From Candidatus Woesebacteria bacterium (lineage in GTDB: Bacteria; Patescibacteriota; Microgenomatia; UBA8517): a stretch of DNA of 64,000 nt. The position numbers were made by a program, and so were the translations under genes. How positions within the stretch are numbered: the stretch's first letter is position 1; each line of letters starts with the position of its first letter. The stretch is taken from NCBI GenBank assembly GCA_013426185.1, contig CP058602.1, forward strand, positions 74,231-138,230, given 5' to 3'. Of this stretch, positions 1 to 64,000 are shown one piece after another. The notes under the pieces were generated by a model. That model ran no database searches and was not told the DNA's origin. It saw only the letters and a program-made list of their open reading frames with translations.

Positions 1-245
1 CTTATTTGAAAGTTAATCAAAAGGAAAGGGCAGAAGCTGAAGAGAAAGAAATGGCAATTTTAAAAGAGTTTCTGCCTGAGGAGGCAAGCGAAGAAGAAAT
101 CTCAAAAGTGATTGATGAGGCAATTTCGCAGTTTGGTGCATCGCCAGCTAATTTTGGCAAAATTATAGGTTTTGTGATGGGGAAAATGGGGAATAAAGTT
201 GATGGCAACACCGTTTCGCAGTTGGTTCGCAAAAAGCTTGCTTGA
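1..245 (+). CDS. GatB/YqeY domain protein, C-terminal part (probably truncated by window start)
   Basis: ORF 6..245; C-terminal motif GKIIGFVMGKMGNKVDGNTVSQLVRKKL typical of YqeY family. Confidence 0.55.
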   Translation, partial: YLKVNQKERAEAEEKEMAILKEFLPEEASEEEISKVIDEAISQFGASPANFGKIIGFVMGKMGNKVDGNTVSQLVRKKLA

Positions 246-646
246 TTTCTTTCTTTATGATTAGAGTTAGAGTTTTTAAAACGTCAAATTATCCTGTGTC
301 AGCGCCGCCTTTAAAGAGGAAGGTTAGGGATTTTCTTTTGGCAAATTCTGTTACTTCTGATGCTGAAATTTCTATCGCCTTGGTAAGTAAACCTAAAATG
401 CTTGAGCTTGTCAAAAAATATCTTAAGGAGAATAGTTTACACAATGTTCTTTCTTTTACCGAAAGTGAAGTTGGCCCAAAGTTTGTCTATCCGCCTGATT
501 CTTTTCTTCAATTGGGTGAAGTTGTAGTTTGCTATTCGCAAGCGGTTGAGGAGGCAAAAAGGGATAATATGACGATCGATGAAAAAGTCTGGCAGCTGGT
601 GGAGCATGGAATAATGCATCTTTTGGGGCATCATCATGAAGAGTGA
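242..646 (+). CDS. ybeY: rRNA maturation endoribonuclease YbeY
   Basis: 134 aa; metal-binding motif HGIMHLLGHHH (H-x3-H-x5-H). Confidence 0.8.
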   Translation: MISFFMIRVRVFKTSNYPVSAPPLKRKVRDFLLANSVTSDAEISIALVSKPKMLELVKKYLKENSLHNVLSFTESEVGPKFVYPPDSFLQLGEVVVCYSQAVEEAKRDNMTIDEKVWQLVEHGIMHLLGHHHEE

Positions 647-2133
647 GTATGACTTTGTACTTAAAATATAGGCCTCAGAAAATTGCCGATCTTGATCTTG
701 AAGAAGTAAGAACAAGTTTAGAGAAAATGGTAAAAGGGGGAAATATTCCCCATGCCCTTCTTTTTGCGGGACCAAAAGGAACGGGTAAAACTTCTGCTGC
801 AAGGATTGTTGCCAAAGTGTTAAATTGCGAGAAAAACGAAAAGAAGTTGGGGGAGCCTTGTAATGAGTGTGAACAGTGCCTTTCTATTATGAAGGGCTCG
901 AATATTGATGTTGTTGAAATTGACGCTGCAAGTCATAGGGGTATTGACGATATTAGGCTTTTGAGAGAATCAATTAAACTTGCACCTTCAAAAGCAAGAA
1001 GCAAAGTTTATATTATTGACGAAGCTCATATGTTAACTCTTGAAGCTTCGAATGCCTTGCTTAAGACTTTGGAGGAACCTCCAAGCCATGTATTTTTTAT
1101 TTTAGCAACAACAGATCCTGAAAAATTAATTCCTACTATTAGGTCAAGAACGACAATAATTAATTTTAAGAGGGCATCAAAAGTTGAGTTGACAGAATCT
1201 CTTGAGAAAAAAGCGAAGGGAGAGAAAATCAAATTCGAAAAGAAGGCCCTTGAGGCAATAGCTTCTTTTTCTGATGGTTCTTTTCGCGACGCAACTAAAA
1301 TCTTGGAGCAATTGATTGATGAGGGTATAAAGCTTGAATTTGAGGAAGTTAAAAAATATCTTGATAAACTGGCAAATTTTGATTTGGATGATTTTGTTCA
1401 AGCTTTGTCCCAAAAAGATTTAGATTTTCTTCTTGAGTCAATTAATAAAGCTTCAGAAGGGGGATCCGAGATGGAATTACTGCTTGATAAGCTGCTTCTA
1501 AGGTTGAGAGATGAACTGATTGGAAGTCTTGAAATTGGTGAAGAAGGTGCTTTATTCAAACGAAGTGAATTAATTCAATTGATTGAACTTTTGCTTGAGG
1601 CAAAAAGGGAAATGTTATCTTTGTCTGATTTTGAATATTTGCCTCTTGAAATAGCAGTTATTAAGTGGTGTGGTGAAGTAAAGGAGAAGGGCGAAAAAGA
1701 GGGTTCGGAGACCAAGAATAAAATGGAGGTGGAGGAAAAAGATAAGGAAAAGAAAGTTAATGATCTAAAGAATGCAGAACCCGAACCTGTAGATAGCAAG
1801 ATTACCGAAGAAATGTGGCGGAATATTTTGATACAGGTGGGTAAAGTTAATGCTTCAATTGAGGCGTTGCTGCATGCTGCAAGACCTGAAAATTTTGATG
1901 GTCAAACTTTAAATTTGAGTGTTTATTATAAATTTCATAAAGAAAAGCTTGAGGACGCAAAACACAGGCAAATTGTAGAAATGGTGGTAGGAAAAATTTT
2001 AAACAGGCCTGTAAGATTGGTTTGCTCTTTGAGCACCCCGCCTGTTAAAAAGGTGGTAGAAGAAAATTATAATGAAGATTTACCATCTGAGAAAGATCTT
2101 GTTGATGTTGCTAAAAATATTTTTAGCAGCTAA
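643..2133 (+). CDS. dnaX: DNA polymerase III subunit gamma/tau
   Basis: Walker A GPKGTGKTS, zinc module CNECEQC, sensor motifs; 496 aa. Confidence 0.85.
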   Translation: MSMTLYLKYRPQKIADLDLEEVRTSLEKMVKGGNIPHALLFAGPKGTGKTSAARIVAKVLNCEKNEKKLGEPCNECEQCLSIMKGSNIDVVEIDAASHRGIDDIRLLRESIKLAPSKARSKVYIIDEAHMLTLEASNALLKTLEEPPSHVFFILATTDPEKLIPTIRSRTTIINFKRASKVELTESLEKKAKGEKIKFEKKALEAIASFSDGSFRDATKILEQLIDEGIKLEFEEVKKYLDKLANFDLDDFVQALSQKDLDFLLESINKASEGGSEMELLLDKLLLRLRDELIGSLEIGEEGALFKRSELIQLIELLLEAKREMLSLSDFEYLPLEIAVIKWCGEVKEKGEKEGSETKNKMEVEEKDKEKKVNDLKNAEPEPVDSKITEEMWRNILIQVGKVNASIEALLHAARPENFDGQTLNLSVYYKFHKEKLEDAKHRQIVEMVVGKILNRPVRLVCSLSTPPVKKVVEENYNEDLPSEKDLVDVAKNIFSS

Positions 2134-2143
2134 AATGTAAGTT

Positions 2144-2431
2144 ATGTTTGATAAGTTTAAACAAATTGGAGAACTGGGTAAGCTAAGGTCACAAGCGAAA
2201 GAGTTAGAGCGGCAGCTTGCTTTGGTCAAAGAGACTTTGGAGAAAAATGGCGTAAAGGTAGTGGTAACAGGCGCTCAAAAGATAGAATATTTGGAAATAG
2301 ATGGTGTTGAGAGAAAAGACATAGCAGATGTTATTAACAGTGCTTTTAAAGAAGTCCAGAAAAAATCAGCAAAGAAAATGATGGAAATGGGCGGAGGTTT
2401 AACTGGACTCCTTAAGGGTCTAGGTAGATAA
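2144..2431 (+). CDS. ybaB: YbaB/EbfC nucleoid-associated protein
   Basis: 95 aa, conserved dnaX-ybaB-recR synteny, coiled N-term and Gly-rich C-term. Confidence 0.7.
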   Translation: MFDKFKQIGELGKLRSQAKELERQLALVKETLEKNGVKVVVTGAQKIEYLEIDGVERKDIADVINSAFKEVQKKSAKKMMEMGGGLTGLLKGLGR

Positions 2432-2471
2432 TGAATTTTACTTATTTTGATTAGAGCTTCTTACAATTTTT

Positions 2472-3074
2472 ATGAAATTACCCAAAGTTATTGAAAGCCT
2501 TATTGAATCCTTTCAAAAATTACCGGGTATTGGTCCTAAAACAGCACAAAGACTTACTTTTTATCTTTTGAATGTGCCTCAGAGCCAGCTAGATTATTTT
2601 TCAGAGTCTCTTTTGAATTTAAAAAAGAAGACCGTTTTTTGCTCGGTTTGCAAAAATATTACAGAAGTTGATCTTTGTCCTATTTGTTCTGATTCCTCTC
2701 GTAATAGAAAAGTAATTATGGTAGTTGAGCAACCTCTTGACTTGATTGCTTTTGAAAAAACAGGAAAGTTTAAAGGTCTTTATCATGTTTTGCATGGTAG
2801 AATTAGTCCTCTTGAAAATATTGGTCCTGATGAGATTTTTGTTGATGATCTTTTAAAGCGGATTAGTAGCCAAGATATAGATGAGATTATTATTGCTACA
2901 AACCCCAATATGGAAGGTGAGGCGACGGCGATGTATTTGGCTAAGGAAATAAGGAAAATTAGTGATAGTATTAAAATAACTCGTTTGGGAATGGGAATTC
3001 CCACGGGGGCTGATCTTGAGTATGCTGATGATTTGACCTTAACTCAGGCTCTTGAAGGAAGAAGGCAAATTTAA
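2472..3074 (+). CDS. recR: Recombination protein RecR
   Basis: HhH LPGIGPKTAQRL, C4 zinc finger CSVCKN..CPICSD, Toprim. Confidence 0.85.
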   Translation: MKLPKVIESLIESFQKLPGIGPKTAQRLTFYLLNVPQSQLDYFSESLLNLKKKTVFCSVCKNITEVDLCPICSDSSRNRKVIMVVEQPLDLIAFEKTGKFKGLYHVLHGRISPLENIGPDEIFVDDLLKRISSQDIDEIIIATNPNMEGEATAMYLAKEIRKISDSIKITRLGMGIPTGADLEYADDLTLTQALEGRRQI

Positions 3075-3076
3075 TT

Positions 3077-3631
3077 ATGGGAAATCCTGCCCAAAAAATA
3101 GCAAGCCAGACTAAACGAAATGCGATCAGGATGGCGCAGACTCTTGTGCAGGAGCCTTCTGAGATATTAAAAACAGCTGCAGGCCAGATTTTGCCAACAT
3201 CCGAAGAGAAGTTACCAGATAAATCTAACCAATCCGCATCTTTTCTTAATGTTTCGGAAAATGGCTTTTCTGAAGAGGATAAGAAGAAACAAGAGCAAGT
3301 TGACATGTCTCGTTTGCGTGAGCTTGAGGGCGAATTAAGACAGGTTAGAATAGAAAAGACTGTTCGTGAGCTTCAGGAGAAAATTTCAAATGGCGAGATA
3401 GTTTATCTTGAAGAATATCCTGAAATTCCAGTTGAACAGAAGCAAGTCTTAAAAGCTCAAATGGAAGCTGTTGCCAAAAGAAGAGAAGAAGAGGTAAAAG
3501 CACAATCTGGGCAAGCTGCTTCAGAACCCTCTAGTCGGCCTTCAAGAAGATTGTTTGGTTTTGGTGGATCCAAAAAACATGCCGAGGATCTGCAGAAAAG
3601 TAGAGAAACCAGAATGCCACCTTCAGGTTAG
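3077..3631 (+). CDS. hypothetical coiled-coil protein
   Basis: 184 aa charged low-complexity ORF, no recognisable domain. Confidence 0.4.
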   Translation: MGNPAQKIASQTKRNAIRMAQTLVQEPSEILKTAAGQILPTSEEKLPDKSNQSASFLNVSENGFSEEDKKKQEQVDMSRLRELEGELRQVRIEKTVRELQEKISNGEIVYLEEYPEIPVEQKQVLKAQMEAVAKRREEEVKAQSGQAASEPSSRPSRRLFGFGGSKKHAEDLQKSRETRMPPSG

Positions 3632-3635
3632 GTTA

Positions 3636-3662
3636 CCCTTTAAAGGCCAGGCCTTTAAAGGG
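3636..3662 (+). terminator. perfect 13-bp-stem hairpin immediately after stop codon (ccctttaaaggcc a ggcctttaaaggg)
   Basis: seen in sequence; weak U-tract so intrinsic-terminator status uncertain. Confidence 0.4.
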
Positions 3663-3725
3663 TGGTGGTGATAAATTAAGAAGGATCAGATATAATATGA
3701 CAAAAGTTTTTGGTCTTAATCTGTT

Positions 3726-5138
3726 ATGGATATTTATTTAAGCAATACTTTAACTCATAAGAAAGACAAGTTTATTCCTTTTAAAGAAGGCGAAGTGGGG
3801 ATCTATTCTTGCGGGCCGACCGTTTATTGGAATCAGCATATTGGCCACATGTATGCTTACACTCAATGGGATATTTTGGTTCGTTTCTTCCGCGTTTTGG
3901 GTTATAAAGTCAAATGGGTGATGAATATAACAGATGTTGGTCATATGACCTCCGATGAAGATGCTGGGGAAGATAAGATGGAAAAAGGGGCAAAAAGAGA
4001 AGGCCTTGATGTCTGGCAATTGGCAGAAAAATATATTGCTCAATTTAAAGATAGTTTAAATCTTTTAAACATAAGCTTTCCGGATGTTCTTTGCCGTGCG
4101 ACAGAGCACATAGAGGATCAGATAAAGTTAATTCAAAAAATAGAAGCTAATGGTTTTACTTATAAGACTAAGGTGGGTGTTGTCTTTGATACTTCAAAAT
4201 TTCCGGATTACCCCAAATTTGCCAATCTTGATCTTAAGTCGCAAAAAGCGGGAGCAAGAGTAGAAGTAGATCCGGAAAAGAAGAACCCTTGGGACTTTTT
4301 GCTTTGGGTGACAGGCCAACCTAACCATATTATGCAATGGGATTCTCCTTGGGGCAGAGGTTTTCCGGGTTGGCATATTGAATGTACAGCAATGAGTGTT
4401 AAATATTTAGGCGAAAGGTTTGATATTCACACAGGTGGAAAAGAGCATATACCTGTTCATCATACCAACGAAATTGCTCAAGGTTATGGTGCTTTTGGCC
4501 ATCAAACAGCTAATTATTGGCTCCATAATGACTGGCTTTCTTTAAAAGGTGGAGAAAAAATGAGTAAAAGCAAGGGTAATTTTATTACTGTTCAAGAGCT
4601 TAAAGAGAAAGGTTATAATCCTTTGGCTTTGCGATATCTCTTTATGACCTCGCATTATAAAAAGGGTCTTGAATTTTCCTGGGAAGCGCTTGATGCCGCC
4701 TCAGTTGCCTTATCAAAGCTAAAACAACAGACTCTCTCCTTGCGTGAAGAGGTGTCAAGAGAGGTTCTTTCAAAAGAAAAGCTAGAAAAACTTGAGAGTT
4801 TTAGGGAGAGGTTTCTTCTTTCTTTGGCTGATGATTTGAATATTCCTTCTGCTTTGGCTGTTGTCTGGGAGGCTGCCAAAAGCAACATCCCTTCTGTTGA
4901 TAAGTATGATCTTCTACTTTTCTTTGATGAAGTTTTGGGTCTTAAGATGACTGAAGAAATGCCAAAAGTAGAAGTACCTGAGGAAGTTTTAATATTGGCT
5001 CGCAAAAGATATTCCTTGAGGAAGGAGGGCCTTTTTGATGAAGCGGATAAGATAAGGTCAGAAATTGAAAGTAGGGGTTTTGGAGTAAAGGATTTGCCTG
5101 ATAAAACTGAAGTCTATCCACTTAATAAAAATGCTTAA
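3726..5138 (+). CDS. cysS: Cysteine--tRNA ligase
   Basis: HIGH motif (NQHIGHM), KMSKS motif, class I aaRS, 470 aa. Confidence 0.9.
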   Translation: MDIYLSNTLTHKKDKFIPFKEGEVGIYSCGPTVYWNQHIGHMYAYTQWDILVRFFRVLGYKVKWVMNITDVGHMTSDEDAGEDKMEKGAKREGLDVWQLAEKYIAQFKDSLNLLNISFPDVLCRATEHIEDQIKLIQKIEANGFTYKTKVGVVFDTSKFPDYPKFANLDLKSQKAGARVEVDPEKKNPWDFLLWVTGQPNHIMQWDSPWGRGFPGWHIECTAMSVKYLGERFDIHTGGKEHIPVHHTNEIAQGYGAFGHQTANYWLHNDWLSLKGGEKMSKSKGNFITVQELKEKGYNPLALRYLFMTSHYKKGLEFSWEALDAASVALSKLKQQTLSLREEVSREVLSKEKLEKLESFRERFLLSLADDLNIPSALAVVWEAAKSNIPSVDKYDLLLFFDEVLGLKMTEEMPKVEVPEEVLILARKRYSLRKEGLFDEADKIRSEIESRGFGVKDLPDKTEVYPLNKNA

Positions 5139-5778
5139 AGCGGTCATTTTTGATTTGAACGGCACAATTTTGGATGATGAAGATAATTACACTGACGCGT
5201 TTCGTTATGTACTTCATCTTTTGGGGGTTGAAACTGGTAATGATTTTACTCACACAAGAGGTGTTGGGGTAAAGGAAAATTGGATAGATTTTAAGTTACG
5301 ATACAATATTAAGACTAAAAAGAGTCTTGATGAGCTTGTTTCTTTAACGCAAAAGGCATATCTTAAGGAGTTTGATAAAGTCAAACTGAGGAAGGGTTTT
5401 TTGAAATTTGTCAAAAATCTCAAACTTTTGGGTATCAAAACTGCTATTGCCACCTCAAACGATTACAGTATGGTGGAGAAGTTTTTTGATAAGTTTGGGC
5501 TTGAAGAATATTTTGACGTTGTTACTTCAGCAGAAGAAGTTTCTTTAAATAAGCCATCTCCTCAAATTTTTCTTTTGACTGCTGAAAAATTGGGTCTTGA
5601 GCCATATGAGTGTTTGGTTTTTGAGGATAGTGAAGCTGGGGTTGAGGCTGCTCATTTAGCTGGAATGGCTGTTGTGGGAATAGCAAAAGATGGAAAAAGT
5701 GATTTTAAAAAAGCGCAGAAAGTGATTCACAATTTCAAGGATTTCAAGCTTTTGCCGCAGGAAAGGGTAATTAATTAA
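5131..5778 (+). CDS. HAD-superfamily hydrolase (beta-phosphoglucomutase-like)
   Basis: motif I VIFDLNGTILD, motif FEDSEAGVEAA. Confidence 0.7.
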   Translation: MLKAVIFDLNGTILDDEDNYTDAFRYVLHLLGVETGNDFTHTRGVGVKENWIDFKLRYNIKTKKSLDELVSLTQKAYLKEFDKVKLRKGFLKFVKNLKLLGIKTAIATSNDYSMVEKFFDKFGLEEYFDVVTSAEEVSLNKPSPQIFLLTAEKLGLEPYECLVFEDSEAGVEAAHLAGMAVVGIAKDGKSDFKKAQKVIHNFKDFKLLPQERVIN

Positions 5779-6118
5779 GTTTGATTCTCTTTATTTCAAA
5801 GGTTTCTTTTTCTTTTCTTTGGGGAGAACTTACAACAAGTCCGACAGAGTCAATTCTAGGGAAATTTTTTCTTATCTCCTCCCAAAATTTTTCTGAAAGG
5901 CGGCCCGTATAGCTTGCATATCCTGCTTTTTCGCTTTGATTGCAAAGCTTGTTTTCCCATTCTCTGATGATAGCGAGTATTTTCTCTCCTTCTTTGTTGA
6001 ATTCTTCTTGATTGTCTTCAGGATTAATTGAATATTGCAAGTGAATCTTGCGGAAGCGCTCAAAAGCTTCTCTGTTATTTTCAATCATTCGCTCGTAGTA
6101 TTCTTTAAACTTAGTCAT
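5771..6118 (-). CDS. hypothetical protein
   Basis: 115 aa ORF, no recognisable domain. Confidence 0.4.
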   Translation of the reverse strand: MTKFKEYYERMIENNREAFERFRKIHLQYSINPEDNQEEFNKEGEKILAIIREWENKLCNQSEKAGYASYTGRLSEKFWEEIRKNFPRIDSVGLVVSSPQRKEKETFEIKRIKLN

Positions 6119-6558
6119 AACCTAAATATTAAAACTGTTTTTTTATTTTTTCTCAAGAGGAGAAATTAACTTAAAACTTAAAAGTCAAAAGTCAAAAATA
6201 TAATTCAAAACTCAAAACTCAAAAGTCAAAACTTTCTAATTAGATTATAGATTTTGGATTATAGATTATAGAATTTTGATTTAGGATTTAAGATTTATGA
6301 ATTAAGATAGCAAACAACTCCGACAGCTGACAACTGATAGCTGAAATCCGAATTCTTTTAACTTTTAACTTTGAACTTTTAACTATTTATTAATTTTGCT
6401 TTCTACTTACTACTTTCTACTTGGATCTCTCATAATGCATATACTGTCTTCCGACTAGCTTTGACTGAATCCCGATAGCTTATATCCGACGGCTGATTTC
6501 TGACGTCCGATATCCGACGTTCGATATCCGATATCCGACGACCGACAGCTGACGTCTG
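6119..6558. repeat. mosaic intergenic repeat copy R1 (minus orientation: AT-array, heptamer array, CCGAYATC octamer array)
   Basis: shares long near-identical modules with 14 other intergenic regions in window. Confidence 0.9.
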
Positions 6559-7545
6559 ATGTCCGTTATGCTATATTTTCTTTTAGTGAATAAAAATTAT
6601 CTTCTTTTCTTATTTCTTTTTGTCTTGGGTATTTCTTTTGGCCTTTTATTAGGTCCTAGGTCTTATACGAAAGTAGAAGTTAAACCACCACTTGTTTCTT
6701 CATTTTTAAAAACACCTCTTCCTATTGAAGACAAAAGGATAACATTGATTGCAGTTGGTGATATTCTTCTTGCCCGCAAAGTAAATTATAAAATGGTTAT
6801 GATGAATAATTTTAACTGGCCCTTTGAAAAAGTGGCAGATTTTTTGAAATCTTCCGATTTTACTTTTGCCAATCTTGAGTTGCCGCTTGTTGAAAATTGT
6901 AAGCCGACTGAAACAGGTATGGTTTTTTGTGGTGATAAAAGGGGAGCCTTGGGGCTTGTTTTTGCCGGTATTGATGCCTGTAATTTGGCCAATAATCATT
7001 CTTTAAACTACGGTGAAGATGGCTTGTCTCAAACTAAGCAAATACTTAAAAATGCAGGTATTGCAAGTTTTGGAGGCGCTGATATTTTTAGGAAAGAAAT
7101 AAAAGGTGTTAGGTTTTCCTTTTTGGGTTTTAATGAAGTGGGTTTAGGAGAGGGAGCTTATAAAAAACTTTTATCTCAAGTTGCATCACAAGTAGAATCT
7201 GAGAGAAAGTTGGCGGATGTTGTTGTTGTCAGTTTTCATTGGGGAAATGAGTATACAGAGAATATATCATCAAGACAGAAGGAGTTAGCGCATTTGGCGA
7301 TTGATTCAGGAGGAGATTTGGTGATTGGTCACCATCCGCATTGGGTTCAAGGTCAGGAAGAATATAAAGGCAAGCGAATTTTTTATAGTTTGGGTAATTT
7401 TGTCTTTGACCAGATGTGGAGCGAGAAGACAAAAGAAGGTCTTGTCATTCGTCTCACTTTCGACAGTGATAATCTTTTAAAAGTGGAAGAATTCCCAGTT
7501 AAAATAGAAGACTTTGGCCAACCATATTTGGAAGTGACTTATTAG
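6559..7545 (+). CDS. CapA/PgsA-family metallophosphatase-like protein
   Basis: N-term TM, motifs VVVSFHWGNEY and GHHPHWVQG. Confidence 0.7.
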   Translation: MSVMLYFLLVNKNYLLFLFLFVLGISFGLLLGPRSYTKVEVKPPLVSSFLKTPLPIEDKRITLIAVGDILLARKVNYKMVMMNNFNWPFEKVADFLKSSDFTFANLELPLVENCKPTETGMVFCGDKRGALGLVFAGIDACNLANNHSLNYGEDGLSQTKQILKNAGIASFGGADIFRKEIKGVRFSFLGFNEVGLGEGAYKKLLSQVASQVESERKLADVVVVSFHWGNEYTENISSRQKELAHLAIDSGGDLVIGHHPHWVQGQEEYKGKRIFYSLGNFVFDQMWSEKTKEGLVIRLTFDSDNLLKVEEFPVKIEDFGQPYLEVTY

Positions 7546-7583
7546 TTTGTGATACTTGTTGATTAGTGTAATATAATAGAATT

Positions 7584-8711
7584 GTGTCTAAGTTGAACCT
7601 GGCAGTTATTTTTGGAGCAAAGTCCGCTGAGCATGAGGTTTCCATTGTGACCACTTTTCAAGCTTGGGAATGGATAGACAAAAAGAAGTACAACCCCTTT
7701 CTTATTTATATTGATCAAAATAACAATGCTTATTTATGCCCGCCTCTTAGAAAGGAAAGTTATAAGGATTTTATCAATAAAGTTTTAGAACAGAATAGGC
7801 GTATTGATTTTGTGAAAGGTGGAATAGAGATGAAGGGGGGAATTTTGCTGAAGAAAAGAGTAAATATAGATGTGGCTCTTCTTACAATGCACGGTCTTTA
7901 TGGTGAGGATGGAAAGATTCAAGGCATGCTTGATTTCTTTGATATTCCTTATACCGGCAGTGGGGTTTTGGGTAGCGCTTTAGGGATGGATAAAGTTTTG
8001 ATGAAGGAAATCTTTGAGAAACTTGGTTTGAAAGTTGTTAAATATTTTTGGTTTTATGATATTGAGTATAAAAAAGATAAGTCCTTGTTTTTTAAAAGGG
8101 TAGACAAAGAGCTTGGTTATCCTGTTTTTGTTAAGCCCGCAAATTGTGGTTCAAGTGTTGGAATTAGAAAAGTAAAGAATAGGAAAATGCTAGATGGGGC
8201 TATAAAGCAGGCGGCTAAGTTTGATCACAAGATATTGATTGAAGAGGGTGTAAGTGGTGCTAAGGATATTAACTGTTCAATTTTGGGAGGTTATGATCCT
8301 CAAACTTCAGTTTGCGAGGAAGTTTTAACAGATGAGGAGTTTTTGTCCTTTGAAGAAAAATATCTAAAGGGTGGAAAAACGAAAGGGATGTTAGGTCTTT
8401 CTCGTATTGTGCCTGCTCCTATTCCTGATAAGGCAACAAAGGAAATACAGAGGCAGGCAAAGATGGTTTTTAAGGAGCTGGGTTGCTGGGGAGTTGCAAG
8501 GATGGATTTTCTTTATCAGCCTAAAAGTAGGGCAATCTATCCTAATGAGATAAACACAATTCCTGGCTCTTTAGCCTTTTATTTGTGGAAGGCTAGCGGG
8601 CTTGAACCTTCTTCGTTAATAGACAAACTTGTTAATTTAGCTTTGGAAAGAAAAAAACAACAAGATTCTTTAAGCTTGACTTTTAAGAGCCGAATTCTTG
8701 ATCAAAAGTAG
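7584..8711 (+). CDS. ddl: D-alanine--D-alanine ligase
   Basis: ATP-grasp, N-term LAVIFGAKSAEHEVS, 375 aa. Confidence 0.85.
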   Translation: MSKLNLAVIFGAKSAEHEVSIVTTFQAWEWIDKKKYNPFLIYIDQNNNAYLCPPLRKESYKDFINKVLEQNRRIDFVKGGIEMKGGILLKKRVNIDVALLTMHGLYGEDGKIQGMLDFFDIPYTGSGVLGSALGMDKVLMKEIFEKLGLKVVKYFWFYDIEYKKDKSLFFKRVDKELGYPVFVKPANCGSSVGIRKVKNRKMLDGAIKQAAKFDHKILIEEGVSGAKDINCSILGGYDPQTSVCEEVLTDEEFLSFEEKYLKGGKTKGMLGLSRIVPAPIPDKATKEIQRQAKMVFKELGCWGVARMDFLYQPKSRAIYPNEINTIPGSLAFYLWKASGLEPSSLIDKLVNLALERKKQQDSLSLTFKSRILDQK

Positions 8712-9865
8712 TGGTCTGGTAGTTCGTTTTCAAGAAGAATAACAGCAGGCGGCCTTATAATCTTGGGTATTATTTCTTCTACGTTTTCATCTTTTCCTAT
8801 TGTGATTATCTTAGTTTTCTTCTTTTTTCCTTTTTGTGCGCCTTTGAAGATAGCTTGTCGGTTTGTTTTACCCACAATAATTAGAGTGTCGGCAACCATT
8901 GCTGCCTTTTTGCCCATTTCGTAGTTGACCTCATATTGCTTTTTACCAAGTTCTATGATTCCTGGGGTTACAACTATTTTTTGTCTGTTTTTAAAATCTT
9001 TAAGTTTTTCAAGCGCTCTTTCAAAACCAAGCGGATTTGAATTATAAGTATCGTCAAGGATGGTTATTTTAGAGTTAATTGCTTTTTCCTCCAATCTGTG
9101 ACTTGGATTTTTAAACTTTTTCATTCTTGAGATTATCTCGCTTTCTTTTAAGCCTAGAATTATGCCAATTTTGACAATGCTTTTTTCAAAATCTATGAAT
9201 TTATTAAGCTCTTGGGGCACAAAAAGTTTATTTCTGTCTTTGATAAAAGGTATTAATTCGCTTTTAGCCTCCTTTATTGCTTTGGCACTTCCAAACCTTT
9301 CAAGGTGCATAATACCGAAGATGGTAATAACCCCGAAATCTGGCTTTACAAGCTCACATATTTTTTTGATTTCTCCCTTTTGATAAGCGCCAGCTTCAAC
9401 GATAAATATCTCGTGTTTTTTGTTTAATTTTTTTAAAATGAGACTTGCTATTCCTATTTTTGTATTTATATTTTCTTCAGTTTTGATGACATTAAATTTT
9501 TCCTGAAGCACGAAACTTAGTAATTCTTTAAAGGTTGTTTTTCCATAGCTTCCTGTTATTACAATTCTTTTAAGATCAGGGTATAGGCTGATTTTTATTT
9601 TGGCGGCAAGAAATATCAGTCCTTCAATTAGCTGGAATATTCTTTTATTTATCATATTTGCGATGGCTACTGCTTTTTTGTCTTTTGTGAAGGTGAGTAG
9701 TAGGGAGGTTAAAAAGAAAGTGAGTAAGACTCTTAAGGTTATCTTTAAATGATTTTTCTTTTCTTTGAGGTCCTCAATAGAGTTTTTAGATAGCCAATTT
9801 AGAAACCTTTCGGTATTATACTCTTCAAGTTGAAGCAGATAAATTAGCTTTCTAATCTTTTCCAT
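8702..9865 (-). CDS. Mur ligase family protein, MurF-like, with N-terminal TM segment
   Basis: GSYGKTT P-loop, DDTYNSNP motif typical of MurF; adjacent to ddl. Confidence 0.6.
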   Translation of the reverse strand: MEKIRKLIYLLQLEEYNTERFLNWLSKNSIEDLKEKKNHLKITLRVLLTFFLTSLLLTFTKDKKAVAIANMINKRIFQLIEGLIFLAAKIKISLYPDLKRIVITGSYGKTTFKELLSFVLQEKFNVIKTEENINTKIGIASLILKKLNKKHEIFIVEAGAYQKGEIKKICELVKPDFGVITIFGIMHLERFGSAKAIKEAKSELIPFIKDRNKLFVPQELNKFIDFEKSIVKIGIILGLKESEIISRMKKFKNPSHRLEEKAINSKITILDDTYNSNPLGFERALEKLKDFKNRQKIVVTPGIIELGKKQYEVNYEMGKKAAMVADTLIIVGKTNRQAIFKGAQKGKKKKTKIITIGKDENVEEIIPKIIRPPAVILLENELPDHYF

Positions 9866-10571
9866 TTTCTATAAAGTTTTCAATCAACTTAGCTATTTTT
9901 TTAGGATTTTCTAGGAAAGGAAAGTGGTCTCCTTCCACTATTTTAAGCCTGCTATTTTTTATCAGTTTTTTAATCGTTTTGCCGTTTTCTTTATTTAATT
10001 CTTTGTCGTTTTCGCCCCAGATTATAAGGGTTGGCGCTTTTATCTCGCTGAATTTTTTTTGCAGATCTTCTTTTACTAAATTTTTAAGAAGCGGCAACAA
10101 CTTTCCTGCTTCTTTATAATCCCTGCTCACCAAAAGTCTTTTTAGAAAAGGAGAAAAAGTTGAAATTATCCTTTGAGGAATTATGGCTTTAATTTTGTAT
10201 AAGACTGAAAGTTTTTTGTTTTTTATTCCTGAAGGAGCGATGAGAATAAGCTTTTTGACTAGTTGTGGTTCTTTTTGAGCTATTATTGCTGCTATTTTTC
10301 CTCCAAAGGAATGCCCCGTAAGGTATATGTTTTTTATCTTCTTACTTTTAATCCATTTGATAATCTCTTCTGCATAGTCAAACGAAGATTTAAGTTTAGG
10401 ATTAAACTTGCTTTTTCCGAATCCGGGTAGGTCTGGCAAGAATATTTTGTATTTTTTGTAAAGGTAGGGAACAAGTGGCAGGAAGGATTTTCCATTTGCT
10501 TGCCAGCCATGTAGGAAAATAATCTTTTTATTTCCTTGACCAAACCCCAGATAGTTTATCTCCTTCGTCAT
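9852..10571 (-). CDS. alpha/beta-fold hydrolase
   Basis: HGW oxyanion region, nucleophile elbow GHSFGG. Confidence 0.7.
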   Translation of the reverse strand: MTKEINYLGFGQGNKKIIFLHGWQANGKSFLPLVPYLYKKYKIFLPDLPGFGKSKFNPKLKSSFDYAEEIIKWIKSKKIKNIYLTGHSFGGKIAAIIAQKEPQLVKKLILIAPSGIKNKKLSVLYKIKAIIPQRIISTFSPFLKRLLVSRDYKEAGKLLPLLKNLVKEDLQKKFSEIKAPTLIIWGENDKELNKENGKTIKKLIKNSRLKIVEGDHFPFLENPKKIAKLIENFIENGKD

Positions 10572-10576
10572 TTCTT

Positions 10577-11068
10577 TTGTATTTTAGCATAGGGGAAAGC
10601 GAGAGTGTTCAAACAGAAGAGACGAAAAAAGGTGGTCTTGGTCCTGTCTTCTTTGTTTTAGTTGTTTTTGCGCTAATTGCTGTTGTTTTATGGTTTGGGA
10701 CAAGAGGCAAGAAATCTGTTTCTGAAAATAATCAAGTAGCGTCTGCTGGTAGTTTAGAAACCCAAAAAGAGCCTGTTTCTAGCTCTCAGGAGGTTAGAAC
10801 TATTGAGGTTGAGGCGGGCATGTATTACTTTAAACCAAGTGAGATTAAAGTTAAAAAGGGCGAGAAAGTTAGGATTGTCTTAAAGAATGTTGAGGGAATG
10901 CATGATTTTGTTATTGATGAGCTGAAGGTAAATTCCGGTATTATTCAGTCAGGCCAGACTACCGAGTTTGAGTTTGTTGCTGAGAAGACTGGAGAGTTTG
11001 AATATTACTGCTCAGTTTCAAACCACCGGGCAATGGGAATGAAAGGAACTTTAGTTGTTAGCGAATAG
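10577..11068 (+). CDS. membrane-anchored cupredoxin-domain (type-1 copper) protein
   Basis: N-term TM; copper ligand pattern YYCSVSNHRAMGM (C-x4-H-x4-M). Confidence 0.6.
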   Translation: MYFSIGESESVQTEETKKGGLGPVFFVLVVFALIAVVLWFGTRGKKSVSENNQVASAGSLETQKEPVSSSQEVRTIEVEAGMYYFKPSEIKVKKGEKVRIVLKNVEGMHDFVIDELKVNSGIIQSGQTTEFEFVAEKTGEFEYYCSVSNHRAMGMKGTLVVSE

Positions 11069-11245
11069 GAATTTGTGTTGGGATTTGAAGCTTTTTTACG
11101 AGACTGATATTGAGTGCAGCTAGGATTGGATAATAACACATTGCCGGTGGTAAAACCTAATTAGCAGTGGTGTTGCGGCGAGATCTTTTATCTTTTTACT
11201 CTTCAAGCATTAAGCCACGGGCTTTAGTCTGTGGAGTATCATTTT

Positions 11246-11275
11246 AACTACAAATACATCGATGTATTTGTAGTT
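11246..11275. promoter_or_regulatory. 30-bp perfect palindrome aactacaaatacatc/gatgtatttgtagtt
   Basis: seen in sequence; downstream of cupredoxin gene, followed by AT-rich tract. Confidence 0.45.
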
Positions 11276-11311
11276 ATATTAATTTTGATGAATAGCTGGC
11301 AAGATTAGATT

Positions 11312-11392
11312 ATGAGAAAAATTGAAAAGAAAGTTTGGCCTGAATACTTTCAGGCGATAATGGGTGAGTTTAAGCGGTCTGCCAAATCTTAA
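11312..11392 (+). pseudogene. possible remnant of ASCH/PUA-like domain gene (26-aa ORF MRKIEKKVWPEYFQAIMGEFKRSAKS)
   Basis: N-terminal motif of ASCH-domain proteins followed by premature stop; weak. Confidence 0.25.
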
Positions 11393-11496
11393 TCTTCTTC
11401 CGGGATCGGCTAAGGCGAAGGTTGTTAAGTTTTTGGGAGAAAGCTCTCACTAGGTTTTTGTAGCAGATTCTTGGTGGAGGGATTATGATATAAACA

Positions 11497-12099
11497 ATGA
11501 ATAAAAGAATGGTAAGCTTCATTCACTTTCATAATTCTACCTCTCAAACTTTGGATGTGATTTTGCATGGCGGATCGGTTGGGATTGACTCCCCATTTAT
11601 GCAAAAAGTCTTTCAAGTATCAAAAGATAAAGGAAATAGCGTTATTATGTTTAATTTTCCTTACTTTGAGAGAGGAGAGGACCATTCCTCAGGTCCAAAA
11701 TTGAAAGAAGAACTTTCGACTCTTAAGAGAATGCTAAGGATTGCAGGAGCTAGTGAATTTACTCGCATTCGCCTGATTGGTAAATCGTTAGGTGGAATTG
11801 TTGCCAGCTTTTATCTTGATAGTTTGGACTTTGAGGAAAAGAAGCGCTACGAGGTGATTATCTTGGGTTATGTAACAGGGGATGTTAAGTTAGAAGGTTT
11901 CGGAGGGAAAATTACCATTATTCAAGGAGAAAAAGATAAATTTGGGGATATTGATGTGGTGAAAAAAGATTTGCAGGACGCTGTCTCAAGAAACATAGCT
12001 TACTATCAGATTCAAAATGCCGACCACAGTTTTCGGGATTCAGTAACCAAAGAACCGATTTATGAAGAAGAAGTGATTAGGATTTTGGGGATGGTTTAA
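11497..12099 (+). CDS. alpha/beta hydrolase family protein
   Basis: nucleophile elbow GKSLGG, 200 aa. Confidence 0.6.
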   Translation: MNKRMVSFIHFHNSTSQTLDVILHGGSVGIDSPFMQKVFQVSKDKGNSVIMFNFPYFERGEDHSSGPKLKEELSTLKRMLRIAGASEFTRIRLIGKSLGGIVASFYLDSLDFEEKKRYEVIILGYVTGDVKLEGFGGKITIIQGEKDKFGDIDVVKKDLQDAVSRNIAYYQIQNADHSFRDSVTKEPIYEEEVIRILGMV

Positions 12100-12182
12100 A
12101 TCTGACATCATAAGGCGGGAGGAGCTTGAAGTCCGGGCCTATATCTTCTGAATTATTTCCAATTTTAGGTTAAAATACTTGT

Positions 12183-12223
12183 ATGAGTTTATCAGTCGGT
12201 ATAGTAGGTCTTCCCAATGTTGG
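12183..12223 (+). repeat. diverged duplicate (35/41 nt) of the first 41 nt of ychF, ~140 bp upstream of the real start
   Basis: atgagtttatcagtcggtatagtaggtcttcccaatgttgg vs atgagtcttagtgtaggtatagtaggccttcccaatgttgg at 12325. Confidence 0.6.
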
Positions 12224-12324
12224 CCCTAGCACAACTCTTACTTGCTCACAAATACTACGTGTTTGTGTCGCAAGGGCGAGTATGCGGGGCTTGTCTTGTT
12301 TTATTATAGAAGGAGGTTTAATAA

Positions 12325-13446
12325 ATGAGTCTTAGTGTAGGTATAGTAGGCCTTCCCAATGTTGGTAAATCTACGCTTTTTAATGCGCTTTTGAAGCGTC
12401 AGCAGGCGTATGTTGCTAATTTTCCTTTTGCCACGATTGAACCCAATGTTGGTATTGTTCCTGTGCCTGATAATCGTTTGCAAAAACTGGCTGAGGTGGT
12501 CAAAAATGAGGAAAAGATGAATTCTTTGCCTCCCATTGTTCCTGCAACAGTTGAATTTGTAGATATAGCAGGATTAATTGCCGGTGCTTCAAAGGGGGAA
12601 GGATTGGGAAATAAGTTTTTAAGTCATATTAGGGAGACTTCAGCAATTTGCCATGTTTTGCGCGTCTTTTCTGATCCTATTGTAATTAAAGAAGGCTCAA
12701 GTAACCCCGAGTCCGATTTTGAAGTAGTTGAAACAGAGCTTAAACTAGCCGATCTTCAGACACTTGAAAAACAGCCGACTTTTGCTGATGTCTCAAGAAG
12801 TAAAAAAGACCCCAATGATCCGGAGTTAGCTCGAGCAAAAGTTACTGACAAATTAAGAGAAGCCTTGGAAAAAGGCGTTCCCGCCCGCGAGGTTAACCTA
12901 AATGAGGAAGAAGAAAAAATTGCCAAAACTTTGAATCTTTTAACCTCAAAACCAATACTAGTTGTTTTAAATGTTGATGAGGATGATTTAAGAAGAAGCG
13001 ATGAAGTGGCTTCTTATTTTGCCGAGAGATTAAAAGTTAATCCTGATTGTGTAGTTGCTATTTGCGCCAAAACTGAAAGCGAGCTTTCAAGCCTCGATGA
13101 AAATGACCAAAAAGCTTACCTTGCCGATCTTGGTATTAGCGAATCTGGTCTTGAGAGACTTATCAGAAAGGCTTTTTCTACTTTGGGGTTGATTAATTTC
13201 TTGACAGCTGGTGAAAAAGAGGTTCGTGCTTGGACGATTAAAAAAGGAGCAAATGCTCAAGAAGCGTCAGGCGAGATACATTCAGATTTTGCCAAAAACT
13301 TTATTCGCGCTGAGGTTGTTAGTTTTGACGATTTTGTCTTGCTTGGCGGTTGGAAAGCATCGCGCCAAGCGGGTAAAGTGAGAAGCGAAGGCAGAGATTA
13401 TATCGTATCTGACGGGGATGTAATTGAATTTTTGATAGGGAAATAG
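12325..13446 (+). CDS. ychF: Ribosome-binding ATPase YchF
   Basis: GLPNVGKST P-loop, TGS C-term domain, strong SD aggagg upstream. Confidence 0.9.
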   Translation: MSLSVGIVGLPNVGKSTLFNALLKRQQAYVANFPFATIEPNVGIVPVPDNRLQKLAEVVKNEEKMNSLPPIVPATVEFVDIAGLIAGASKGEGLGNKFLSHIRETSAICHVLRVFSDPIVIKEGSSNPESDFEVVETELKLADLQTLEKQPTFADVSRSKKDPNDPELARAKVTDKLREALEKGVPAREVNLNEEEEKIAKTLNLLTSKPILVVLNVDEDDLRRSDEVASYFAERLKVNPDCVVAICAKTESELSSLDENDQKAYLADLGISESGLERLIRKAFSTLGLINFLTAGEKEVRAWTIKKGANAQEASGEIHSDFAKNFIRAEVVSFDDFVLLGGWKASRQAGKVRSEGRDYIVSDGDVIEFLIGK

Positions 13447-13764
13447 TGCGAAACGGTCGAAGCTAGCCGTAAGATTGTATCTAGTATCTAGTATCTTGTA
13501 TTATGTATTATACAGGGAATAAAAGTAGAAAGTAGAATGTAGTAAGTAGAAAGCAACGGATTTCAGATATCAGCTGTCGGATATCAGATATCGGACGTAG
13601 GCTTTCAGCTATCAGAGCTAGTCGGAGCTGATCAGAAACTTGTATCTAGTATCTTGTATTATGTATTATGCATGAAAATGCATTATCCCCATAATACATA
13701 ATTCATAATACACAATACTAAATTCTTTTCCCTTTGTTCTATGTTCTAATGTATAATTACCCTT
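13447..13764. repeat. mosaic intergenic repeat copy R2 (plus orientation; heptamer module, octamer array, 56-nt palindrome, ccctttgttct module)
   Basis: module sharing with other copies. Confidence 0.9.
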
Positions 13765-14577
13765 ATGACTTATTTTTTTGACGGAAAGGCTTTTGCAGAA
13801 AACAAAAAAGCTAAGCTTGAACAAAGAGTTGAAAAGCTGCGAGGTAAAAAAGTCATTCCTACTCTTGCTTCAATCTTGGTTGGTCCTAATAAAAGCAGTC
13901 TGTTTTATACTAATCTTAAGAAAAAATTTGCGGAGAGCGTAGGTTGTAAATTAATAGTTTTTGAATTTGATTCAAGAGTTACTAAAGAAAGTATTCTTCA
14001 AAAGATTGAAGAGCTAAATAAAGATAAAAATATTGATGGAGTGATGATTCAACTACCACTTCCACCAAATTTTTCGGCTTTGGATAGGGAAGAGGTAATT
14101 AATAGCATTGTAAGAGAAAAAGATGTGGATGGCTTAAGAGAGGATTCGATCTACTTAACGCCTGTAGTTAAAGCTGTTTTGCAAGTTTTAAAGGAAGCAT
14201 CTTCTTATATTGTGCGACCACCTTTAAAGGTGATAGTGGTAGGATCTGAGGGTTTTGAGGGGAGAAAAATATCTAAAGTTCTGTCTGAAATGGGATATGA
14301 AGTCAAAGGGGTTGACAAAAAAAATTTTTTAGAATCGAAAGATTTACTAAAAGAAGCTGACATAGTTGTTTCGGTGACTGGTTGCAAAGATATAGTTAAA
14401 GCGTCTGATATTGCTGATGGCGCGATCTTGGTTGATGTAGGCTATCCCTTGGGTGATATTGAAAAAGAAGCTTATAGTAAAGCTTCTTTTGTTTCTCCTG
14501 TCCCTGGCGGTGTTGGCCCTCTTACTATATACTTCTTGATGGAAAATCTTGTTGAATCTGCGTTTTCAAGAGTTTAA
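13765..14577 (+). CDS. folD: Bifunctional methylenetetrahydrofolate dehydrogenase/cyclohydrolase
   Basis: 270 aa, FolD-like N-term and Rossmann core. Confidence 0.7.
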   Translation: MTYFFDGKAFAENKKAKLEQRVEKLRGKKVIPTLASILVGPNKSSLFYTNLKKKFAESVGCKLIVFEFDSRVTKESILQKIEELNKDKNIDGVMIQLPLPPNFSALDREEVINSIVREKDVDGLREDSIYLTPVVKAVLQVLKEASSYIVRPPLKVIVVGSEGFEGRKISKVLSEMGYEVKGVDKKNFLESKDLLKEADIVVSVTGCKDIVKASDIADGAILVDVGYPLGDIEKEAYSKASFVSPVPGGVGPLTIYFLMENLVESAFSRV

Positions 14578-14624
14578 TATATCTCTTGATAAGTTGACTT
14601 TAAATTGATAAGATTGCGGAAGTT

Positions 14625-15332
14625 ATGACTAAAATAAAAATTTCAGTTGAAAAACTTTTTGAATTAGGCGCTCATTTTGGTCATCAAGTGAGCCGTTCTA
14701 ATCCTAAGGCTAAGGATTTTGTTTATACACAAGAAGGTGGTGTTTTAATTTTTGATTTGCCGAAGACAAAAGAGCTTCTTTCTGAGGCGTTTCTTTTTTT
14801 GGCAAAGATTGCAAAAGAGAAGAAGGGTATTATTTTTCTTGGCACAAAAAGACAAATAAAGAATAAGATTAAAGAGGTGGCTCAATTTTCTGGTAGTTAT
14901 TTTGTTAATGAAAGATGGCTTGGGGGTACTTTGACCAACTTTTCTCAAATCAAGAAATCACTTGGTAAACTTCAAGATTTAAAAGATAAAAGGGCAAAAG
15001 GTGAGTTGGGCGAGTATACTAAAAAGGAACGTTTACTGATTGATAGAGAAATAGATCGGTTGGAAAATCTTTTTGGTGGGCTTTCAGGCATAGAGGATTT
15101 GCCGGCGGTGTTGGTTGTTGTTGATATAAGAAGAGAAAAAACAGCGGTGAGTGAAGCTAAAAAGACTGGAGTTCCAGTAGTTGCTATAGTTGATTCAAAT
15201 TCTGACCCAAATTTAGTTGACTATCCTATTACTATGAATGATGATTCAAAAGAGGCTGTGAGCTATGTCTTGGATTTGATGGCAGAAGTGATAAAAGCAA
15301 CAAGAGATGGTAAAAAAGTTGAAATAGAATAA
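14625..15332 (+). CDS. rpsB: 30S ribosomal protein S2
   Basis: LGAHFGHQ motif, rpsB-tsf synteny. Confidence 0.9.
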   Translation: MTKIKISVEKLFELGAHFGHQVSRSNPKAKDFVYTQEGGVLIFDLPKTKELLSEAFLFLAKIAKEKKGIIFLGTKRQIKNKIKEVAQFSGSYFVNERWLGGTLTNFSQIKKSLGKLQDLKDKRAKGELGEYTKKERLLIDREIDRLENLFGGLSGIEDLPAVLVVVDIRREKTAVSEAKKTGVPVVAIVDSNSDPNLVDYPITMNDDSKEAVSYVLDLMAEVIKATRDGKKVEIE

Positions 15333-15333
15333 G

Positions 15334-15780
15334 ATGGGTAAAATTGATATCAATTTGATTAAAAAATTAAGGGAGGAAACTGGAGTTCCGATAGTTCGCA
15401 TTCGCGATATTTTGGAGGAAGTTGGTGGGGATGAAAAGAAGGCGCTTGAAATTCTAAAAAAGGAAGCTCTGGAAAAAGTTGAAAAAAGAGGTGGAAGGGA
15501 GACTCATCAGGGCAAAATTTTTGCTTATGTTCATCACACAGGGAAAGTGGCGTCTTTAGTTGAGCTTCTCTGCGAAACTGATTTTGTTGCAAGAAATGAA
15601 CTTTTTGAGAGCTTAGGCCGTAATCTTGCTATGCAAGTTGCCTCAATGGGTGATGAAAATCTTGAGACACAGGCTTTTATCAAGGATCCTTCAAAGACAG
15701 TTTCAGATTTAATTAAAGAAGTTATTGCCAAAACAGGAGAGAACATAAAATTGGGAAAAGTGGTAAGGCTTGAGATTTAA
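15334..15780 (+). CDS. tsf: Elongation factor Ts (short form)
   Basis: N-term UBA-like IKKLREETGVPI, 148 aa. Confidence 0.85.
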   Translation: MGKIDINLIKKLREETGVPIVRIRDILEEVGGDEKKALEILKKEALEKVEKRGGRETHQGKIFAYVHHTGKVASLVELLCETDFVARNELFESLGRNLAMQVASMGDENLETQAFIKDPSKTVSDLIKEVIAKTGENIKLGKVVRLEI

Positions 15781-15881
15781 AATATTTCTAGCTTCAGTTT
15801 TCTTCTGGCTAACTAGGGTGTCTTATTAAGGCAGTTGGGTTTGACACTTTTACCTTTTTCTGCTTTAATTACTTCTAGCTT

Positions 15882-16436
15882 ATGGACGAGTCTTCTTTAA
15901 GAACCAAGATGCAGCAGGTTTTTGATTTGGTTGTTTCTGATATTGCTTCAATAAGAATTGGTAGAGCCACGCCTTCTTTGGTTGAAGATTTATCAGTTTT
16001 GGTTTATGGCGGTCAGCAGAAATTAAAGATTCAGGAGTTGGCGACTATTTCGGTTCTTGATCCTCAGACTTTGGAGATTGAGCCTTGGGATAAATCAATA
16101 ATTGGTGAGATAAGGCAAGGAATACTTTCTAGTGGGATTGGCCTTAATCCTGTTATAACCGGTGAAAAAATTAGAATTAATATTCCTCCTTTGACGACCG
16201 AGGATAGAGAAAAGTATTTAAAACTTCTTTCAGCTAAGCTTGAGTCAGGGCGGGTGATGATACGCCAAATCAGGGCAGGTTTTTTGAAAGAGATACAAAA
16301 ATCTTTTGAGGAAAAGGAGATTGGTGAGGATGAGAAGTTCAGAGAGGAAAAAAGATTGCAGGAAATAACTGATGAGTTTGTTGCCAAAATTAACGAGCAG
16401 GGTGAAAGAAAGAAGGAGGAGCTGACTCAGCTTTAG
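15882..16436 (+). CDS. frr: Ribosome recycling factor
   Basis: 184 aa, RRF family similarity. Confidence 0.85.
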   Translation: MDESSLRTKMQQVFDLVVSDIASIRIGRATPSLVEDLSVLVYGGQQKLKIQELATISVLDPQTLEIEPWDKSIIGEIRQGILSSGIGLNPVITGEKIRINIPPLTTEDREKYLKLLSAKLESGRVMIRQIRAGFLKEIQKSFEEKEIGEDEKFREEKRLQEITDEFVAKINEQGERKKEELTQL

Positions 16437-16440
16437 AGGA

Positions 16441-17550
16441 ATGATTACTTCAATTTTAGTTTTTATCTTAGTTCTCTCAATTTTAATTTTGGTCCATGAG
16501 TTTGGCCATTTTATGGCTGCTCGTCGTATGGGTATTTGGGTTCGGGAGTTTGGTATTGGTCTTCCCCCGAGAATTTTTGGAAAGAAGATTGGTGAGACCA
16601 TTTATTCTGTCAACTGGTTTCCTTTTGGCGGATTTGTCAGAATGCATGGAGAAGATTCCTCCGAAAAAATAAGACCCAAAGAAGCGTTTGTTAATAAGAG
16701 TAAAGAAGCGCGTCTTTTTGTTGTCACGGCTGGGGTTTTGATGAATCTTCTTCTTGGTATTTTTGTATTTTCAATTACTTACTTTTTTACTGGTATTCCA
16801 AGGCAAACTGATAGGGTTAAGGTGGTTGAAGTTTTGCCTTCTTCTCCTGCTTCTGAAATTGGGCTTAAAAGTGGAGATGTAATTAAAAAGGTAGATGATA
16901 CTAAAATTACGACTTCAGATGCATTTGTCAATTATGTTGATAGCAAAAAAGGAGAAAAGGTAAACTTGGTGATTGAGAAAGAGGAGAATGGGAATGTCCG
17001 AGAGCTTGAGCTGAAAGTTGTTCCTCGCAAAACGCCTCCTTCGGGTGAAGGCCCCTTGGGGGTGATTATATCAACGACAGAGATTTATTATCCTCCTTAT
17101 TGGCAGCGTCCTTTTTATGGAGCATATTATGGAGTAAAAGAGGCTGTTTTTTGGGGTAAAAACATTGTTTCAAGTTTATTTATGATGATTGTTGGGCTTT
17201 TTAGGGGTGAAGTGCCGAAAGATATTTCAGGCCCTGTTGGAATTTTTGCCATCACTTCAGAAGCTGCCAAGCTAGGTTTTTTCTCACTTCTTAATTTTAT
17301 GGGGATTTTGTCAATCAACTTGGCTATTTTGAATATTTTTCCTTTTCCTGCACTTGACGGAGGCAGACTTCTTTTTATTGGTTTAGAGTATATTTTAGGC
17401 AAAAAGGTGCCTGAAAAATTTGAAGGAGCAGTTCATATGGCGGGAATGGTTTTTTTGATTATTTTACTTTTATTTATTACTGCTTATGATATTAAGCGTT
17501 TGATTTTAGCTGGAGGAATTTCTGGGTTTTTGAATTCTTTTTCAAAATAA
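16441..17550 (+). CDS. rseP: RIP metalloprotease RseP (site-2 protease)
   Basis: HEFGHF zinc motif, PDZ, C-term TM. Confidence 0.85.
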   Translation: MITSILVFILVLSILILVHEFGHFMAARRMGIWVREFGIGLPPRIFGKKIGETIYSVNWFPFGGFVRMHGEDSSEKIRPKEAFVNKSKEARLFVVTAGVLMNLLLGIFVFSITYFFTGIPRQTDRVKVVEVLPSSPASEIGLKSGDVIKKVDDTKITTSDAFVNYVDSKKGEKVNLVIEKEENGNVRELELKVVPRKTPPSGEGPLGVIISTTEIYYPPYWQRPFYGAYYGVKEAVFWGKNIVSSLFMMIVGLFRGEVPKDISGPVGIFAITSEAAKLGFFSLLNFMGILSINLAILNIFPFPALDGGRLLFIGLEYILGKKVPEKFEGAVHMAGMVFLIILLLFITAYDIKRLILAGGISGFLNSFSK

Positions 17551-17551
17551 T

Positions 17552-19015
17552 ATGGATTACGAAAAGAAGGAGCTAAAGAAGAAGAGCCAGAACTTATCTG
17601 ATTGGTATACGGATGTTGTCTTAAAAGCTGAACTTGCTGATTATGGTCCTGTGAGAGGGACGATGGTAATCAGACCTTATGGTTATGCCATTTGGGAGAA
17701 TGTTCAGGCTGCTTTTAATCAGATGATGAAAAATAGAAAAGAAGGAGCTATTAGAAATGCTTATTTTCCTCTTTTTATTCCTTATTCTTACCTTAAGCGT
17801 GAGAAGGAACATGTAGAAGGCTTTTCTCCCGAGCTTGCTTTGGTGACTATTGGAGGTGGCGAAGAGTTGAAAGAACCGCTTGTTGTTAGACCGACTTCGG
17901 AGACTATTATGTATGAAATGTATGCCAAGTGGATTAAAAGTTGGCGAGATTTGCCGGTTCTAATTAATCAGTGGAACAATGTGGTCAGGTGGGAAAAAAG
18001 AACGTTTTTATTTCTTAGGACATTGGAATTTTTATGGCAGGAAGGTCATACTGCTCATGCGACTGAAGATGAAGCAATTCAGATTGCTCTTGAGGTCTTG
18101 GAATGGTATCGCCAGATTTATGAGGATTATTTAGCTTTACCTGTTTTGGTGGGAATCAAGAGCGATTCTGAGAAATTTGCGGGAGCAAAATCAACTTGGG
18201 CGGTTGAGGCTTTGATGCCTGATGGCAAAGCTTTGCAAGGTGCTACTTCGCACAATTTGGGTCAAAATTTTGCTAAGGCTTTTAATATTAATTTTCAAGA
18301 TAAGGACGGCGATATAAAGTATGTTTGGCAAACTTCGTGGGGTCTGTCAACCCGAAGCCTTGGAGGCATGTTTTTGTCTCACGGAGATGATCATGGTTTG
18401 ATAATCCCTCCTAAAGTTGCTCCTTTTAAAGTGGCGATTCTTCCTATTTTTGGTAGTAGGGACGAGGACATATTGGAGTATGCAAAAAGAGTAGCAAATG
18501 AGATTAGTAACATTGAAAAGAGCAATTACCCGGGTGAGGTGGTTATTTTTGATAATAAAGAAATTTCTTTTGGGAGACGAGTAAATGATTCTGAAATTAA
18601 AGGTATTCCTCTTAAAATTGAGATAGGACCTAAAGAATTGGAAGGAGAGACTTTGACTCTGTCCAATCGAGTTGAGCCTTCTAGTAAAAAAGAAGTTCCA
18701 TTGGCCAAAATAGCTTCCTTAGTTGAAGATGAGCTAGGCAATGTGCAGAATTTGATCTTCGCACGCGCGAAGAAGTTTCTTGAAGAAAATATCACTGAAG
18801 TTGATTCTTATGATGAATTTAAAAAGATAATGAAGACAAGAAGAGGATTCATAAAGGCTTACTGGTGCGAAAATAGTGCTTGCGAGGCTAAAATTAAAGA
18901 GGAGACTAAGGCTACCACTCGTGTTAGATTGTTGTCGGAAAAAGAAGGATCTGGCAAGTGCATTCTTTGTGGAAATAAAGCAAGATTCAAGTGGATCTTT
19001 GCTCAGTCTTATTAG
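17552..19015 (+). CDS. proS: Proline--tRNA ligase (archaeal/eukaryote-like type)
   Basis: class II aaRS motifs, C-terminal Cys cluster, 487 aa. Confidence 0.85.
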   Translation: MDYEKKELKKKSQNLSDWYTDVVLKAELADYGPVRGTMVIRPYGYAIWENVQAAFNQMMKNRKEGAIRNAYFPLFIPYSYLKREKEHVEGFSPELALVTIGGGEELKEPLVVRPTSETIMYEMYAKWIKSWRDLPVLINQWNNVVRWEKRTFLFLRTLEFLWQEGHTAHATEDEAIQIALEVLEWYRQIYEDYLALPVLVGIKSDSEKFAGAKSTWAVEALMPDGKALQGATSHNLGQNFAKAFNINFQDKDGDIKYVWQTSWGLSTRSLGGMFLSHGDDHGLIIPPKVAPFKVAILPIFGSRDEDILEYAKRVANEISNIEKSNYPGEVVIFDNKEISFGRRVNDSEIKGIPLKIEIGPKELEGETLTLSNRVEPSSKKEVPLAKIASLVEDELGNVQNLIFARAKKFLEENITEVDSYDEFKKIMKTRRGFIKAYWCENSACEAKIKEETKATTRVRLLSEKEGSGKCILCGNKARFKWIFAQSY

Positions 19016-19024
19016 TCTATTTTT

Positions 19025-19993
19025 ATGGCGAGGAAAAAAGTGGTTGTTCTTGGTGGAGGTACGGGGACTTATCAAGTGCTTCAGGGTTTGAAAAAATACG
19101 ATCTTGATATCTCAGCAATTATTTCGATGTGTGATTCTGGTGGTTCCACGGGTCGCTTGAGAAGGGAGCTTGGAATTTTGCCACCTGGAGATGTTAGGCG
19201 CGCAATTTTGGCTCTTTCTGATTTACCTTTTGCCCAGAAAACTTTGGAAGAACTTTTCAATTTTCGTTTTAAAGAGGGTGAAAGTCTCAAGGGTCATTCG
19301 GTTGGGAATATTCTTTTGGCTGCTTTAACTCAAATAACAGGTAGCATGGATAAGGCAATAGAAGAAGCTGCAAGAATTCTTAATGTTTCAGGGTCTGTTT
19401 TCCCTGTAACTTTGGATAAAACCAATTTGGTGGCAATACTTTCTGATGGTACACGGATTCATGGTGAGGCGAACATTGATAAAAGAGACGTGAAGCTAGA
19501 CTTGTCTATCAAGAGGATTTATCTGTCACCTAGGGCAAGTGTTTATCATAAGGCGGCAAGGGAGATAGAAAGTGCTGATTTAATTGTTGCCGCGCCTGGC
19601 GATCTTTACACAAGTCTGCTACCTGTTTTCTTGGTTAAGGGAGTTGTAGAAGCAATCAATACGTCAAAAGCTGATTTGGCTTATGTAATTAATCTGATGA
19701 CCAAAAGAGAGGAGACTGATGGCTTTAAGGCTTCTGATTTTGTTTCCACAGTTAAGAATTATCTTGGCCCGGCTAGCTCTAGATTGAAATATGTTTTTGT
19801 TAATAAAAAGATAAATGGAAGTAGAGAGCAAGTTTTGAGTTGGTATAAGAGATTTGGCAGCCAGCCGGTGATAAATGATTTAAAAGGGAAAAATAGTTTT
19901 TTGGTAATTGAGAAGGATTTTGTTAGTAAGACGACCTTTTTCCGTCACGATCCTGATAAAATCGCCAAAGCAATATATCAGGTCTTAGAATAA
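19025..19993 (+). CDS. YvcK/CofD-family gluconeogenesis factor-like protein
   Basis: N-term VVVLGGGTGTYQVL, UPF0052. Confidence 0.75.
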   Translation: MARKKVVVLGGGTGTYQVLQGLKKYDLDISAIISMCDSGGSTGRLRRELGILPPGDVRRAILALSDLPFAQKTLEELFNFRFKEGESLKGHSVGNILLAALTQITGSMDKAIEEAARILNVSGSVFPVTLDKTNLVAILSDGTRIHGEANIDKRDVKLDLSIKRIYLSPRASVYHKAAREIESADLIVAAPGDLYTSLLPVFLVKGVVEAINTSKADLAYVINLMTKREETDGFKASDFVSTVKNYLGPASSRLKYVFVNKKINGSREQVLSWYKRFGSQPVINDLKGKNSFLVIEKDFVSKTTFFRHDPDKIAKAIYQVLE

Positions 19994-20238
19994 GAGGATT
20001 CGGACATCGGACATCGGCAACCAGACATCGGACGTCGGCTATCGGCTATCGGAATTCAGTCGGAGCTAGTCAGAGCCGACCGGAAGCTAGTATTTAGTAT
20101 TTTGTATTATGTATTATGCATGAGAATGTATTATCCCCATAATACATAATTCATAATACTAGATTCAGGTTTTTCCCTTTGTTCTTTGTTCTAATTTCCT
20201 GTTGTCTTCTTTTTGGAGAGTTATTATAATCAAAAGCT
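19994..20238. repeat. mosaic intergenic repeat copy R3 (plus; octamer array, palindrome, ccctttgttct module)
   Basis: module sharing. Confidence 0.9.
20202..20230 (+). promoter_or_regulatory. candidate promoter TTGTCT-17-TATAAT, -10 ends 8 nt before rpsF ATG (leaderless-type)
   Basis: seen in sequence; embedded at end of repeat copy. Confidence 0.4.
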
Positions 20239-20523
20239 ATGAGTAAATACGAGTTGACTTTAATTCTTGATTCCAAAGCTACTTCTGCCAAGAAGAAAAA
20301 GGTGCAGGAAATGCTTGAGAAAATTCTATCTCAACTGAAAGGGAAAATAATCAAATCCAGTGATTGGGGAGTTAAGGAATTTGCTTATGATATAAATAAA
20401 AAGAGTTCTGGAGCTTATCTTTTTTTTGAGCTTGATCTTGATACCCGTTCAGCAAAATCTCTAAATGAAAAATTGCGTGTGGAAAATGATATTGTGCGTT
20501 ACCTTTTCGTTAAGTCTAGTTGA
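20239..20523 (+). CDS. rpsF: 30S ribosomal protein S6
   Basis: MSKYELTLIL N-term, S6-ssb-S18 synteny. Confidence 0.85.
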   Translation: MSKYELTLILDSKATSAKKKKVQEMLEKILSQLKGKIIKSSDWGVKEFAYDINKKSSGAYLFFELDLDTRSAKSLNEKLRVENDIVRYLFVKSS

Positions 20524-20553
20524 TTTTTTTTCTCAATTATTTAGAATTAGATT

Positions 20554-21078
20554 ATGGCAAGAAGTTTAAATAAGGTTTTATTAATCGGCAATTTAACTCG
20601 CGATCCTGAGTTGCGTTATACTCCGCAGGGTACTGCTGTTTGTTCATTCGGTTTGGCAACCAACAGACAGTGGGTAACAGATTCTGGTGAGAAAAAAGAA
20701 GATGTGGAATTTCATCGTCTGGTGGCTTGGAATAAGTTGGCTGAGATCTGCGCTCAGCTTTTGAAGAAGGGAAGGAAAGTTTTTGTTGAAGGTAGGCTTC
20801 AAACAAGAAATTGGACAGGCCAGGATGGATCTCAAAGAACTACAACAGAAATTGTCGTCTCGGATATGGTTCTACTTGATCAGAAAAGAGAAGGGGAAAG
20901 CCTTGAGGATTTTGATGTAGCAACTCCTGATGAAGCTCCTGCTCAAGTGCCTGATGTTGAAGTTCCACCTGAAGAGGCGACGGCAAAAAAGGAAGAAAAA
21001 GTAGAAGAGGACAAGAAAAAAGACAAAGAAGAAAAAAAAGAAGAAGACTCTCTAAGTGATGAAGATATTCCCTTCTAA
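20554..21078 (+). CDS. ssb: Single-stranded DNA-binding protein
   Basis: OB fold, acidic tail ending DIPF. Confidence 0.9.
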   Translation: MARSLNKVLLIGNLTRDPELRYTPQGTAVCSFGLATNRQWVTDSGEKKEDVEFHRLVAWNKLAEICAQLLKKGRKVFVEGRLQTRNWTGQDGSQRTTTEIVVSDMVLLDQKREGESLEDFDVATPDEAPAQVPDVEVPPEEATAKKEEKVEEDKKKDKEEKKEEDSLSDEDIPF

Positions 21079-21101
21079 TTATCAATTCGTTTAAACCCAA
21101 G

Positions 21102-21347
21102 ATGTTGAAAAAAACCATTTCATCAAGAAAAACAAGACCAATAAATAATATTTGCCCTTTTTGTGATCAAAAGAAGGATCCTGATTATAAAGACTACCAG
21201 TTTTTGGCTAATTTTTTAACAGATAGGGCAAGAATTATGCCTGCTTCTCGCACTGGGGTTTGTGCTAAACATCAAAGGAAATTAAGCCGGGAGGTTAAAA
21301 GGGCTCGTTTTCTAGCTCTTCTTCCTTATATAGAAAAAATCAGCTAA
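21102..21347 (+). CDS. rpsR: 30S ribosomal protein S18
   Basis: CPFC motif, synteny. Confidence 0.85.
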   Translation: MLKKTISSRKTRPINNICPFCDQKKDPDYKDYQFLANFLTDRARIMPASRTGVCAKHQRKLSREVKRARFLALLPYIEKIS

Positions 21348-21359
21348 ATTTAAGTTTTT

Positions 21360-22598
21360 ATGCATTATACTTTAAAGGTGGATACTCTTTCTTTGCGCAA
21401 ATTAGTTCTTAGGGTTTTGGCTATTTCTCTTATTTTTTCTCTTGGATATGTTTTGGGATCAAGAGGCTACAAAGTTAGTCAGCCTTCCTTTTTGGAATTT
21501 AAGGTAGATAGAAGTGTTCCGGAAAATAAGAATGTTGATTTTAGTCTATTCTGGAAGGTGTGGGACACGCTAGGAGTTTCTTATTATGATAAGAGCAAAC
21601 TCAATCCTTCAAAGATGGTTGAGGGGGCAATCTCAGGAATGGTGGCGGCAATTGGTGATCCTTATACCGTTTATTTGCCTCCCGAGGAAAATAAGGTTGT
21701 AGAGGAGGATTTACAAGGCAGTTTTGGTGGCGTAGGAATTCAGATAGGATTTAAGGGAAAACAACTTGCTGTAGTTGCGCCTCTGCCTGATACTCCTGCT
21801 GAGAAAGCGGGGGTTAAGGCGGGAGATTTTATTTTGGCGATTAAAGATGAAAAAAAGAAAATTGATAAAACCACAGGAGGTATGTCTTTGCCTGAAGCTG
21901 TGCAAATTATTCGGGGTCCGGCAGGTAGCGAGGTTACTTTAACTCTTCTTCGTGATGGGCAAAATGAACCAATAGAGGTCAAATTGGTTCGGGCGGATAT
22001 TAAGGTTCCTTCCGTTATTCTTACTTTTGAAGGCAAAAATAAGGATATAGCTTATTTAAAGCTTCTTAAGTTTGGTGGGGAGACGGAGAATGAATGGAAT
22101 AATGCAGTCTCAAAGATTATTTCAAATAATACAAAAGGGATAATACTTGATTTACGCAACAATCCTGGCGGCTATTTGCAGGGGGCTGTTGATATTGCTT
22201 CTGATTTCTTAAAGTTGGGGACAGTGGTTGTGTCGCAGGAAGTAAATGGTAAAAAAGATGATTTTAAGACAAGTCGTCTGCCTCGCTTGCCAAAATATCC
22301 TTTGGTAATTTTGGTTAATGAAGGGTCTGCCTCAGCTAGTGAGATTTTAGCAGGAGCTCTAAGAGATCAAGCAGAAGTAAAATTGGTTGGAAAGACGACT
22401 TTTGGAAAAGGAACAATTCAGGAACCAAAAACTATCAACGGAGGAGCTGGTCTTCATATCACAATAGCCAGATGGTTGACTCCAAAGGGTGAGTGGGTGA
22501 ATGAAAAGGGCTTGAAGCCTGATATAGAAGTTGATGATAAACCTGATACAACAGAAGATGAGCAGTTTAATAAGGCACTTGAGGTCTTGAAAATTTAG
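21360..22598 (+). CDS. ctpA: Carboxyl-terminal processing protease (S41)
   Basis: PDZ + S41 core (GSASASEILAGAL). Confidence 0.8.
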   Translation: MHYTLKVDTLSLRKLVLRVLAISLIFSLGYVLGSRGYKVSQPSFLEFKVDRSVPENKNVDFSLFWKVWDTLGVSYYDKSKLNPSKMVEGAISGMVAAIGDPYTVYLPPEENKVVEEDLQGSFGGVGIQIGFKGKQLAVVAPLPDTPAEKAGVKAGDFILAIKDEKKKIDKTTGGMSLPEAVQIIRGPAGSEVTLTLLRDGQNEPIEVKLVRADIKVPSVILTFEGKNKDIAYLKLLKFGGETENEWNNAVSKIISNNTKGIILDLRNNPGGYLQGAVDIASDFLKLGTVVVSQEVNGKKDDFKTSRLPRLPKYPLVILVNEGSASASEILAGALRDQAEVKLVGKTTFGKGTIQEPKTINGGAGLHITIARWLTPKGEWVNEKGLKPDIEVDDKPDTTEDEQFNKALEVLKI

Positions 22599-22599
22599 T

Positions 22600-23793
22600 T
22601 TGTTATTGTTATTCTGGATTCTGCCTATGAAAAGATTTGACTTCAAAAGTTTTATTGTAGGAATTTTGATTGGGCTTGTTGTTTTTTCTTTTCTTATAAC
22701 CGGTGCTTTTTTGGATAGAGTAGCCAAATTCAGTTTTCTTGATAAAATTCTTCCTCGCGAGGAGAAGAATCTTAGGGTTGGTGGAGTTGACCAGAAAATA
22801 TTGAACGAAGAGTCGGTTGTTATTGATGTTGCTGAAAAAGCTTCTCCTTCGGTTGTTACTGTTTCAATTAAGACTCCACAACAAAAGGTGCTTGAGTTTT
22901 CTCCATTTTTTGGCTTTAGGCAGGGTGTTCGGGGCGGGGTAGAACAAGATATAGGCACCGGGTTTATAATCTCAGAGGAAGGGCTTATTGTTACCAACAA
23001 ACATGTAGTTTCAAACACACAAGCGAGTTATAAAGTTATTACCAAGGATGATAAGGAATATGAAGTTAAAGAAATTAATCGTGATCCCTCTAATGATTTG
23101 GCAATTTTAAAGATTAATCCTTCAGATCATCCGGGAACAAAGCTTCAAGCTTTAGAGTTGGGAGATTCTTCAAATCTTAAGGTTGGTCAATTTGTAATAG
23201 CAATTGGTACTGCTTTGGGAGAATTCCGCCATACTGTTACAACTGGGGTTATTTCTGGCCTGGGTAGAGGAATTGTGGCAGGTAGTGTTTATGAAGGGTA
23301 TGTAGAGCGTCTTGATAATGTCATTCAAACTGATGCAGCTATTAATCCTGGTAATTCTGGGGGGCCTCTTTTGAACTCAGCTGGTCAGGTAATAGGTATT
23401 AATGTGGCTGTGGCTCAAGGAGCGCAAAACATAGGTTTTGCAATTCCTGTTAATGTTATAAAAGATAGCTTGAGTAAATTTAAGGAGACAGGAAAATTTC
23501 CTGCCAAGCCATTTTTGGGTGTGCGTTATCAGATGATTGGAAAACAAACTGCTATTATGAACGATGTTCCTCAGGGAGCTTATGTAGTTGAAGTTGTGAG
23601 TGGCTCACCAGCTGAGGAGGCGGGAGTTAAAGTGGATGATATTATTACCAAAATTGATGATAAGAAGCTTGATTCAGATAGCGCTTTGGCGGATATTATA
23701 GCTTCCAAGAAACCAGGAGATAAAGTTAGTCTTGATGTCTGGAGAGATGGCGAGAGTTTAAATTTGAGTGCTACTTTAGGTGAGGCTGAGTAA
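22600..23793 (+). CDS. htrA: Trypsin-like serine protease HtrA/DegP with PDZ
   Basis: catalytic TNKHV, DLAILK, GNSGGPL; C-term PDZ. Confidence 0.85.
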   Translation: MLLLFWILPMKRFDFKSFIVGILIGLVVFSFLITGAFLDRVAKFSFLDKILPREEKNLRVGGVDQKILNEESVVIDVAEKASPSVVTVSIKTPQQKVLEFSPFFGFRQGVRGGVEQDIGTGFIISEEGLIVTNKHVVSNTQASYKVITKDDKEYEVKEINRDPSNDLAILKINPSDHPGTKLQALELGDSSNLKVGQFVIAIGTALGEFRHTVTTGVISGLGRGIVAGSVYEGYVERLDNVIQTDAAINPGNSGGPLLNSAGQVIGINVAVAQGAQNIGFAIPVNVIKDSLSKFKETGKFPAKPFLGVRYQMIGKQTAIMNDVPQGAYVVEVVSGSPAEEAGVKVDDIITKIDDKKLDSDSALADIIASKKPGDKVSLDVWRDGESLNLSATLGEAE

Positions 23794-23794
23794 T

Positions 23795-24496
23795 TTATTT
23801 CAGATTTTCTTTAAGGTAAGAGATTATTTTGTCTAATTCTCCATCAAGAATCGCTTCAAGATTGCCAAAGGATTTATTTACGCGGTGATCAGTGATCCTA
23901 TCTTGGGGAAAGTTGTAGGTTCTAATCTTTTCTGCTCTTTTGCCTTGGCCGATAGGGGAGCGGTAGCCTGCTATTTCTCTCATTTTTCTTTCTTCTTCGC
24001 GTTCCCAGAGCTTTGAACGCAAGATAGAAAGAGCAATTTGGCGGTTTTGTTCTTGAAAGCGTTCTTGTGAAGCTGTAACAACAATTCCTGTAGGTTTGTG
24101 AATAAGTCTTACTGCAGTTGAAACTTTGTTTACGTTCTGGCCTCCGTGCCCACCTGCTCTAAAAAATTGAATTTCGAGATCTTGGGGGTTAACTGTGATT
24201 TCATTTTCCTTAATTTCGGGCAAAACAGCAACTGTAGCAGTTGATGTATGAATTCTACCTCTTTTTTCTGTCTTGGGAATTCTTTGTACGCGGTGAACCC
24301 CGCTTTCGTTTTTAAGATTATCAAAAGCATTGGGCCCGCTTATGACAAGGGTATTATCATCAACAAGACTTACTCTCCATCCCTTTTTGGTGGCGTAGCG
24401 CAAATACATTCTCAAAAGCTCAGAAGCCCATATTTTAGCCTCGTCTCCGCCTGCCGCACCTCGAGTTTCAAGATAGACTTTTTGGTTGGGAAGCAT
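23795..24496 (-). CDS. prfA: Peptide chain release factor 1, N-terminally short (lacks domain 1)
   Basis: GGQ motif, P-K-T (PxT) decoding tripeptide; only 233 aa, starts at the domain-2 region. Confidence 0.75.
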
Positions 24497-24514
24497 ATTT
24501 TTGGCTTGGGGAAT

Positions 24515-24817
24515 TTAGCGCAATTCGCTCAATGTTTCAGGTTTTTCTAGTTCTTGCCGTATTCTTTTTTCTCTTTTAAGCCTTCTTTTTTCAGCCTTGG
24601 AGATGACTTTTTCTTTAGCCTTGGATTGTTTGCTTAAGAATGCTTCCACTCGACCTGCCGTATCAATATACTTCATTTGACCTGTGTAAAAAGGATGGCA
24701 GGCGGAGCAAATCTCAACATTGATTTCGGGTACTGTGGCACCAGTGGTAAAAATGTTACCGCAAGCGCAAGTTACTTTTGCTTCAGGATACCATGTTGGG
24801 TGAATTCCCTTTTTCAT
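24515..24817 (-). CDS. rpmE: 50S ribosomal protein L31 with ~30-aa Lys-rich C-terminal extension
   Basis: CxxC...CSxCHPFYTG zinc ribbon. Confidence 0.85.
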
Positions 24818-24839
24818 AGCCTGTCAATTATAACAAGTG

Positions 24840-25281
24840 ATATTTAGGATAGCAAGACGGCTATCAGACATCGGCTATCGGTCGTCAGACGTCGGATATT
24901 GGGATTTAGTCGGAGTTGGTCGAAGTTGATCGAAAGATTGTATCTAGTATTTTGTATTATGTATTATGCAGGAAATACAAGTAGAAAGTAGTAAGTAGTA
25001 AGTAGAAAGCATTAATAAATAGTTAAAAGTTAAAAGAATTCGGATTTCAGCTATCAGCCGTCAGCTGTTGGAGTTCTTTGTTATTTTAATTCCTAAATCC
25101 TAAATCAAAATTCTATAATCTATAATCCAAAATCTATAATCTAATTAGAAAGTTTTGACTTTTGAGTTTTGAATTATATTTTTGACTTTTGATTTTTAAG
25201 TTTTGAGTTAATTTGTTAACTGTTAATTGTTATATTGTAATTTTATTCAATAATCTATAATCTAGAATCTATAATCTAACA
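24840..25281. repeat. mosaic intergenic repeat copy R5 (plus; near-complete octamer/heptamer/AT-array order)
   Basis: module sharing; inverted partner at 26188-26627. Confidence 0.9.
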
Positions 25282-26187
25282 ATGTTCTCAAAACCAAGAA
25301 TCAAAGCATATCTTTATCTTACGCTTGTCGCTTTCATCTGGGGATTGGCAGGACCTGTTATTAAATACACTCTAGGCGGCATCTCGTCCTTACCCTTTCT
25401 CACTTACCGCTTTGCTATATCCTCAATAGTGGCTTTAATCAGCTTTAATTTCATAGCCAAAAGAAAGCTTAACACTAAAGAATGGTTTATTGTCATTATC
25501 TACAGTCTTTTTGCCTCAACCTTTTCCCTTTACTTTCTCTTTATCGGCCTTGAAAAGACGACGATGCTTGACACTGCTTTAATCACTACTTTCAATCCAC
25601 TTCTAATTGCAGTAGCTGGATTTTTAGTCTTCAAAGACAAAATAACCTCAAGAGAAAAAGTTGGCATTGCGCTTGCACTTATAGGAACGGTAATTGCCAT
25701 TATTCAGCCGTTAATTGAAAATGAGAATAGTATACGCCTTCAAGGAAATATCTATGTGGTTTTGTATCTTCTGACAAATACAATTGCCGCTATTTTGGCC
25801 AAAAAACTAACCAAACTTGATATTGCCCCGCTTTTTATAACCAACTTTTCATTCATTATCGGATTTTTAAGTCTTTTGCCTCTTTCCATCTATCAAAATG
25901 TAAATCTTATCTCCATAATTTCCCATCTTGAGCTAAGATACCATCTAGGTGTTTTGTTTATGGCCTTAATTTCGGGAAATCTAGCTTATACCCTTTGGGT
26001 AAAAGGACAGAAAAGTATTGAAATAAGCGAAGCTTCTCTTTTCTCTTATCTACAGCCCATATTCTCTACCCCACTTGCAATACTTTGGCTTAAAGAAGAA
26101 ACTAGCAAAACCTTCTTTCTTGGGGCGCTTTTCATCATCATCGGAGTTATTATCGCTGAGACAAAGAAGAGAAGAATTACAGACTAG
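25282..26187 (+). CDS. EamA/DMT-family transporter
   Basis: 10 TM, duplicated EamA domains. Confidence 0.75.
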   Translation: MFSKPRIKAYLYLTLVAFIWGLAGPVIKYTLGGISSLPFLTYRFAISSIVALISFNFIAKRKLNTKEWFIVIIYSLFASTFSLYFLFIGLEKTTMLDTALITTFNPLLIAVAGFLVFKDKITSREKVGIALALIGTVIAIIQPLIENENSIRLQGNIYVVLYLLTNTIAAILAKKLTKLDIAPLFITNFSFIIGFLSLLPLSIYQNVNLISIISHLELRYHLGVLFMALISGNLAYTLWVKGQKSIEISEASLFSYLQPIFSTPLAILWLKEETSKTFFLGALFIIIGVIIAETKKRRITD

Positions 26188-26627
26188 AGAACAGAGATTA
26201 GAGAATAAAATTCTAAATGACAAATTAACTCAAAACTTAAAAATCAAAAGTCAAAAATATAATTCAAAACTCAAAAGTCAAAACTTTCTAATTAGATTAT
26301 AGATTTTGGATTATAGATTATAGAATTTTGATTTAGGATTTAGGAATTAAAATAACAAAGAACTCCAACAGCTGACGGCTGATAGCTAAAATCCGAATTC
26401 TTTTAACTTTTACCTCTTGCCTTTTACCTACTAGGTTAGAACATAGAACAGAGAACAAAGGGGAAAAGTTTTGAACTTAGTATTATGAATTAAGGGGATA
26501 ACGCATTTTCCTGCATAATACATAATACAAAATACTAAATACAATCTTCCGGCCGGCTCCGACTAGCTCCGACAACCAATATTCGATGTCCGATGTCTGA
26601 TATCCGATGTCTGACGTCAGCTGCTTT
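26188..26627. repeat. mosaic intergenic repeat copy R6 (minus; approximate reverse complement of R5)
   Basis: module sharing. Confidence 0.9.
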
Positions 26628-27278
26628 CTACTCTTTTAAAACGAAGATTGTTCTTGCGGAGATGGTTTGTTCTTGAGTTTCACCTGTTGCAATAATTTTA
26701 TCTCCAGCCTCGATATCGGATACTTTGAGGTCATTATTTTCTTGGTCTAGGATGCTTGTGTCTTTGTTTATTTTGACACTGTAGGGTTGGTCATTTTTTG
26801 ATTCAGCGCTTATTTCTTGTTTTCCAACTTTTTTGACGTTTAGTTTGAAAGAGGCTCTCTTGGTTGGGGTAATAGGCTTAACGTTTACAATGCGTGAAGA
26901 TTCCAAAATATTGCCGTTTTTTTCTGTTCCCATTGCAATTATAAAGTCTCCGATAGCAAGATCCTGAGCTTTGATCTGTTTTGCTTTTTCTCTGTTGTCA
27001 ATGATTGCTGTGTCTTTGTTGTAGCTGATTTGTAAGATTTCACCTGACTTTTCCTGACTTTCTTTATTGATTGCAAAGCGGCTAATTTGGATAGTTGATT
27101 CTGATATATCGGTTATTGTACCGATAAAAGCTTTGGGTTTTTGACTGATTTTAATTATTTTTTCCTGCACTTTTTTCCTAATTTCATCGGATGGGGAGGC
27201 GTTATTATTCTGAGCTTTGATAAAAACAGGGTAGAGAAATAAAAGAGTCAAAATAATAAAAGTGATTAATGTTTGCAT
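26628..27278 (-). CDS. hypothetical secreted protein
   Basis: N-term signal peptide, no domain recognised. Confidence 0.4.
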   Translation of the reverse strand: MQTLITFIILTLLFLYPVFIKAQNNNASPSDEIRKKVQEKIIKISQKPKAFIGTITDISESTIQISRFAINKESQEKSGEILQISYNKDTAIIDNREKAKQIKAQDLAIGDFIIAMGTEKNGNILESSRIVNVKPITPTKRASFKLNVKKVGKQEISAESKNDQPYSVKINKDTSILDQENNDLKVSDIEAGDKIIATGETQEQTISARTIFVLKE

Positions 27279-27283
27279 TTTTT

Positions 27284-27712
27284 TTATTTTTGAAAATCTT
27301 GAGAATAGACTATTGGTAATTTAACACTCGAACTTTTATCATCGCCGAAAAAAGAGGTTATTATTATCTCGTTTAGTCCGCTGACAAGAGGAACATCAAC
27401 ATTAAAACCGCCGTCTTTGTCAGCTTTGGTCAAGAAATCTTTTTCCTCGGTGGAAATGACAACCTGTGCTTCAGATTCAGTTATTCCCTCAATACTAACA
27501 GTATTCTCATTAAAGACTTCGTACTCTTCAGGTTTTAGGATAGTAAGTCCACCTGCGGTTTTGGGAGTAGGGGCGACTTGGCTTTGTTGGGTTTTATTTT
27601 CTTGATTTTGCTCGGGCGCTTTCTGATTTGAATTGGCTCTCCAGACACCAAAAGCTATGACCAGTCCAAAGGCTATTCCTGCCAAAAGAGCAAAAATGAT
27701 TTCTTTGCGCAT
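27284..27712 (-). CDS. hypothetical membrane-anchored protein
   Basis: N-term TM, 142 aa. Confidence 0.4.
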   Translation of the reverse strand: MRKEIIFALLAGIAFGLVIAFGVWRANSNQKAPEQNQENKTQQSQVAPTPKTAGGLTILKPEEYEVFNENTVSIEGITESEAQVVISTEEKDFLTKADKDGGFNVDVPLVSGLNEIIITSFFGDDKSSSVKLPIVYSQDFQK

Positions 27713-27774
27713 ATGGGTTATTGCTCGCTTAATATAAGTTTTAAAACTCCATTTGTCAAGCTAAAAAAGCACTC

Positions 27775-28458
27775 TTGTCAAGACATTTTAAGTTTGCTAG
27801 TATCAAGCTAATGGAAATTAATTACCTTGGCCACGCTTGTTTTAAGATCAAAAGCTCAAACACCAAGCTTTTGATCGACCCCTTTGACCCCAAGATGGTG
27901 GGTATAAAAATGCCTCACGAGGAAGTGGACGGAGTTTTGGTAAGTCACCATCACCAAGATCACAGTTTTATTGAGGCGGCGCGGGGTTATCGTAAGATTA
28001 TCGACGGGCCGGGGGAGTATGAAATTGGAGGAATTTCTATCATTGGTTTTCCTACTTATCATGACAACAAAAATGGGGCAGAGAGGGGAGAGAACACTAT
28101 CTATCTTCTGGAGGCAGAAGGCATTCGAGTTTTACATCTTGGAGATTTAGGCCATGTCTTATCAGAAAAGCAGGTGGAAGCGGTGGGTAATGTGAACATA
28201 TTAACCTTGCCTGTTGGTAATAAATATTCTCTTGGACCAAAAGAGGCGGTGAAAGTTGTAAATGATATTGAGCCTCAGATAGTTATTCCCATGCATTACT
28301 TTTTTGAGGGAATTAACAAAGAATATTTTGATGGTCTTTTGCCGGTTGATAATTTCTTGAGTGAAATGGGCCTGCCGGTTGAAAAATTGCCCAAGCTTTC
28401 CTTAAAGTTGGCTGATTTAACTGAGGACCAAAAAGTTGTTTTACTTGAGAGAAAATAA
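27775..28458 (+). CDS. MBL-fold metal-dependent hydrolase (UPF0173-like)
   Basis: HHHQDH motif. Confidence 0.7.
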   Translation: MSRHFKFASIKLMEINYLGHACFKIKSSNTKLLIDPFDPKMVGIKMPHEEVDGVLVSHHHQDHSFIEAARGYRKIIDGPGEYEIGGISIIGFPTYHDNKNGAERGENTIYLLEAEGIRVLHLGDLGHVLSEKQVEAVGNVNILTLPVGNKYSLGPKEAVKVVNDIEPQIVIPMHYFFEGINKEYFDGLLPVDNFLSEMGLPVEKLPKLSLKLADLTEDQKVVLLERK

Positions 28459-28483
28459 TTCTGCCCTTTCTCCTTAAAAATTA

Positions 28484-29800
28484 ATGGCTGACCAAAATTT
28501 AAAATTACCGCCTTTTTCAGAGGAAGCCGAAGCTTCTGTCTTGGGAGCTATTTTAATAGACAAATATGCAATGGTTGCTTTGGCTGAAATTTTGACCCCC
28601 GATGATTTTTACAGCCTTCGCCATAAATTGATTTTTGAAACTTGTATGGATTTATATGAGGAAAGAGTGCCTCTTGATATTTTGACGGTCAGTGACCGAC
28701 TGAAGAAAAAGAAAGCTCTAAAGAAAGTGGGAGGATCCTCATATCTTGCTGGTCTTGCTAACCAAGTGCCAACAGCAGCTCATGTTGAACATTATGCCAA
28801 GATAGTAAAGGATTTGGCGACAAAGAGGAATTTGATTTCAGCGGCAAGCAAAATTGTTGAGATGTCTTTTGACGAAGGAATGGCAGCAGATGAGCTTCTT
28901 GATAAAGCAGAATCCGAAGTCTTTTCTATTTCTGAAAAGCAACGTTTTAAGACTTTTACTCCTGTGCGTGAGGCGCTAGCTGAGAGCTTTGATCGCTTGG
29001 ATGAACTTCACAAGCAAGCTGAAGGGTTGCGGGGTGTGCCGACTGGTTTTAAGGATCTTGATTCAGCCTTGGCTGGTATGCAAAAGTCAAATCTTTTGAT
29101 TTTGGCAGCTCGCCCTGGAGTTGGTAAAACCACCCTTGCTTTAAATATTGCTCAGTCTTTAGCTGTAGAACACTCGCGTCCTGTGGCTATTTTTTCTCTT
29201 GAGATGAGCAAAGAGGAGTTGGTCGATAGGCTTCTTGTTGCTCAAGCTGATATTGATGCTTGGAAATTGAAAACAGGCAAGTTGTCAGAGGAAGATTTTA
29301 CTGCACTCTCAAACGCGATGGGTGTTTTGGCCGAAGCTCCTATTTATATTGATGATACTCCAGCCCTATCGATTACCGAAATGAGAACAAGAGCAAGGAG
29401 ACTTCAGGTTGATGTGGGTATTGACCTTTTGATTGTTGACTATCTACAGCTTGCAAGATCTCGTCATCTTGAAAATAGGGTACAGGAAGTTTCTGAAATT
29501 TCGCAAGGGTTGAAAAATCTGGCTCGTGAATTGAAGATCCCAGTTCTTGCTTTGTCTCAGCTCTCGCGTGCTGTTGAGCAAAGGGGAGAGAAAAGGCCTC
29601 AGCTTGCAGATTTGCGGGAGTCAGGATCAATTGAACAGGATGCCGATGTTGTTATGTTTTTATGGCGTGATGACGAGGAAAATCTTGAAAATGTCACACT
29701 TGATATAGCAAAACACAGAAACGGTCCACTGGCTTCTATAAAGCTCTATTTCAAAGGGGATAGAATTAGGTTTTATGGAAGAGAGACGAAGAGAGAGTAG
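28484..29800 (+). CDS. dnaB: Replicative DNA helicase DnaB
   Basis: Walker A ARPGVGKTT, DnaB N-term domain, 438 aa. Confidence 0.9.
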   Translation: MADQNLKLPPFSEEAEASVLGAILIDKYAMVALAEILTPDDFYSLRHKLIFETCMDLYEERVPLDILTVSDRLKKKKALKKVGGSSYLAGLANQVPTAAHVEHYAKIVKDLATKRNLISAASKIVEMSFDEGMAADELLDKAESEVFSISEKQRFKTFTPVREALAESFDRLDELHKQAEGLRGVPTGFKDLDSALAGMQKSNLLILAARPGVGKTTLALNIAQSLAVEHSRPVAIFSLEMSKEELVDRLLVAQADIDAWKLKTGKLSEEDFTALSNAMGVLAEAPIYIDDTPALSITEMRTRARRLQVDVGIDLLIVDYLQLARSRHLENRVQEVSEISQGLKNLARELKIPVLALSQLSRAVEQRGEKRPQLADLRESGSIEQDADVVMFLWRDDEENLENVTLDIAKHRNGPLASIKLYFKGDRIRFYGRETKRE

Positions 29801-30062
29801 ACGCCGGAAGACGGTATTTTAGTATCTAATATCTTGTATTATGTATTATGCAGGAAATACAAGTAGAAAGTAGAACGTAGTAAGTAGTAAGTAGTAAGTA
29901 GAAAGCAAAATTCTATAATCTATAATCCAAAATCTATAATCTAATTAGAAAGTTTTGACTTTTGAGTTTTGAGTTTTGAATTATATTTTTGACTTTTGAG
30001 TTTTAATTTTTGAGTTAATTTGTTAACTGTTAATTGTTATATTGTAATTTTATTCCGGGCCT
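29801..30062. repeat. mosaic intergenic repeat copy R7 (plus; heptamer and AT-array modules)
   Basis: module sharing. Confidence 0.9.
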
Positions 30063-30659
30063 ATGTTATTTTACGAAATTTTTCTTAACCTATTAGGTTT
30101 CTTTATTTTCCTTTTTGTTTTCTGGAAAAAGCTGAAAGAGGATTACCTCTCGAGCCAGATTTTTACAACAGCTTTTTATGTTATCTTTTTGGCATCTATT
30201 TTTCTATTGGTTTCTCATTTTTTATTGCCTAACTTTTGGTTTTGGGCTTTATTTTTGGCATTTTTGACTGGAGTTTTTTTGGGAAGGTGGCGATTTTCTC
30301 TTCATTTTTATGAGGTTTATGAGGCAGGAATAGTGGGGCTTTTGCCTTGGTTAAGCTTCTTTTTTCTTCTTGATGCCATGAAGACAACTAGCTGGTATTC
30401 TTTTTGTGGTTTTTTGTTTAGTTGGCTTTTGGTCTTGCTTTATATTTTCCTAAATCTTCACTATAAGAGCTTCAGTTGGTACAAGTCGGGCAAAGTTGGT
30501 TTTTCGGCTTTGGTGGTGACAATAGTCTTCTTTTTGGCAAGGATGATAGTTGCTATTTTTTTTCCCTCTATGGTATCCTTAAGTGGTAGCTTTGAGGCAC
30601 TTATTTCTGGTATCTTTTCTTTTTTTTCTTTTCTGTTATTATTTATTTTGTCAAGATGA
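30063..30659 (+). CDS. hypothetical polytopic membrane protein
   Basis: ~6 TM, no motif recognised. Confidence 0.45.
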   Translation: MLFYEIFLNLLGFFIFLFVFWKKLKEDYLSSQIFTTAFYVIFLASIFLLVSHFLLPNFWFWALFLAFLTGVFLGRWRFSLHFYEVYEAGIVGLLPWLSFFFLLDAMKTTSWYSFCGFLFSWLLVLLYIFLNLHYKSFSWYKSGKVGFSALVVTIVFFLARMIVAIFFPSMVSLSGSFEALISGIFSFFSFLLLFILSR

Positions 30660-31078
30660 AAAAAATTAAGAATAATGATAAGAAAAAACAGTCTAGGGTC
30701 GATAAACGGCCAGTTAGGTTCCCTGCCAATTTGCTTCAGCCTGTGGGAAAGTTTTTACAGGAGAGGTTGGCTAAATTGGAAAAGACGAAGAAAAATATAG
30801 AGGAAGAGGATCCGTTTCGCGATTCTGACCGTTTGTCTGACAATGCTTTTCCCGATACTGACGCAGCTGAACAATTTGGTCACACTCGAGTGTCTGCTAT
30901 TAAGAAGGAACTTGATAGGAAAATAATTCAAACTAGAAAAGCTCTAACGAGACTGAAAATAGGCAAATATGGTATTTGTGAGAATTGCGGCGAGATGATA
31001 GATACCGACCGTCTTCTTGTTTATCCTGAGGCTACTCTTTGTGTTAAATGTCAAAAGGAAAAGGAAAAGGAAAAGTAG
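30656..31078 (+). CDS. DksA/TraR-family C4 zinc-finger protein
   Basis: C-term CENCGEMID...CVKC. Confidence 0.65.
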   Translation: MKKIKNNDKKKQSRVDKRPVRFPANLLQPVGKFLQERLAKLEKTKKNIEEEDPFRDSDRLSDNAFPDTDAAEQFGHTRVSAIKKELDRKIIQTRKALTRLKIGKYGICENCGEMIDTDRLLVYPEATLCVKCQKEKEKEK

Positions 31079-31803
31079 GAAATAACCTCAAGCCTCAAGT
31101 AATTTACGAAGATGGTTTTTTGTTGGTTTTAGATAAGCCCTCTGGTTGGATTACGAATTCTGCTTTCACAGTAGGCAAAAACCCTGTTGTTCAGGACTTT
31201 ATTCTTAATAATTTTGATTTTGAGATAGCCAAAAATCGGGATTTAAGGTCTGGAATAGTACATCGTTTGGATAAAGATACTAGCGGTCTTCTCTTGGTAG
31301 CCAAAACAGAAAGAGCTTTTAGAGCTCTCCAGAGCCAATTTAAGAGGAGGATGGTAGAAAAAAGATACTTGGCTTTAGTTCATCAAAAATTAGAGCCTGA
31401 AGAAGGCGAGATAAAAGCTCCTGTGGGCCGTTTGCCTTGGAATCGGGAAAGATTTGGTGTTTTGCCGGGTGGAAGGGAAGCGTTTACAAAGTATAAAGTC
31501 TTGAAAAATTTTAAGCATCCTGAAAATGCTGATACTTTTTCCTTGGTGGAAGTAGCTCCAAAAACCGGCAGAACTCATCAGATAAGAATTCATTTTAAGT
31601 ATATTGGACATCCTTTGGTCTCAGATGCTTTTTATGCTGGCCGGAAAACCTCGCGCCGAGATCTAGTGTGGTGCCCAAGACTTTTTTTACATGCTTTCTT
31701 TTTGTCGTTTAATCATCCACAGACGAGTAAAAGTTTAGAAATTAAGATTGACTTACCATCTGATCTTAAAAAAACTCTGGATTTTTTGATTGAGTTAGAA
31801 TAA
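31048..31803 (+). CDS. RluA-family pseudouridine synthase
   Basis: catalytic HRLDKDTSGLLLVAK. Confidence 0.8.
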   Translation: MSKGKGKGKVGNNLKPQVIYEDGFLLVLDKPSGWITNSAFTVGKNPVVQDFILNNFDFEIAKNRDLRSGIVHRLDKDTSGLLLVAKTERAFRALQSQFKRRMVEKRYLALVHQKLEPEEGEIKAPVGRLPWNRERFGVLPGGREAFTKYKVLKNFKHPENADTFSLVEVAPKTGRTHQIRIHFKYIGHPLVSDAFYAGRKTSRRDLVWCPRLFLHAFFLSFNHPQTSKSLEIKIDLPSDLKKTLDFLIELE

Positions 31804-32280
31804 TTAACTCAAAACTTAAAAGTCAAAAGTCAAAAATTAGATTACAGAATACAGATTAGAGATTAGAGAATAAAATTCCAAATTCTAAACCCTGAACCAG
31901 AATAAATTCGATTCAGGGCAGGCAAATTCCAAATTACAAATTCCAATATACAAACAATATACAAGTAATAAACAAATTACAAACAGATTGTGAACACTGA
32001 ATTTAGTATTATGAATTATGTATTATGCAGAAAAATGCATTGTTCCCATAATACATAATACAAAATACAAAATACTAGCTTCCGGCCAGCTTCGACTAGC
32101 TCCGACTAAGTTCCGATAGCCGGCAACTGAAGTCTGACAGCTGATAGCTGATATCCGATGTCTGATATCCGATAGCCGATATCCGATAGCTGAAGTCTCT
32201 TGCCTTTTACCTATTATCATACTTGATACGTGATTGTTGATACTTGATACTTTTTAATAAATTATTAAAATACAACTTGT
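31804..32280. repeat. mosaic intergenic repeat copy R8 (minus; AT-array, hairpin array, palindrome, octamer array)
   Basis: module sharing. Confidence 0.9.
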
Positions 32281-32844
32281 ATGATCCAAGCAACAGATTT
32301 AAGAGCGGGAGTGACTTTTCTTTCTGATAATAAACCCTATCGAGTTATCAAATACAACTTGATCAAGATGGGACGGGGTGGGGCAACGGTTCGCGTGACA
32401 GCTAGGGATTTACTTAGTGGTACGGTTGAAGATAAAACTTTTAGCTCAAATGTCAAAGTTGAAGAAGTAACCACTTCAAAACGAAAGCTGAACTTTCTTT
32501 ATTCGGATAAAAGCGTGGCTACTTTTATGGATCCTGAAAGTTTTGAACAGGTTGAAATTCCTGTTGAAGTTATTTCAGACGAGTTGCCTTATATTAAGGA
32601 AGGCGAATCAGTTGATATTTTGTTTTGGGGAGATAAACCACTTTCGATTGATATACCTCCTAAAGTTACTCTGAAGGTAGTTGAGACAGCTCCTGGTGTT
32701 AAGGGTAATTCTGCTACCAATGTGTTTAAACCAGCAAAACTTGAGAATGGTCTTGAAGTAAAAGTGCCTCTTTTTGTCAAGGAAGGAGACTTGATCAGAG
32801 TTGATACAAGAACTGGGGCGTATGTAGAAAGAGCCAATAAATAG
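32281..32844 (+). CDS. efp: Elongation factor P
   Basis: 187 aa, KOW/OB domains. Confidence 0.85.
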   Translation: MIQATDLRAGVTFLSDNKPYRVIKYNLIKMGRGGATVRVTARDLLSGTVEDKTFSSNVKVEEVTTSKRKLNFLYSDKSVATFMDPESFEQVEIPVEVISDELPYIKEGESVDILFWGDKPLSIDIPPKVTLKVVETAPGVKGNSATNVFKPAKLENGLEVKVPLFVKEGDLIRVDTRTGAYVERANK

Positions 32845-32846
32845 GC

Positions 32847-33308
32847 TTATTTAAAAATCCACCATAGTGAGGTAATTATTGTAATAATTTGAGTTGCAAG
32901 GCCGGGTAGGGGAGAGGTGTCAACTTGTAGCGACTTCTGAAATTTTATCCATTTTTCTATGAATTTTGACTTAAGATCTAGGAAAAAATAAGGAGCTTCT
33001 ATCAAGTCGGGTAAAATAGAGAAGAGGCAGGCGAGAATAATTACCACAAATTGCCCAAAATTTTGGGATTTGAGGAGCGCTATACCAAAGCCTGAAAATA
33101 GAGCCAAGGTAGAATCAGCGACTACAATGTAGGTGGATTTCTTGGTTACCTTGCCAAAGGTTTTCTTTTCTGTATTCAAGTGCGGATTCCAGTGCGGGAC
33201 TTTCTCAAGCACAAGATGACTTAGGAAAGCAAGAGGGAGAGAAATAATGGGATTGGGTATCGTGGTTGCGATAGCTGCTCCTACCATAACATGCGGTGTT
33301 TCAAGCAT
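32847..33308 (-). CDS. hypothetical membrane protein
   Basis: 4 TM, 153 aa. Confidence 0.4.
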   Translation of the reverse strand: MLETPHVMVGAAIATTIPNPIISLPLAFLSHLVLEKVPHWNPHLNTEKKTFGKVTKKSTYIVVADSTLALFSGFGIALLKSQNFGQFVVIILACLFSILPDLIEAPYFFLDLKSKFIEKWIKFQKSLQVDTSPLPGLATQIITIITSLWWIFK

Positions 33309-33384
33309 AGGTAAAATAAATCTTAGCTTTTTTAAAAGGATAAATCAATGATAAAGAAAAGTCTTTATTTATTAGCACTTTATG

Positions 33385-33469
33385 TGGGCAAGGAGGGAGT
33401 CGAACCCTCACGATGCTTTCGCACCACAAGTTTTTGAGACTTGCCTGTCTACCATTCCAGCACTTGCCC
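33385..33469 (-). tRNA. tRNA-Leu (anticodon CAA)
   Basis: cloverleaf: 7-bp acceptor gggcaag/cttgccc, anticodon loop cuCAAaa, long variable arm, T-arm gggttcgactccc; CCA not encoded. Confidence 0.85.
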
Positions 33470-33479
33470 GTATCTATAT

Positions 33480-33932
33480 TTTAACATATAACAGTTAACA
33501 AATTAACAAATTAACTCAAAAATTAAAACTCAAAAGTCAAAAATATAATTCAAAACTCAAAACTCAAAAGTCAAAACTTTATGATTAGATTATAGATTTT
33601 GGATTATAGATTATCGAATAAAATTCCAAATTCCAAGTTCCAAATTACAAGAACTAAATTCTAGATTCTAATATCTAAACTCTAAACAAATTCTAAATCA
33701 CAAAGAAAAAATCCAACTTTGAACTTTTAACTATTTATTAACGCTTTCTACTTACTACTTTCTACTTTCTACTTGTATTCCCTGCATAATACATAATACA
33801 AGATACTAAATACTATAAATACCAGCTTCCGGTCGGCTCTGACTAGCTCCGACTGAATTCCGATGTCCGATATCCGATGTCTGACGTCCGACATCCGACA
33901 TCCGACGTCCGAGGTCTGATGTCCGACGTCCG
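33480..33932. repeat. mosaic intergenic repeat copy R9 (minus; 14-unit octamer array at 3' end)
   Basis: module sharing. Confidence 0.9.
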
Positions 33933-33986
33933 ATGGCCTGTCTCCTTATTCTTTACACTTATTCTATTTTTAACTACAATGAGGTG

Positions 33987-35702
33987 ATGGGTAATTTGGG
34001 TCTTTTAAATATAATATTTATTTTTCTTTTGGCCTCTTTTTTGGGAGGACTGGCGGCAAGAATCTTAAAACTTCAACCTTTTGTGGGTTACATTATCATT
34101 GGTATTTTATTTGGCAGTTTCTTACCTAAAGATCTAATTGAAATTGATAAATTGGCTGAAATTGGGGCAATTTTGCTTCTTTTCTCTCTTGGGCTTGAAC
34201 TTTCTTTGTCTAAATTACAAAGGATTCTAAAAGTAGCAGTTTGGGGAGGAATAATTCAGCTAGTTTTTTCATCAGTTCTTTTCTTTATAATTCTCTTGCT
34301 TTTTGGTTTTAGTCAAGTATTAAGTTTGATTTTAGCTATTGGCTTTTCGCTTTCTTCAACAGCCGTCGTGGTTAAGCTGTTGTCTGAGAAAGGTGATTTG
34401 GAAAGCGTTCATGGGGAACTAATGGTTGGTTGGCTTCTGGTTCAAGATTTGGCAGTTTTGCCCATAATGATTTTTTTGACTAGTCTCTCAACTAGAGGAG
34501 GAAATTGGTTTTTGTCTTTGGCCTTAATGTCGGCAAAGGGATTTTTAATTATCGGACTAGTTGTTCTTCTGGGGAGATTGATTTTGCCTTACCTTATTCA
34601 TAAGGTTGCTTCCTTTAATTCGCGCGAGCTTCTTCTTTTGCTCTCTGTTATTTTTGCTTTGGGAACAGCTTTTTTGGTTAATCTCTTTGGTTTTTCTTTT
34701 GCTTTAGGAGCCTTTTTGGCAGGGGTTGTTATTTCTGATTCGCAAGAAAAGCATGCTGTTTTTGCCGAGACTCGTTCTCTTCGAGATTTATTTGTAGCTT
34801 TGTTTTTTGTGACTCTTGGTTTTTCTCTTATTCCCAGCGTATTTATAAAATCTTCCTTTTTGATTTTAATTCTGGTTTTACTTATTTTCTTGGTTAAGTT
34901 TTTGGTCTTTCTTCTTGTTAACTTTACTTTTGGCTATTATGGAAAAGCAGCCATTATTTCAAGTTTGGGATTGACTCAAGTGGGTGAGTTTTCTTTTATC
35001 ATTTTCTCTCAAGCTAATCTTCTTGGTCTTATTTCTCCTGAAAATGCTTCTCTTGGGATCGCAGTTGCTCTTTCTTCTTTGATATTAAGCCCAATTGTGT
35101 TTAAGTATTCTTATACTTTATGGAAGAGATTGAAACTCGCGGCTGAAAATAGACCGTTTTTGTTGAAGTACATGCTTTCGCCTGAGAGGAACAAAAATCA
35201 TAATCTGGGAGAGTTGTCAGGTCATATTGTAGTCTGCGGTTTTGGAAGAGTTGGAAAGTGGGTTTGTAAAGCACTTGAATCTTTGGGAATTGATTTTGTG
35301 ATTGTTGATTATAACGAAAAGGCAATTAGAGAAGCAAAAGAGAAGGGTATTAAGGTTATCTATGGTGATGCTTCAGACCCTGAAATTATTAAGCAAGCGC
35401 AAGTTGCTTCTTCAAAATGCGTGGTAATTGCAATTCCTGATAAACTGGCTCAAGAGGAATTGATCACTCATATTCAAACTATTTCTCCTAACGTAAAAAT
35501 TTTTGCCAGAGCCCATTTTGATGAAGATGCAGTGAGACTGAGATTCTTGAGGGTAGACAAAGTCGTCCAGCCGGAATTTGAGGCGGCAATTGGTATTGTA
35601 AGCTCGGTTCTTTCAGCCCTTGGGAAAAGTAATCCTGAAATAAAGTCTAAAATAAGGAATTTAAGACGGTCCCACACCATTTCAGAAGAGCCGTCTTTTT
35701 AA
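33987..35702 (+). CDS. Kef-type cation:proton antiporter with C-terminal RCK/TrkA-N domain
   Basis: 12 TM + Rossmann GFGRVGK; listed ORF start 33933 lies in the repeat; ATG 33987 has SD gaggtg. Confidence 0.75.
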   Translation: MGNLGLLNIIFIFLLASFLGGLAARILKLQPFVGYIIIGILFGSFLPKDLIEIDKLAEIGAILLLFSLGLELSLSKLQRILKVAVWGGIIQLVFSSVLFFIILLLFGFSQVLSLILAIGFSLSSTAVVVKLLSEKGDLESVHGELMVGWLLVQDLAVLPIMIFLTSLSTRGGNWFLSLALMSAKGFLIIGLVVLLGRLILPYLIHKVASFNSRELLLLLSVIFALGTAFLVNLFGFSFALGAFLAGVVISDSQEKHAVFAETRSLRDLFVALFFVTLGFSLIPSVFIKSSFLILILVLLIFLVKFLVFLLVNFTFGYYGKAAIISSLGLTQVGEFSFIIFSQANLLGLISPENASLGIAVALSSLILSPIVFKYSYTLWKRLKLAAENRPFLLKYMLSPERNKNHNLGELSGHIVVCGFGRVGKWVCKALESLGIDFVIVDYNEKAIREAKEKGIKVIYGDASDPEIIKQAQVASSKCVVIAIPDKLAQEELITHIQTISPNVKIFARAHFDEDAVRLRFLRVDKVVQPEFEAAIGIVSSVLSALGKSNPEIKSKIRNLRRSHTISEEPSF

Positions 35703-35705
35703 TTT

Positions 35706-36626
35706 ATGAAATCTGCCCAATATTTCAAAAGAAGGCCTCGTCGGTCTTTTAAAATCTTTAGTCTTCTAAAATTATTCTTGGTCTTTTTGTTATTGGTCTT
35801 GGTTTTTATTTTGTTTTTTTTAAAGAAAAATATAAGGGCGGAAGATAAGATTTTGCTTGTTGTCCAAGGCAAAAATGTAGTTCGTATAGTTGACTTTGAT
35901 TTTATCTCTTCTGAGATTGTTGTGGTTGATATCCCGGCCAGTCTTGAGGTTGAAGCGTCTCATAATTTAGGGAATTGGGAATTATCAAGTATTTGGAATC
36001 TGGGTGAAAATGAAAAGATAGGAGGAGGTAAGCTTCTGGTTGAGACCTTGAGAAACAATCTCTTTGCGCCTGTCTATTATTTTTCATCAGAGAAAGGCAA
36101 CTCTTTAGTTGAAGGCAGTATCTTTTCAAGTTTGATTTTTCCTTTCCTTGAGAGTAAGTCAAATTTGGGACTAGTGGATAAGATAAAATTGGGCGTTTTT
36201 TCGGCAAGATTTAAAGATTCTAGGTTGACAAAAATAGATTTGTCTAGCACCTCTTTTCTTGAAAGAACACAGCTGAAGAGTGGTAAAGATGGATATCATG
36301 TTAGAGGTGAATTACCGCAAGAGTTGCTTTGGGTTTTTGCTGACCCTTTGTTTTTGAGGAATAAAGTTTTTGTTTCTCTGATTAATGAGACCGGCAGCTC
36401 GCTTGTAGTAGGTAGGGTGAGTAAGATTGTAGAAACTATGGGGGCCAAGTTGGGTGCGGTTAGCAATCAGAACGCTAGCGGAGATGATTGCGAAGTTGCC
36501 GCTCGGGATTACAACCTACTTTCAAATTTGTCTTTGGTTTTTTCTTGCCGTAAAGTGGAAGATGGAAAATTGGAAAAAAACGAGATTGTCCTTAAAATCG
36601 GTAAAAAATTTAAGGAAAGATTTTAA
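35706..36626 (+). CDS. LytR-CpsA-Psr (LCP)-family protein
   Basis: N-term TM; pattern LLVV..V.IPA...G..KI..GGGKLLVETL. Confidence 0.55.
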   Translation: MKSAQYFKRRPRRSFKIFSLLKLFLVFLLLVLVFILFFLKKNIRAEDKILLVVQGKNVVRIVDFDFISSEIVVVDIPASLEVEASHNLGNWELSSIWNLGENEKIGGGKLLVETLRNNLFAPVYYFSSEKGNSLVEGSIFSSLIFPFLESKSNLGLVDKIKLGVFSARFKDSRLTKIDLSSTSFLERTQLKSGKDGYHVRGELPQELLWVFADPLFLRNKVFVSLINETGSSLVVGRVSKIVETMGAKLGAVSNQNASGDDCEVAARDYNLLSNLSLVFSCRKVEDGKLEKNEIVLKIGKKFKERF

Positions 36627-36673
36627 TTTGGAATTTAAAATAGTTTAGACGGGGACAAAAAAGCCGTAGTTTA

Positions 36674-37441
36674 TTATTCTTGTTCTTCATCTTCAGAAGG
36701 CATAAAGTCTTCCTTATTGTGAACTAGCTCTGGCGGGGTAAAGGAAATATAGTCTAATTTTTCAACAGTAAAAGAGGGTATTTCCTTTGTTTTTTTACTT
36801 TTTTTGATTTCTTTAATGAATATTTTTACTTCTTTGTTGTCGATACTCTTAATATAGGCTTGGTATTCATTTCCTAGATTAATAAGCTTCTTGAGGCGGC
36901 TATTGATATCGTCAGGGAGGCGCCCGATATATTCATTGTCAATAGTTGTAATATTAATTCTATGTCCGTGAAAATTTAACTTTATTTCGTCTCCGGCATC
37001 AAGTTTAGCCAAAGTTTTGGGATTGCCAGGGTAGGTAAGAGTTACAATTTTTGTTTTACCCGGCTCTTCAATAAAAAGATCTGCTTTAAGAGATGTGCTT
37101 TTATAGCTTTCTTTTGACTTGAGCTTGCGCCATTTTTCTAGGCATTTTTGAGCGATGATATTATAAGGGTCAAGTGATAACACCTTTTTGGCTGTCATCT
37201 TAGCGTTTTTTATATCTCCTATCTCTGAGTAAGCTCGAGCAAGCCGTCCTAAGGCCTCAATGTTCTCAGGATCTTCTTCGATTATTTCTTTATTTAGCCT
37301 TAAGGCATTTTCCCAATCTCCCGCGAGAGCTGCTGTTATTGCTTCTTTTGCTTTTTGGTCTATAATAGCGTTTTGCATTTTCTTATCTACAAAAGAATAA
37401 ATGTATTGTATAATTAATGTCAATAGTCTATGAGTGGTCAT
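36674..37441 (-). CDS. TPR-repeat protein
   Basis: N-terminal TPR repeats. Confidence 0.55.
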   Translation of the reverse strand: MTTHRLLTLIIQYIYSFVDKKMQNAIIDQKAKEAITAALAGDWENALRLNKEIIEEDPENIEALGRLARAYSEIGDIKNAKMTAKKVLSLDPYNIIAQKCLEKWRKLKSKESYKSTSLKADLFIEEPGKTKIVTLTYPGNPKTLAKLDAGDEIKLNFHGHRINITTIDNEYIGRLPDDINSRLKKLINLGNEYQAYIKSIDNKEVKIFIKEIKKSKKTKEIPSFTVEKLDYISFTPPELVHNKEDFMPSEDEEQE

Positions 37442-38155
37442 TCACATTATGCAACCATAAAACGGCAGAAAGAGGCCAAGGATTCGGCCAAGGGGCGTAT
37501 ATTTTCGCGTCACGCTAAAGCCATTGCTCTTGCTATAAAAGTAGGAGGAAGCGCTGACCCCGAACTTAATTCCAAGCTTCGTTTTGCTATAGAGCAGGCA
37601 AAAGCAGACAATCTTCCTAAAGCAAATATTGAAAGGATTTTACAAAGAAGTCAGGAGATGGGGGACCTCGAAGAGGTTGTTTATGAAGGTTATGGTCCTT
37701 TAGGTGTGGGAGTTGTGGTTGATGCTGTGACCAATAATCGTAACAGGACTTCCCAGGAAATAAAAAATATTTTTGAGAGGGCAGGGGGAAGACTGGCTGG
37801 CCCTGGTTCTGTCTCTTACAATTTTGAACTTAAAGGTATGTTTACCGTCAAAAAAAAGGACGATGTTGAATCTCAGATGCTTAGTCTTATTGATCTGGGG
37901 GTAGAAGATGTTTTTGAAGCAGAAGATGGTATTGAAATTTATGTTGCTCCTGAACAGTTTCAGGAAACAAGAAATAAGCTTTTGGAGAAAGGCTTTGAAA
38001 TTATATCCTCAGAGCTTACAAAAAGACCTAAAAACTATCTGATCGTTGAAAATGAAAACGATGCCAAGAGGATAATGTCTTTTCTTGACGCTCTCGAGGA
38101 GCATGATGATGTTCAGGGTGTTTATTCCAACTTTGATTTTTCTCCCCAGAACTAA
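37430..38155 (+). CDS. YebC/PmpR-family transcriptional regulator
   Basis: N-term MSGHSHYATIKRQK. Confidence 0.85.
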   Translation: MSGHSHYATIKRQKEAKDSAKGRIFSRHAKAIALAIKVGGSADPELNSKLRFAIEQAKADNLPKANIERILQRSQEMGDLEEVVYEGYGPLGVGVVVDAVTNNRNRTSQEIKNIFERAGGRLAGPGSVSYNFELKGMFTVKKKDDVESQMLSLIDLGVEDVFEAEDGIEIYVAPEQFQETRNKLLEKGFEIISSELTKRPKNYLIVENENDAKRIMSFLDALEEHDDVQGVYSNFDFSPQN

Positions 38156-38158
38156 TAA

Positions 38159-38929
38159 ATGACTAAAAGAAAACGTTTTCTTGTCACATCTTTGCTTCTA
38201 ACTTTAGGTTTTGCAGGGGTACAATTCTTAGAACAAAGTTATAAATTTTGGGGTATTGGCGGCTTATCTTTTTTAACTCTAATCTTATTTTATTGGTCTT
38301 TAAGAGAGGGTTTGGCGTTTAATCTTACTCTTTTGAGCTTAGTTTTGCCTGTCTTTTTCACTTTAGGAGTCGGTTTTTTCTGGTTTCTTCTTCCTACAAA
38401 CATCTTTACACAGATTCCGATACTTATTTTTTATGGTTTCTTTATCTATATCCTTTGCCTGACTGAGAACATTTTCACAGTTGCCGCTATTAGAACGATC
38501 GCTCTTTTGAGAGCAGCAAGAGGAGTTGGTTTTGTTTTAACTCTTTTAGTCTCTTTTTTGCTTTTTAATACGATCGTGTCTCTGCGTCAGCCTTTTTGGA
38601 TTTCAAGCCCGCTTGTTTTTTTAGCGAGCTTTCTCATCTTTTTCCAAGGTTTGTGGCACGTTGATCTTTCAACAAGTTTTGATCGTGATTTATTTAACCT
38701 GTCTTTTATTTTTAGCCTTGTTTTGCTTGAAATTTCGGTTGCTCTTTTTTTCTGGCCTACTACGGTTGTGGTTGGTTCTTTGTTTTTGACAGTTTCGGTT
38801 TATGTCCTTTTGGGTTTAGGTCAAGCCAAAATTGAGGGCAGACTTTTTCCACAGACAATCAGGGAATACCTTACAGTGGGTATTTTGGTACTTCTTTCAA
38901 TGTTTTTTGCCACTCATTGGGGCGAATAG
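38159..38929 (+). CDS. hypothetical polytopic membrane protein
   Basis: 7-8 TM. Confidence 0.45.
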   Translation: MTKRKRFLVTSLLLTLGFAGVQFLEQSYKFWGIGGLSFLTLILFYWSLREGLAFNLTLLSLVLPVFFTLGVGFFWFLLPTNIFTQIPILIFYGFFIYILCLTENIFTVAAIRTIALLRAARGVGFVLTLLVSFLLFNTIVSLRQPFWISSPLVFLASFLIFFQGLWHVDLSTSFDRDLFNLSFIFSLVLLEISVALFFWPTTVVVGSLFLTVSVYVLLGLGQAKIEGRLFPQTIREYLTVGILVLLSMFFATHWGE

Positions 38930-39192
38930 AAATTTGGTTTCTTCTTAGTTATTGAAAACTAAAAAAAGACACACGGCGTGTAGGGGAGAGGGGAGTCGGG
39001 TATCCTATAATAATATCCTATAGTTTATGAAAACCGGTCATTTTTCACAGGATAATTTTTATTTTTTCACGAAAGAAAAATAGAATTTAACTTTAGAAAA
39101 AGAACCGAAAAGGAAAAGTGAAGCTAGTTGATATAGTTTGATAGAGTATTAAGCCTCTCTTTTTATCAAAAGCGGAGTGTTTTTGCTAGTCT

Positions 39193-39201
39193 TGTGGATA
39201 A
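39193..39201. promoter_or_regulatory. single consensus DnaA-box (TGTGGATAA) inside ORF-free AT-rich region
   Basis: seen in sequence; isolated, significance uncertain. Confidence 0.25.
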
Positions 39202-39362
39202 CTGTTTTCTGATTTATTGGAAAGTGTTCTTTTAGTTTTGTTTTCTTTATAGAGGGAATTTCTAAAAAACTCTGTCTTTTCCTTTTAATTTTATTAGTTT
39301 CAAAAAAACTGTTCTCTCTTTTTGGTGTGTTTGTTCCTTTTAGTAAAATTCTTTAAAATATA

Positions 39363-39390
39363 ATGTCGCACAAGATAGATTTTACGACAT
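39363..39390. promoter_or_regulatory. dif-like 28-bp site: 11-bp arm ATGTCGCACAA / 6-bp spacer / 11-bp arm TTTTACGACAT
   Basis: 11-6-11 architecture with inverted ATGTCG/CGACAT ends, ~670 bp upstream of xer gene; 10-mer TGTCGCACAA recurs at 40003. Confidence 0.35.
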
Positions 39391-39659
39391 AATGAAAGCT
39401 GTTGGAGTAGGAGGTGCTCCCCCGGGTTTTTATTTTTTTATCCCGGGATTTTTATTTTTGAAATAAATTATTTTTTTATATTTTCTCTTTTTAAATTGTC
39501 TTAGGATTTTTTTATTTCCAAATTAAACCCGAAAAAGCAATCGATATTATAAGAAAGTGTCAAAAGTGCTTTTAGACCGTAATCACGGACAAAAAGGAAC
39601 TTGTTTTAGACGACCAGTTAATCGTCTAAACTGAGAAACCCCCTTTAAAATCGATTTGG

Positions 39660-40000
39660 TGAAGCCAGGTTTGAAGCAAATAAAGAGCAAATTACAAATT
39701 AAAAACAATATACAAATTACAATATACAAATTCTAAATTCTAATATCTAAATCCTAAACCCTGAACCAGAATAAATTCGATTCAGGGCAAGCAAATTCCA
39801 AATCACAAACAAATTAGGAACACTGAACTTAGTTGAATTATGGAAATAATGCATTCACCTGCATAATACATAATACAAGATACTAGATACAATCTTTCGG
39901 CTAGCTTCGACTGAATTCCGATAGTCGAAAGCTGATGGCTGATGACCGACAACCGACATCTGAAGTCTGACAGCTGATAGCCGATGTCTGATGCTGATTA
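39660..40000. repeat. mosaic intergenic repeat copy R10 (minus)
   Basis: module sharing. Confidence 0.9.
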
Positions 40001-40016
40001 GTGTCGCACAATCTTA

Positions 40017-40045
40017 TTGACAAGTTTGTGGGGGAGTTCTACAAT
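40017..40045 (+). promoter_or_regulatory. near-consensus promoter TTGACA-17-TACAAT, -10 ends 11 nt before xer ATG
   Basis: seen in sequence. Confidence 0.45.
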
Positions 40046-40056
40046 GAATTTAGCTA

Positions 40057-41007
40057 ATGCAAGATAACCTGCCTAAAAACAGCGAACTGTCGTCCAAGAT
40101 TTCTGCTTTTTTGGAGTATCTTGAGGTTGAAAAGGGCTCCTCTTCCCTAACGGTAAGAAACTATAGACATTATTTAACTCGCTTTTTGTTATGGCTTGAG
40201 AAACAAGGTCTTAAGCCGACTCTTCAAAGTATTAAGCCTGAAGTAATTCATAATTATCGTCTTTATCTTTCGCGCTTGGTTGATAAAGACGGCAGGACTT
40301 TATCCCGCAAGACCCAAGGCTATCATTCAATAGCGCTTCGCAGTTTTCTAAAATGGTGTTTGAAAAATGATCTTGAAGTTATGTCTCCTGAAAAGATTGA
40401 ATTGCCAAAAATTGCCGAAAGACAGGTGAAGTTTTTAACAGGAAAGGAGGTTGATAGGCTTTTAAACGCACCATCTTTGTCAACTATAGTCGGCAAGCGT
40501 GACAAGGCTATTTTGGAAGTTCTTTTTTCAACTGGTTTGCGTGTTTCTGAGCTTGTTTCTTTGAATCGTGATAATGTGGATATTAAAAGGCGTGAGTTTG
40601 GAGTGGTTGGTAAAGGCGGCCGTGCAAGAGTGGTCTTTCTTTCAAGTCGTGCCGCTTCTTATCTTGATGAATATCTTAAAGCAAGAGAAGATAGTTTTAA
40701 GCCGCTTTTTATTAGGCACAGTAGGAATTTGGCGCCCAATTTGAAAGATAACCAGATGAGGCTAACAGCTCGTTCTGTTCAGCGAATCTTGAAAAAATAT
40801 TCTCGCAAGGTTAAGTTGCCTTTTGATGCGACACCCCATGTTTTGCGTCATTCTTTTGCGACCGATCTTTTAATGGCAGGAGCTGATATTAGATCAGTTC
40901 AGGAAATGCTGGGGCATAAAAATATCCAGACGACTCAAATTTATACTCATGTAACCCACCGTCATCTAAAGGAGATTTACGATACCTATCACGGCCGCTC
41001 TAGTTAG
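40057..41007 (+). CDS. XerC/XerD-like tyrosine site-specific recombinase
   Basis: core-binding N-domain, catalytic R...HxxR...Y (HVLRHSF...IYTHV). Confidence 0.85.
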
Positions 41008-43636
41008 TTTCTTCTTCTTTTTCGTCCTCAGTTATGTTTTTCTCAAGTGTGGCAACGCCTGCTACTGAGTCATCACTCTTGGCAAATCGCATTAGGATTA
41101 CTCCTTGGGTAGCTCGACCCATTTGGGGTATATTTTTAAGAGGCAACTTAATTATTTGTCCCATTGATGAAGTTATAACGACCTGGTCTATTTTTTCGGT
41201 TACGGTTGTCATCGCAGCAAGATTGCCTGTTTTTGGGGTAATTACGGCAGCTTTTACCCCCTTCCCTGCTCTTTTTTGAAGAGGGAAAAGGTCAATGGGT
41301 GTTCTTTTACCAATCCCTTTTTCAGAAACAGTTAGAATGTCTCTAAAGACTTTTCTTCTTTTATCTTTTATCTCAGGGCTTTTAGGATTGAAGACGTCCA
41401 TTCCTATAACTTCATCATCATCTGCAATCTTAATTCCTCTGACTCCTGATGTTGGCCTTCCCATTGCACGCAAGTCTTTTTCGCTAAACCTAATAGACAT
41501 ACCCTTTTTGGTAATAAGTAAGATATTGTCTTCTCCTGTAGTTTTGTCAACTCCGACAAGAGTGTCGTTTGGTTCAAGACGTATGGCAATGATGCCTGAG
41601 GCCCTCATATTCTTAAATGCCGATATTTCGGTCTTTTTTACAATTCCTTTTTTGGTTGCCATTACAAAGTATTTACCTATACCTTCCTTTACCGGAAGGA
41701 TTGACATAATTCTTTCGCCTTGTTCAATATTCAGGATGTTAACGATTGCCTGGCCTTTACTTATTCTGGAACTTTCGGGAATTTCCCAAACCTTGCTTCC
41801 ATAAACCTTGCCACGGTCGGTAAAGAATAGGAGATTGTCGTGCGTGGTGGCAGCAATGATGTGTTCAATTTCGTCCTCTTCTTTAACTGTCATTCCGCTT
41901 ATGCCTTTGCCACCTCGCCTTTGTGATTTAAAAGTGTTTCTTGGCACTCGCTTGATATAGCCTGTTTTGGTAATTGTTATTAGATTTTCTTCAAGAGGAA
42001 TTAGGTCTTCTTCTTTAAATTCGCCTATATCCTGCTTGAAAATGCGGGTTCTTCTTTCGTCTTGAAACTTTTCTTTCATCTCTTGAGTTTCTTTGGTGAT
42101 GATATCTATCACTTTTTGAGGGTCTTTGAGAATATTCGTCAACTCGTCAATTAATTTTTTAACTTCTTCATATTCTTTTTCTATCTTCTCTCGCTCAAGC
42201 GCGGCAAGGCGACGAAGTTGCATATCAAGAATCGCGTTTGCTTGAATTGCTGTTAAGCCAAACTTTTGCATCAAGTTATTTTTGGCGTCTTCTTGGGTTT
42301 TTGAGTTGCGTATTGTTTTTATAACTTCATCCAAATTATCAAGAGCAATCTTTAAGCCTTCTAAAATGTGGGCTCTCTTTTTGGCTGAAGTCAATTCAAA
42401 AATGGTTCTTCTTGTTACTACTTTTTGCCTGTGTTTAATATATTCGGTCAGAATTTGTTTCAAATTGACAAGATGTGGAGTGCCGTCAATTAAAGCTACG
42501 AAATTGGCAGGGAATGTTGTTTGCAATTTTGTGTGTTTGTAAAGATTATTAAGAACTGCTTTTGGTTTTGAGTCTCTTTTAAGATCAATTACTACTCGCA
42601 ATCCTTCTTTATCGGATTCATCTCTTAAGTTAGCGATACCGTTTATCTTTTTATCTTTGACAAGATCCGCAATATCTTTGACCAGTTGAGATTTATTAAC
42701 CTGGTATGGAATTTCGCTTATGACAATTTGAGGCTTACCCTTTTCCTCTTTAATTTCGGCGATGCCACGGACTACTATCTTGCCACGGCCTGTGGCATAG
42801 ACCTCTTTTAAGCTTTGGGCGTTGTAGATTGCGCCGCCTGTTGGAAAGTCAGGGCCGGGTATAATTTTGATAAGATCGTCAATAGTGATATCACTTTCAA
42901 AGCTAAGATTTTGAGGAGTTACTTCCTCCTCGGTTAATTTTTGAGCTTCACCTGACGCAACTAGATTTATTTTCTTGATAACAAATTCCGTTTCTTCTTT
43001 TTGTTTTTCCTGATCAAGAAGAACTACTCTTCCCTTCTTAATGGTTTCAACTATTGCGTCTGCTACTTCTTTTAAATTGTGAGGCGGAATTTTGGTGGCC
43101 ATACCCACCGCAATACCTTCTGAACCCATCAAAAGAAGATTTGGCAAGAGCGCTGGTAAGAATACAGGCTCTTTTAGGGTGGCGTCAAAATTGTCAACAA
43201 AGTCAACAGTATCTTTGTCGATATCAAAAAGCATATATGGAGCGTATTTTGAAAGACGAACCTCGGTATAACGCATAGCAGCAGGTGGATCGCCATCAAC
43301 TGAGCCAAAATTTCCCTGGCCTTGGACAAGCGGATAGCGCATTGAAAAATCTTGTGCTAGCCTTACTAAAGCATCGTAGACAGCCATATCGCCGTGAGGA
43401 TGGTATTTACCTAGTACTTCTCCGACCACTTTGGCTGATTTGCTGAATTGTTTTCCTGGCTCAAGGCCCATCAAATACATGGCGTAAAGAATTCTGCGGT
43501 GGACTGGTTTGAAGCCATCTCTGATATCAGGCAAGGCTCTTGCTACAATAACACTCATTGCATAATCAAGGTAGCTTTTGGAGAGTTCTGAGGTTATTTC
43601 AACTGTTTTGATTTTTCCAATATCCATTTTAGGCAA
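41000..43636 (-). CDS. gyrA: DNA gyrase subunit A
   Basis: AAMRYTE active-site region, 878 aa, C-term beta-pinwheel repeats. Confidence 0.9.
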
Positions 43637-43679
43637 AAAAATAAGGCTATGTGAGCCTATCCAATTTTATCTTGAAGCA

Positions 43680-44260
43680 AGTTATAAAGCAAGAGGAATT
43701 CGGATATCGGATGTCAGACGTCGGACATCGGCTATCGGCTATCAGACTTCAGTTGTCGGCTATCGGAATTCAGTCGAAGCTGGCCGGAAGCTAGTATTTA
43801 GTATTTTGTATTATGTATTATGCAGGAGGGACGAGTAGAAAGTAGAATGTAGGAAGTAGTAAGGGTTTATAATTTCTACTGTATCCGTGTGCTAGTACAC
43901 GGACCAAACCCTTTAGGGGGCCAGCGGCTATTCTCTACTCTCTATTCTCTATTCTGTTTGTGATTTGAAAAATTAGATAATTGTGATTTGTTTAGAATTT
44001 AGATATTAGAATTTAGAATTTGTATCTTGTAATTTGGAATTTGTAATTTTCTCTTTTTTCTTTGTTCTATGTTCTTTGTTCTAACCTAGTAGGTAAAAGG
44101 CAAGAGTTAAAAGGTAAAAGGAATTCGAGTAGAAAGTAGAATGTAGTAAGTAGAAAGCAAAATTCTATAATCTATAATCCAAAATCCATAATCTAATCAT
44201 AAAGTTTTAGCTTTTGAGTTTTAAATTTTTAGTTAATTTGTTAACTATTGTATACTTATT
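43680..44260. repeat. mosaic intergenic repeat copy R11 (plus) carrying a ~100-bp unique insert (43862-43960)
   Basis: module sharing. Confidence 0.9.
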
Positions 44261-45043
44261 TTGATGAAAAGTTGGCTTATTTTGTTTTTTGTATTGTTTT
44301 TATCTTTAGGATTTGCCTTTTACAAATACACAAATTTTCAGTCTCGCCGAAATCTTCCCAAAATTGAGGAAACAAAAACTTTGGGGGCGAAGGAAGAAAA
44401 TAAAGCCTCGCGATTGTTAGAAATCCCCAATGCCCGCTATTATTTTGATTATTTTGAAGCTGATCCAGATAAACTTTTCCTTTTTGGTAATTTTGAAAAG
44501 GGAGAAAAAGCAGAGGATATTAAATTAAGATTTAATTGCCAAAATTTAACAAATGGAGGCTTTTATGATGATAAGTTTAAACCAATTGGTCTTTTCATAA
44601 GCGAATATGAAGAACTTTCTCCTTGGCAGAAAAATCAGCTTTTTAATGGTGTTTTTTCAATCAATATGTTTGGAACGCCAAGGATTACTCGGGAGCGTCC
44701 GCGTGATTCTTTGAGACTTGCTCTTCAAAGCGGTCCTCTTGTTTTTGAAAACGGAGGTAAAGTTGTTTTTAAAAGTAGTTCAGATCATTCTCGCCGTGTA
44801 GTGGTAGCAGTGACTGGTGAAAATAAACCCTTATTTTTGGTCTTTTACTCTATAAATAATTTCATTGAAGGTCCCACTCTTGATGAATTACCTGTTTTAA
44901 TTGAAAAAATTAATGCGGATCTTAAGCTTGGTATTGCCGATGCTCTTAATTTGGATGGTGGAAATGCTAGCGCCTTTTATTCGGATAATTTGATGGTTTC
45001 TGAAACAACTAGGGTTGGAAGCTTCTTTTGCGTGAAGAAATAG
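44261..45043 (+). CDS. hypothetical exported protein, possible phosphodiester glycosidase (NAGPA/DUF2233-like) domain
   Basis: N-term TM/signal; C-term NLDGGNASAF. Confidence 0.4.
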   Translation: MMKSWLILFFVLFLSLGFAFYKYTNFQSRRNLPKIEETKTLGAKEENKASRLLEIPNARYYFDYFEADPDKLFLFGNFEKGEKAEDIKLRFNCQNLTNGGFYDDKFKPIGLFISEYEELSPWQKNQLFNGVFSINMFGTPRITRERPRDSLRLALQSGPLVFENGGKVVFKSSSDHSRRVVVAVTGENKPLFLVFYSINNFIEGPTLDELPVLIEKINADLKLGIADALNLDGGNASAFYSDNLMVSETTRVGSFFCVKK

Positions 45044-45684
45044 TGGCCACACCATGCAACTTATATGGGTCGCTGAATATGGTCGTAGCTGTGGGGGCCG
45101 GTATCAATAATCACGTATCACGAAGCAAGTATCAAGAATGGGTAAAAGGCAAGAGACTACAGCTATCGGATATCAGACATCAGATTTCGGCCATCAGAAG
45201 TTAGTAGAAAGTAGAACGTAGTAAGTAGAAAGCATTAATAAATAGTTAAAAGTTAAAAGTTAAAAGAATTTGGATTTCAGCTATCAGTTGTCTGCTGTCG
45301 GAGTTAATTGTTATCTTAATTCATAAATCTTAAATCCTAAATCTAGATTCTATAATCTGTTTGTAATTTGTTTATTACTTGTATATTGTTTGTATATTGG
45401 AATTTGTAATTTGGAATTTGCCTGCCCTGAATCGAATTTATTCTGGTTCAGGGTTTAGAATTTGGAATTTTATTCTCTAATCTCTAATCTGTATTCTGTA
45501 ATCTAATTTTTGACTTTTGACTTTTGAGTTTTAAGTTTTGAGTTTTGAGTTTTGAATTATATTTTTGACTTTTGAGTTTTAAGTTTTGAGTTTTGAGTTT
45601 TGAATTATATTTTTGACTTTTGAGTTTTAAGTTTTAAGTTAACTTCTAATTTCCCTTTTGTTCTCTGTTCTTTGTTCTATTTTA
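45044..45684. repeat. mosaic intergenic repeat copy R12 (plus; tandem-duplicated AT-array; last module overlaps hppA 3' end)
   Basis: module sharing. Confidence 0.9.
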
Positions 45685-47897
45685 TGGCTTCTTGATATTC
45701 CCCAAGCTAGAATGAGAAGCATAAGTAAGCCGAACACAGTCAATTCAGATTTATTTTGATATTGAACAATAACAGGAGCAGCAATTAAGCTTATAAGGTT
45801 GACGACTTTAATCATCGGATTTAAAGCAGGACCTGCAGTGTCCTTGAGAGGGTCTCCAAAAGTGTCACCTTCTACACTTGCTTTGTGTGATGGTGACCCC
45901 TTCCCCCCCAAGTTGCCATCCTCAATGTATTTTTTGGCATTGTCTAATGCTCCTCCAGCAACAGCCATAAACACAGCCATTAATTGTCCTACCAAGATTA
46001 CTCCTGCTAAAAATGCACCTAAAGCTTCGACCTGAAATACTGCTCCGACAAAAAGAGGTAAGGAGATAGAGATGGCAACTAATGTTAAAAGTTCCCTTTG
46101 CGCAGCGCTTGTAGTGATGGCGACTACCTTGTCATATTCCGGTGATACTTTGCCTTCAAGAACCCCTTTTCTTGCGAATTGTTTTCTTACTTCTTCTACA
46201 ACTTTGTTTGCTGCTTTAGCTACTGCCTTGATTGAATAAGCAGAGAAAATAAAAGGCAATGACCCACCCAACAGTAGTCCGATTATTGTGTCAAGTTTTG
46301 AGATTGTTATTTTCTCAATAACCGTTAACCCCAGTCTTGCCTGGACAACGCCCACATCAGTCACATAAGAGAAAAATAGACTGGTGGCCGCTATTACTGC
46401 GGAAGCAATTGCCACTTGTTTAGTAATTGCTTTAGTGGTGTTGCCAGCGGCATCAAGATCAGCCATTATTTTCCATGCCTTTTTACCAACACCCGACATC
46501 TCACCGATCCCATTGGCATTATCTGCAATTGGTCCAAACGAGTCCATGGCAACATTATTACCAGTTAGAGAAAGCATTCCTATTCCGACCATGGCTACTC
46601 CATAGAGCATGTATATGGGAGCATGGCCCGCAAAGGATAATAGACTTATACCTATTGCGATGGCAATGGCTATAATGCTAAAAACGCTTGCCTCCATGCC
46701 AACTACCAATCCTGAAAGAATAGTGGTTGCTGTTCCTGATTTTGTGGAATCAGCTATTTCTCTAACAGGCTTGTAAGCTGATGAAGTAAAGTATGAAGTT
46801 AATGGATTAAATAAATAAGCTAGTAACACACCAGCTGTATTGAGCAGAGCCAGCCTCCATTCACCAGCGTAGTATAAAGCGAGAGCGAAAGAAAATGCGA
46901 TGACAAGAACGCTTGATAAAGCATAAGATCGAAACATTGCTTCTTCTGGGTTTTCTGTACGAATTAGTTTTGATTTCGCTTTGCCCCAGACAGGGACTAA
47001 CAAAGTTCCTACGATTGATGCTATAACACCTGATGCTCTTACAGCTAGTGGGTATATTATCCAGAAGCTATTTCCAGTTAGTTGAACCAGAACGAGACCT
47101 AAAATTAGTGAGGATACCATTGTCACTTCGTAAGATTCAAACACATCGGCGGCCATCCCAGCACAGTCTCCCACATTGTCGCCTACAAGGTCGGCTACTA
47201 CCCCTGCGTTTCTAGGATCGTCCTCGGGGAGGTTTTCTTCGATCTTTCCTACAAGATCGGCACCGACATCAGCGGCTTTCGTGTAAATACCTCCACCTAT
47301 TCTCATAAAAAGGGCAACTAAAGTCCCTCCAAGACCAAAACCCAGTAAAGCGTCTGGAGATGCTTTACCAAAAATGATAAATATCACAATTCCTCCCAGC
47401 AACCCCAATCCACTAGCGAGCATGCCCGTAAAGGTGCCTGCTTTGTGTGCGATGGCTAGTGCTTCGTTTGCCCTACCCAATTTAGCTTGGTTGGCGACTC
47501 TGACGTTACCTTCTATTGCAACTCTCATGCCCAGTTGGCCCACTAGAGTTGAGAAAGTGGCGCCGATTATGAAAGCTATCGTTCTGCCAATGGCTACAAC
47601 AGGCACCGCCTTGTCCCCAAAAATTTCAATAGATTCTTTGGATGGAGGCACTATATAAACACTTAGAAACAAAACTAAGGTCAATGCTAGTACCGAGATG
47701 ATAATTGTTTTTAGCTGTTTTCTTAAGTAACCTTCAGATCCTTCTTTGATAGCGGTCCACACTTTTACCATCTTGGCATTTCCTTTGGGAGAAGAAATAA
47801 CATTTTTCCAGAGCCATAGAGCGTACATGAGACTTACTAGAGAAGTTCCTAATACAAAGACAATTATGTTCTTTTCAATTAGAGATAGCTCGCTCAT
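45639..47897 (-). CDS. hppA: K+-insensitive/H+-translocating membrane pyrophosphatase
   Basis: GGIYTKAADVGADLVGK, DNVGDCAGMAADVFESY motifs, ~16 TM, 752 aa. Confidence 0.9.
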   Translation of the reverse strand: MSELSLIEKNIIVFVLGTSLVSLMYALWLWKNVISSPKGNAKMVKVWTAIKEGSEGYLRKQLKTIIISVLALTLVLFLSVYIVPPSKESIEIFGDKAVPVVAIGRTIAFIIGATFSTLVGQLGMRVAIEGNVRVANQAKLGRANEALAIAHKAGTFTGMLASGLGLLGGIVIFIIFGKASPDALLGFGLGGTLVALFMRIGGGIYTKAADVGADLVGKIEENLPEDDPRNAGVVADLVGDNVGDCAGMAADVFESYEVTMVSSLILGLVLVQLTGNSFWIIYPLAVRASGVIASIVGTLLVPVWGKAKSKLIRTENPEEAMFRSYALSSVLVIAFSFALALYYAGEWRLALLNTAGVLLAYLFNPLTSYFTSSAYKPVREIADSTKSGTATTILSGLVVGMEASVFSIIAIAIAIGISLLSFAGHAPIYMLYGVAMVGIGMLSLTGNNVAMDSFGPIADNANGIGEMSGVGKKAWKIMADLDAAGNTTKAITKQVAIASAVIAATSLFFSYVTDVGVVQARLGLTVIEKITISKLDTIIGLLLGGSLPFIFSAYSIKAVAKAANKVVEEVRKQFARKGVLEGKVSPEYDKVVAITTSAAQRELLTLVAISISLPLFVGAVFQVEALGAFLAGVILVGQLMAVFMAVAGGALDNAKKYIEDGNLGGKGSPSHKASVEGDTFGDPLKDTAGPALNPMIKVVNLISLIAAPVIVQYQNKSELTVFGLLMLLILAWGISRSHKIEQRTENKREIRS

Positions 47898-48457
47898 TTT
47901 TCAAAAAAAAACAAACTCGTCAACTGCGAGTCTTGAGTTATTCTAGGAATATGTGTTTTTTTTGTCAAGAAGGAAAATTAGTCGGAGCTGGCCGAAAGAC
48001 AATATTGTATCTAGTATCTTGTATTATGTATTATGCAGGAAATACAAGTAGAAAGTAGAAAGTAGTAAGTAGAAAGTAGAAAGCAAAATTAATAAATAGT
48101 TAAAAGTTCAAAGTTAAAAGTTGGAATTTTTTGTTTGTAATTTGGAATTTGTGATTTGTAATTTTCCCTTTGTTCTTTGTTCTAACCTAGTAGGTAAAAG
48201 GCAAGAGGTAAAAGGTAAAAGGAATTCGAGTAGAAATTAGAACGTAGTAAGTAGAAAGCAAAATTCTATAATCTATAATCTATAATCCAAAATCCATAAT
48301 CTAATCATAAAAAGTTTTAACTTTTGAGTTTTAAGTTTTTAGTTAATTTGTTAATTTGTTAACTGTTAATTGTTATATTGTAATTTGTATATTGTTTGTA
48401 TATTGGAATTTGGAACTTGGAATTTGTAATTTTATTCTTTGTTCTTTGTTCTAATTT
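47898..48457. repeat. mosaic intergenic repeat copy R13 (plus)
   Basis: module sharing. Confidence 0.9.
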
Positions 48458-50416
<1,959 letters not shown>

Positions 50417-50461
50417 CTAATTATAGCTTTAAATTGATCTTAAGTTAAGAGCAGGTTAATC

Positions 50462-51088
50462 CTAAAGGTTGATAACCATTCTTGTCAACTGGAGTTTGAC
50501 ATTTGCGTTTGATTTTATGGCCAAAAGAGCTTGATTTGCGTGTATAAGACAACGCGATATTTTAGTATCCCTTTCTTTTTGGTAAATGGATTTTTCGCAA
50601 AATTGAATTAATCCTTCTAGAAATTCTAACGCTTCTTCCCTCTTTTTAATTTTATCAACATAAAGAAGTTGCAGACCCTTTTTTTTGTTAAGGAAAGCTA
50701 AATATTCAGGATTAATATCTTTATTTTCTTCTCTTTTTGAAGTAAGTTTTATTATCTGGCATCTTGAGATAACAGTGGGTATAACACTTTTTATATTTCT
50801 TGTTGTTAGAATAAAAATTATATTTGGCCCTGGTTCTTCAATATTTTTTAGAATAGCGTTTAAGGCTGGGAGAGAGGCTTTTTCTACTTCTTTAATTATT
50901 ACTGCCAGTTTTTGCTGATGTGAGAGTTTGGTTAATTCTTTTAATTCTCGAGCATCTTCAATTGTCTTAAGTTTGAATTCAGAGACAATTGCTTGGTTTT
51001 TTTTTACAATCTCATTTATTTTTTCCTCAATTCTTTTTTTATCAGTAGAGGCAATGATAAACGAGTTCATAAGTGGAATATACAACAT
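50462..51088 (-). CDS. holB: DNA polymerase III delta'-like subunit (short)
   Basis: ALNAILKNIEEP and SRCQ motifs, no Walker A. Confidence 0.55.
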   Translation of the reverse strand: MLYIPLMNSFIIASTDKKRIEEKINEIVKKNQAIVSEFKLKTIEDARELKELTKLSHQQKLAVIIKEVEKASLPALNAILKNIEEPGPNIIFILTTRNIKSVIPTVISRCQIIKLTSKREENKDINPEYLAFLNKKKGLQLLYVDKIKKREEALEFLEGLIQFCEKSIYQKERDTKISRCLIHANQALLAIKSNANVKLQLTRMVINL

Positions 51089-51450
51089 ATAAATTACAAA
51101 TTACAAATCACAAATTACAATATACAGATTCTAAATTCTAATATCTAAATTCTAAATCCTGAACCAGAATAAATTCGGTTCAGGGCAGGCAAATTACAAA
51201 TTACAAACAAAAAATTCCAACTTTTAACTTTTAACTTTGAACTTTTAACTATTTATTAATTTTGCTTTCTACTTACTACGTTCTACTTTCTACTTATATT
51301 TCCTGCATAATACATAATACAAGATACTAGATACAATCTTTCGGTCGGCTTCGACTGAATTCCGATAGCCGACAACTGAAGTCTCACAGCTGATAGCCGA
51401 TCTCCGATATCTGACATCCGATCTCCGAATTCCTCTTGCCACTTTTGGAA
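51089..51450. repeat. mosaic intergenic repeat copy R14 (minus)
   Basis: module sharing. Confidence 0.9.
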
Positions 51451-51471
51451 AAATGGGTTAAATTATTATTG

Positions 51472-53235
51472 ATGACAACTTCTGCTCAAATATCAACTAA
51501 AGCTAATCAGATTAATAATCAGGATGCTACTCTATCGCTTACTTTGGCTGATATCTTAGTGAAGCAAGGGTCAATAACCGAGGATAAAGCTAAGGAGATC
51601 AAGTTAGCTGAAATTCAGACTGGCAAAAACCAAGAGGCAATTGTTAAGTCTTTAGGAATAGTTTCGCCTGCAGATCTAGCTAAAGCGAAAGCTGCCTTGT
51701 TTAATATTCCTTTTATAGATTTGGCTAATGCTCCTGTTTCTCCTGAAGCTATGGCAATTTTGCCCAAGGAAATTGCTGAAAGATTTAAGGTCTTTCCTCT
51801 TTCTATTGATAAAGTCTCCAAGACATTGGATTTAGCGATGGCTGATCCTCTTGATCTTTTTGCTATTGAATTTGTTGAGCAGAAAACTAATCTTCGGGTT
51901 AGACTATATGCTTGTGATGAAGCTAAACTTGAGGAATTTATCACTGTTCGTTATGCCACTTCTCTTTCAAAAGAAGTAACGGAAGCTTTGAAAGATGTAG
52001 CTCCTGAAGTCAAGGAGGGTGCAAATGGAATAGCAGGAACTAAAGTCGGTTTTATTAAGGACGAAAAGATAGCAGAGATTGTGACCCAAATTCTTGATTT
52101 TGCTGTTCGAGCTAGAGCTTCTGATATTCATATAGAACCTCAAGAAAAATCAACTAGGGTTCGTTACAGAATTGATGGAATACTACAGGAGAAATTGACG
52201 ATACCTAAGGCTTTGCACAAAGCTCTTGTCTCAAGGATTAAGATCCTTTCTGGATTGAAGATAGACGAGAAAAGGGTGCCTCAGGATGGTAGGTTTAATT
52301 TTATGGGGGCTTCTGAAGATGTTGATTTGCGTATCTCTACTTTACCTACAGCTTGGGGAGAAAAGGTGGTTATGAGGCTTCTTAAAAAAACTGGTGGGGT
52401 ACCAGAACTACCAGAACTTGGTTTAAGGGGTCTTGCTCTTAAAAATTTGGAAACGGCAATACTTAGGCCTCATGGCATTATTATTATTTGTGGTCCTACT
52501 GGTTCTGGTAAAACTACCACTCTTTACTCTATTATTTCAAAAATTAATACCCCTAAAGTTAATATTGTTACTTTGGAGGACCCGATTGAGTATAAGATTC
52601 CTGGAGTTAATCAGGTGCAGGTTAATCCAGCTGCTGGTTTGACTTTTGCTTCTGGTTTGAGAGCTTTTTTGCGGCAAGACCCGAATATTATTCTAGTTGG
52701 TGAGATTCGTGACCGCGAGACTGCTGATTTGGCTATTCAAGCGTCTTTAACAGGTCATCTTGTCTTTTCTACCTTGCATACTAATGATGCGTCAGGAGCT
52801 TTTCCTCGTCTTTTGGATATGGGTGCTGAGCCTTATCTTTTGGCTTCTTCTATGACGGCTATTTTAGCCCAGAGGGTGGTCAGGAAAATTCACGAGGATT
52901 GTAAAGAAGAATATACCCCTGACCCAAAGGTGATTGAGGATATGAAAAATGTTTTAGGCCCTCTTTGGAATAAAGGTGAAGGAGAAGTTAAACTTTATCA
53001 TGGTACTGGTGATCCTGAATGTGGAGGGTCAGGGTACTATGGTAGAATTGGTATTTTTGAGGTAATGCCTGTTTCTGAAAAAATCAGTCGACTTATTTTG
53101 GAGCATAAGTCTGCTAGCGATATTGAGAAGGTGGCGCGTGAAGAAGGGATGATAACCATGAAGCAGGATGGCTATCTGAAGGTTCTTGAGGGAATTACTA
53201 CCATAGAAGAAGTCTTAAGGGTAGCCCAAGACTAA
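51472..53235 (+). CDS. pilB: Type IV pilus assembly ATPase PilB/GspE
   Basis: T2SSE_N domain, Walker A GPTGSGKTTT, C4 Cys; listed ORF begins with TTG at 51436 inside the repeat, ATG at 51472 preferred. Confidence 0.85.
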   Translation: MTTSAQISTKANQINNQDATLSLTLADILVKQGSITEDKAKEIKLAEIQTGKNQEAIVKSLGIVSPADLAKAKAALFNIPFIDLANAPVSPEAMAILPKEIAERFKVFPLSIDKVSKTLDLAMADPLDLFAIEFVEQKTNLRVRLYACDEAKLEEFITVRYATSLSKEVTEALKDVAPEVKEGANGIAGTKVGFIKDEKIAEIVTQILDFAVRARASDIHIEPQEKSTRVRYRIDGILQEKLTIPKALHKALVSRIKILSGLKIDEKRVPQDGRFNFMGASEDVDLRISTLPTAWGEKVVMRLLKKTGGVPELPELGLRGLALKNLETAILRPHGIIIICGPTGSGKTTTLYSIISKINTPKVNIVTLEDPIEYKIPGVNQVQVNPAAGLTFASGLRAFLRQDPNIILVGEIRDRETADLAIQASLTGHLVFSTLHTNDASGAFPRLLDMGAEPYLLASSMTAILAQRVVRKIHEDCKEEYTPDPKVIEDMKNVLGPLWNKGEGEVKLYHGTGDPECGGSGYYGRIGIFEVMPVSEKISRLILEHKSASDIEKVAREEGMITMKQDGYLKVLEGITTIEEVLRVAQD

Positions 53236-53282
53236 TTGTTTTTTTCTTTTGTATGGTGTAATCTGAATTAAATTACTGCCCT

Positions 53283-54347
53283 ATGCTTGATGTAATACAA
53301 CTTTTAAATCTAGCGGTTGAGAAGAAAGCTTCTGATTTGCATCTGATTGTAGGTGTTCCTCCTTACTTGCGTATCGATGGCCAGCTTTTGCCTGTGAATG
53401 AAGAACCTGTTGTTACCAGTGAGTTTATTGAAAAAGTAGCTACTACCGTTTTGAAACCTGAGCAATATGAGCGCTTTAAAGTTAATCGTGATCTTGATTT
53501 CTCTTTTTTTCTTTCTGATGTCGCTCGTTTTAGGGTTAATGCCTATTTTCAAAAAGGCAATTATTCTTTTTCTTTTCATGTTATTCCTTCTCAGATTTTG
53601 ACAGTAGAAGAATTAGGATTGCCTGAAGTTCTTCATTCTTTCACTCATCTAAGACAAGGATTTGTTTTGATAACCGGCCCTACTGGCCATGGAAAGTCTA
53701 CAACTTTAGCATCAATGCTCAACGAGATTAATAAAAATAGGAGCGAGCATATAGTGACTATTGAAGATCCAATTGAGTTTGTTATTCCACCAGTCAAATC
53801 TATCATCTCCCAAAGAGAAGTTGGTTTTGATACTCATTCTTGGCAGATAGCTCTTCGCTCTGTTTTAAGGGAAGATCCCGATGTGGTGATGATTGGTGAG
53901 ATGCGCGACTTGGAAACCATTTCTGCTGCTTTGACTGTGGCAGAAACAGGACATTTAGTTTTTGCTACTCTTCATACCAATTCAGCTTCTCAAACTATTG
54001 ATAGAATAGTTGATGTCTTTCCTGAAAATCAGCAAGGGCAAGTTAGGCTTCAACTCTCAAATACTCTAGAAGGAGTTTTCTCCATGCGTTTGGTTCCTGC
54101 TATAGGAGGAGGAAGAGTTGTTGCCTATGAACTTATGCTTGGAACACCAGCGGTTAGATCTGTAGTCCGTGATGGTAAAACTCATCTTCTAGATAATATC
54201 ATCCAAACTTCGCAAGAATTTGGCATGTCAACTTTAGAGATGTCTTTAGCTGAATTGGTAAAAACAGGAAAGATTTCTTTTGAGGTAGCTCAATCTTATT
54301 CCCTTAGAGTTGAAGAATTATCTCGTCTTGTTAAAGGTGAAAGTTAA
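53283..54347 (+). CDS. pilT: Twitching-motility retraction ATPase PilT
   Basis: Walker A GPTGHGKSTT, 354 aa. Confidence 0.85.
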   Translation: MLDVIQLLNLAVEKKASDLHLIVGVPPYLRIDGQLLPVNEEPVVTSEFIEKVATTVLKPEQYERFKVNRDLDFSFFLSDVARFRVNAYFQKGNYSFSFHVIPSQILTVEELGLPEVLHSFTHLRQGFVLITGPTGHGKSTTLASMLNEINKNRSEHIVTIEDPIEFVIPPVKSIISQREVGFDTHSWQIALRSVLREDPDVVMIGEMRDLETISAALTVAETGHLVFATLHTNSASQTIDRIVDVFPENQQGQVRLQLSNTLEGVFSMRLVPAIGGGRVVAYELMLGTPAVRSVVRDGKTHLLDNIIQTSQEFGMSTLEMSLAELVKTGKISFEVAQSYSLRVEELSRLVKGES

Positions 54348-54353
54348 AAAGCA

Positions 54354-55565
54354 ATGATGAGGTTTAACTTCAAAGCTAAGGATAAAAAAGGAAGATTAGT
54401 TGCAGGTTTGGTTGAAGCTAATGATGAAAAACATGCGGCATCTTTGGTTCGGGAAAAGGAATTGATTTTACTTTCTCTATCTCCTCAAAGGAAAGACAAC
54501 CTAAGTGTTATCATCAACAAATTTAAAAACAGGATTAAAGAGGATGATGTTTCTACTTTTACTCGTCAGCTAGCGACGATGGTCAACGCAGGATTGCCAA
54601 TTACTGAATTTTTGTTGATTTTGAAAAATCAGGCGCGAGGGGCAGCGCTTAAGGAGATGCTAAGCCAAATCTTGGCTGATGTCCAAGAGGGTCAATCGCT
54701 TTCTAGCGCAATAGGTAAGTATCCAAATGTCTTTTCCCCGACTTATATTGCCTTGTTGAAAGCGGGTGAAGCGGGAGGGGTTTTGGATAATGTTTTATCC
54801 CGTCTTTCTGATAATATGGAAAAGCAAGTTGAATTTAAAGGCAAGGTGAAAGGTGCGCTTATTTACCCTGTGATAGTTGTTATTGGAATGGTTTTGGTGG
54901 CAGCTATAATGATGATTTTTGTCATTCCCAAAATGCTAAGCCTTTATTCTGAGTTTGGAGCTGAGCTTCCGGGACCAACGAAAATTTTGATGTCTGTTTC
55001 CGGTTTTTTTGCTAAGTTTTGGTGGCTGATGTTAATCATAATTGCTTTTTTGATCAATTTCTTGATCACTTATCGCAAGACGAAAACCGGTAGAAGAAAA
55101 ATTGATGAGCTGATTTTGAAGATTCCGATCTTTGGCGACTTGCAGAGACAGGTGGCATTGACAGAATTAACAAGAACTTTGAGTCTCTTGGTTGGCGCTG
55201 GCGTTTCTATTCTTGAAGCTTTAGGAATTTTGTCGCAAATTTCAGGAAATGCTGTTATTGGTGATGCTCTTGAAGATAGTGCTAAACAGGTTGAAAAAGG
55301 TTTCCCTTTAGCCTACGCTTTTTCAAAACATCCCGAAGCTTTTCCTTATATTCTTTCTCAAATGGTGGCAGTGGGAGAAGAGACTGGGAAAATGAGCGAA
55401 GTTTTGGCTAAGGTTAGTCATGTCTTTGAGGTTGAATCGGATCAGAAAGTCAAGGCTTTGACTTCAGCTATCGAGCCGATTGTAATGGTGGTTTTGGGTG
55501 TTGGTGTTGGTTTCTTGGTCATCGCTGTTATTTTGCCGATTTATAATTTGACTAGCCAATTTTAG
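54354..55565 (+). CDS. pilC: Type IV pilus platform protein PilC/GspF
   Basis: two GspF domains, 3 TM, 403 aa. Confidence 0.85.
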   Translation: MMRFNFKAKDKKGRLVAGLVEANDEKHAASLVREKELILLSLSPQRKDNLSVIINKFKNRIKEDDVSTFTRQLATMVNAGLPITEFLLILKNQARGAALKEMLSQILADVQEGQSLSSAIGKYPNVFSPTYIALLKAGEAGGVLDNVLSRLSDNMEKQVEFKGKVKGALIYPVIVVIGMVLVAAIMMIFVIPKMLSLYSEFGAELPGPTKILMSVSGFFAKFWWLMLIIIAFLINFLITYRKTKTGRRKIDELILKIPIFGDLQRQVALTELTRTLSLLVGAGVSILEALGILSQISGNAVIGDALEDSAKQVEKGFPLAYAFSKHPEAFPYILSQMVAVGEETGKMSEVLAKVSHVFEVESDQKVKALTSAIEPIVMVVLGVGVGFLVIAVILPIYNLTSQF

Positions 55566-55617
55566 TTTAGAATTGGGTCTTGACAAAATTTTTCTAATTG
55601 TTTAAATTGAAACTAGT

Positions 55618-56178
55618 ATGAAATTATCTGCCAAAGGCTTCACCTTAATAGAGCTTCTCATAGTCATCGCGGTTTTGGGCATTCTGGCAGTTACTGTTCT
55701 TGCTGCTATTAATCCAATAGAACAGATTAATAGATTTCGTGATACTGGCTCTAGGTCCGATGCAGAGCAATTGATTGGAGCTATTGATAGGTTTTATGCC
55801 TCAAGAGGTTATTATCCGTGGCAGACGGTTGCTGGTACCGCTGGCGCTGCTGTTGCTTGGACGCAAGTCACTACAGCATGGTCGGGAGCTGCCACCACTT
55901 CCGTTTTGAGCCAATTATCTGCAGCAGGTACGAAGGAAATCAAGCAATCTTTTGTTAGTAGGATTACTGCACCTAACTATAATCCTTTATGGATCTATAA
56001 TAGAGGGCAGGCTGGTGACAGTTATTATATCTGTTTTTCACCTCAGTCTAGTTCCTTTAGAACAGAGGCTAACACAAGGTGTGCTAATACCTCTGGATCT
56101 GGTTTGCCAGTTGATTTGAGACCTATAGCAGGTACTGTATGCGGTAACACAATATCTCCATACTCTTGTCTTCCATAA
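55618..56178 (+). CDS. Type IV pilin (probable major pilin)
   Basis: class III signal KG|FTLIELLIVIAVLGILA, Glu+5. Confidence 0.8.
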   Translation: MKLSAKGFTLIELLIVIAVLGILAVTVLAAINPIEQINRFRDTGSRSDAEQLIGAIDRFYASRGYYPWQTVAGTAGAAVAWTQVTTAWSGAATTSVLSQLSAAGTKEIKQSFVSRITAPNYNPLWIYNRGQAGDSYYICFSPQSSSFRTEANTRCANTSGSGLPVDLRPIAGTVCGNTISPYSCLP

Positions 56179-56191
56179 TCTGTTATTTTCT

Positions 56192-57871
56192 ATGAGCTTG
56201 CTCAAGCAAAAAGCAAGTTTTTTGGTTTCAAAGCTTGGTAGTAGTTTTTTTTTGCTTTCTCTGGTTTTGATCTTGTCCTTTGTTTTTTACAGAATCTCGA
56301 TTAGATTTGAATATGTAAATCTAGATGATACTCTTTTGGTAAAGTATCGCCTTCTTTATATATTTAACCCCGCTAATATAATTAATTCTTTTAAAAGTAA
56401 TGTTATGTATCTTTCTGACAGTACCGCTTTTTATTATCGTCCGGTTCTTACAATATCTTTTATTTTAGATGCTTTAATTTTTAAAGATAATTTTTGGGGT
56501 TACCATCTAACTAACATACTGCTTCATCTTGTCTCTGTTGTTTTGTTCTATAGACTTATGCTTCGTCTTCGATTAGAAAAATATGTTTGTTTTTTTCTCA
56601 CACTAGTTTTTGCTCTTCATCCTGTTTTAATGCAGACTATAGTTTGGGTTCCTGGGAGAAATGACAGTCTTCTTTTTATTTTTTTGATTTCGGCTCTCTT
56701 TTATTTTTTGAATTATCTTGAATCATCTAGTCTGAAGGATTTTATCTTTTTTGTCTTTTTTACCTTTCTTGCGGTCTTTGTGAAAGAAACGGCAATAATG
56801 TTTTTGCCTGTCTTATTTCTTTTTATTTTTTTGGTTAGAAGAGACAAAAAAGCTTTTAAGAGATCTTTACCTCTTTTGGGCGTGTTTTTTTTAATGTTTG
56901 CCTTGTGGTACCTAATGGCTACTTCTTTTAGTGATAAGCAAGGTAGTTACTGGAGTTATCTGACAAGTACTAACTGGTTTGATGCTATACCAAAAACTAT
57001 AATACCGGGTTATCTGATCTATTTAGGCAAGATCTTTTATCCTTTTGCTCTCTCCGTCTTTCCTGTAGTCGATCTTCGAGATGCTAATATCTTTCCTGGT
57101 ATTGTAGCTTTTATCCTTCTTGTTTTTTCATTTTTATTTTTTGTTAAAGAGGGTAGAAAAAAGGTTTTTATTTTTGGTTTATTATGGTTTTTTATACTCC
57201 TTTTTCCAACTTTTATCAATCTTATGCCTGGAGAGCCGAATATAATTTACGAGCACAGACTCTATTTGCCCATTGTGGGTCTTCTAATTTCTTTTTCCCA
57301 GATCGAGTTTGTTAAAAGATCTCTCTCTAATAGTAAGGTGGCGTTTTTTTTATCTTTGATTATTACCCTTGTTTTTTTCTATGGTAATAGAAGGCATATA
57401 TTTAATTTCAAAGATAGCCTTTCTTTTTGGGAAAGTGCTTATTCCACTTCTTCTAAGCATTTTGTAACGGAAGTGGGCCTTTCGGGTGTTTATCTGTCTC
57501 GAGGTGATCTTGATAAGGCAGAGCCGGTCTTTAAGAAATTAGATGAGATAAAGCCAAATACGATAATATCACATTTGGGTTATGCTTCTTTGTTTTATCA
57601 TAAAGGGGAATATGAGAAGTCTTTGCAAGAGTTAGATGAGGTTTTGAAGATTAATCCGAAATTACCAAGAGCAATGCAATATATAGCATCAATCAAAGAA
57701 CATCAGGGTAAATATGATGAGGCTGAGAAATATTATCTTGAGGCTGTTGAGATTGATGACAAAAATGTAGATCTTTTAATGTCTTTGGTTTCCTTTTATG
57801 TTAAAAGGGGTAAAATTGATAAAGCTAAAGAAGTGTATAAAAAAGTTCAGGATATGGGAATTTCCTTTTGA
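56192..57871 (+). CDS. polytopic membrane protein (~12 TM) with C-terminal TPR repeats; GT-C/PMT-like candidate glycosyltransferase
   Basis: TM-rich N-terminal 400 aa + TPR block; located between pilin and pilD. Confidence 0.5.
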   Translation: MSLLKQKASFLVSKLGSSFFLLSLVLILSFVFYRISIRFEYVNLDDTLLVKYRLLYIFNPANIINSFKSNVMYLSDSTAFYYRPVLTISFILDALIFKDNFWGYHLTNILLHLVSVVLFYRLMLRLRLEKYVCFFLTLVFALHPVLMQTIVWVPGRNDSLLFIFLISALFYFLNYLESSSLKDFIFFVFFTFLAVFVKETAIMFLPVLFLFIFLVRRDKKAFKRSLPLLGVFFLMFALWYLMATSFSDKQGSYWSYLTSTNWFDAIPKTIIPGYLIYLGKIFYPFALSVFPVVDLRDANIFPGIVAFILLVFSFLFFVKEGRKKVFIFGLLWFFILLFPTFINLMPGEPNIIYEHRLYLPIVGLLISFSQIEFVKRSLSNSKVAFFLSLIITLVFFYGNRRHIFNFKDSLSFWESAYSTSSKHFVTEVGLSGVYLSRGDLDKAEPVFKKLDEIKPNTIISHLGYASLFYHKGEYEKSLQELDEVLKINPKLPRAMQYIASIKEHQGKYDEAEKYYLEAVEIDDKNVDLLMSLVSFYVKRGKIDKAKEVYKKVQDMGISF

Positions 57872-58677
57872 AAGAAATGATTTTACTTATTATTTTTATT
57901 CTTGGTTTAATTTTTGGTTCTTTTGTTTCGGCTGTTACCTATCGCCTTCCAAAAGGAATTTCTTTTATTTCAGGTCGGTCTTTTTGTCCTAATTGTAAGC
58001 ACAATATTTCTTGGTACGACAATATTCCTCTTTTTTCTTTTTTGCTTCTTCGCGGCCGTTGCCGGTATTGTGGCAAAAAAATTTCTTGGCGCTATCCCCT
58101 ACTTGAGCTAATAACAGGATTGGGGTTTGTTTTGATTTATTTGTCTTATCTCTCCTGTCTTGGACAAGGTCCGACCCTGTCCAGTAATTTTTTTTGCAGT
58201 CAGGCTGGAAGAATGGGATTTTTTACCCTTCCCTATTGGTTCTTCACTTTTATCTTGCTTCTTGTTGTTTTTGTCATAGATTTTGAACATAAAGTTGTCT
58301 TTGACAGCTTGGTCTTTATTCTTTTTATTTTTTTTCTTGCCACTTCCCTTTTCTTTTCGGATAGCACTTTGTATCTCAACTTGTTGGTAGCTTTTTCTAT
58401 TTCATTATTTTTCTTATTTTTGCATCTTTTTACCTCTGGTCGGGGTATGGGGCTTGGGGATGTTAAATTAGCCTTGCCTCTTGGTTTTTATCTTGGATTT
58501 CCTCTTAGTTTGGTTTGGCTTTTTCTTTCTTTCTTGACTGGAGCAGCAGTTGGAATTATATTGATATTATTGGGCAGGGCTAAATTTGGAAAGCCGATTC
58601 CATTTGGTCCTTTTATGATCTTTTCTTTTTGGGTGGTGTTATTTTTAGGCGAAAGAATAATTTTTTTCTTAAGATGA
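57868..58677 (+). CDS. pilD: Prepilin peptidase (A24 family)
   Basis: N-term CxxC...CxxC zinc motif, DiS_P_DiS + peptidase A24 TM core. Confidence 0.85.
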   Translation: MKEMILLIIFILGLIFGSFVSAVTYRLPKGISFISGRSFCPNCKHNISWYDNIPLFSFLLLRGRCRYCGKKISWRYPLLELITGLGFVLIYLSYLSCLGQGPTLSSNFFCSQAGRMGFFTLPYWFFTFILLLVVFVIDFEHKVVFDSLVFILFIFFLATSLFFSDSTLYLNLLVAFSISLFFLFLHLFTSGRGMGLGDVKLALPLGFYLGFPLSLVWLFLSFLTGAAVGIILILLGRAKFGKPIPFGPFMIFSFWVVLFLGERIIFFLR

Positions 58678-59324
58678 AAAGAAAAAGTGCTTTTACTTTA
58701 ATTGAGCTTTTGGTTGTGGTTGCTTTTTTGTCTTTGATGGTTTTGGTGGCTATTTTTGCTTTTAAAGGACCCTTGTTTAAGGGTTATGATGCGAGGAGAA
58801 AGTCAGATCTCAATAGGATTAAAATAGCTCTTGAAGAATATGAGAAAGATCATAATTGTTACCCTCCTTATTTGCCTTCTTGCAAGGGTTCAGATGCTGG
58901 TATTTTAAAATCATATATACCCATTATCCCTTATGATCCTCATACTAAAACTGATTATCTTTATTATCCTGATCCTACATCAACTTGTGCTAAATGGGCT
59001 TGGCTTTTTACCAATCTAGAATATACTGGTGATCCGAAAATTACAGAAATCGGTTGTCAAAACGGCTGTGGACCAAATCAAGCTTATGGTTTTAATTATT
59101 ATGTGACTACTCCTGGTGCTCCTGATCCTTTTAAGTCTGGTAGCGCCAATGTCCCCCCTGATGTCAGTGGTAATTATTATGGTTGTTTTTCTGGGGTTTG
59201 CCAACCAATAGGAGTTAACTCAGATACTCATCTACCAGTCTGTCAACCTAATTTTACTAGTTCTGATTGTCGTAACTTATGTCAAGACGAATCTGGTCCC
59301 ATAAACGAATGCAACTCTTACTAA
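58674..59324 (+). CDS. Type IV pilin-like protein, Cys-rich C-terminus
   Basis: SAFTLIELLVVVAF prepilin motif; listed ORF start 58629 overlaps pilD, ATG 58674 preferred. Confidence 0.75.
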   Translation: MKRKSAFTLIELLVVVAFLSLMVLVAIFAFKGPLFKGYDARRKSDLNRIKIALEEYEKDHNCYPPYLPSCKGSDAGILKSYIPIIPYDPHTKTDYLYYPDPTSTCAKWAWLFTNLEYTGDPKITEIGCQNGCGPNQAYGFNYYVTTPGAPDPFKSGSANVPPDVSGNYYGCFSGVCQPIGVNSDTHLPVCQPNFTSSDCRNLCQDESGPINECNSY

Positions 59325-59881
59325 GCTTAAAAAAAGATTTTTGGAAATTGTTTTTTTTGTTTTTTTTGGTTTCTCTAGCTTCTGCTTTGGGTTTTAATGA
59401 ATCTGACAAAAGAGAAAGAGATGTCAGAAGGAATGAAGATATTAGTAATATTGCCAAGGCAATAGAAGCTTACAGGCAGGCTTTTGGCTATTATCCTGAA
59501 TCAAAAGATGGAAAAATAGTAGCTTGCGCGGGTAATGATACCAAAGTTTTAAGGGATAAAAATGTTCTTGGAATAAGAGAAAAAGGAGCTAGCCGAGATA
59601 AACTGGTTGGTCTTGCTCCTTGTGAGTGGGGTCAAGATCCTCTAAGAGATGTTTCAGATGGTAATTACCCTGCTTTTTTAGACAAACTTCCTCAAGATCC
59701 AGAGTCTAGTCGTGGTTTTAGCTACCGCTACGATTTTGAAAACGGTCGTTACTTTGTTTATGTAGCTTACGAGACAAAAAGAATGCCTGACTATAGCAAG
59801 AATGTATTAAACAAAAAAGTTGCTTGTGGATACAAATTTTGTAATGGAGCTCGTACAAATGGCATTGAAATAGTCAAATAA
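59279..59881 (+). CDS. pilin-paralog-like protein lacking canonical prepilin cleavage motif
   Basis: hydrophobic segment then RDVRRNEDISNIAKAIEAYRQAFGYYP resembling neighbouring pilins. Confidence 0.5.
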   Translation: MSRRIWSHKRMQLLLSLKKDFWKLFFLFFLVSLASALGFNESDKRERDVRRNEDISNIAKAIEAYRQAFGYYPESKDGKIVACAGNDTKVLRDKNVLGIREKGASRDKLVGLAPCEWGQDPLRDVSDGNYPAFLDKLPQDPESSRGFSYRYDFENGRYFVYVAYETKRMPDYSKNVLNKKVACGYKFCNGARTNGIEIVK

Positions 59882-59903
59882 TGATGTTAATATGAATTAG
59901 ATT

Positions 59904-60467
59904 ATGCATAGCCTGCCTTATCAAGAAAGAAAATCTCCAGCTTTTACTTTAATTGAGCTTCTGGTTTCAATAACTATTTTAGGGATATTAGCCGTTGTTG
60001 TTTTGGGTGGTTTTAGATCGTCACAGATGAGATCGCGTGATGCAAAAAGGAAATCTGATTTAAAGCAAATTGCCAATGCTTTGGAGATGTTTTATTCAGA
60101 TAAGGGGTTTTATCCGCCTTCAACAGCTGATGGCAGAATTAGAGCTTGCCCTTACTATGCACCTCCCGATACTCCAATAGTTTGTAATTGGGGATCCATT
60201 GATTACACTAGCGAGTTTAAAGATGCTAGTAGCGGAGTGATCTACTTCAAATCACTTCCCAAAGATCCTTCGGGATTTTCTTATTATTATCGTTTAACCA
60301 ACGATGGCAAGGGATTTCAACTTTATGCACACCTGGAAAATGATCAAGATCAGAATTGCATTGATTCAAATTGCTCTATGGTGTCTGGGCTTCCTAGCGG
60401 TGTTAGTTGTTCTGGGGTTTGCAATTTTGCTATTACCAGTGCAAATGTCACAGCAAAAACTAATTAG
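59904..60467 (+). CDS. Type IV pilin-like protein
   Basis: PAFTLIELLVSITILGILA; RDAKRKSDLKQIANALEMFY. Confidence 0.8.
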   Translation: MHSLPYQERKSPAFTLIELLVSITILGILAVVVLGGFRSSQMRSRDAKRKSDLKQIANALEMFYSDKGFYPPSTADGRIRACPYYAPPDTPIVCNWGSIDYTSEFKDASSGVIYFKSLPKDPSGFSYYYRLTNDGKGFQLYAHLENDQDQNCIDSNCSMVSGLPSGVSCSGVCNFAITSANVTAKTN

Positions 60468-60476
60468 TATAATAAT

Positions 60477-60965
60477 ATGAGAAAAAGAAGCGGTTTAGGT
60501 TTTACCCTGATCGAGCTTTTGGTAGTTATTTCTATTATTGGAATTTTGGCAACATTGCTTTTGGCAAATTACAGCGCGACTCGTGAGAGAGCAAGAGATG
60601 CGCAAAGAAAGTCTGACTTAAGAAACATCCAGACAGCTTTGAGAATGTTTTATAATGATTTTAATAGATATCCTAGTTCCAGCAGTGGGCAGATAGTTGG
60701 TTGCGGGACCAGTGGTAATACTGTCTGCGGTTGGGGTGGAACTTTTTCGGCAGGTTCAACCAATGTTGTCTATATGAATATTCTTCCTAAAGATCCGCAG
60801 AGTAATAGGAGCTACAATTATGTCGCTGCAGGTGGTGAGTATACTCTTTCTGCGTGTTTAGAAAACAAGGGTGATGATAAATGCAAAAAGGATGCTAGTG
60901 GTAATTTGGTTTCTTGCTCTTGGATGTCAGGGGTTGATGGTTGTGTTTATGAGGTCAAGCCGTGA
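60477..60965 (+). CDS. Type IV pilin-like protein
   Basis: LGFTLIELLVVISIIGILA; RDAQRKSDLRNIQTAL. Confidence 0.8.
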   Translation: MRKRSGLGFTLIELLVVISIIGILATLLLANYSATRERARDAQRKSDLRNIQTALRMFYNDFNRYPSSSSGQIVGCGTSGNTVCGWGGTFSAGSTNVVYMNILPKDPQSNRSYNYVAAGGEYTLSACLENKGDDKCKKDASGNLVSCSWMSGVDGCVYEVKP

Positions 60966-61419
60966 TATGCTAGTATCAAGTATCACGAAGCAAGTGTCAG
61001 GAATAGGTAAAAGGCAAGAGGTAAAAGAATTCGGACATCAGACATCGGCCGTTGGCTGTCGGATGTTAGAACTTAGTCGAATCTAGCCGGAAGCTAGTAT
61101 TTAGTATTTGGTATTTTGTATTATGTATTATGGGGATAATGCATTTTCTTGCATAATACATAATTCATAATACTAAGTTCAGTGTTCCTAATCTGTTTGT
61201 AATTTGTTTATTGGTATTTGTATATTGTTTGTATATTGGAATTTGTGATTTGTAATTTTTGTTTAGGATTTAGATATTAGAAATTAGAATTTAGAATTTG
61301 TAGTTTGGTTTGCTGGTTCTTGAATGTAGTAAGTAGAAAAGTATTGTGATTTTTAAAAGTTTTGGCTAGACTTATTTTAGTTGGTTGTTGAGGTTTGGAA
61401 GTTGCTAGTTGTGTTTACA
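60966..61419. repeat. mosaic intergenic repeat copy R15 (plus) inside the pilin array
   Basis: module sharing. Confidence 0.9.
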
Positions 61420-61887
61420 ATGAAAATTAATAACAAAAAAAATTACAAAATGATTGGTTTTACCTTAATTGAACTTTTGGTAGTTATTGCTATTATTGGT
61501 ATTCTTGCTTCCTTAGCCTTGGTTTCCTATACTCGCTCGCAAAAACAGGCAAGAGACACAAGAAGGAAGTCAGATTTGAAACAGTATCAAGTTGCTTTGG
61601 AAAATTATGCTAATCAGAATAATGGTATATATCCTGTTAAAACGACTACTTTTCAAGCTGTTAGTTTTTGCAATTCTGGCCAAGCACTTTATGGGCTTTC
61701 TTGTCCAGACGATCCTGACGCTACAAGACATTATAATTATCTAAGTCTGAGCGACGGTTCTGAATATGCGCTTTGGGCTCAACTTGAGGCTTATCAAACT
61801 GGACAGTATTGGGTTGTTTGCTCAAGTGGTAAAAGCGGAGAAAGTACTACTCAGCCTTCAACTAGTAGTATTTGTCCGGTTCCATAA
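61420..61887 (+). CDS. Type IV pilin-like protein
   Basis: MIGFTLIELLVVIAIIGILA; RDTRRKSDLKQYQVAL. Confidence 0.8.
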   Translation: MKINNKKNYKMIGFTLIELLVVIAIIGILASLALVSYTRSQKQARDTRRKSDLKQYQVALENYANQNNGIYPVKTTTFQAVSFCNSGQALYGLSCPDDPDATRHYNYLSLSDGSEYALWAQLEAYQTGQYWVVCSSGKSGESTTQPSTSSICPVP

Positions 61888-61889
61888 TT

Positions 61890-62339
61890 ATGGTCTTATT
61901 TGATAACAAACATCTTAATGAAAAGTATCTTAAGGGTTTTACTTTAATTGAGCTTTTGGTGGTTATTTCTATTATTGGGATTTTGATTTCCCTTTCCCTT
62001 TTTGGAATTCAAAATTCGCGAAAGAGCGCAAGAGATGCTAAGCGCAAATCAGACCTTGAATCCATACGCTCTGCGCTTGAGATGTATAAAGCGGATAATG
62101 GCAGATATCCGTCTACTAGTTCTGGTATGAATGCTTCATCCCTCGCTATTTCAAGCTACATTTCTTCTGTTCCCACGGATCCTATTAGTGGAAGAATTTA
62201 TGTATATCGTTGCACTAATGTTAGTGGGTCTAATTGTCTTGCTTATGATTTATGTGCAGCTCTTGAGACAGGAAGCGGTTCCATATCGTGCGGCATAAGT
62301 TGTGGGGTAAGTTGTAATTATAAGACAACAAATCCTTGA
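61890..62339 (+). CDS. Type IV pilin-like protein
   Basis: KGFTLIELLVVISIIGIL; RDAKRKSDLESIRSALEMY; ATG 61890 preferred to TTG 61872. Confidence 0.75.
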   Translation: MVLFDNKHLNEKYLKGFTLIELLVVISIIGILISLSLFGIQNSRKSARDAKRKSDLESIRSALEMYKADNGRYPSTSSGMNASSLAISSYISSVPTDPISGRIYVYRCTNVSGSNCLAYDLCAALETGSGSISCGISCGVSCNYKTTNP

Positions 62340-62350
62340 AAAATGTTTTT

Positions 62351-62956
62351 ATGGAATTAAAAACTGCCTTTAAAAATCGAGGTTTTACTTTAATCGAACT
62401 CCTTGTTTTCCTTCTTGTTGTTTTCATCTTAGTTGGTCTTGGTTACGCCAACTTTCGTAAGTACGCTCAAAAACAGGCTTTATGGGCCGTGGCAAGGCAA
62501 ATAGAAGGCGACCTCCACCTTGCTCAAAGTTATGCAATGTCTGGTAAGGATGCATCAAGTTGTATTTCTGGAACCTACCTTTATGGTTATCAACTTTTTA
62601 AGCTTAGCGATCGTTCTTATAGTATTCGCCGTGTTTGCCGTAGCCCACAAGGTACCTTTATTTATAGCGATGTGTCTCCTTATCGTTATATACCAGAAGG
62701 ATTTGAGATAGATAGAAACTTCTCTTTAGTTTCGTTTCGATCAGTTGTTGGTGGAGTTGATAGCCCCGTGTCTATTAATATTAGACGTAATTTAGCACCA
62801 AGTTCTTATATTGTTATAAATGTTTTATCAACAGGGGCGATTTCTTTATCTTATAGTGATGGAGGATCTGCTATATTTCCTACTTCTACACCTACACCAC
62901 CCGGAGATGTGTTACCGCCACCTGGCATACCCATTAGTACGCCCATTTTGTATTAG
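62351..62956 (+). CDS. minor pilin/pseudopilin-like protein with Pro/Thr-rich C-terminus
   Basis: RGFTLIELLVFLLVV; ATG 62351 preferred to TTG 62336. Confidence 0.7.
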   Translation: MELKTAFKNRGFTLIELLVFLLVVFILVGLGYANFRKYAQKQALWAVARQIEGDLHLAQSYAMSGKDASSCISGTYLYGYQLFKLSDRSYSIRRVCRSPQGTFIYSDVSPYRYIPEGFEIDRNFSLVSFRSVVGGVDSPVSINIRRNLAPSSYIVINVLSTGAISLSYSDGGSAIFPTSTPTPPGDVLPPPGIPISTPILY

Positions 62957-62982
62957 TTTGTTCATTTTATAATGAGTGAATT

Positions 62983-63435
62983 ATGAGAAAAAATCTTTTG
63001 AATTCAGGGCAGTCTCTGATCGAGCTTTTGGTGGCTTTGACTTTGATAATGCTTGTAGTTGTGGCGGTTGTCGGTTTAGCGGCCGTTTCTATCAAAACTT
63101 CCTATTTTGCCAAAAGAGAAACAGCTGCCAAAAGATATGTTGAGGAGGCGATGGAATGGTTGAGGGAACAAAAGAAAAGTGATTGGACTGATTTCTTGTT
63201 TACTAAGTCAACTACCACGAGTCAGACGTATTGTTTTAACTTGTCGCCTGTTACTAGCTGGCCAGTGGTTGGTTCTTGTAGCGGCGCGACTTTGGGTGGA
63301 ATTTATAAGCGGGAGGCGACTTTATTAAGGTCGTCTGATAACAAAAATGTAACAGTGACGGTGGTTGTTTCTTGGAGCGATTCATCAGGAACCCATGACA
63401 CAAAATTGGTTTCTGTCTTTACCGCGCCTAATTGA
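62983..63435 (+). CDS. minor pilin/pseudopilin-like protein
   Basis: N-term GQSLIELLVALTLIMLVV. Confidence 0.65.
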   Translation: MRKNLLNSGQSLIELLVALTLIMLVVVAVVGLAAVSIKTSYFAKRETAAKRYVEEAMEWLREQKKSDWTDFLFTKSTTTSQTYCFNLSPVTSWPVVGSCSGATLGGIYKREATLLRSSDNKNVTVTVVVSWSDSSGTHDTKLVSVFTAPN

Positions 63436-63436
63436 T

Positions 63437-63913
63437 ATGTTTAAGAATAATCTGAAGGAAAAGGGATTTACTTTAATCGAGATGCTTGTTGTTATTGCTC
63501 TTTTTGCGGGTCTTGCTGTTTTGGTGGGTAGTATGGTGGGCTCATCCATGAAGGGAACGAAGAAAAGTGAATCGGTGATGAAAGTTAGAGCGGAGCTTGA
63601 AAATGCCGTTTCTATTTTAGAGAGGTCTTTAAGAGAAGCTAAAAAAGATTCGGTTATATGTAATGGCAATAGTACTGTTTCTTTTACTGATCAAAATGGT
63701 TTTAATGTTACTCTCAGTTGCTTGCCCCTTAGTAAGAACAGTGTTGAACTCATTAATAGTTCAAATATAAACTTAACAGCTTGTAACTTTGATTGCACTA
63801 ATCTCTCGAAAGGTGTTGTAGTTATAACTCTTACTGGCAGTAGTGCAAGTTCTAGTGGTGTTGAGGCTGACATTGCTACTGTTTCGGCGAGGGTTGTTTT
63901 AAGAAATTACTAG
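63437..63913 (+). CDS. minor pilin/pseudopilin-like protein
   Basis: KGFTLIEMLVVIALFAGLA; ATG 63437 preferred to overlapping 63365 start. Confidence 0.7.
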   Translation: MFKNNLKEKGFTLIEMLVVIALFAGLAVLVGSMVGSSMKGTKKSESVMKVRAELENAVSILERSLREAKKDSVICNGNSTVSFTDQNGFNVTLSCLPLSKNSVELINSSNINLTACNFDCTNLSKGVVVITLTGSSASSSGVEADIATVSARVVLRNY

Positions 63914-64000
63914 GCTGAATTTTTGTAATTTGGCTGGCTCTTGACTTTGCTTTTATTTATTTCTAAACTGAATTAATCTATGCGATACCCTGCCAAGCTC

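Follow-up and report, generated by a model that had tools for sequence, protein, structure and literature searches.

A family of mosaic heptanucleotide repeats in intergenic regions of a Candidatus Woesebacteria bacterium

The Repeat Copies and Their Genomic Context

The window analysed here is a 64-kb stretch of DNA from a Candidatus Woesebacteria bacterium, in which 14 intergenic regions are built as collinear mosaics from a single set of modules. The first copy (r1, 6119–6558, minus orientation) fills the divergent gap between an ORF at 5771–6118 (minus strand) and a PGA_cap gene at 6559–7545 (plus strand), and contains the modules viii, vi', ii', v, iv-b, iii and ii. Copy r2 (13447–13764, plus) is located between ychF and folD and has two iv cores, the second with a palindrome at 13656–13704. 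The short element r3 (19994–20238, plus) has the composition ii-iii-iv-palindrome-vii', with the palindrome at 20104–20152. The near-complete r4 (24840–25281, plus), which includes a 168-nt block at 25049–25216, lies upstream of an EamA-family transporter gene (25282–26187, plus strand); r5 (26188–26627, minus) lies downstream of this gene and forms with r4 an inverted pair that brackets it. Copy r6 (29801–30062, plus) is a short form, iii'-iv-iv-b-viii, equivalent to the long form without the stretch between two AGTAGAA arrays. In r7 (31804–32280, minus), hairpin B is found at 31890–31918 and a palindrome with its loop flipped at 32013–32061. The longest TCRGNYR array (33859–33933, 10.7 units) belongs to r8 (33480–33932, minus), between a tRNA-Leu gene on the minus strand and a Na/H-exchanger gene.

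In the second half of the window, r9 (39660–40000, minus), with hairpin B at 39759–39787, is followed by a unique promoter-bearing edge (40001–40056). The long copy r10 (43680–44260, plus) occupies the divergent gap between gyrA and the gene starting at 44261, and carries hairpin A (43863–43911) and two AGTAGAA arrays. Copy r11 (45044–45684, plus) lies in a convergent gap; it includes hairpin B (45425–45453) and a triple TTTTGAS array block, and it runs for its final 45 nt into the 3′ end of a pyrophosphatase ORF (45639–47897). Between the start of the pyrophosphatase gene and the end of gyrB lies another long copy, r12 (47980–48457, plus), adjoined at 47898–47979 by unique DNA in which a promoter and a leader hairpin are located. 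The divergent gap between a holB-like gene and pilB holds r13 (51089–51450, minus; hairpin B at 51158–51184). Finally, r14 (60966–61340, plus) has a palindrome with a flipped loop (61118–61166), and conserved unique DNA (about 61340–61419) follows it, upstream of the next pilin-like gene.

Altogether, the 14 copies, each of 250–640 bp, cover 6,103 bp or 9.5% of the window, close to the figure of about 9% in the initial annotation. Recurring 14-mers occupy 6,868 bases, compared with about 830 in shuffled sequences, and the regions in which they cluster are precisely these 14. Both orientations are present, as had been described, with eight plus and six minus copies in a MAFFT alignment. Fifteen regions had originally been listed: the 14 complete ones hold, although the outer edges of some are the unique promoter-bearing DNA noted above beside r9, r12 and r14, and the fragment after 63913 has no 14-mer in common with the family. 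The statement that the repeats lie at every operon boundary was too strong, since 14 of the 18 gaps of at least 225 bp carry the mosaic repeat and four do not (2134–2471, 11069–11496, 12100–12324 and 21079–21359).

Host and Distribution of the Family

The GyrB protein of the host is 87% identical to that of CP055308.1, and the other best matches come from Woesebacteria and Microgenomates. A cyanobacterial host was ruled out, the best protein matches being those of Candidatus Woesebacteria (CPR/Patescibacteria).

A core 19-mer of the family recurs in over 113 stretches of many metagenomes, and about two-thirds of these stretches also carry the flanking modules; more than 70 further mosaic copies were detected in other, independent metagenome assemblies. 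Other Woesebacteria have short heptamer arrays only, with a unit vocabulary that is shared in part; in 80 other loci, 7 is the most frequent non-triplet period found by TRF. Furthermore, two Woesebacteria whose GyrB is merely 74–76% identical (L025 and L026) share exact module strings of 24–27 nt with the window.

The repeats are long, similar to each other and of low complexity, properties that could suggest artefacts of metagenome assembly. This origin is exceedingly improbable: the same family occupies the same syntenic positions in many independent assemblies, intact conserved genes flank the repeats on a 352-kb contig, and the repeat boundaries match gene ends and promoters. A feature that would fit an artefact is a 168-nt exact inverted repeat (25049–25216 and 26220–26387) that brackets the EamA gene and could permit either orientation of it. 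This gene points the other way in a close relative (L112). Its GC skew on the top strand, -0.171, is the only clearly negative value among the plus-strand genes. The inversion could be an effect of short-read assembly, which may leave the orientation ambiguous across the exact inverted repeat.

Repeat copies lie on both sides of the inverted EamA gene and also of the pyrophosphatase gene, which is xenologous.

Unit Period and Module Anatomy

The bulk of each element consists of direct heptamer arrays. TRF assigned a period of 7 to 105 arrays, nearly all of those present, and the base self-match within the repeats reaches 0.57 at lag 7 but 0.30 at lag 8 (0.27 outside the repeats). The arrays first read as tandem CCGAYATC 8-mers are, by both measures, heptamers of the form TCRGNYR. 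Nor is every module a tandem array, as had been supposed: module iii has a period of about 10 nt, and unique linkers and hairpins are also present. The elements are AT-rich and comprise more than 10 modules and many unit types. A CRISPR array was ruled out, as the 7-nt units run head to tail with no spacers, in contrast to repeats of 24–48 nt separated by unique spacers.

When the six minus-orientation regions were reverse-complemented and aligned with the others in MAFFT, the 14 copies fell into a single collinear order in which individual modules are present or absent, as the initial annotation had proposed. About 60 copies from other assemblies comprise some 45 different module strings with the order unchanged, which upholds the view of one pervasive, modular, low-complexity intergenic family. 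Two finer details were likewise recovered: module iv is followed either by an AGTAGAA/AGTAGTA array or by an AT-rich palindrome, and the CCCTGAAYC...GRTTCAGGG hairpin occurs four times. The palindrome, hairpin A and hairpin B are optional cassettes, and the loop of the palindrome is seen in either orientation, the arms being identical.

The hairpin modules fold significantly as DNA (z of -3 to -6). These local hairpins, together with the length of the regions and their ORF-free position between operons, would suit structured non-coding RNAs. As RNA, however, whole elements fold no better than shuffled sequences (z = 0.19 and -0.89), and structure is not conserved at orthologous sites. A search with the covariance models of Rfam 15 returned nothing on the repeats even at E values up to 0.5, tRNA-Leu being the sole match. 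It is therefore very improbable that the regions encode structured RNAs.

Comparison with Known Repeats

Several known systems resemble parts of these elements. The BOX elements of Streptococcus pneumoniae consist of three modules of about 45–60 nt in the arrangement boxA-boxB(n)-boxC; the entire element is able to fold into a stable structure. Ordered modules, a variable copy number of internal units and dispersal in intergenic DNA are common to BOX and the present family, which differs by its larger number of modules, its period-7 arrays and the lack of a global fold. Hairpin-associated small inversions (loop flip-flop) are known from plastid non-coding DNA, where, as here, identical inverted arms enclose a loop that may have either orientation; in our case, this concerns a single module of a dispersed bacterial repeat family. 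The enterobacterial BIME/REP sequences are also extragenic mosaics of a few motifs, variously combined, at operon boundaries and in both orientations. Nevertheless, REP units are palindromes of about 35 bp in alternating orientation, whereas direct heptamer arrays with optional hairpins prevail here. Moreover, IHF, gyrase and Pol I bind to BIMEs, which are also linked to RAYT transposases, while no RAYT was found among the approximately 60 ORFs of the window.

Further parallels are found in cyanobacteria. STRR (short tandemly repeated repetitive sequences) were reportedly described by Mazel et al. in 1990 from heterocystous cyanobacteria. Both families comprise tandem heptanucleotides of several unit families at many intergenic sites, with strain variation and no known function. 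The STRR units CCCCAGT, TTGGTCA and CAACAGT are not enriched in the window, which also contains no HIP1. The present family belongs not to a heterocystous cyanobacterium but to a CPR bacterium whose genome measures about 1 Mb, and in it different arrays follow one another in a conserved order and, together with unique linkers and hairpins, make up mosaics. In Nostoc punctiforme, Elhai et al. (2008, cited in PMC3116915) reportedly described small dispersed repeats that lie within tandem heptamer arrays. Both cases have small hairpin-forming inserts within intergenic heptameric arrays, in different phyla and with different sequences, and the hairpin modules of the mosaics are putatively mobile at most.

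Intergenic heptameric repeats of the GGGNATC type have been described in Xanthomonas and Nostoc (Rehm et al. 2015, PMC4692102), a paper that also cites the heptanucleotides of Calothrix. As in the present family, such arrays lie between the same gene pairs in related strains and vary extensively in length and sequence (PMC4692102); polymerase slippage has been proposed for both. GGGNATC repeats are G-rich, quadruplex-capable and made of a single unit type (PMC4692102), in contrast to the AT-rich mosaics of many units found here.

The family had been described as much longer and more modular than REP/BIME, Correia or MITE families. Its distance from known families is smaller than this suggests: dispersed heptamer arrays (STRR, GGGNATC) and extragenic mosaics (BIME, BOX) are known kinds, and what is new is the combination of heptamer arrays with an ordered mosaic, as well as the host lineage. 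No description of such repeats in CPR bacteria was found in the literature.

Remodelling at Orthologous Loci

Close relatives with flanking proteins 92–99% identical carry repeats at the same syntenic positions, and the module composition differs at every orthologous repeat compared. Unique non-coding DNA at 38930–39650 is about 97% identical in a relative, and the adjoining repeat cannot be aligned. The repeats are thus remodelled much faster than the surrounding DNA. The tetranucleotide ACGT, avoided about 10-fold in the window outside the repeats, is at its expected frequency inside them, which fits young DNA with a fast turnover.

The changes themselves agree with the earlier suggestion of slippage or recombination between copies, as orthologs show 7-nt unit indels, array-to-array deletion, cassette replacement, flipped hairpin loops and inversion. 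In the ortholog of r12 in L147, exactly the 225 nt between two AGTAGAA arrays are missing. Copy r10 differs from its ortholog by unit indels of 7, 10 and 7 nt and an insert of 200 nt, cassette v is swapped for hairpin A in the comparisons of r13 and r8, and the interiors of r1, r2, r6, r9, r11 and r14 are replaced. In nine of ten elements, a paralog from the window matches at least as many bases as the positional ortholog.

Occupancy differs in both directions from that of L002, a relative with 87% GyrB identity. Empty sites were seen only in L002, which is too diverged for reading target-site duplications; all sites compared in the close relatives are occupied.

These differences, the dispersal over many loci in both orientations, and the identical module strings in distantly related Woesebacteria are what would be expected if the elements, or their hairpin modules, resembled MITEs, REPINs or SDRs mobilised in trans by a transposase encoded elsewhere, the mosaic being built by nested insertions. 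Hairpin A, hairpin B and the palindrome are indeed gained or lost as units at orthologous sites, and the palindrome is present in both orientations. Nevertheless, the hallmarks of a transposon are absent from the window. The elements lack terminal inverted repeats, the inverted-repeat search giving just weak internal array-to-array complementarity, and their ends vary from copy to copy. No transposase, including RAYT (a Y1 transposase), was found among the approximately 60 ORFs scanned, and the only recombinase gene, XerC/D-like, is syntenically conserved. The clearest structural change is a deletion between internal direct arrays, a signature of recombination, and none of the modules occurs in 2.9 million viral contigs. 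On balance, we consider mobilisation of this kind rather unlikely.

Relation to Transcription Signals

A further explanation is that the arrays are selected cis-acting DNA, serving as promoter or UP elements, terminators or insulators, phased binding arrays for a nucleoid or recombination protein, or DNA-uptake signals for type IV pili. Their placement at transcription-unit boundaries, the heptamer vocabulary and period common across Woesebacteria, and the DNA folding of the hairpin modules are in its favour. Promoter-like hexamer pairs are modestly enriched over shuffles in repeat-rich stretches (40 against 26±5 and 45 against 34±5), with TTGACT-N16-TATTTT in module viii and TATAAT in module viii-a. 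However, both of the top promoter matches fall in unique DNA immediately beyond r9 and r12. For terminator-like sites, one stretch shows no enrichment (8 against 8.2) and another only a moderate one (20 against 10.6), mostly inside genes. Element orientation shows no relation to the direction of the flanking genes, module viii facing a gene start in five cases and a gene end in four. With different modules at the orthologous sites of close relatives and empty sites in L002, a cis-acting role for the arrays appears unlikely. Rather than being regulatory, the elements are probably neutral or selfish.

Proposed Origin of the Mosaics

The explanation that we favour, and regard as reasonably probable, is that the elements are non-coding, non-autonomous repeats produced by a lineage-specific expansion of STRR-like heptanucleotide arrays, which together with linkers and AT-rich hairpins became interspersed mosaics through slippage and recombination. 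Replication slippage would alter the unit number within arrays. Because the same arrays recur within and among elements, they could recombine homologously, either inside one element or ectopically, so that cassettes are deleted, duplicated or swapped while the overall order is kept; gene conversion would be the molecular process of ectopic exchange. Recombination between inverted arms or inverted copies would flip hairpin loops and whole genes. New sites may be colonised through conversion or template switching that starts from the short heptamer arrays found in most Woesebacteria intergenic regions. The elements occupy the sole positions in which a compact CPR genome tolerates extra DNA, from the end of a transcription unit to the next promoter, and the consequence would be hypervariable intergenic DNA and local genome plasticity.

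Slippage and conversion alone do not account for the colonisation of previously empty sites, and a trans-acting enzyme may be encoded outside the examined 64 kb. Moreover, strings of 24–27 nt kept at 74–76% GyrB identity are unexpected for neutral junk and point to selection, horizontal spread or real mobility. One alternative, which we hold to be quite doubtful, is that the arrays form a clade-wide selected 'grammar', in which phased 7-bp sites are read by a Woesebacteria system and the arrays act as portable homology arms for the exchange or inversion of single-gene cassettes. That system would be a lineage-specific DNA-binding, recombination or DNA-uptake system. Such a grammar would explain the survival of module strings at this GyrB divergence, as well as the inverted EamA gene and the xenologous pyrophosphatase.

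Significance

The genomes of CPR/Patescibacteria are regarded as streamlined and repeat-poor, and here about one-tenth of 64 kb belongs to a single fast-evolving repeat family. By extrapolation, if this density holds genome-wide, the family would amount to some 80–100 kb of a genome of about 1 Mb. Such repeats could help to explain the fragmentation of CPR assemblies and their orientation ambiguities, and they provide hypervariable strain markers. To our knowledge, almost nothing is known about the genome dynamics of CPR bacteria, for which the family offers concrete recombination hotspots: a gene inversion, an array-to-array deletion and, between copies, a gene that has been replaced. Bacteria show an unexplained excess of heptanucleotide repeats, which now extends to a further phylum and there takes an unusually elaborate form.

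Host genome and gene content

The window is part of a 352,701-bp contig of JGI metagenome 3300045950. Its GyrB has its best match, at 87% identity, in the complete 802-kb genome of Candidatus Woesebacteria Ch104a (CP055308.1), and the next ~60 matches all belong to Woesebacteria, Microgenomates or Patescibacteria. A cyanobacterial (Nostocales) host, suggested by the heptamers, was ruled out, since neither HIP1 nor canonical cyanobacterial STRR units were found in the window and the GyrB relatives are Woesebacteria. The housekeeping genes present are dnaX, recR, cysS, ddl, ychF, folD, rpsB, tsf, frr, proS, ssb, dnaB, efp, gyrA and gyrB, together with a membrane pyrophosphatase and a type IV pilus cluster. 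In the latter (55618-63913), pilB, a pilT-like gene, pilC and a prepilin peptidase gene precede a series of paralogous pilin-like genes, in which N-terminal methylation motifs are present.

On the top strand, GC skew stays above zero nearly all along the window and the cumulative skew rises monotonically; the plus strand holds 47 of the 62 ORFs. It appears that the window falls within one replichore with a strong gene-strand bias. For a 730-nt AT-rich region without ORFs (38930-39659), neither an Rfam match nor a significant fold was obtained. It was rejected as oriC, having one perfect DnaA box (39193), no box cluster and no GC-skew switch.

A family of collinear mosaic repeats

The 14 complete intergenic regions of the initial annotation (r1 to r14) were aligned with MAFFT, six of them after reverse-complementing, and share a collinear scaffold, as expected of one family. 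Copies vary along this scaffold by the presence or absence of modules, as had been proposed, and both orientations do occur (eight copies plus, six minus). The regions are AT-rich (GC 26-39%) and without ORFs. Together, the repeats amount to 6,103 bp, or 9.5% of the window, in agreement with the early estimate of about 9%. Repeats are indeed present at each of these 14 sites, although the outer parts of some regions are unique DNA, and the fragment reported after 63913 has no 14-mers in common with the family. Recurrent 14-mers cover 6,868 bases of the window, against ~830 in shuffled sequence, and are confined to the 14 regions and the cluster of pilin-like genes, whose paralogy explains why k-mers recur there and nowhere else beyond the repeats. 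The family occupies 14 of the 18 gaps of at least 225 bp between called ORFs; the other four lack it, and its placement at every operon boundary was therefore too strong a claim.

The repeat unit first described as the octamer CCGAYATC is the heptamer TCRGNYR. Tandem Repeats Finder assigned period 7 to 105 arrays in the window, and base identity within the repeats is 0.57 at lag 7 versus 0.30 at lag 8 (0.27 in the remaining window), which rules out period 8. Read in plus orientation, the element opens with module i (GTATCAAGTATCACGAAGCAAG..GGTAAAAGGCAAGAG), followed by a (TCRGNYR)n array (module ii), by AGTCGRAGCTRGCCGRAAG with a period of ~10 nt (module iii) and by module iv, where GTATYTAGTATYTTGTATTATGTATTATGCA leads either into an (AGTAGAA/AGTAGTA)n array or into an AT-rich palindrome. 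Module v (TTAATAAATAGTTAAAAGTT..) can be replaced by hairpin A (GGGTTT..GTATCCGTGTRCTAGTACACGGAC..AAACCC), and a second short TCRGNYR array stands between either of these and module vi, composed of TTTGKAA/TTTAGAA arrays with or without hairpin B (CCCTGAAYC..GRTTCAGGG). Module vii consists of CTTTGTT units and AGGTAAAAGGCAAGAGGTAAAAGG. A second AGTAGAA array separates it from module viii, made of CTATAAT units, TTTTGAS arrays and GTTAACTGTTAATTGTTATATTG.

In the TCRGNYR arrays (e.g., 33859-33933 and 43700-43767), T1, C2 and G4 are almost invariant and the remaining positions are free. These arrays can also be read as hexamers GAYRTC (GATATC, GACGTC, GACATC/GATGTC) or CAGCTG at 1-base spacing, and so look alike on both strands. 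Outside the repeats, short palindromes are strongly avoided (ACGT 20, GTAC 42, CATG 65 and TCGA 63 occurrences, each versus 194 expected), while the 6.1 kb of repeats hold 17 ACGT sites, close to the number predicted from composition. The pattern suggests that the genome avoids restriction sites and that the repeats escape this avoidance.

As single-stranded DNA, both the palindrome and the hairpins have significant folds (z -3 to -6). The palindrome module (13656-13704, 20104-20152, 26480-26528, 32013-32061 and 61118-61166) has identical arms around a loop reading GCAKGAAAATGCATTATCCCC or GGGRAYAATGCATTTTYCTGC, with one orientation in r2, r3, r5 and r9 and the other in r7 and r14. Both loop orientations are also found in many other contigs, and the module is a hairpin flip-flop. 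That the elements are non-coding RNAs is very improbable: folded as RNA, whole elements do no better than shuffles (z = 0.19 and -0.89), which rules out a global RNA structure, and Rfam returned nothing matching on the repeats of the window, leaving no known RNA family.

Relation to gene signals

Selection of the arrays as cis-acting or protein-binding sequences would offer another explanation, and repeat-rich stretches show a modest enrichment of promoter-like hexamer pairs (40 versus 26±5, and 45 versus 34±5). The two best promoter matches (11/12 each) lie in unique conserved DNA between repeat and gene, one at 40017-40045 before an xerC-like gene and the other, sigma-70-like, at 47968-47940 on the minus strand before the pyrophosphatase gene, within the unique DNA 47898-47979. 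Counted from coordinates, module viii is directed towards a gene start in five cases and a gene end in four, and element orientation is unrelated to the flanking genes. A promoter or terminator role by orientation was ruled out on these grounds. The elements therefore lie between functional signals and do not supply them; we consider selected arrays an unlikely explanation. A conserved promoter motif that relatives have at the r13 site was not found in the window.

In the unique DNA that separates r12 from the pyrophosphatase gene, a hairpin with a T9 run (47933-47913, minus strand) comes after the promoter match, shortly ahead of the ATG. It is a possible attenuator-type leader and is conserved in the related contig L147.

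Change at orthologous sites

Syntenic relatives (Ga0272448 contigs and others: L109, L112, L122, L147, L152, L165 and L178) encode proteins 92-99% identical to those of the window, and a structural difference was seen at every orthologous element compared. Non-coding unique DNA at 38930-39650 is ~97% identical in L178, whereas the adjoining repeat r9 (39660-40000) is unalignable. In L147, r12 (47980-48457) lacks exactly the 225 nt between two AGTAGAA arrays. Whole-unit indels (7, 10 and 7 nt) and an insert of 200 nt within hairpin A separate r10 (43680-44260) from its relative, and in r13 (51089-51450) and r8 (33480-33932) the window has cassette v where the relative has hairpin A. The edges of r1, r2, r6, r9, r11 and r14 are kept, with interiors other than those of the relatives. 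For 9 of 10 elements, a paralog from the window matches at least as many bases (at ≥85% identity) as the positional ortholog. The unit indels, deletion and cassette swaps fit the slippage or recombination proposed in the initial annotation.

Occupancy differs in both directions between the window and the more distant CP055308.1 (L002), the nearest genome in GTDB. The sites of r12, r13 and r14 are gaps of 0-100 bp in that genome, which conversely carries a 330-bp heptamer composite where the window has 52 bp. Between its pilC and the next gene, opposite those 52 bp, stands a palindromic composite of 200 bp (L002:5013-5208) with AATGGTT, GATTTAG, TAGAATT and CATTAAC arrays.

Genes between repeat copies

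An EamA-family transporter gene (25282-26187) is flanked by the inverted copies r4 (24840-25281, plus) and r5 (26188-26627, minus), which have in common an exact 168-nt inverted repeat (25049-25216 and 26220-26387). In L112, this gene has the opposite orientation relative to its neighbour. Of all plus-strand genes in the window, it alone has a clearly negative top-strand GC skew (-0.171), and the window therefore appears to have the derived arrangement. The difference is either a recent inversion or a mis-orientation by the assembler between the exact 168-nt repeats; in both cases it is due to the repeats.

The pyrophosphatase gene (45639-47897), between r11 (45044-45684) and r12, is 80% identical to its counterparts in L147 and L151, while its neighbours are 94-99% identical; against CP055308.1 it reaches 48%, compared with the 87% of GyrB. 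Its GC content (0.42-0.43) is higher than the window average, and the final 45 nt of the ORF are repeat sequence. By these sequence comparisons, it looks like an in-place replacement by a xenolog.

Distribution and origin

JGI metagenome contigs contain the core 19-mer TTGTATTATGTATTATGCA in more than 113 stretches, a lower bound. About two-thirds of the listed matches have neighbouring modules in the same order, and 60 such copies comprise ~45 different module strings, all collinear; as an explanation of the family, an assembly artefact is extremely improbable. The remaining third or so of the listed matches (e.g., Ga0049105 contigs, GC 0.41-0.47) were set aside as an unrelated repeated sequence. 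This sequence (L084, L094, L113, L124, L130, L131 and others, from Ga0049105 and Ga0209255 contigs) is highly conserved and multi-copy, includes TTGTATTATGTATTATGCA within ...gttacttttgtcttTTGTATTATGTATTATGCAcccaatcgtctcctgccagg..., and probably represents a repeat from a different organism.

Across 80 gyrB loci from other Woesebacteria and Microgenomates, period-7 arrays account for 0-1.5% of the DNA, versus 5.5% in the window. They are short and located in short intergenic gaps, and among periods other than multiples of three, 7 is the most frequent (158 arrays versus 56 for period 8). Several are built from the same units as those of the window. Exact strings are shared with L026 (AGGTAAAAGGCAAGAGGTAAAAGG, 24/24) and L025 (TTTTGACTTTTGAGTTTTAAGTTTTAA, 27/27), and 43 nt at 95% identity with CP055308.1.

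Exact module strings in distant Woesebacteria and the colonisation of empty sites are the main facts that the reading preferred here, a lineage-specific expansion of arrays, leaves unaccounted for. Miniature elements or modules mobilised in trans are an alternative to which we give rather little credence, though slightly more than to selected arrays. No terminal inverted repeats were found on the elements and no transposase in the window; the tyrosine recombinase at 40057-41007 was rejected as one, being XerC/D-like and kept in synteny in relatives without the expansion. Four module patterns gave no matches in 2.9 million viral contigs, and phage carriage was rejected on that result.

Dispersed tandem heptanucleotides (STRR) are known from heterocystous cyanobacteria, and BIME/REP and BOX are mosaic or modular extragenic repeats. 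The family in the window resembles STRR-type arrays in structure but differs from them in unit sequence and host; it also departs from MITEs in having no terminal inverted repeats and from REP in not being built on a palindromic unit. Dispersed tandem heptanucleotides have been described in Xanthomonas and Nostoc, and heptameric repeats are generally in excess in bacteria, for which slippage has been hypothesized (PMC4692102). Heptamer arrays and mosaic repeats are thus kinds already known, while our search of the literature for intergenic or heptamer repeats of Woesebacteria and other CPR bacteria yielded no account of such repeats in CPR genomes.

On balance, the family probably arose when STRR-like heptanucleotide arrays expanded within one lineage into interspersed mosaic elements, by slippage and homologous recombination. 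Replication slippage would add or remove units in the arrays, and homologous recombination between arrays common within and between elements would give rise to deletions, cassette swaps, loop flips and gene inversion, with module order conserved because the recombination partners are collinear.

Follow-up and report, generated by a model that had tools for sequence, protein, structure and literature searches.

The RF1 gene described here lies on the minus strand of the window, i.e. the whole 64-kb stretch of DNA that was analysed, between rpmE, which encodes ribosomal protein bL31, and a gene coding for an HtrA-like protease. The coordinates of the gene, of its decoding and catalytic codons and of the other features discussed in the text are collected in Table 1.

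Table 1. Positions of the RF1 gene, its functional codons and further features of the window
Feature	Position	Strand	Remarks
RF1 gene, most likely prfA orthologue, 233 aa	23795-24496	minus	Domains 2, 3 and 4 only; ATG at 24494-24496, stop codon TAA at 23795-23797
Codons of the PxT 'tripeptide anticodon', P74-K75-T76	24269-24277	minus	P and T invariant in the family, x variable
Codons of the catalytic GGQ, G118-G119-Q120	24137-24145	minus	Invariant
Spacer from rpmE stop codon to RF1 ATG, 18 nt	24497-24514	minus	Too small for domain 1; no promoter-like site
rpmE, bL31, 100 aa	24515-24817	minus	Pfam Ribosomal_L31, 1.9e-27; conserved upstream neighbour of prfA
K/R/E-rich C-terminal tail of bL31, ~35 aa	24515-24620	minus	C-terminal third of rpmE
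Promoter-like site TTGCTA-17-TATAAT, extended -10	24827-24855	minus	Just upstream of rpmE; consensus match only
EamA-family transporter gene	25282-26187
Inverted repeat, 199 nt	25018-25216 / 26220-26418		98% complementary; brackets the EamA gene
Further imperfect repeat arms	24909-24975 / 26507-26573		Outside the 199-nt repeat
EF-Ts gene, 148 aa	15334-15780	plus	Adjoins rpsB, upstream of frr
RRF gene	15882-16436
GyrA gene, 878 aa	41000-43636	minus
Type IV pilus gene cluster	51436-63913	plus

Since the spacer between rpmE and the RF1 gene contains no promoter-like site, the two genes are probably co-transcribed, and the site just upstream of rpmE is a candidate promoter for an rpmE-prfA operon. 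The first in-frame stop codon 5' of the RF1 ORF is the TAA of rpmE itself (24515-24517), located six codons before the ATG, and the ORF can therefore not be extended in frame. The other two upstream frames consist of short, stop-ridden segments only. The first-pass annotation, made from the sequence alone, had given exactly this distance between the two genes and had regarded an in-frame upstream extension as fatal to its reading of a truncated RF1; such an extension is excluded by the rpmE stop codon.

Tails similar to that of bL31 were found in many Patescibacteria, whatever the length of RF1, which is consistent with the reported enlargement of bL31 in CPR bacteria generally (PMC9297842). 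The shared reading frame of rpmE and prfA, separated by the TAA and six codons, prompted the idea that the tail is a captured remnant of RF1 domain 1. This idea was rejected, as the same tail is present beside full-length prfA in three CPR loci (L020, L045 and L057); moreover, the frame is not conserved in two loci with a short RF1 (L003 and L004).

Several other features of the window were recorded. The inverted repeat around the EamA gene is made of short AT-rich units with a 7/14-nt periodicity. Relative to rpmE-prfA, the EamA gene is oriented opposite to its orthologue in the closed genome AP024680.1 (GCA_025999275.1; 785,860 bp; locus L001), where only weak repeats of 49-55 nt are present, and other assemblies of the organism break at the repeat. 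The repeat could delimit an invertible segment, reflect a past inversion or correspond to an assembly ambiguity. In EF-Ts, only positions 1-76 of the 204 positions of the Pfam EF_TS model were matched, at residues 73-147, and the protein appears to be another truncated translation factor of the same genome. For GyrA, the match to the Pfam DNA_topoisoIV model is split in two, suggesting that its catalytic domain contains an insertion. The pilus cluster encodes PilB-like and PilT-like ATPases, PilC, a prepilin peptidase and at least six pilin-like proteins with N-terminal methylation motifs; such long type IV pilus clusters are characteristic of CPR bacteria living as episymbionts.

Domain composition and decoding residues

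The domain composition of the protein was analysed with profile models and structural homologues. The RF-1 domain of Pfam (PF00472, 1.8e-37) was matched as a whole, while the PCRF domain (PF03462, 1.4e-33) was matched over model positions 100-194 of 194 only. The NCBIfam prfA models aligned from model position 104 or 112 to the end. RF1 chains of the PDB aligned over all 233 aa, namely residues 86-322 of Thermotoga maritima (E 4e-76; 49% identity from residue 86 onward), 107-340 of Thermus thermophilus and 109-342 of E. coli. The protein thus begins at the linker that immediately precedes the first strand of domain 2, corresponding to about residue 105 of E. coli RF1, and domain 1 (~105 aa) is missing. 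The alignment with bacterial prfA proposed at first pass has borne out the start of the ORF at the domain-2 region: domains 2-4 match end to end and domain 1 is absent.

The scores obtained with the prfA models (315.3 bits for NF001859 with a cut-off of 400; 310.7 bits for TIGR00019 with a cut-off of 423.25) both remained below the equivalog cut-offs, a shortfall that corresponds to the missing domain 1. The prfB model TIGR00020 gave 223 bits, which is below the prfA scores and below its own cut-off of 370, and the tripeptide is PKT and not the SPF of RF2.

The P-K-T and GGQ motifs reported in the first-pass annotation were recovered at the residues given in Table 1. Alignments of 17 and 43 sequences, comprising short, intermediate and full-length RF1s, identified as invariant the residues G16, G17 and E19 of the alpha-5 tip, Q71, P74, T76, the H83-T84-S85-T86 stretch, GGQ and the RTYNxP segment. 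Position x of PxT is free (K, T, V, I, A, S, E or Q), as it is in ordinary RF1s. The short RF1 family is further characterised by a 10-residue deletion in a beta-hairpin of domain 2 and by a tryptophan (W23) in place of the usual phenylalanine after the alpha-5 tip. Some positions of the window protein are RF2-like, i.e. W23 and the LLRMY motif.

An AlphaFold model computed from the 43-sequence alignment (pLDDT 83.4, pTM 0.77) was compared with known structures using Foldseek. It resembled both the free compact RF1 1rq0_A (TMq 0.81, 2.9 A) and the pre-accommodated ribosome-bound RF1 6orl_A (TMq 0.83, TMt 0.79). Taken over domains 2-4, the protein is homologous end to end to canonical RF1 (T. 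maritima 1RQ0, E. coli 2B3T, T. thermophilus 4V63), with 42-49% identity. It shares with these proteins PxT, GGQ, the alpha-5 tip, the His/Thr decoding residues, the position after rpmE and the predicted compact fold. In contrast, it has neither the helical domain 1 nor the 10 residues deleted from the domain-2 hairpin, displays some RF2-like positions and falls below the prfA cut-offs.

Probable orthology and integrity of the gene

The genomic context of RF1 was compared across a genome scan of at least 80 RF1 loci, among the matches listed and with taxon labels as given by the depositors. In Patescibacteria, Cyanobacteria, Chloroflexota, Planctomycetota and other phyla, rpmE precedes prfA on the same strand, in total at 37 of 80 RF1 loci listed by the scan, to which L001 and L002 are to be added. 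The distance from the L31 stop codon to the start of domain 2 amounts to 320-490 nt where domain 1 is full, to 165-290 nt where it is partial (L009, L017, L016, L006, L035), and to 14-90 nt where it is absent or vestigial (18 nt in the window and in L001, 25 in L003, 14 in L004, 48 in L005, 61 in L025 and 90 in L022). As rpmE adjoins the gene and the spacing tracks the length of domain 1, the short RF1 gene occupies the ancestral prfA slot. It is thus most likely orthologous to prfA rather than a paralogue serving in rescue, a conclusion that the locus comparison strongly supports, if short of proof. Taken together, it is highly probable that the gene encodes the housekeeping RF1 of a CPR bacterium of the Microgenomates/Woesebacteria type, in a natural form devoid of the whole of domain 1.

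A different reading would make the protein an accessory paralogue, i.e. a rescue or specialised factor such as PrfH or ArfB, in a genome encoding a full-length RF1 elsewhere. The absence of domain 1 in PrfH (PMC1586002, PMC6514570) and the failure of the window protein to reach the prfA equivalog cut-off both speak for it. Indeed, the RtcB-linked PrfH naturally consists of a domain 2/4-like unit and the GGQ domain. However, its codon-recognition loop is altered or shortened and its gene is paired with rtcB, whereas the window protein keeps the canonical PxT loop with all decoding residues and is encoded at the conserved rpmE-prfA locus, not beside rtcB. With the prfH model TIGR03072, only the GGQ domain aligned (68.7 bits, cut-off 166.65), and with the ArfB model NF006718 only residues 98-133 did (52.3 bits, cut-off 100), against 315 bits obtained with prfA. 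The rescue factors ArfB, ICT1 and C12orf65 have the GGQ domain in common with the window protein; they are devoid of domains 2/4 and rely on a basic tail at the C-terminus, whereas the window protein possesses the complete decoding domains but not this kind of tail. As a weaker argument, no second RF1 locus was found for any of the eight assemblies with a domain-1-less RF1, among the loci listed. A paralogue is consequently improbable, including the ArfB-like factor which the first-pass annotation had put forward as a possible refutation.

The housekeeping RF1 could also be a split protein, with domain 1 produced from a separate small ORF elsewhere and acting in trans. Domain 1 is a flexibly attached and separately folding helical unit (PMC1586002), and the window covers 64 kb of a genome of ~0.8 Mb. 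In order to search for such an ORF, an HMM was built from 53 full-length domain-1 sequences, which detected domain 1 in the positive controls L057 and L020 with E-values of 3e-25 and 6e-20, respectively. At E<=10, the HMM matched nothing in the window (six frames, segments of at least 30 aa), nor in the sequence flanking ten further loci in which domain 1 is strongly reduced or absent (up to 10 kb per side, or less where the contig ended earlier). Together with the stop-ridden upstream frames, this agrees with the earlier observation that no other frame in the spacer or in rpmE encodes the missing domain. Relatives display a progressive N-terminal shortening instead of a split, and a separate domain 1 is thus very unlikely. 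Searches with phmmer using RF1 and RF2 queries revealed a single release factor gene in the 64-kb window and no RF2, as had been noted at first pass.

The integrity of the truncated gene was evaluated from independent assemblies and from homologues. Six contigs, taken from NCBI (GCA_020725745.1), from Logan runs and from a JGI metagenome, encode an identical 233-aa protein, and L31 is located upstream on all contigs that extend that far. The best 120 homologues among 5.8 billion proteins are all 228-264 aa long, and those labelled with an organism belong to Candidatus Woesebacteria or Patescibacteria; the longer ones carry extra low-complexity residues rich in N, Q, Y and S and no domain-1 helices. 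In AP024680.1, the genome of a congener, the homologue is 89% identical, and L31 (100 aa), RF1 (233 aa) and the protease are arranged as in the window. The short gene is also carried by contigs of 0.78-0.92 Mb, on which P0005, P0055 and P0074 are encoded. The comparison of both genes (dN 0.078, dS 1.47, dN/dS ~0.05) indicates strong purifying selection. All these results support the first-pass view of a genuine truncation, as opposed to a frameshift, and the comparison with related genomes that it had recommended reveals a short RF1 across the lineage, shared by this ultrasmall bacterium with thousands of relatives. Breaks in other assemblies are located a few hundred bases upstream, where repeats are abundant. 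Nevertheless, an artefact of assembly, sequencing or start-codon choice, or a pseudogene in decay, is hardly conceivable in view of the rpmE stop codon six codons before the ATG, the identical sequence in independent assemblies, hundreds of homologues of equal length, the low dN/dS and the confident and complete structure model.

Erosion of domain 1, stop codons and RF2

In a search of 1.84 billion cluster representatives, the RF1s near the query were mostly 330-370 aa long. Representatives without domain 1 (P0123, 235 aa; P0124, 256 aa; P0126, 232 aa) were accompanied by forms retaining about 28 (P0135), about 50 (P0129, P0130) or about 70-75 (P0122, P0127) residues of it. It is the C-terminal helices of domain 1 with which these partial forms align, suggesting that the gene was eroded stepwise from its 5' end. 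In two further representatives, P0121 (477 aa) and P0125 (481 aa), part of domain 2 and the GGQ-domain region is duplicated in tandem within the protein; the repeat of ~110-120 residues is verbatim or nearly so and is probably an assembly artefact.

Among the loci listed, a stop codon is located at most 18 codons upstream of domain 2 in L003, L004, L005, L007, L010, L008, L021 and L081. L004 is labelled as Gottesmanbacteria, L021 as Saccharibacteria, and L003, L007, L008 and L081 as Patescibacteria group only. When the domain 2-4 core was used for a rough neighbour-joining tree, the RF1s without domain 1 fell into two separate clusters, each with sister sequences containing a partial domain 1. 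The deletion in the domain-2 hairpin is found in the cluster that includes the window protein, and the other cluster does not have it. Tentatively, at least two independent complete losses of domain 1 appear to have occurred in Patescibacteria, as judged from a simple distance tree and from the loci among the matches listed.

The usage of stop codons was determined under table 11 for the 61 ORFs of at least 100 aa in the window, of which 30 end with TAA, 24 with TAG and 7 with TGA; the long housekeeping ORFs are intact. In related loci with a domain-1-less RF1, TAG and TGA end 19% and 22% of the ORFs, respectively. The use of TAG as a stop codon implies that RF1 activity is needed, and that of TGA implies that an RF2 is necessarily encoded beyond the window. 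The idea of a recoded genome that dispenses with RF2 was rejected on the basis of the TGA counts in the window and in related loci and of the intact long ORFs. From the ORF coordinates, four of the seven TGA stop codons of the window appear to overlap the start codon of the next gene. Stop codon usage in the window is unusually rich in TAG, similarly to the closest genome (7 of 19 in L001) and differently from the other short-RF1 loci. A link between short RF1 and TAG usage was rejected, as no consistent trend was seen across locus groups.

No RF2 was detected in the flanks of the 82 RF1 loci listed. An RF2 of Woesebacteria was found neither with a synthetic RF2-motif alignment searched against viral and metagenome contigs nor with protein searches seeded with CPR RF2. 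The latter reached only RF2s of the Berkelbacteria type and of unlabelled Patescibacteria (298-332 aa). All of the 80 metagenomic RF2 loci listed keep domain 1. CPR RF2 (Berkelbacteria type, ~300-330 aa) follows the same trend of N-terminal reduction of class-I factors in Patescibacteria; it keeps ~65-95 residues of domain 1 in all RF2s sampled, whereas the window RF1 keeps none, and complete loss was seen for RF1 only.

Berkelbacteria-type RF2s of CPR are encoded in L162 (3706-4720; JGI contig Ga0315298_1004641) and represented by the proteins P0271-P0293 and P0405-P0523. In L162, the RF2 gene follows recR-cysS; both recR and cysS are present in the window, with no prfB after them. Two observations were made on viral contigs. 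An ORF starting at ~2944 of L091 (IMG/VR IMGVR_UViG_3300025687_004659) encodes an RF2-like protein of 182 aa, in which domain 2 is joined directly to domain 4 and the GGQ domain is lacking. Several large low-GC viral contigs (L095-L105) encode full-length RF2 homologues without the SPF tripeptide.

Proposed termination without domain 1

The conserved residues and the predicted fold allow a termination pathway to be proposed for the 233-aa RF1. The protein would bind to the A site in its compact form, where the alpha-5 tip (GGxE) would read U1, while PxT, Q71, H83 and T84 would read positions 2 and 3 of the stop codon. Subsequent opening would place GGQ in the peptidyl-transferase centre in the same way as in canonical RF1, leading to hydrolysis of the peptidyl-tRNA and thus to termination at UAA and UAG as usual. 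Without domain 1, docking on the L11 stalk base and recycling by RF3 would not take place, and the factor would leave the ribosome spontaneously or via RRF, which is encoded in the window, and EF-G.

Domain 1 had been described in the first-pass annotation as contacting RF3 and the L7/L12 stalk; the former holds, while the contact is made with the L11 stalk base and not with L7/L12 itself. To our knowledge, the only well-defined roles of domain 1 are the coupling to RF3 and this L11-stalk contact. We are aware of essentially no studied bacterium that does not keep domain 1 in RF1 and RF2, RF3-less and highly reduced genomes included. The RF3-less Mycoplasma and Bacillus keep the domain, so that the loss of RF3 alone does not explain why it was discarded here.

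The engineered E. coli RF1 and RF2 without domain 1 (Mora, Zavialov, Ehrenberg & Buckingham 2003, via PMC1586002) have the same architecture of domains 2-4 and are, by analogy, the closest functional precedent for the window RF1. According to the summary given in PMC1586002, these truncated factors kept release activity and codon specificity and lost the interaction with RF3 and its stimulation (Mora et al. 2003; Vestergaard et al. 2005), and the truncated RF1 works in vivo. They differ from the window RF1 in being laboratory constructs in a host that has RF3, whereas the window RF1 arose naturally, is maintained by selection and has become fixed in large lineages of CPR bacteria. The natural deletion agrees with the tolerance to domain-1 loss that the constructs had predicted.

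Of 191 bacterial genomes, 72 lack RF3, small genomes in particular; RF3-less bacteria include Mycoplasma and Bacillus, and a weaker binding of the class-I factor has been proposed as compensation (PMC1780047). Given that the truncated E. coli factors do not stimulate RF3 and that RF3 is often missing in small genomes, the absence of prfC in the lineage is predicted, along with factor turnover that is spontaneous or driven by RRF and EF-G. A broader and more speculative proposal, which we consider possible with somewhat less than even confidence, is that of an asymmetric termination cycle. Domain 1 of RF1 would have been lost repeatedly in Patescibacteria while RF2 keeps a shortened one; RF1 would function without contact to the L11 stalk and RF3, its turnover being ensured by intrinsically weak binding or by RRF/EF-G. 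The whole arrangement would be a co-adaptation to the reduced ribosome of CPR bacteria.

No account of a housekeeping RF1 devoid of domain 1 in CPR bacteria was found in the literature on release factor evolution and CPR ribosomes, the coverage of which was incomplete, so that an earlier mention is possible. While the dispensability of domain 1 in laboratory E. coli is already known, a natural, lineage-wide RF1 without this domain does not seem to have been described. Some NCBI records label the short RF1 as 'hypothetical protein' or 'PCRF domain-containing protein'. TIGR00019 belongs to the bacterial marker set of GTDB (PMC12281837). As the short RF1 scores below the cut-offs of TIGR00019 and NF001859, this marker could be missed or only partially aligned in short-RF1 lineages.

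With the short RF1, translation termination joins the ribosome-associated functions that are simplified in CPR bacteria. A large natural clade that terminates at UAA and UAG with a domain-1-less RF1, as its decoding and catalytic residues lead us to expect, would confirm that domain 1 is dispensable in vivo, and the clade would offer a natural system for RF3-independent turnover of release factors. If true, the asymmetric cycle of RF1 and RF2 would represent a natural test of the purpose of domain 1.

Follow-up and report, generated by a model that had tools for sequence, protein, structure and literature searches.

The gene for a housekeeping-type transporter, an EamA/DMT-family permease, in the 64-kb window (the whole stretch of DNA that was analysed) lies between the arms of a 199-nt inverted repeat and points the opposite way to its counterparts in 15 related contigs. 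Five things were observed directly: the inverted repeat, a locus that stays the same, the opposite gene orientation of relatives, the four junctions and a reversed strand signature. The gene was most probably inverted by homologous recombination between two copies, in opposite orientation, of a heptamer-array mosaic. The flip is an ordinary repeat-mediated inversion, neither a new mobile element nor a new mechanism; it is the orientation of the gene that changes and not its location.

The host is a Patescibacteria (Microgenomates-like) bacterium of the uncultured CPR. Most intergenic regions of the window (GC ~37%) hold a hypervariable mosaic of short 7-nt repeat arrays, and copies of this repeat family are scattered over the genome. 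The features of the locus are collected in Table 1. The permease (QLG69339.1) matches Pfam EamA (PF00892, E = 5.2e-41) in two stretches of its 301 residues, the two domains in a ~300-aa protein that mark the EamA/DMT family; specific exporters in NCBIfam gave sub-threshold matches only. The adjacent hyp216 has no family match in Pfam. The intergenic region begins at 24818, and the left edge of 24840 used in an earlier note on this DNA falls just inside a promoter-like site of L31 (24855-24827, 10/12 positions matching, with TG extension). The inner left segment carries a weak sigma-70-like match (25227-25254) and is 100% identical in L015, L031 and L032, although the EamA coding sequence is only 92-93% identical there; it is probably the promoter or leader of EamA.

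Table 1. Features of the EamA locus (window coordinates).
Feature	Position	Strand	Description
rpmE (ribosomal protein L31)	24515..24817	-	left neighbour, fixed; Pfam Ribosomal_L31 E = 1.9e-27
Outer left flank	24818..25017	.	GAYRTCGG array, GTCGGAG, GTATTATG, AAGTAGA array; L31-side mosaic
Arm 1 (core)	25018..25216	+	inner end joins 5' side of EamA in the window
Inner left segment	25217..25281	+	65 nt directly before the EamA ATG; moves with the gene
EamA/DMT-family permease	25282..26187	+	301 aa; orientation opposite to all other contexts but L022
Inner right segment	26188..26219	+	32 nt after the EamA stop codon; moves with the gene
Arm 2 (core')	26220..26418	-	hyp216 side; ortholog of the one upstream core of L013, L032, L033
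Outer right flank	26419..26627	.	CATAATAC, CTCCGAC, CCGAYRTC array; hyp216-side mosaic; remains joined to hyp216
hyp216 (hypothetical, 216 aa)	26628..27278	-	right neighbour, fixed; conserved in all relatives
hyp142 (142-aa gene)	27284-27712		next after hyp216

On alignment, the two flanks (24818-25281 and 26188-26627) are reverse complements, as the earlier note had described them in approximate terms. The core arms are 98.5% complementary over 199 nt, with three mismatches (25020, 25023 and 25048) and 1003 nt between them, and the outer modules mirror each other at 82-87% across 26507-26614 (87% for 24909-24975 with 26507-26573, 82% for 24864-24902 with 26576-26614). Mirroring is weak (about 70%) or absent between 24976-25017 and 26419-26506, and likewise between the two inner segments. 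The mirrored layout around a single gene that the note had pictured is real, and the repeats adjoin the start and stop of EamA. In a self-BLAST of the whole window the core pair has the top score among 255 repeat pairs and is the sole pair of at least 100 nt with >97% identity (the next pairs reach 94% over 222 nt and 96.7% over 120 nt). Copies of the mosaic family are usually about 75-94% alike; the EamA flanks are therefore more alike than usual family copies, which upholds the earlier note on this point. Any two oppositely oriented mosaics show a baseline mirror similarity of 73-82%, and the same value is found at the EamA locus of relatives.

All 16 related contigs that show the gene context have one and the same slot, hyp142-hyp216-EamA-L31-RF; they reach down to 70% protein identity and include species at 75% and 70%. 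The L31 gene stands beside the EamA locus in every relative. EamA runs in the same direction as hyp216 and L31 in 15 of these contigs (L006, L008, L009, L010, L011, L013, L015, L016, L017, L021, L023, L030, L031, L032 and L033) and reversed in two of the 17 contexts, the window and L022. The latter, a MEGAHIT k141 contig from another sample, is collinear with window 26207-24441 (1774 nt, 97.5%) and reads L31, outer left flank, core, inner left segment, EamA start. Since the stretch that L022 shares with other core copies is ~113 nt, shorter than k = 141, this join rests on real k-mers. The inverted block of L022 holds an extra 203-aa gene, so the event in L022 may differ from that in the window. 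Searching genome contigs with EamA returned a single unrelated archaeal match and nothing else, the search of metagenome contigs gave two further loci only, and the exact-protein matches for hyp216 are all on contigs that end inside repeats.

The flanks stay with the neighbouring genes whichever way EamA points. The outer left flank is joined to L31 in both orientation states and is collinear with the L31 side of L006, L021, L022, L023, L024 and L030. On the other side, window 26514-28458 is collinear with L006 (99.4%), the full outer right flank is also present in L032 (92%), where the order is hyp216, outer right flank, core, inner left segment, EamA, and arm 2 is collinear with L013 4748-4925 relative to hyp216, the match extending to 26433. 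The inner right segment follows the EamA stop in L001, L006, L021, L023, L030 and L034. All four inversion junction types are seen, all at one core nucleotide: hyp216-core-inner left in L013, L032, L033 and the head of L034; hyp216-core-inner right in the window and the tail of L034; L31-core-inner right in L021, L023 and L030, whose L31-side arm joins the 3' side of EamA at the same nucleotide (directly after gagttaatttgt); and L31-core-inner left in the window and L022. L034, a palindromic contig from one sample, is possibly a chimera that arose through the repeat.

Each of two L31+RF backgrounds contains both orientation states. Over L31+RF the window differs from L021 and L023 at 11-13 of 1023 nt, and L022 from L030 at 2 of 1023 nt. 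L022 and L030 have a common distal core haplotype and L31 flank with opposite inner ends, as do the window and L021 and L023; the exchange point thus lies inside the repeat and the arm haplotypes are recombinant. The gene also carries a mark of its former strand. Read on the + strand, the GC3 skew of EamA is -0.315, an extreme outlier among 62 genes; the + strand mean is +0.28 for + genes, +0.24 for - genes and about +0.26 over all other genes. Because its skew is reversed relative to all other genes, EamA evolved on the other strand. The EamA genes of the two flipped contigs differ at only 3 of 906 positions, and the EamA gene tree groups these contigs whereas the L31+RF background separates them. 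With the flipped EamA copies nearly identical, one inversion that spread between strains by recombination is just as possible as repeated flipping.

These observations can be ordered as follows. The permease is an old resident of its slot and, in the species-level clade, lies between two mosaics of opposite polarity, so that its flanks always mirror each other roughly. The lineage that led to the window has also acquired ~200 nt of the native upstream mosaic, inverted, on the downstream side of EamA; the likeliest route is gene conversion between mosaics, with a tract whose ends lie in short heptamer motifs common to both. This produced the 199-bp inverted repeat, its arms 98.5% identical and 1 kb apart. 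Between these arms, general homologous recombination then most probably turned the 1,003-bp segment (65-nt leader, gene and 32-nt trailer), leaving EamA directed away from L31 and against hyp216. We infer RecA-type recombination as the mechanism of the inversion and gene conversion as the source of the near-identical core. The core is single-copy and upstream of EamA in L013, L032 and L033, and L001, with an identical EamA, has a downstream mosaic that is only 86% similar and contains extra modules. RecR is encoded in the window, RecA was not seen in its 64 kb, and no invertase or other recombinase gene lies within 10 kb either side of the EamA segment. As the presumed promoter moves with EamA, the flip is probably near neutral for its expression.

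A programmed switch would account for some of the same facts. A dedicated or Xer-type recombinase acting at a core site could toggle EamA expression by phase variation, through read-through from hyp216 or antisense transcription; both orientations do have their junctions at one nucleotide, two genetic backgrounds each have both states, L034 holds both junction types in one sample (on a contig that is possibly chimeric) and a Xer-type tyrosine recombinase is encoded at 40057-41007. Known invertases, however, use 10-30-bp repeats, which the 199-nt arms far exceed, and homologous recombination between identical arms predicts identical junctions equally well. The sole recombinase in the 64 kb is 14 kb off and scores as a generic XerC/D/A, no dedicated serine or tyrosine invertase lies beside the segment, there is no obvious ON/OFF logic since the gene takes its conserved 65-nt leader along, and just two of 17 contexts are flipped. 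We consider site-specific inversion quite unlikely. It is also unlikely that the mosaics form a lineage-specific system which makes gene-sized segments invertible and transposable through an array-recognising factor and not by chance recombination, with the EamA flip as a reversible switch within the population. Were this so, the switch would alter read-through or antisense transcription across hyp216-EamA-L31, and two other variants that adjoin mosaics, the block swap of EFP-153aa-tRNA-Leu and the presence or absence of the 203-aa gene, would be products of the same mosaic system. A single event, by staggered breaks or microhomology template switching, might instead have both flipped EamA and duplicated the 199-nt segment in inverted form; the single upstream core of L013, L032 and L033 fits this, as does the placing of both novel junctions in short motifs that are shared (TAAAAGTTAAAAG distally, ACAAATTA at the inner end). 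L021, L023 and L030, however, have the downstream inverted core copy with EamA still in the ancestral orientation; duplication and inversion are therefore separate events, and the one-step origin, largely refuted by these three contigs, is very improbable.

The earlier note had likened the locus to a composite cassette or transposon-like unit, with the repeats as the ends of an element that moves the transporter between sites. One gene exactly bracketed by inverted repeats, and repeat-family copies scattered over the genome, are what such an element would leave, and the inverted-repeat-flanked single gene is indeed structurally dynamic. But the arms are made of heptamer arrays with no stop-free stretch longer than 47 aa and are local intergenic mosaics that every strain has at the EamA locus, there is no transposase among the ORFs of the window, and the target-site duplications that the note had proposed to look for are absent from the outer edges (no shared direct word of at least 5 nt; the core edges share one 5-mer, TAGAA, at non-corresponding positions). 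Nor was EamA found at another locus, being in the same slot in all 16 contexts recovered. A relative without the flanking repeats, for which the note had suggested a search, does exist, but in that contig (L008, one of the species at 75% and 70% protein identity) the gene is at the same locus; the relatives thus show no mobility, although their arrangement is not identical to that of the window, EamA being opposite in orientation in 15 contigs. ORF-free arms, absent target-site duplication and the fixed locus rule out a transposon or cassette, which is scarcely credible. The alternative proposal of a bidirectional terminator or insulator fared no better: a search of the sequence for intrinsic-terminator-like sites found none, RNA folding of the flanks is ordinary (z = -0.7 to -1.6), and an Rfam search of the window matched tRNA-Leu alone, which dismisses a terminator or structured RNA.

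In a broader form, the mirrored flanks would be a symmetric regulatory or insulating structure (for example, protein-binding heptads on both sides) and the inversion incidental. Mirror-image flanks are kept across the clade, including the species at 70% protein identity, the arrays have 7, 14 and 21-nt periodicity, and TTTTGAC heptads adjoin gene starts; for a precedent, transcriptional regulators are described as recruited by TTTTGAT heptads at the V. cholerae ctxAB promoter (bioRxiv 10.1101/2021.05.14.444153). Against this, module content differs greatly between strains with 97-99% identical coding sequences, the flanks lack terminator-like sites and excess RNA structure, and two family copies of opposite polarity trivially give mirror symmetry. 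Such a structure is very unlikely as the explanation of the locus, and the heptamer arrays might still act as protein-binding sites at the DNA level. It is likewise highly unlikely that EamA is truly co-directional and that the assembler misplaced the segment between near-identical arms. Short k-mers cannot bridge a 199-nt near-perfect inverted repeat, short-read assemblies of the locus end at the arms, and the palindromic, probably chimeric L034 exists; but L022, from another sample and with k longer than the shared stretch, gives the same order as the window, and the window crosses 15 repeat-bearing intergenic regions, of the kind at which short-read assemblies break, an unbroken passage that suggests long-read or curated assembly.

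Repeat-mediated inversion of EamA can be set beside several known systems. In bacteria, copies of IS elements or of rrn give rise to inversions. Inversion by non-allelic homologous recombination (NAHR) is documented for the chloroplast IR flip-flop (PMC7145664), for recurrent human polymorphic inversions (PMC6748972, PMC6044046) and for the flip/flop region of yeast chromosome XIV (PMC9731477). As in these cases, EamA is a unique segment bracketed at both breakpoints by two long, highly similar inverted repeats, it occurs in nature in both orientations with four junctions and an exchange point inside the repeat, and its arms stay similar, as expected under gene conversion. Unlike them, its arms are a 199-nt hypervariable heptamer-array mosaic and not genes, IS elements or rRNA operons, and the flipped unit is a single 1-kb gene of an uncultured CPR host, known from contig comparison between strains. 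The programmed invertible segments called invertons (Hin/hix, Fim/fimS, Bacteroides invertible promoters; PMC6458436, PMC12068327) are also short, bounded by inverted repeats and found in two orientations. Known invertons, however, rely on short repeats with a dedicated recombinase encoded next to them, and they usually invert a promoter or exchange coding ends, whereas the EamA arms measure 199 nt, the neighbourhood has no invertase and the whole gene turns with its own leader.

The mosaics themselves have relatives in kind. Cyanobacterial STRR sequences are intergenic heptamer tandem repeats. TAACTGA heptamer repeats occur in Beggiatoaceae, Cyanobacteria and Bacteroidetes (PMC4679880). Like these, the 7-nt arrays of the window are confined to intergenic DNA and often lie beside gene starts; unlike them, the mosaics string many heptamers in a recurring module order over 250-600 nt, have polarity and differ strongly between near-identical strains. 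The BIMEs/REP of enterobacteria are built from ~35-nt palindromic units, whereas the mosaics are heptamer arrays; both are intergenic, dispersed, modular, found in either orientation and possible rearrangement substrates, a likeness of description with no sequence relationship expected. None of the literature covered by the search deals with heptamer mosaics or inversions in Patescibacteria.

The locus provides a clean natural single-gene inversion polymorphism in an uncultured CPR bacterium, with its four junctions recovered from public metagenomes, and presents heptamer-array mosaics as likely substrates of recombination through which near-identical strains come to differ in gene order and orientation. 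The same repeats split short-read assemblies into 1-3-kb pieces and, in metagenome-assembled genomes, can lead to wrongly oriented segments or to palindromic chimeric contigs. At the EamA locus, short-read contigs L002-L005 end ~30 nt into the core, on both sides and in several independent sequencing runs, and L024 begins exactly at the inner end of the core.

The EamA/DMT permease gene in the window has a fixed chromosomal locus and a polymorphic orientation, the result of a single-gene inversion mediated by repeats. Its intergenic flanks (464 and 440 nt) are reverse-complementary on alignment, with a 199-nt core, two mirrored pieces further out and an absent or weak mirror match elsewhere (see table). 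Self-BLAST of the whole window gives 255 repeat pairs, of which the core pair ranks first and is alone in exceeding 97% identity at 100 nt or more; among the others are pairs of 222 nt (94%), 134 nt (95.5%) and 120 nt (96.7%). The similarity therefore exceeds the background of the repeat family, which confirms the earlier note in its observation that the gene is bracketed by inverted mosaic copies. The second-best pair (222 nt at 94%) is also inverted, with its members 13 kb apart; recombination between them could produce a larger inversion.

The surrounding DNA is patescibacterial and chromosomal. The permease is identical to QLG69339.1 and its nearest named homologues belong to 'Patescibacteria group bacterium' and Woesebacteria MAGs. 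The window carries housekeeping genes, namely dnaX, recR, cysS, ddl, S2, EF-Ts, RRF, proS, S6, SSB, S18, htrA, a release factor, L31, dnaB, EF-P, gyrA, gyrB and type IV pilus genes. In the release factor (RF) gene only profile positions 100-194 of the PCRF domain are matched, the N-terminal part being missing; the gene call is likewise 233 aa in L006, L008, L010, L013 and most other relatives (L numbers denote related contigs from public data) and 229 aa in L015 and L016.

Features of the EamA locus and repeat-bearing regions of the window
Feature	Coordinates	Strand	Remarks
Release factor gene (RF)	23795-24496	-	233 aa only
rpmE (L31), neighbour of EamA	24515-24817	-	
EamA/DMT permease ORF	25282-26187	+	301 aa; Pfam PF00892, E = 5.2e-41, two matched stretches
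Hypothetical gene hyp216, neighbour of EamA	26628-27278	-	216 aa
Core arm pair	25018-25216 / 26220-26418		199 nt; 3 mismatches, at 25020, 25023 and 25048
Outer mirrored piece	24909-24975 / 26507-26573		87%
Outer mirrored piece	24864-24902 / 26576-26614		82%
Second-best repeat pair	45317-45537 / 31806-32025		inverted
Mosaic-bearing intergenic regions, examples	6119-6558, 13447-13764, 29801-30062, 31804-32280, 33470-33932		
Mosaic-bearing intergenic regions, further examples	43637-44260, 45044-45638, 47898-48457, 51089-51435, 60966-61380		

EamA lies on the strand opposite to hyp216 and L31 in the window and is co-directional with both in 15 of 16 related contigs. Against L006 (99% protein identity), window 25180-26218 is inverted, and 23795-25035 and 26514-28458 are collinear. 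As read on the + strand, nearly all genes of the window show positive third-codon-position GC skew in either transcription direction (means: + genes +0.28, - genes +0.24; approximately +0.26 overall), and the skew, its sign being unaffected by transcription direction, reflects the replication strand; comparable strand disparity has been reported in another Microgenomates genome (PMC7143001). EamA, at -0.315, is the extreme outlier and mirrors the typical value: the flip is recent, the gene sequence having evolved on the opposite strand. Mild negative outliers besides EamA are two genes of the pilin-like cluster, those at 59279-59881 (-0.125) and 62336-62956 (-0.192).

The arms cannot be spanned by short-read assemblies. 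Contigs with the exact EamA gene (L002-L005) measure about 1.03 kb, breaking off some 30 nt inside the core on either side, and those with hyp216 or L31 terminate inside the repeats. In another sample (ERZ27247260), the MEGAHIT k141 contig L022 links L31 to the EamA start by way of the outer flank, the core and the 65-nt leader, and is collinear with window 26207-24441 (1774 nt at 97.5%). Since k exceeds the roughly 113 nt of core that L022 has in common with other copies, real k-mers underlie the join. We take the orientation in the window as real, with a very small residual risk for the window itself.

Aligning the core copies from all loci together with their flanks reveals that both sides of the locus occur joined to the gene's leader in some contigs and to its trailer in others, always at the same nucleotide, directly after gagttaatttgt. 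The hyp216-side core leads into the 5' leader of EamA in L013, L032, L033 and the head of L034, and into the 3' trailer in the window and the tail of L034; the L31-side core leads into the trailer in L021, L023 and L030 and into the leader in the window and L022. Such a set of four junction types is what exchange between inverted repeats classically leaves when it inverts a segment. L034 (JGI 3300005453, 1554 nt) is a palindromic contig with EamA in the centre and the hyp216 3' end at either terminus; it represents either two orientation states in one sample or a chimera that arose by way of the inverted repeat, and warns of repeat-caused artefacts in metagenome-assembled genomes.

Compared over 1023 nt of L31 and RF, the contigs fall into two groups. 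The window is 0-3 nt from L024, L025 and L026 and 11-13 nt from un-flipped L021 and L023; flipped L022 is 2 nt from un-flipped L027 and L030 and 28 nt from the window. Each of two backgrounds thus has both orientation states, and the haplotype switch lies inside the core. The EamA segments of the window and L022 are near-identical (3/906 differences), so either recurrent flipping or one flip spread by between-strain recombination could account for the flipped contigs. The inverted block of L022 includes an additional 203-aa gene, so its event may differ from that of the window.

The earlier note had proposed a composite cassette or transposon, or else a terminator/promoter insulator. A survey of 16 related contigs, in which EamA has 92-100% nucleotide identity down to two other species (75% protein identity in L008 and L009, 70% in L010), placed the gene in the same slot, hyp142-hyp216-EamA-L31-RF, in 16/16. 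The arms contain no ORF above 47 aa, no target-site duplications were found, and the sole recombinase in the 64 kb, a Xer-type tyrosine recombinase, is 14 kb from EamA; the transposon or cassette is therefore rejected. The approximately 750 nt upstream of this recombinase gene (38930-39690) hold few heptamer arrays and no ORF of at least 35 aa, and match nothing in Rfam at a cutoff as lax as E = 0.1. Some strains have the 203-aa gene between EamA and L31 (directly downstream of EamA at L013 5993-6604; also L014, L015, L016, L017, L022 and L031); it is absent from the window, L006, L011, L021, L030 and both distant species, among others, and has no Pfam or NCBIfam match. The terminator or insulator reading likewise gains no support, as no terminator-like sites and no excess of RNA structure were found in the EamA flanks. 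Nor does anything in the sequence argue for a programmed ON/OFF switch: the 65 nt upstream of the EamA ATG are 100% identical even where the coding sequence has diverged by 7-8%, and they move with the gene, from which we infer a travelling promoter/leader, so that the flip should not silence EamA. Going by the skew, the flip has brought EamA into the direction of replication, and it sets the gene head-on to any read-through from hyp216. In L008, a relative free of the repeats, the EamA flanks have no inverted match to each other and hyp216 and EamA are only 57 nt apart, a spacing that suggests an ancestral operon.

Repeat-mediated inversion at this locus matches non-allelic homologous recombination between inverted repeats, the mechanism of the chloroplast IR flip-flop (PMC7145664), recurrent human inversions (PMC6748972) and the yeast flip/flop region (PMC9731477). 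Unlike invertase-driven invertons, the EamA locus has long arms (199 nt) and no nearby recombinase, and the whole gene flips together with its leader. It is a well-documented natural case of single-gene inversion.

Between hyp216 and EamA, L013, L033 and the more distant L032 (92% nucleotide identity) have one copy of the core, which is the native upstream region of EamA. In L001, with an identical EamA, the downstream-site mosaic is merely 86% similar and has about 116 nt of extra modules. L021, L023 and L030 have the downstream inverted core copy with EamA still in the ancestral orientation; duplication or homogenisation therefore preceded inversion, and a one-step inversion-with-duplication is ruled out. 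Most economically, the near-identical arms would have arisen by gene conversion between two oppositely oriented mosaics. The ends of the copied tract fall in short motifs common to both mosaics (TAAAAGTTAAAAG distal, ACAAATTA inner).

Mosaic motifs occur in 15/18 intergenic regions of at least 120 nt in the window and are practically nil in its coding DNA. Tandem Repeats Finder returned 215 rows, most among those listed being short arrays of period 7, 14 or 21. The mosaics are many different 7-nt tandem arrays strung together in a recurring module order with polarity, usually, in either polarity, GAYRTCGG array, GTCGGAG, GTATTATG, AAGTAGA array, TCTATAATC array and TTTTGAC array. The EamA flanks are two such mosaics of opposite polarity, which by itself gives 73-82% mirror similarity, as found at the locus in relatives too. 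Module content differs strongly among strains with genes 97-99% identical, and short-read assemblies split at mosaics into 1-3-kb contigs. The nearest analogues are the intergenic heptamer repeats of Cyanobacteria and Beggiatoaceae (PMC4679880), with enterobacterial mosaic elements analogous conceptually; the literature searched contains no account of mosaics of this kind in Patescibacteria. The EamA inversion is evidence that heptamer mosaics drive rearrangement in this lineage.

Elsewhere, the EF-P and 153-aa block, which in the window also includes tRNA-Leu, and the 198-aa, dksA-like and pseudouridine synthase block are exchanged in order between the window and L006 on one side and L008 and L010 on the other (window 29801-33932 compared with L008 3237-6533 and L010 3046-6518); mosaics are present at 3/3 boundaries of the swapped blocks in the window. 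Small non-heptamer insertions within mosaics (L006 9640-9720, L011 3661-3710, L013 5913-5932) carry short palindromes around CCTTTAAAGG and may be a tiny separate repeat family.

Follow-up and report, generated by a model that had tools for sequence, protein, structure and literature searches.

The ORF-free stretch at positions 38930–39660 of the 64-kb window (the whole piece of DNA analysed here, 64,000 nucleotides) lies on a contig of an uncultured Woesebacteria/Microgenomates (CPR) bacterium. Its non-coding DNA is conserved and probably serves as a chromosomal cis-acting element built around a 28-bp dif-type core. The core lies upstream of a gene for a tyrosine recombinase, xer, and its sequence makes it a candidate Xer recombination site that, on balance, we would place with that gene in a xer-dif module. 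Bacteria unlink chromosome dimers at dif-type sites, and phages hijack such sites. The searchable literature describes no dif site for CPR/Patescibacteria and has nothing on this sequence.

The preliminary description of the region had listed an AT-rich tract, twin CCCGGG sites, a dif-like 28-mer, a DnaA box and a hairpin in a stretch with no ORF of 60 aa or more, and all of this holds. The GC content of the region is 30% vs 37% for the whole window, and positions 39420–39520 are 78% A+T. Most of the stretch is taken up by one discrete, collinear, multi-motif unit of ~700 bp (Table 1), which was matched end to end by nhmmer in more than 20 loci, is collinear with the orthologous loci and never changes its orientation with respect to xer. 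Where other genomes have large insertions, these lie either outside the unit or within one internal spacer, and in two genomes a homing-endonuclease ORF has been inserted in it. A block of 7-nt-periodic repeats (~39680–39995) follows, with the two 10-mers on either side of it.

Table 1. Features of the conserved unit and of the adjacent xer gene (positions in the window).
Feature	Position	Strand	Remarks
Discrete conserved non-coding unit, ~700 bp	38966..39680	+	nhmmer, alignments
Block A: G-rich box GGGGAGAGGGGAG, 17-nt spacer, CCTATAAT	38983..39011	+	conserved columns
Block B: two TTTTCAC, 22 bp apart	39042..39070	+	invariant columns
Block C: AGAAAAAGAACCGAA (CGAA..CCGAA motif)	39092..39109	+	alignments
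Block D: TTGATATAGTTTGATAGAGTATTAAGCCTC	39128..39157	+	alignments
Block E: perfect DnaA box TGTGGATAA	39193..39201	+	
28-mer ATGTCGCACAAGATAGATTTTACGACAT	39363-39390	+	11-6-11
Left arm ATGTCGCACAA	39363..39373	+	
Central region GATAGA	39374..39379	+	
Right arm TTTTACGACAT	39380..39390	+	
Block G: GGAGTAGGAGGTGC	39404..39417	+	alignment; GAGGGTAGTGTAG-like in relatives
CCCGGG copies	39421-39426 and 39442-39447		
Hairpin CCCGGG-N15-CCCGGG, T-runs after	39421-39447	.	inside AT-rich tract 39420..39520
Block I: TTTCCAAATTAAACCCGAA	39515..39533	+	TTCCGAA-N-CCCGAA in relatives
Block K: inverted repeat TTTAGACGA-N8-TCGTCTAAA, 9-bp stem	39605..39630	.	
Block L: CTTTAAAATCGATTTGGTGAAGCC	39643..39666	+	right end of unit
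Isolated left-arm half-site TGTCGCACAAT	40002..40012	+	abuts xer promoter
xer promoter TTGACA-17-TACAAT	40017..40045	+	11/12 consensus positions
xer, tyrosine recombinase, 316 aa	40057..41007	+	Pfam Phage_integrase and SAM_1

Analysis of 81 orthologous loci (Xer identity 56–72%, ~13 kb each) showed that 72 of them carry exactly one 28-mer, with the same 11-6-11 geometry, on the xer strand and upstream of xer. It is likewise single in the 64-kb window, even allowing three mismatches, and over this stretch and these loci does not behave as just another repeat. The distance from the 28-mer to xer ranges from 326 to 3765 bp (median 929) and is at most 1300 bp in 63 of the 72 loci. Compared with the dif sites of E. 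coli and B. subtilis, the 28-mer is identical at 15–18 of 28 positions, a level that shuffled 28-mers (mean 8.6) reach with a probability of ~0.005 (15 or more identities). The geometry, this resemblance and the conservation all uphold the original description of a dif-type site linked to xer. As an inverted repeat the two arms match at 9 of 11 positions, and the difference between the left (CACAAT) and the right arm (CAAAAG) is itself conserved; the centre has the consensus TAATAC in relatives and reads TATAGA in strain L201. Variants at position 5 of the two arms combine as C..G (33 loci), C..A (21), T..A (10) and T..G (8) (chi-square p=0.22). Thus, the arms vary independently, as expected of two protein half-sites and not of an RNA stem.

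The product of xer, of which the window has one copy, scored 254 and 252 bits with the NCBIfam models for XerD and XerC, respectively, each below its own cutoff, and 135 bits with the XerS model (cutoff 267), whereas its score with the archaeal XerA model (XerA_Arch), 226.6 bits, is above the cutoff of 220. Its best relatives with solved structures are P. abyssi XerA (4a8e) and E. coli XerD (1a0p); XerH was a distant match. Xer-related recombinases of the candidate phyla have been found to form a 'Cand' subgroup of their own (PMC8138268).

The promoter of xer is the best promoter match in the region and is preceded by an isolated half-site of the left-arm type. The preliminary description had noted the recurrence of the 10-mer TGTCGCACAA just before this promoter, which is correct except that the copy occupies positions 40002–40011, one base off the 40003–40012 given there, and ends 5 nt ahead of TTGACA. 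In 66 of the 81 loci such a half-site precedes xer by no more than 250 bp, and in 51 of these 66 TTGAC or TTGAT follows it within 13 nt; the half-site stays with xer even where genes separate the unit from xer. The intervening content varies by genome (a 245-aa gene, hydrolase genes, repeats), and the genes found there in other genomes have no phage or plasmid signatures. In the window alone, the pair of 10-mers is within chance (28 of 100 shuffles yield three or more near-matches), as is the single DnaA box. The significance of both comes from their conservation in related genomes, where most xer loci examined have the 28-mer, the DnaA box or the half-site.

The flanks of the core, ~400 bp on the left and ~300 bp on the right, contain short conserved motifs in an ordered series. 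Besides a single DnaA box, there are pairs of TTTTCAC, GATATAGTT and CCGAA motifs, as well as inverted repeats and an AT-rich tract. In relatives, CCTATAAT of block A belongs to an CCTATAATTATAGG palindrome and block D is a direct repeat of two GATATAGTT copies. The perfect DnaA box is the sole one in the window, where DnaA boxes are not clustered. Of 70 loci, 49 have an exact box in the same orientation 119–303 bp upstream of the 28-mer and 12 others a box with one mismatch, against a background of 12 exact boxes in 796 kb; the box first noted in the window is therefore a real feature. At the other end of the unit, block K has the conserved core AGACGA/TCGTCT, its pairing being explained by the conservation of the arms and not by covariation, and block L lies 256–330 bp past the 28-mer in 33 of 34 loci (228 bp in the one outlier).

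From this arrangement we infer a recombination system in which the adjacent recombinase, equidistant from XerC and XerD and XerA-like by NCBIfam, probably acts alone. Two Xer monomers would bind the near-identical arms, two sites would synapse, and strand exchange in the 6-bp centre would resolve dimers of the chromosome (or replicon). With a lone left arm placed at the -35 box, Xer probably controls its own transcription, the promoter half-site mediating such autoregulation. The flank motifs may be contacted by accessory proteins, through which the reaction would be shaped or licensed.

Among known systems, archaeal XerA/dif likewise pairs one recombinase of the Xer family with a 28-bp site of 11-6-11 layout whose arms are nearly symmetric. 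Archaeal dif sites match the bacterial dif consensus at 14–18 of 28 positions (PMC2958812), archaea are known to have xer-dif modules and dif sites that do not lie at 180 degrees (PMC5357621), and the Xer described here passes the NCBIfam XerA cutoff, with P. abyssi XerA as its best solved relative. However, the host here is bacterial (CPR), the protein is equally close to XerD, and there is a half-site at the recombinase promoter, unlike in the archaeal system. The dif sites of Thermococcales also have conserved flanks (PMC2958812), but these are AT-rich and ~23 bp long, as opposed to ~700 bp with a DnaA box, and archaeal sites lie at the skew inversion of short polar words, which the Microgenomates site does not.

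XerS/difSL of streptococci and lactococci and XerH/difH of Helicobacter and Campylobacter also combine a single, site-linked recombinase with asymmetric arms, the left arm being bound first by XerS (PMC2965235); their sites, however, are longer or atypical (31 bp in difSL), located at the terminus and FtsK-dependent. The XerC/XerD-dif system of E. coli and B. subtilis shares the 11-6-11 layout and the inner motif CGCAyAA-N6-TTwTG but employs two paralogous recombinases and a distinct XerD arm, TTATGTTAAAT; its dif is unlinked to the xer genes, has no conserved flanks and lies within ~1–3% of the point where the skew shifts (PMC3025954). In Legionellales, XerL/dif offers another lineage-specific single recombinase, whose site is mimicked by LME-1, a recombinase-less mobile element, and in Coxiella dif is found immediately beside xerL on a plasmid (PMC9765430). 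Nevertheless, XerL belongs to a divergent clade whereas the Xer here is a typical one, and the chromosomal sites of Legionella and Coxiella are always near the GC-skew maximum, which the Microgenomates site is not.

The core is also present, once each, in at least 120 viral contigs of IMG/VR (six in a composition-matched scramble control), and in 97 of the 120 no open frame of 100 aa or more overlaps it. A Xer-like gene was detectable nearby in just one of these 120 contigs. One core-bearing contig, of 4.7 kb, has a Zot-like gene, another is a tailed phage with a terminase, and the core is present in a tandemly assembled element of 2398 bp as well. Such elements plausibly exploit Xer: phages, inovirus-like elements and the 2.4-kb circular element would borrow the host recombinase for integration or multimer resolution. 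They resemble the IMEX group (CTX phage, VGJ, TLC, the gonococcal island), in which small filamentous-phage-like and other elements lack an integrase and carry a dif-like attP. All forms found here were free and had a single site, with no case of integration at the Microgenomates site. Searches of plasmids and phages of cultured organisms did not reveal the core, nor any DNA similar to the region. If the 28-mer is indeed the dif core of Microgenomates, it could help to relate site-bearing phages to their hosts and to flag Xer-dependent mobile elements in metagenomes.

The preliminary description had considered the region as a chromosomal terminus, which the polarity of the sequence contradicts. 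Classical dif sites lie within ~0–1.4% of the genome length from the GC-skew shift, with outliers below 3% (PMC3025954). In the window, by contrast, window skew, GC3 skew and skewed k-mers do not switch anywhere, over at least 39 kb leftward and 25 kb rightward of the site. On the plus strand, genes of either orientation have a positive GC3 skew to the left as well as to the right of it, and the same was seen for flanking orthologues in ~56–80 genomes. Since there is no polarity switch here, the site is neither terminus nor origin; the terminus may lie farther away. A bacterial dif-type site away from any polarity switch, if confirmed as such, would bear on the universality of FtsK-guided terminus positioning.

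We know of no chromosomal dif that needs ~700 bp of conserved flanking DNA. Since the flanks far exceed that need, the core may be one component of something else. One tentative possibility, which we think unlikely although worth spelling out, is that the unit is a 'recombination organiser' in which the dif-type core sits between two arrays of accessory sites, including one for DnaA, that would assemble into a nucleoprotein complex and provide resolution selectivity, or coupling to the cell cycle through DnaA, with no need for FtsK or a terminus location. It would then be a chromosomal counterpart of plasmid cer/psi or of the phage attP intasome, conserved across a branch of the CPR superphylum and parasitised by phages and a homing endonuclease. 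Plasmid cer/psi likewise combine a Xer core with non-coding accessory DNA and achieve FtsK-free resolution selectivity via other proteins (PMC5357621). In cer/psi, however, the accessory DNA (~180–250 bp) is confined to one side of the core and is bound by PepA with ArgR or ArcA, whereas here chromosomal DNA flanks the core on either side, amounts to ~700 bp and includes a DnaA box. The flanks are the part likeliest to hold something new. If the main reading is right, the paired motifs, the DnaA box, the core and the half-site at the promoter would make up a compact set of sites tractable in a heterologous host.

An improbable alternative is that a dedicated transcription factor, not Xer, uses the 28-mer and the half-site as its operators, the palindrome controlling xer and neighbouring genes and the unit being a complex regulatory region with no recombination. 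The half-site at the xer -35 box, the conservation of the palindrome and the many other conserved motifs around it are consistent with this, but a lone half-site is not what a dimeric factor would usually bind, and the 11-6-11 geometry with dif-like inner positions is left unexplained. Operators would also hardly be expected at 3.7 kb from xer, the separation that the unit reaches, or as a full intergenic core in recombinase-less phages, an inovirus-like contig and the 2.4-kb circular element.

The preliminary description had also proposed a structured ncRNA, and we find it quite improbable that the unit encodes a long, weakly structured RNA (~650 nt), transcribed rightward from a conserved TATAAT (39006) to the inverted repeats of blocks K and L with the 28-mer inside. 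The discrete boundaries and fixed orientation of the unit, the conserved TATAAT, the two terminal inverted repeats, often followed by T-runs, and the G-U-compatible pairs in block L, which favour the plus strand, would fit such a gene, as would the homing-endonuclease ORF found in two genomes. Homing-endonuclease insertions occur in CPR rRNA genes. However, the TATAAT has no -35 element in front of it, the endonuclease ORF showed no sign of a surrounding intron, and an Rfam scan of the window and 11 orthologous loci returned nothing at gathering or E-value thresholds. The folding z-scores of the 5' half (both strands, window and L031) are weak, from -1.3 to -0.07, and RNAalifold found only local palindromes in the 3' domain and no consensus structure at the 3' end. 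Pair counting for the hairpins of blocks K and L gave 79.6% paired vs 78.6% in shuffled controls, and their covariation is not above shuffles (the score was reached by 76 of 500).

It is very unlikely that the unit is a DnaA-dependent replication element, be it oriC, a secondary or domesticated plasmid-type origin or a datA/DARS-like DnaA-control locus, in which a DnaA box and a resolution site would be combined with iteron-like direct repeats and an AT-rich tract for unwinding. This reading could draw on the conserved position and orientation of the DnaA box, the paired motifs, the A+T-rich tract after the core, the presence of gyrA and gyrB nearby and a block-wise conservation of the kind that origin alignments show. 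Against it stand the single, unclustered box, its variable spacing from the AT tract (119–303 bp from box to core), the constant k-mer polarity and unchanged sign of the GC3 skew across the site, the absence of dnaA and dnaN from the 64 kb and the lack of a similar plasmid or phage origin.

Finally, two direct left-arm copies bracket ~610 bp that include hypervariable repeats, and site-bearing mobile elements exist, yet it is highly improbable that the full site and the half-site are a functionless scar of an ancient Xer-mediated integration (the IMEX remnant of the preliminary description), because the first ~290 bp past the full site are conserved core sequence of constrained length and not foreign DNA, the second copy is one arm only and in 51 loci keeps a fixed place at the xer -35 box, and the content between unit and xer differs by genome and is nowhere phage-like.

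Metagenome contigs that have the site and no xer nearby are heterogeneous and show no consistent skew switch, and their genes often converge on the site. A terminator after the core was considered and rejected, the mean z-score over 72 loci being -0.07; only the window's own CCCGGG hairpin stands out. This hairpin is not conserved in other genera and is lineage-specific, with a compensatory change (CCCAGG/CCTGGG) in strain L202.

The core pattern of the 28-mer candidate site, GTCG(C/T)ACAA-N6-TTTT(G/A)CGAC, was found in exactly one copy in 72 of the 81 loci compared, i.e. the window and 80 loci (Xer proteins 56–72% identical) from a scan with one genome per species. It always lies upstream of xer and on the xer strand, at a distance of 326–3765 bp (median 929). 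Loci without the core are mostly contigs that end early upstream of xer (L015, L029, L043, L047 and L077), and two loci, L042 and L045, carry a diverged copy adjoining an inserted homing-endonuclease gene. In the window, the 28-mer occurs once. The consensus of the site is ATGTCGCACAA-TAATAC-TTTTGCGACGT. The site is identical to the dif sites of Escherichia coli and Bacillus subtilis at 15–18 of the 28 positions (8.6 for shuffles), a level similar to that at which archaeal dif sites resemble the bacterial ones (PMC2958812). The dif part of the interpretation offered in the preliminary description is supported. The asymmetry of the arms, CACAAT on the left vs CAAAAG on the right, is conserved; their variable positions combine independently (counts 33, 21, 10 and 8; p = 0.22) and one frequent combination, C..A, would break a stem if paired, which argues that the arms are a pair of putative half-sites for protein on DNA. 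At window position 39374, where the centre begins, the base is polymorphic among strains, being G in the window and strain variant L202 and T, the consensus of other genomes, in strain variant L201.

The window Xer scores 254 bits with the XerD model and 252 bits with the XerC model, each under the cutoff, and 226.6 bits with the archaeal XerA model, over the cutoff of 220. Its closest solved relatives, Pyrococcus abyssi XerA and E. coli XerD, have equal scores. A separate 'Cand' subgroup has been defined for the Xer-related proteins from candidate phyla (PMC8138268); we found no description of a recombination site for it in the literature. We consider it rather probable that the core is a dif-type Xer site which makes up a module together with xer, that the half-site at the promoter serves feedback, and that the core is used by mobile elements.

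Features of the locus and its surroundings (window coordinates)
Feature	Position	Strand	Remarks
DUF5656 membrane-protein gene	38159–38929	+	left neighbour of gap
Non-coding gap	38930–40056		1,127 bp, between DUF5656 gene and xer
Conserved unit	38966–39680		~700 bp
Unit blocks, 5' to 3'			GGGGAG-N17-TATAAT; TTTTCAC x2; CGAA..CCGAA; GATATAGTT x2; DnaA box; variable spacer; 28-mer; GAGGGTAGTG-like block; AT-rich tract; TTCCGAA..CCCGAA; CTCCCC (not in window); AGACGA-N8-TCGTCT; TTAAAATCGATTTGGTGA
28-mer	39363–39390		11-6-11 candidate site
Twin CCCGGG	39421–39447		hairpin, then T-runs
Xer-family tyrosine recombinase gene (xer)	40057–41007	+	right neighbour of gap
gyrA	41000–43636	-	convergent with xer
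xer–gyrA overlap	41000–41007		8 bp, tail-to-tail
7-nt-periodic repeats	39680–39995		within gap
Other repeat gaps (examples)	6150–6560, 13450–13760, 20000–20550, 24850–25280, 26190–26625, 29800–30060, 31800–32280, 33500–33930, 43640–44260, 45050–45640, 47900–48460, 51090–51440, 60970–61380
Type IV pilus or competence-like cluster	51436–63913

In 66 of the 81 loci, a lone copy of the left arm precedes xer by no more than 250 bp, and TTGAC or TTGAT follows it within 13 nt in 51 of them; in the window it stands 5 nt ahead of TTGACA-17-TACAAT. This half-site remains with xer where genes come between xer and the full site. Autoregulation of Xer via the half-site would be the simplest reading, and a preference for one arm of the site has been described for XerS (PMC2965235). 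About half of the aligned units, though not that of the window, also have (A/T)T(G/A)CGACG just after the second TTTTCAC (e.g. L031 4566–4580); it is like the outer bases of the right arm and may be a further half-site in these relatives.

All features named in the preliminary description were found in the window, including the second copy of TGTCGCACAA, whose position had to be corrected to 40002–40011; on the window sequence alone, neither the lone DnaA box nor the repeated 10-mer is above chance. In an nhmmer comparison, the unit aligned over its full length with more than 20 loci and over part of it with most of the remainder. In 49 of 70 loci, a perfect DnaA box in the same orientation precedes the core by 119–303 bp; 12 further loci have the box with one mismatch, and the background has 12 exact copies in 796 kb. 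The distance from the core to the end of the unit is 256–330 bp in 33 of 34 loci (228 bp in the sole outlier), and where other genomes have big insertions, these lie outside the unit or in the spacer between DnaA box and core. Near-identical strains have units ~99% identical next to a scrambled repeat block. As a working inference, the conserved flanks hold putative accessory protein sites controlling the reaction, and it is here that the newest possibility lies as well. The CCCGGG hairpin is lineage-specific, and strain variant L202 has a compensatory double change in it (CCCAGG...CCTGGG). The LAGLIDADG homing-endonuclease ORFs (Pfam PF00961) of L042 (4302–4805) and L045 (4967–5455), 57% identical to each other, take the place of the variable spacer; no intron was detected at them. 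Their right junction falls precisely at ..TG|TCGCACAAT in the left arm, with the outer arm bases changed, and a single-motif endonuclease of this kind would be suited to a pseudo-palindrome, like the site itself, as its target.

The unit could instead be a weakly structured transcript, which remains a rival explanation, but the tests for RNA, which have limited power, were all negative: the unit has no match among Rfam families, no excess of folding stability, no consensus structure and no covariation above shuffles in its terminal inverted repeats. The structured non-coding RNA proposed earlier was accordingly not borne out.

Returning to the core as a probable Xer site, its pattern matched at least 120 viral contigs in IMG/VR, compared with 6 for a composition-matched scramble. 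Among the 120 matches listed, there is one core per contig, outside long open frames in 97, with a Xer-like gene detectable nearby in only one and the chromosomal flanks of the unit in none. One core-bearing contig, 4.7 kb long, bears a Zot-like gene, as is typical of filamentous phages, and another is a tailed phage that has a terminase. In viral loci (L081–L200), the genes around the site tend to be divergent and the usual centre is TATATC or TATACA, whereas in chromosomal loci genes converge on the site and the centre is usually TAATAC. Some 27 of 120 core-bearing metagenome stretches are Microgenomates chromosomal loci. Another, L250 (contig JGI1221J13441_10002443), has three cores spaced at exactly 2,398 bp, a stretch of that length being assembled in tandem; it is probably a small circular replicon, and a 169-aa protein that it encodes weakly matches an excisionase-type HTH. 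The core was absent from the plasmids and phages of cultured organisms searched. Cores on viral contigs follow the same pattern of dif mimicry as is known from IMEX elements and plasmids (PMC5357621, PMC9765430). The suggestion that the locus is the scar of an IMEX-like element was not supported, and no integration of the viral contigs was observed at this locus.

The other proposal, that the site marks the terminus, was not borne out either, as GC skew, GC3 skew and most of the skewed k-mers keep their polarity across it. Plus-strand GC skew is positive throughout the window. Third-codon-position skew, used to separate replication from coding effects, is (in plus-strand sense) +0.33 for plus-strand and +0.27 for minus-strand genes left of the site and +0.22 and +0.21, respectively, right of it; 47 of the top 60 skewed k-mers hold their direction. 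Flanking orthologues in 56–80 other genomes show the same pattern, with mean GC3 skew of +0.25 for DUF5656 and, from the opposite strand, +0.13 for gyrA, whose value is positive in 50 of 56. The skew being unchanged on both flanks, replication therefore runs across the locus in the direction of xer in every one of these genomes. Classical dif sites are found no further than about 1.4% of genome length from the shift point (PMC3025954), whereas no polarity shift was seen within 39 kb left or 25 kb right of the site, the genome being roughly 1 Mb in size. As a precedent, archaea have dif sites and xerA-dif modules away from the 180-degree position (PMC5357621). A replication origin at the unit was rejected, there being no polarity switch despite the DnaA box, which is a real feature that marks no origin.

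In most loci, genes from both sides converge on the unit. On the minus strand at 41000–51088, gyrA, gyrB and the genes for H+-pyrophosphatase and a DNA polymerase III delta-prime-like protein are head-on to the direction of replication deduced from GC3 skew, as is gyrA in 50 of 56 related genomes. The composite repeats occur in nearly all other intergenic gaps as well and consist of TCCGATA-, GTAGAAA-, TTTTGAG-, ATAATCT- and TATTATG-like modules; the copy next to the unit is rearranged between strains with ~99% identical flanking DNA. Strain variants L203 (4618–5010) and L204 (4168–4962), with a Xer identical to that of the window, have an IS1595-family transposase just past gyrA, in whose place the window has a NAGPA-domain gene. 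The SAM riboswitch family of Rfam (RF00162) has a 50-bit match 3' of xer in a related genome (L017 7984–8082). The pilus or competence-like cluster comprises two T2SSE ATPases, T2SSF, a prepilin peptidase and about nine genes with a common N-terminal pilin-like methylation motif.
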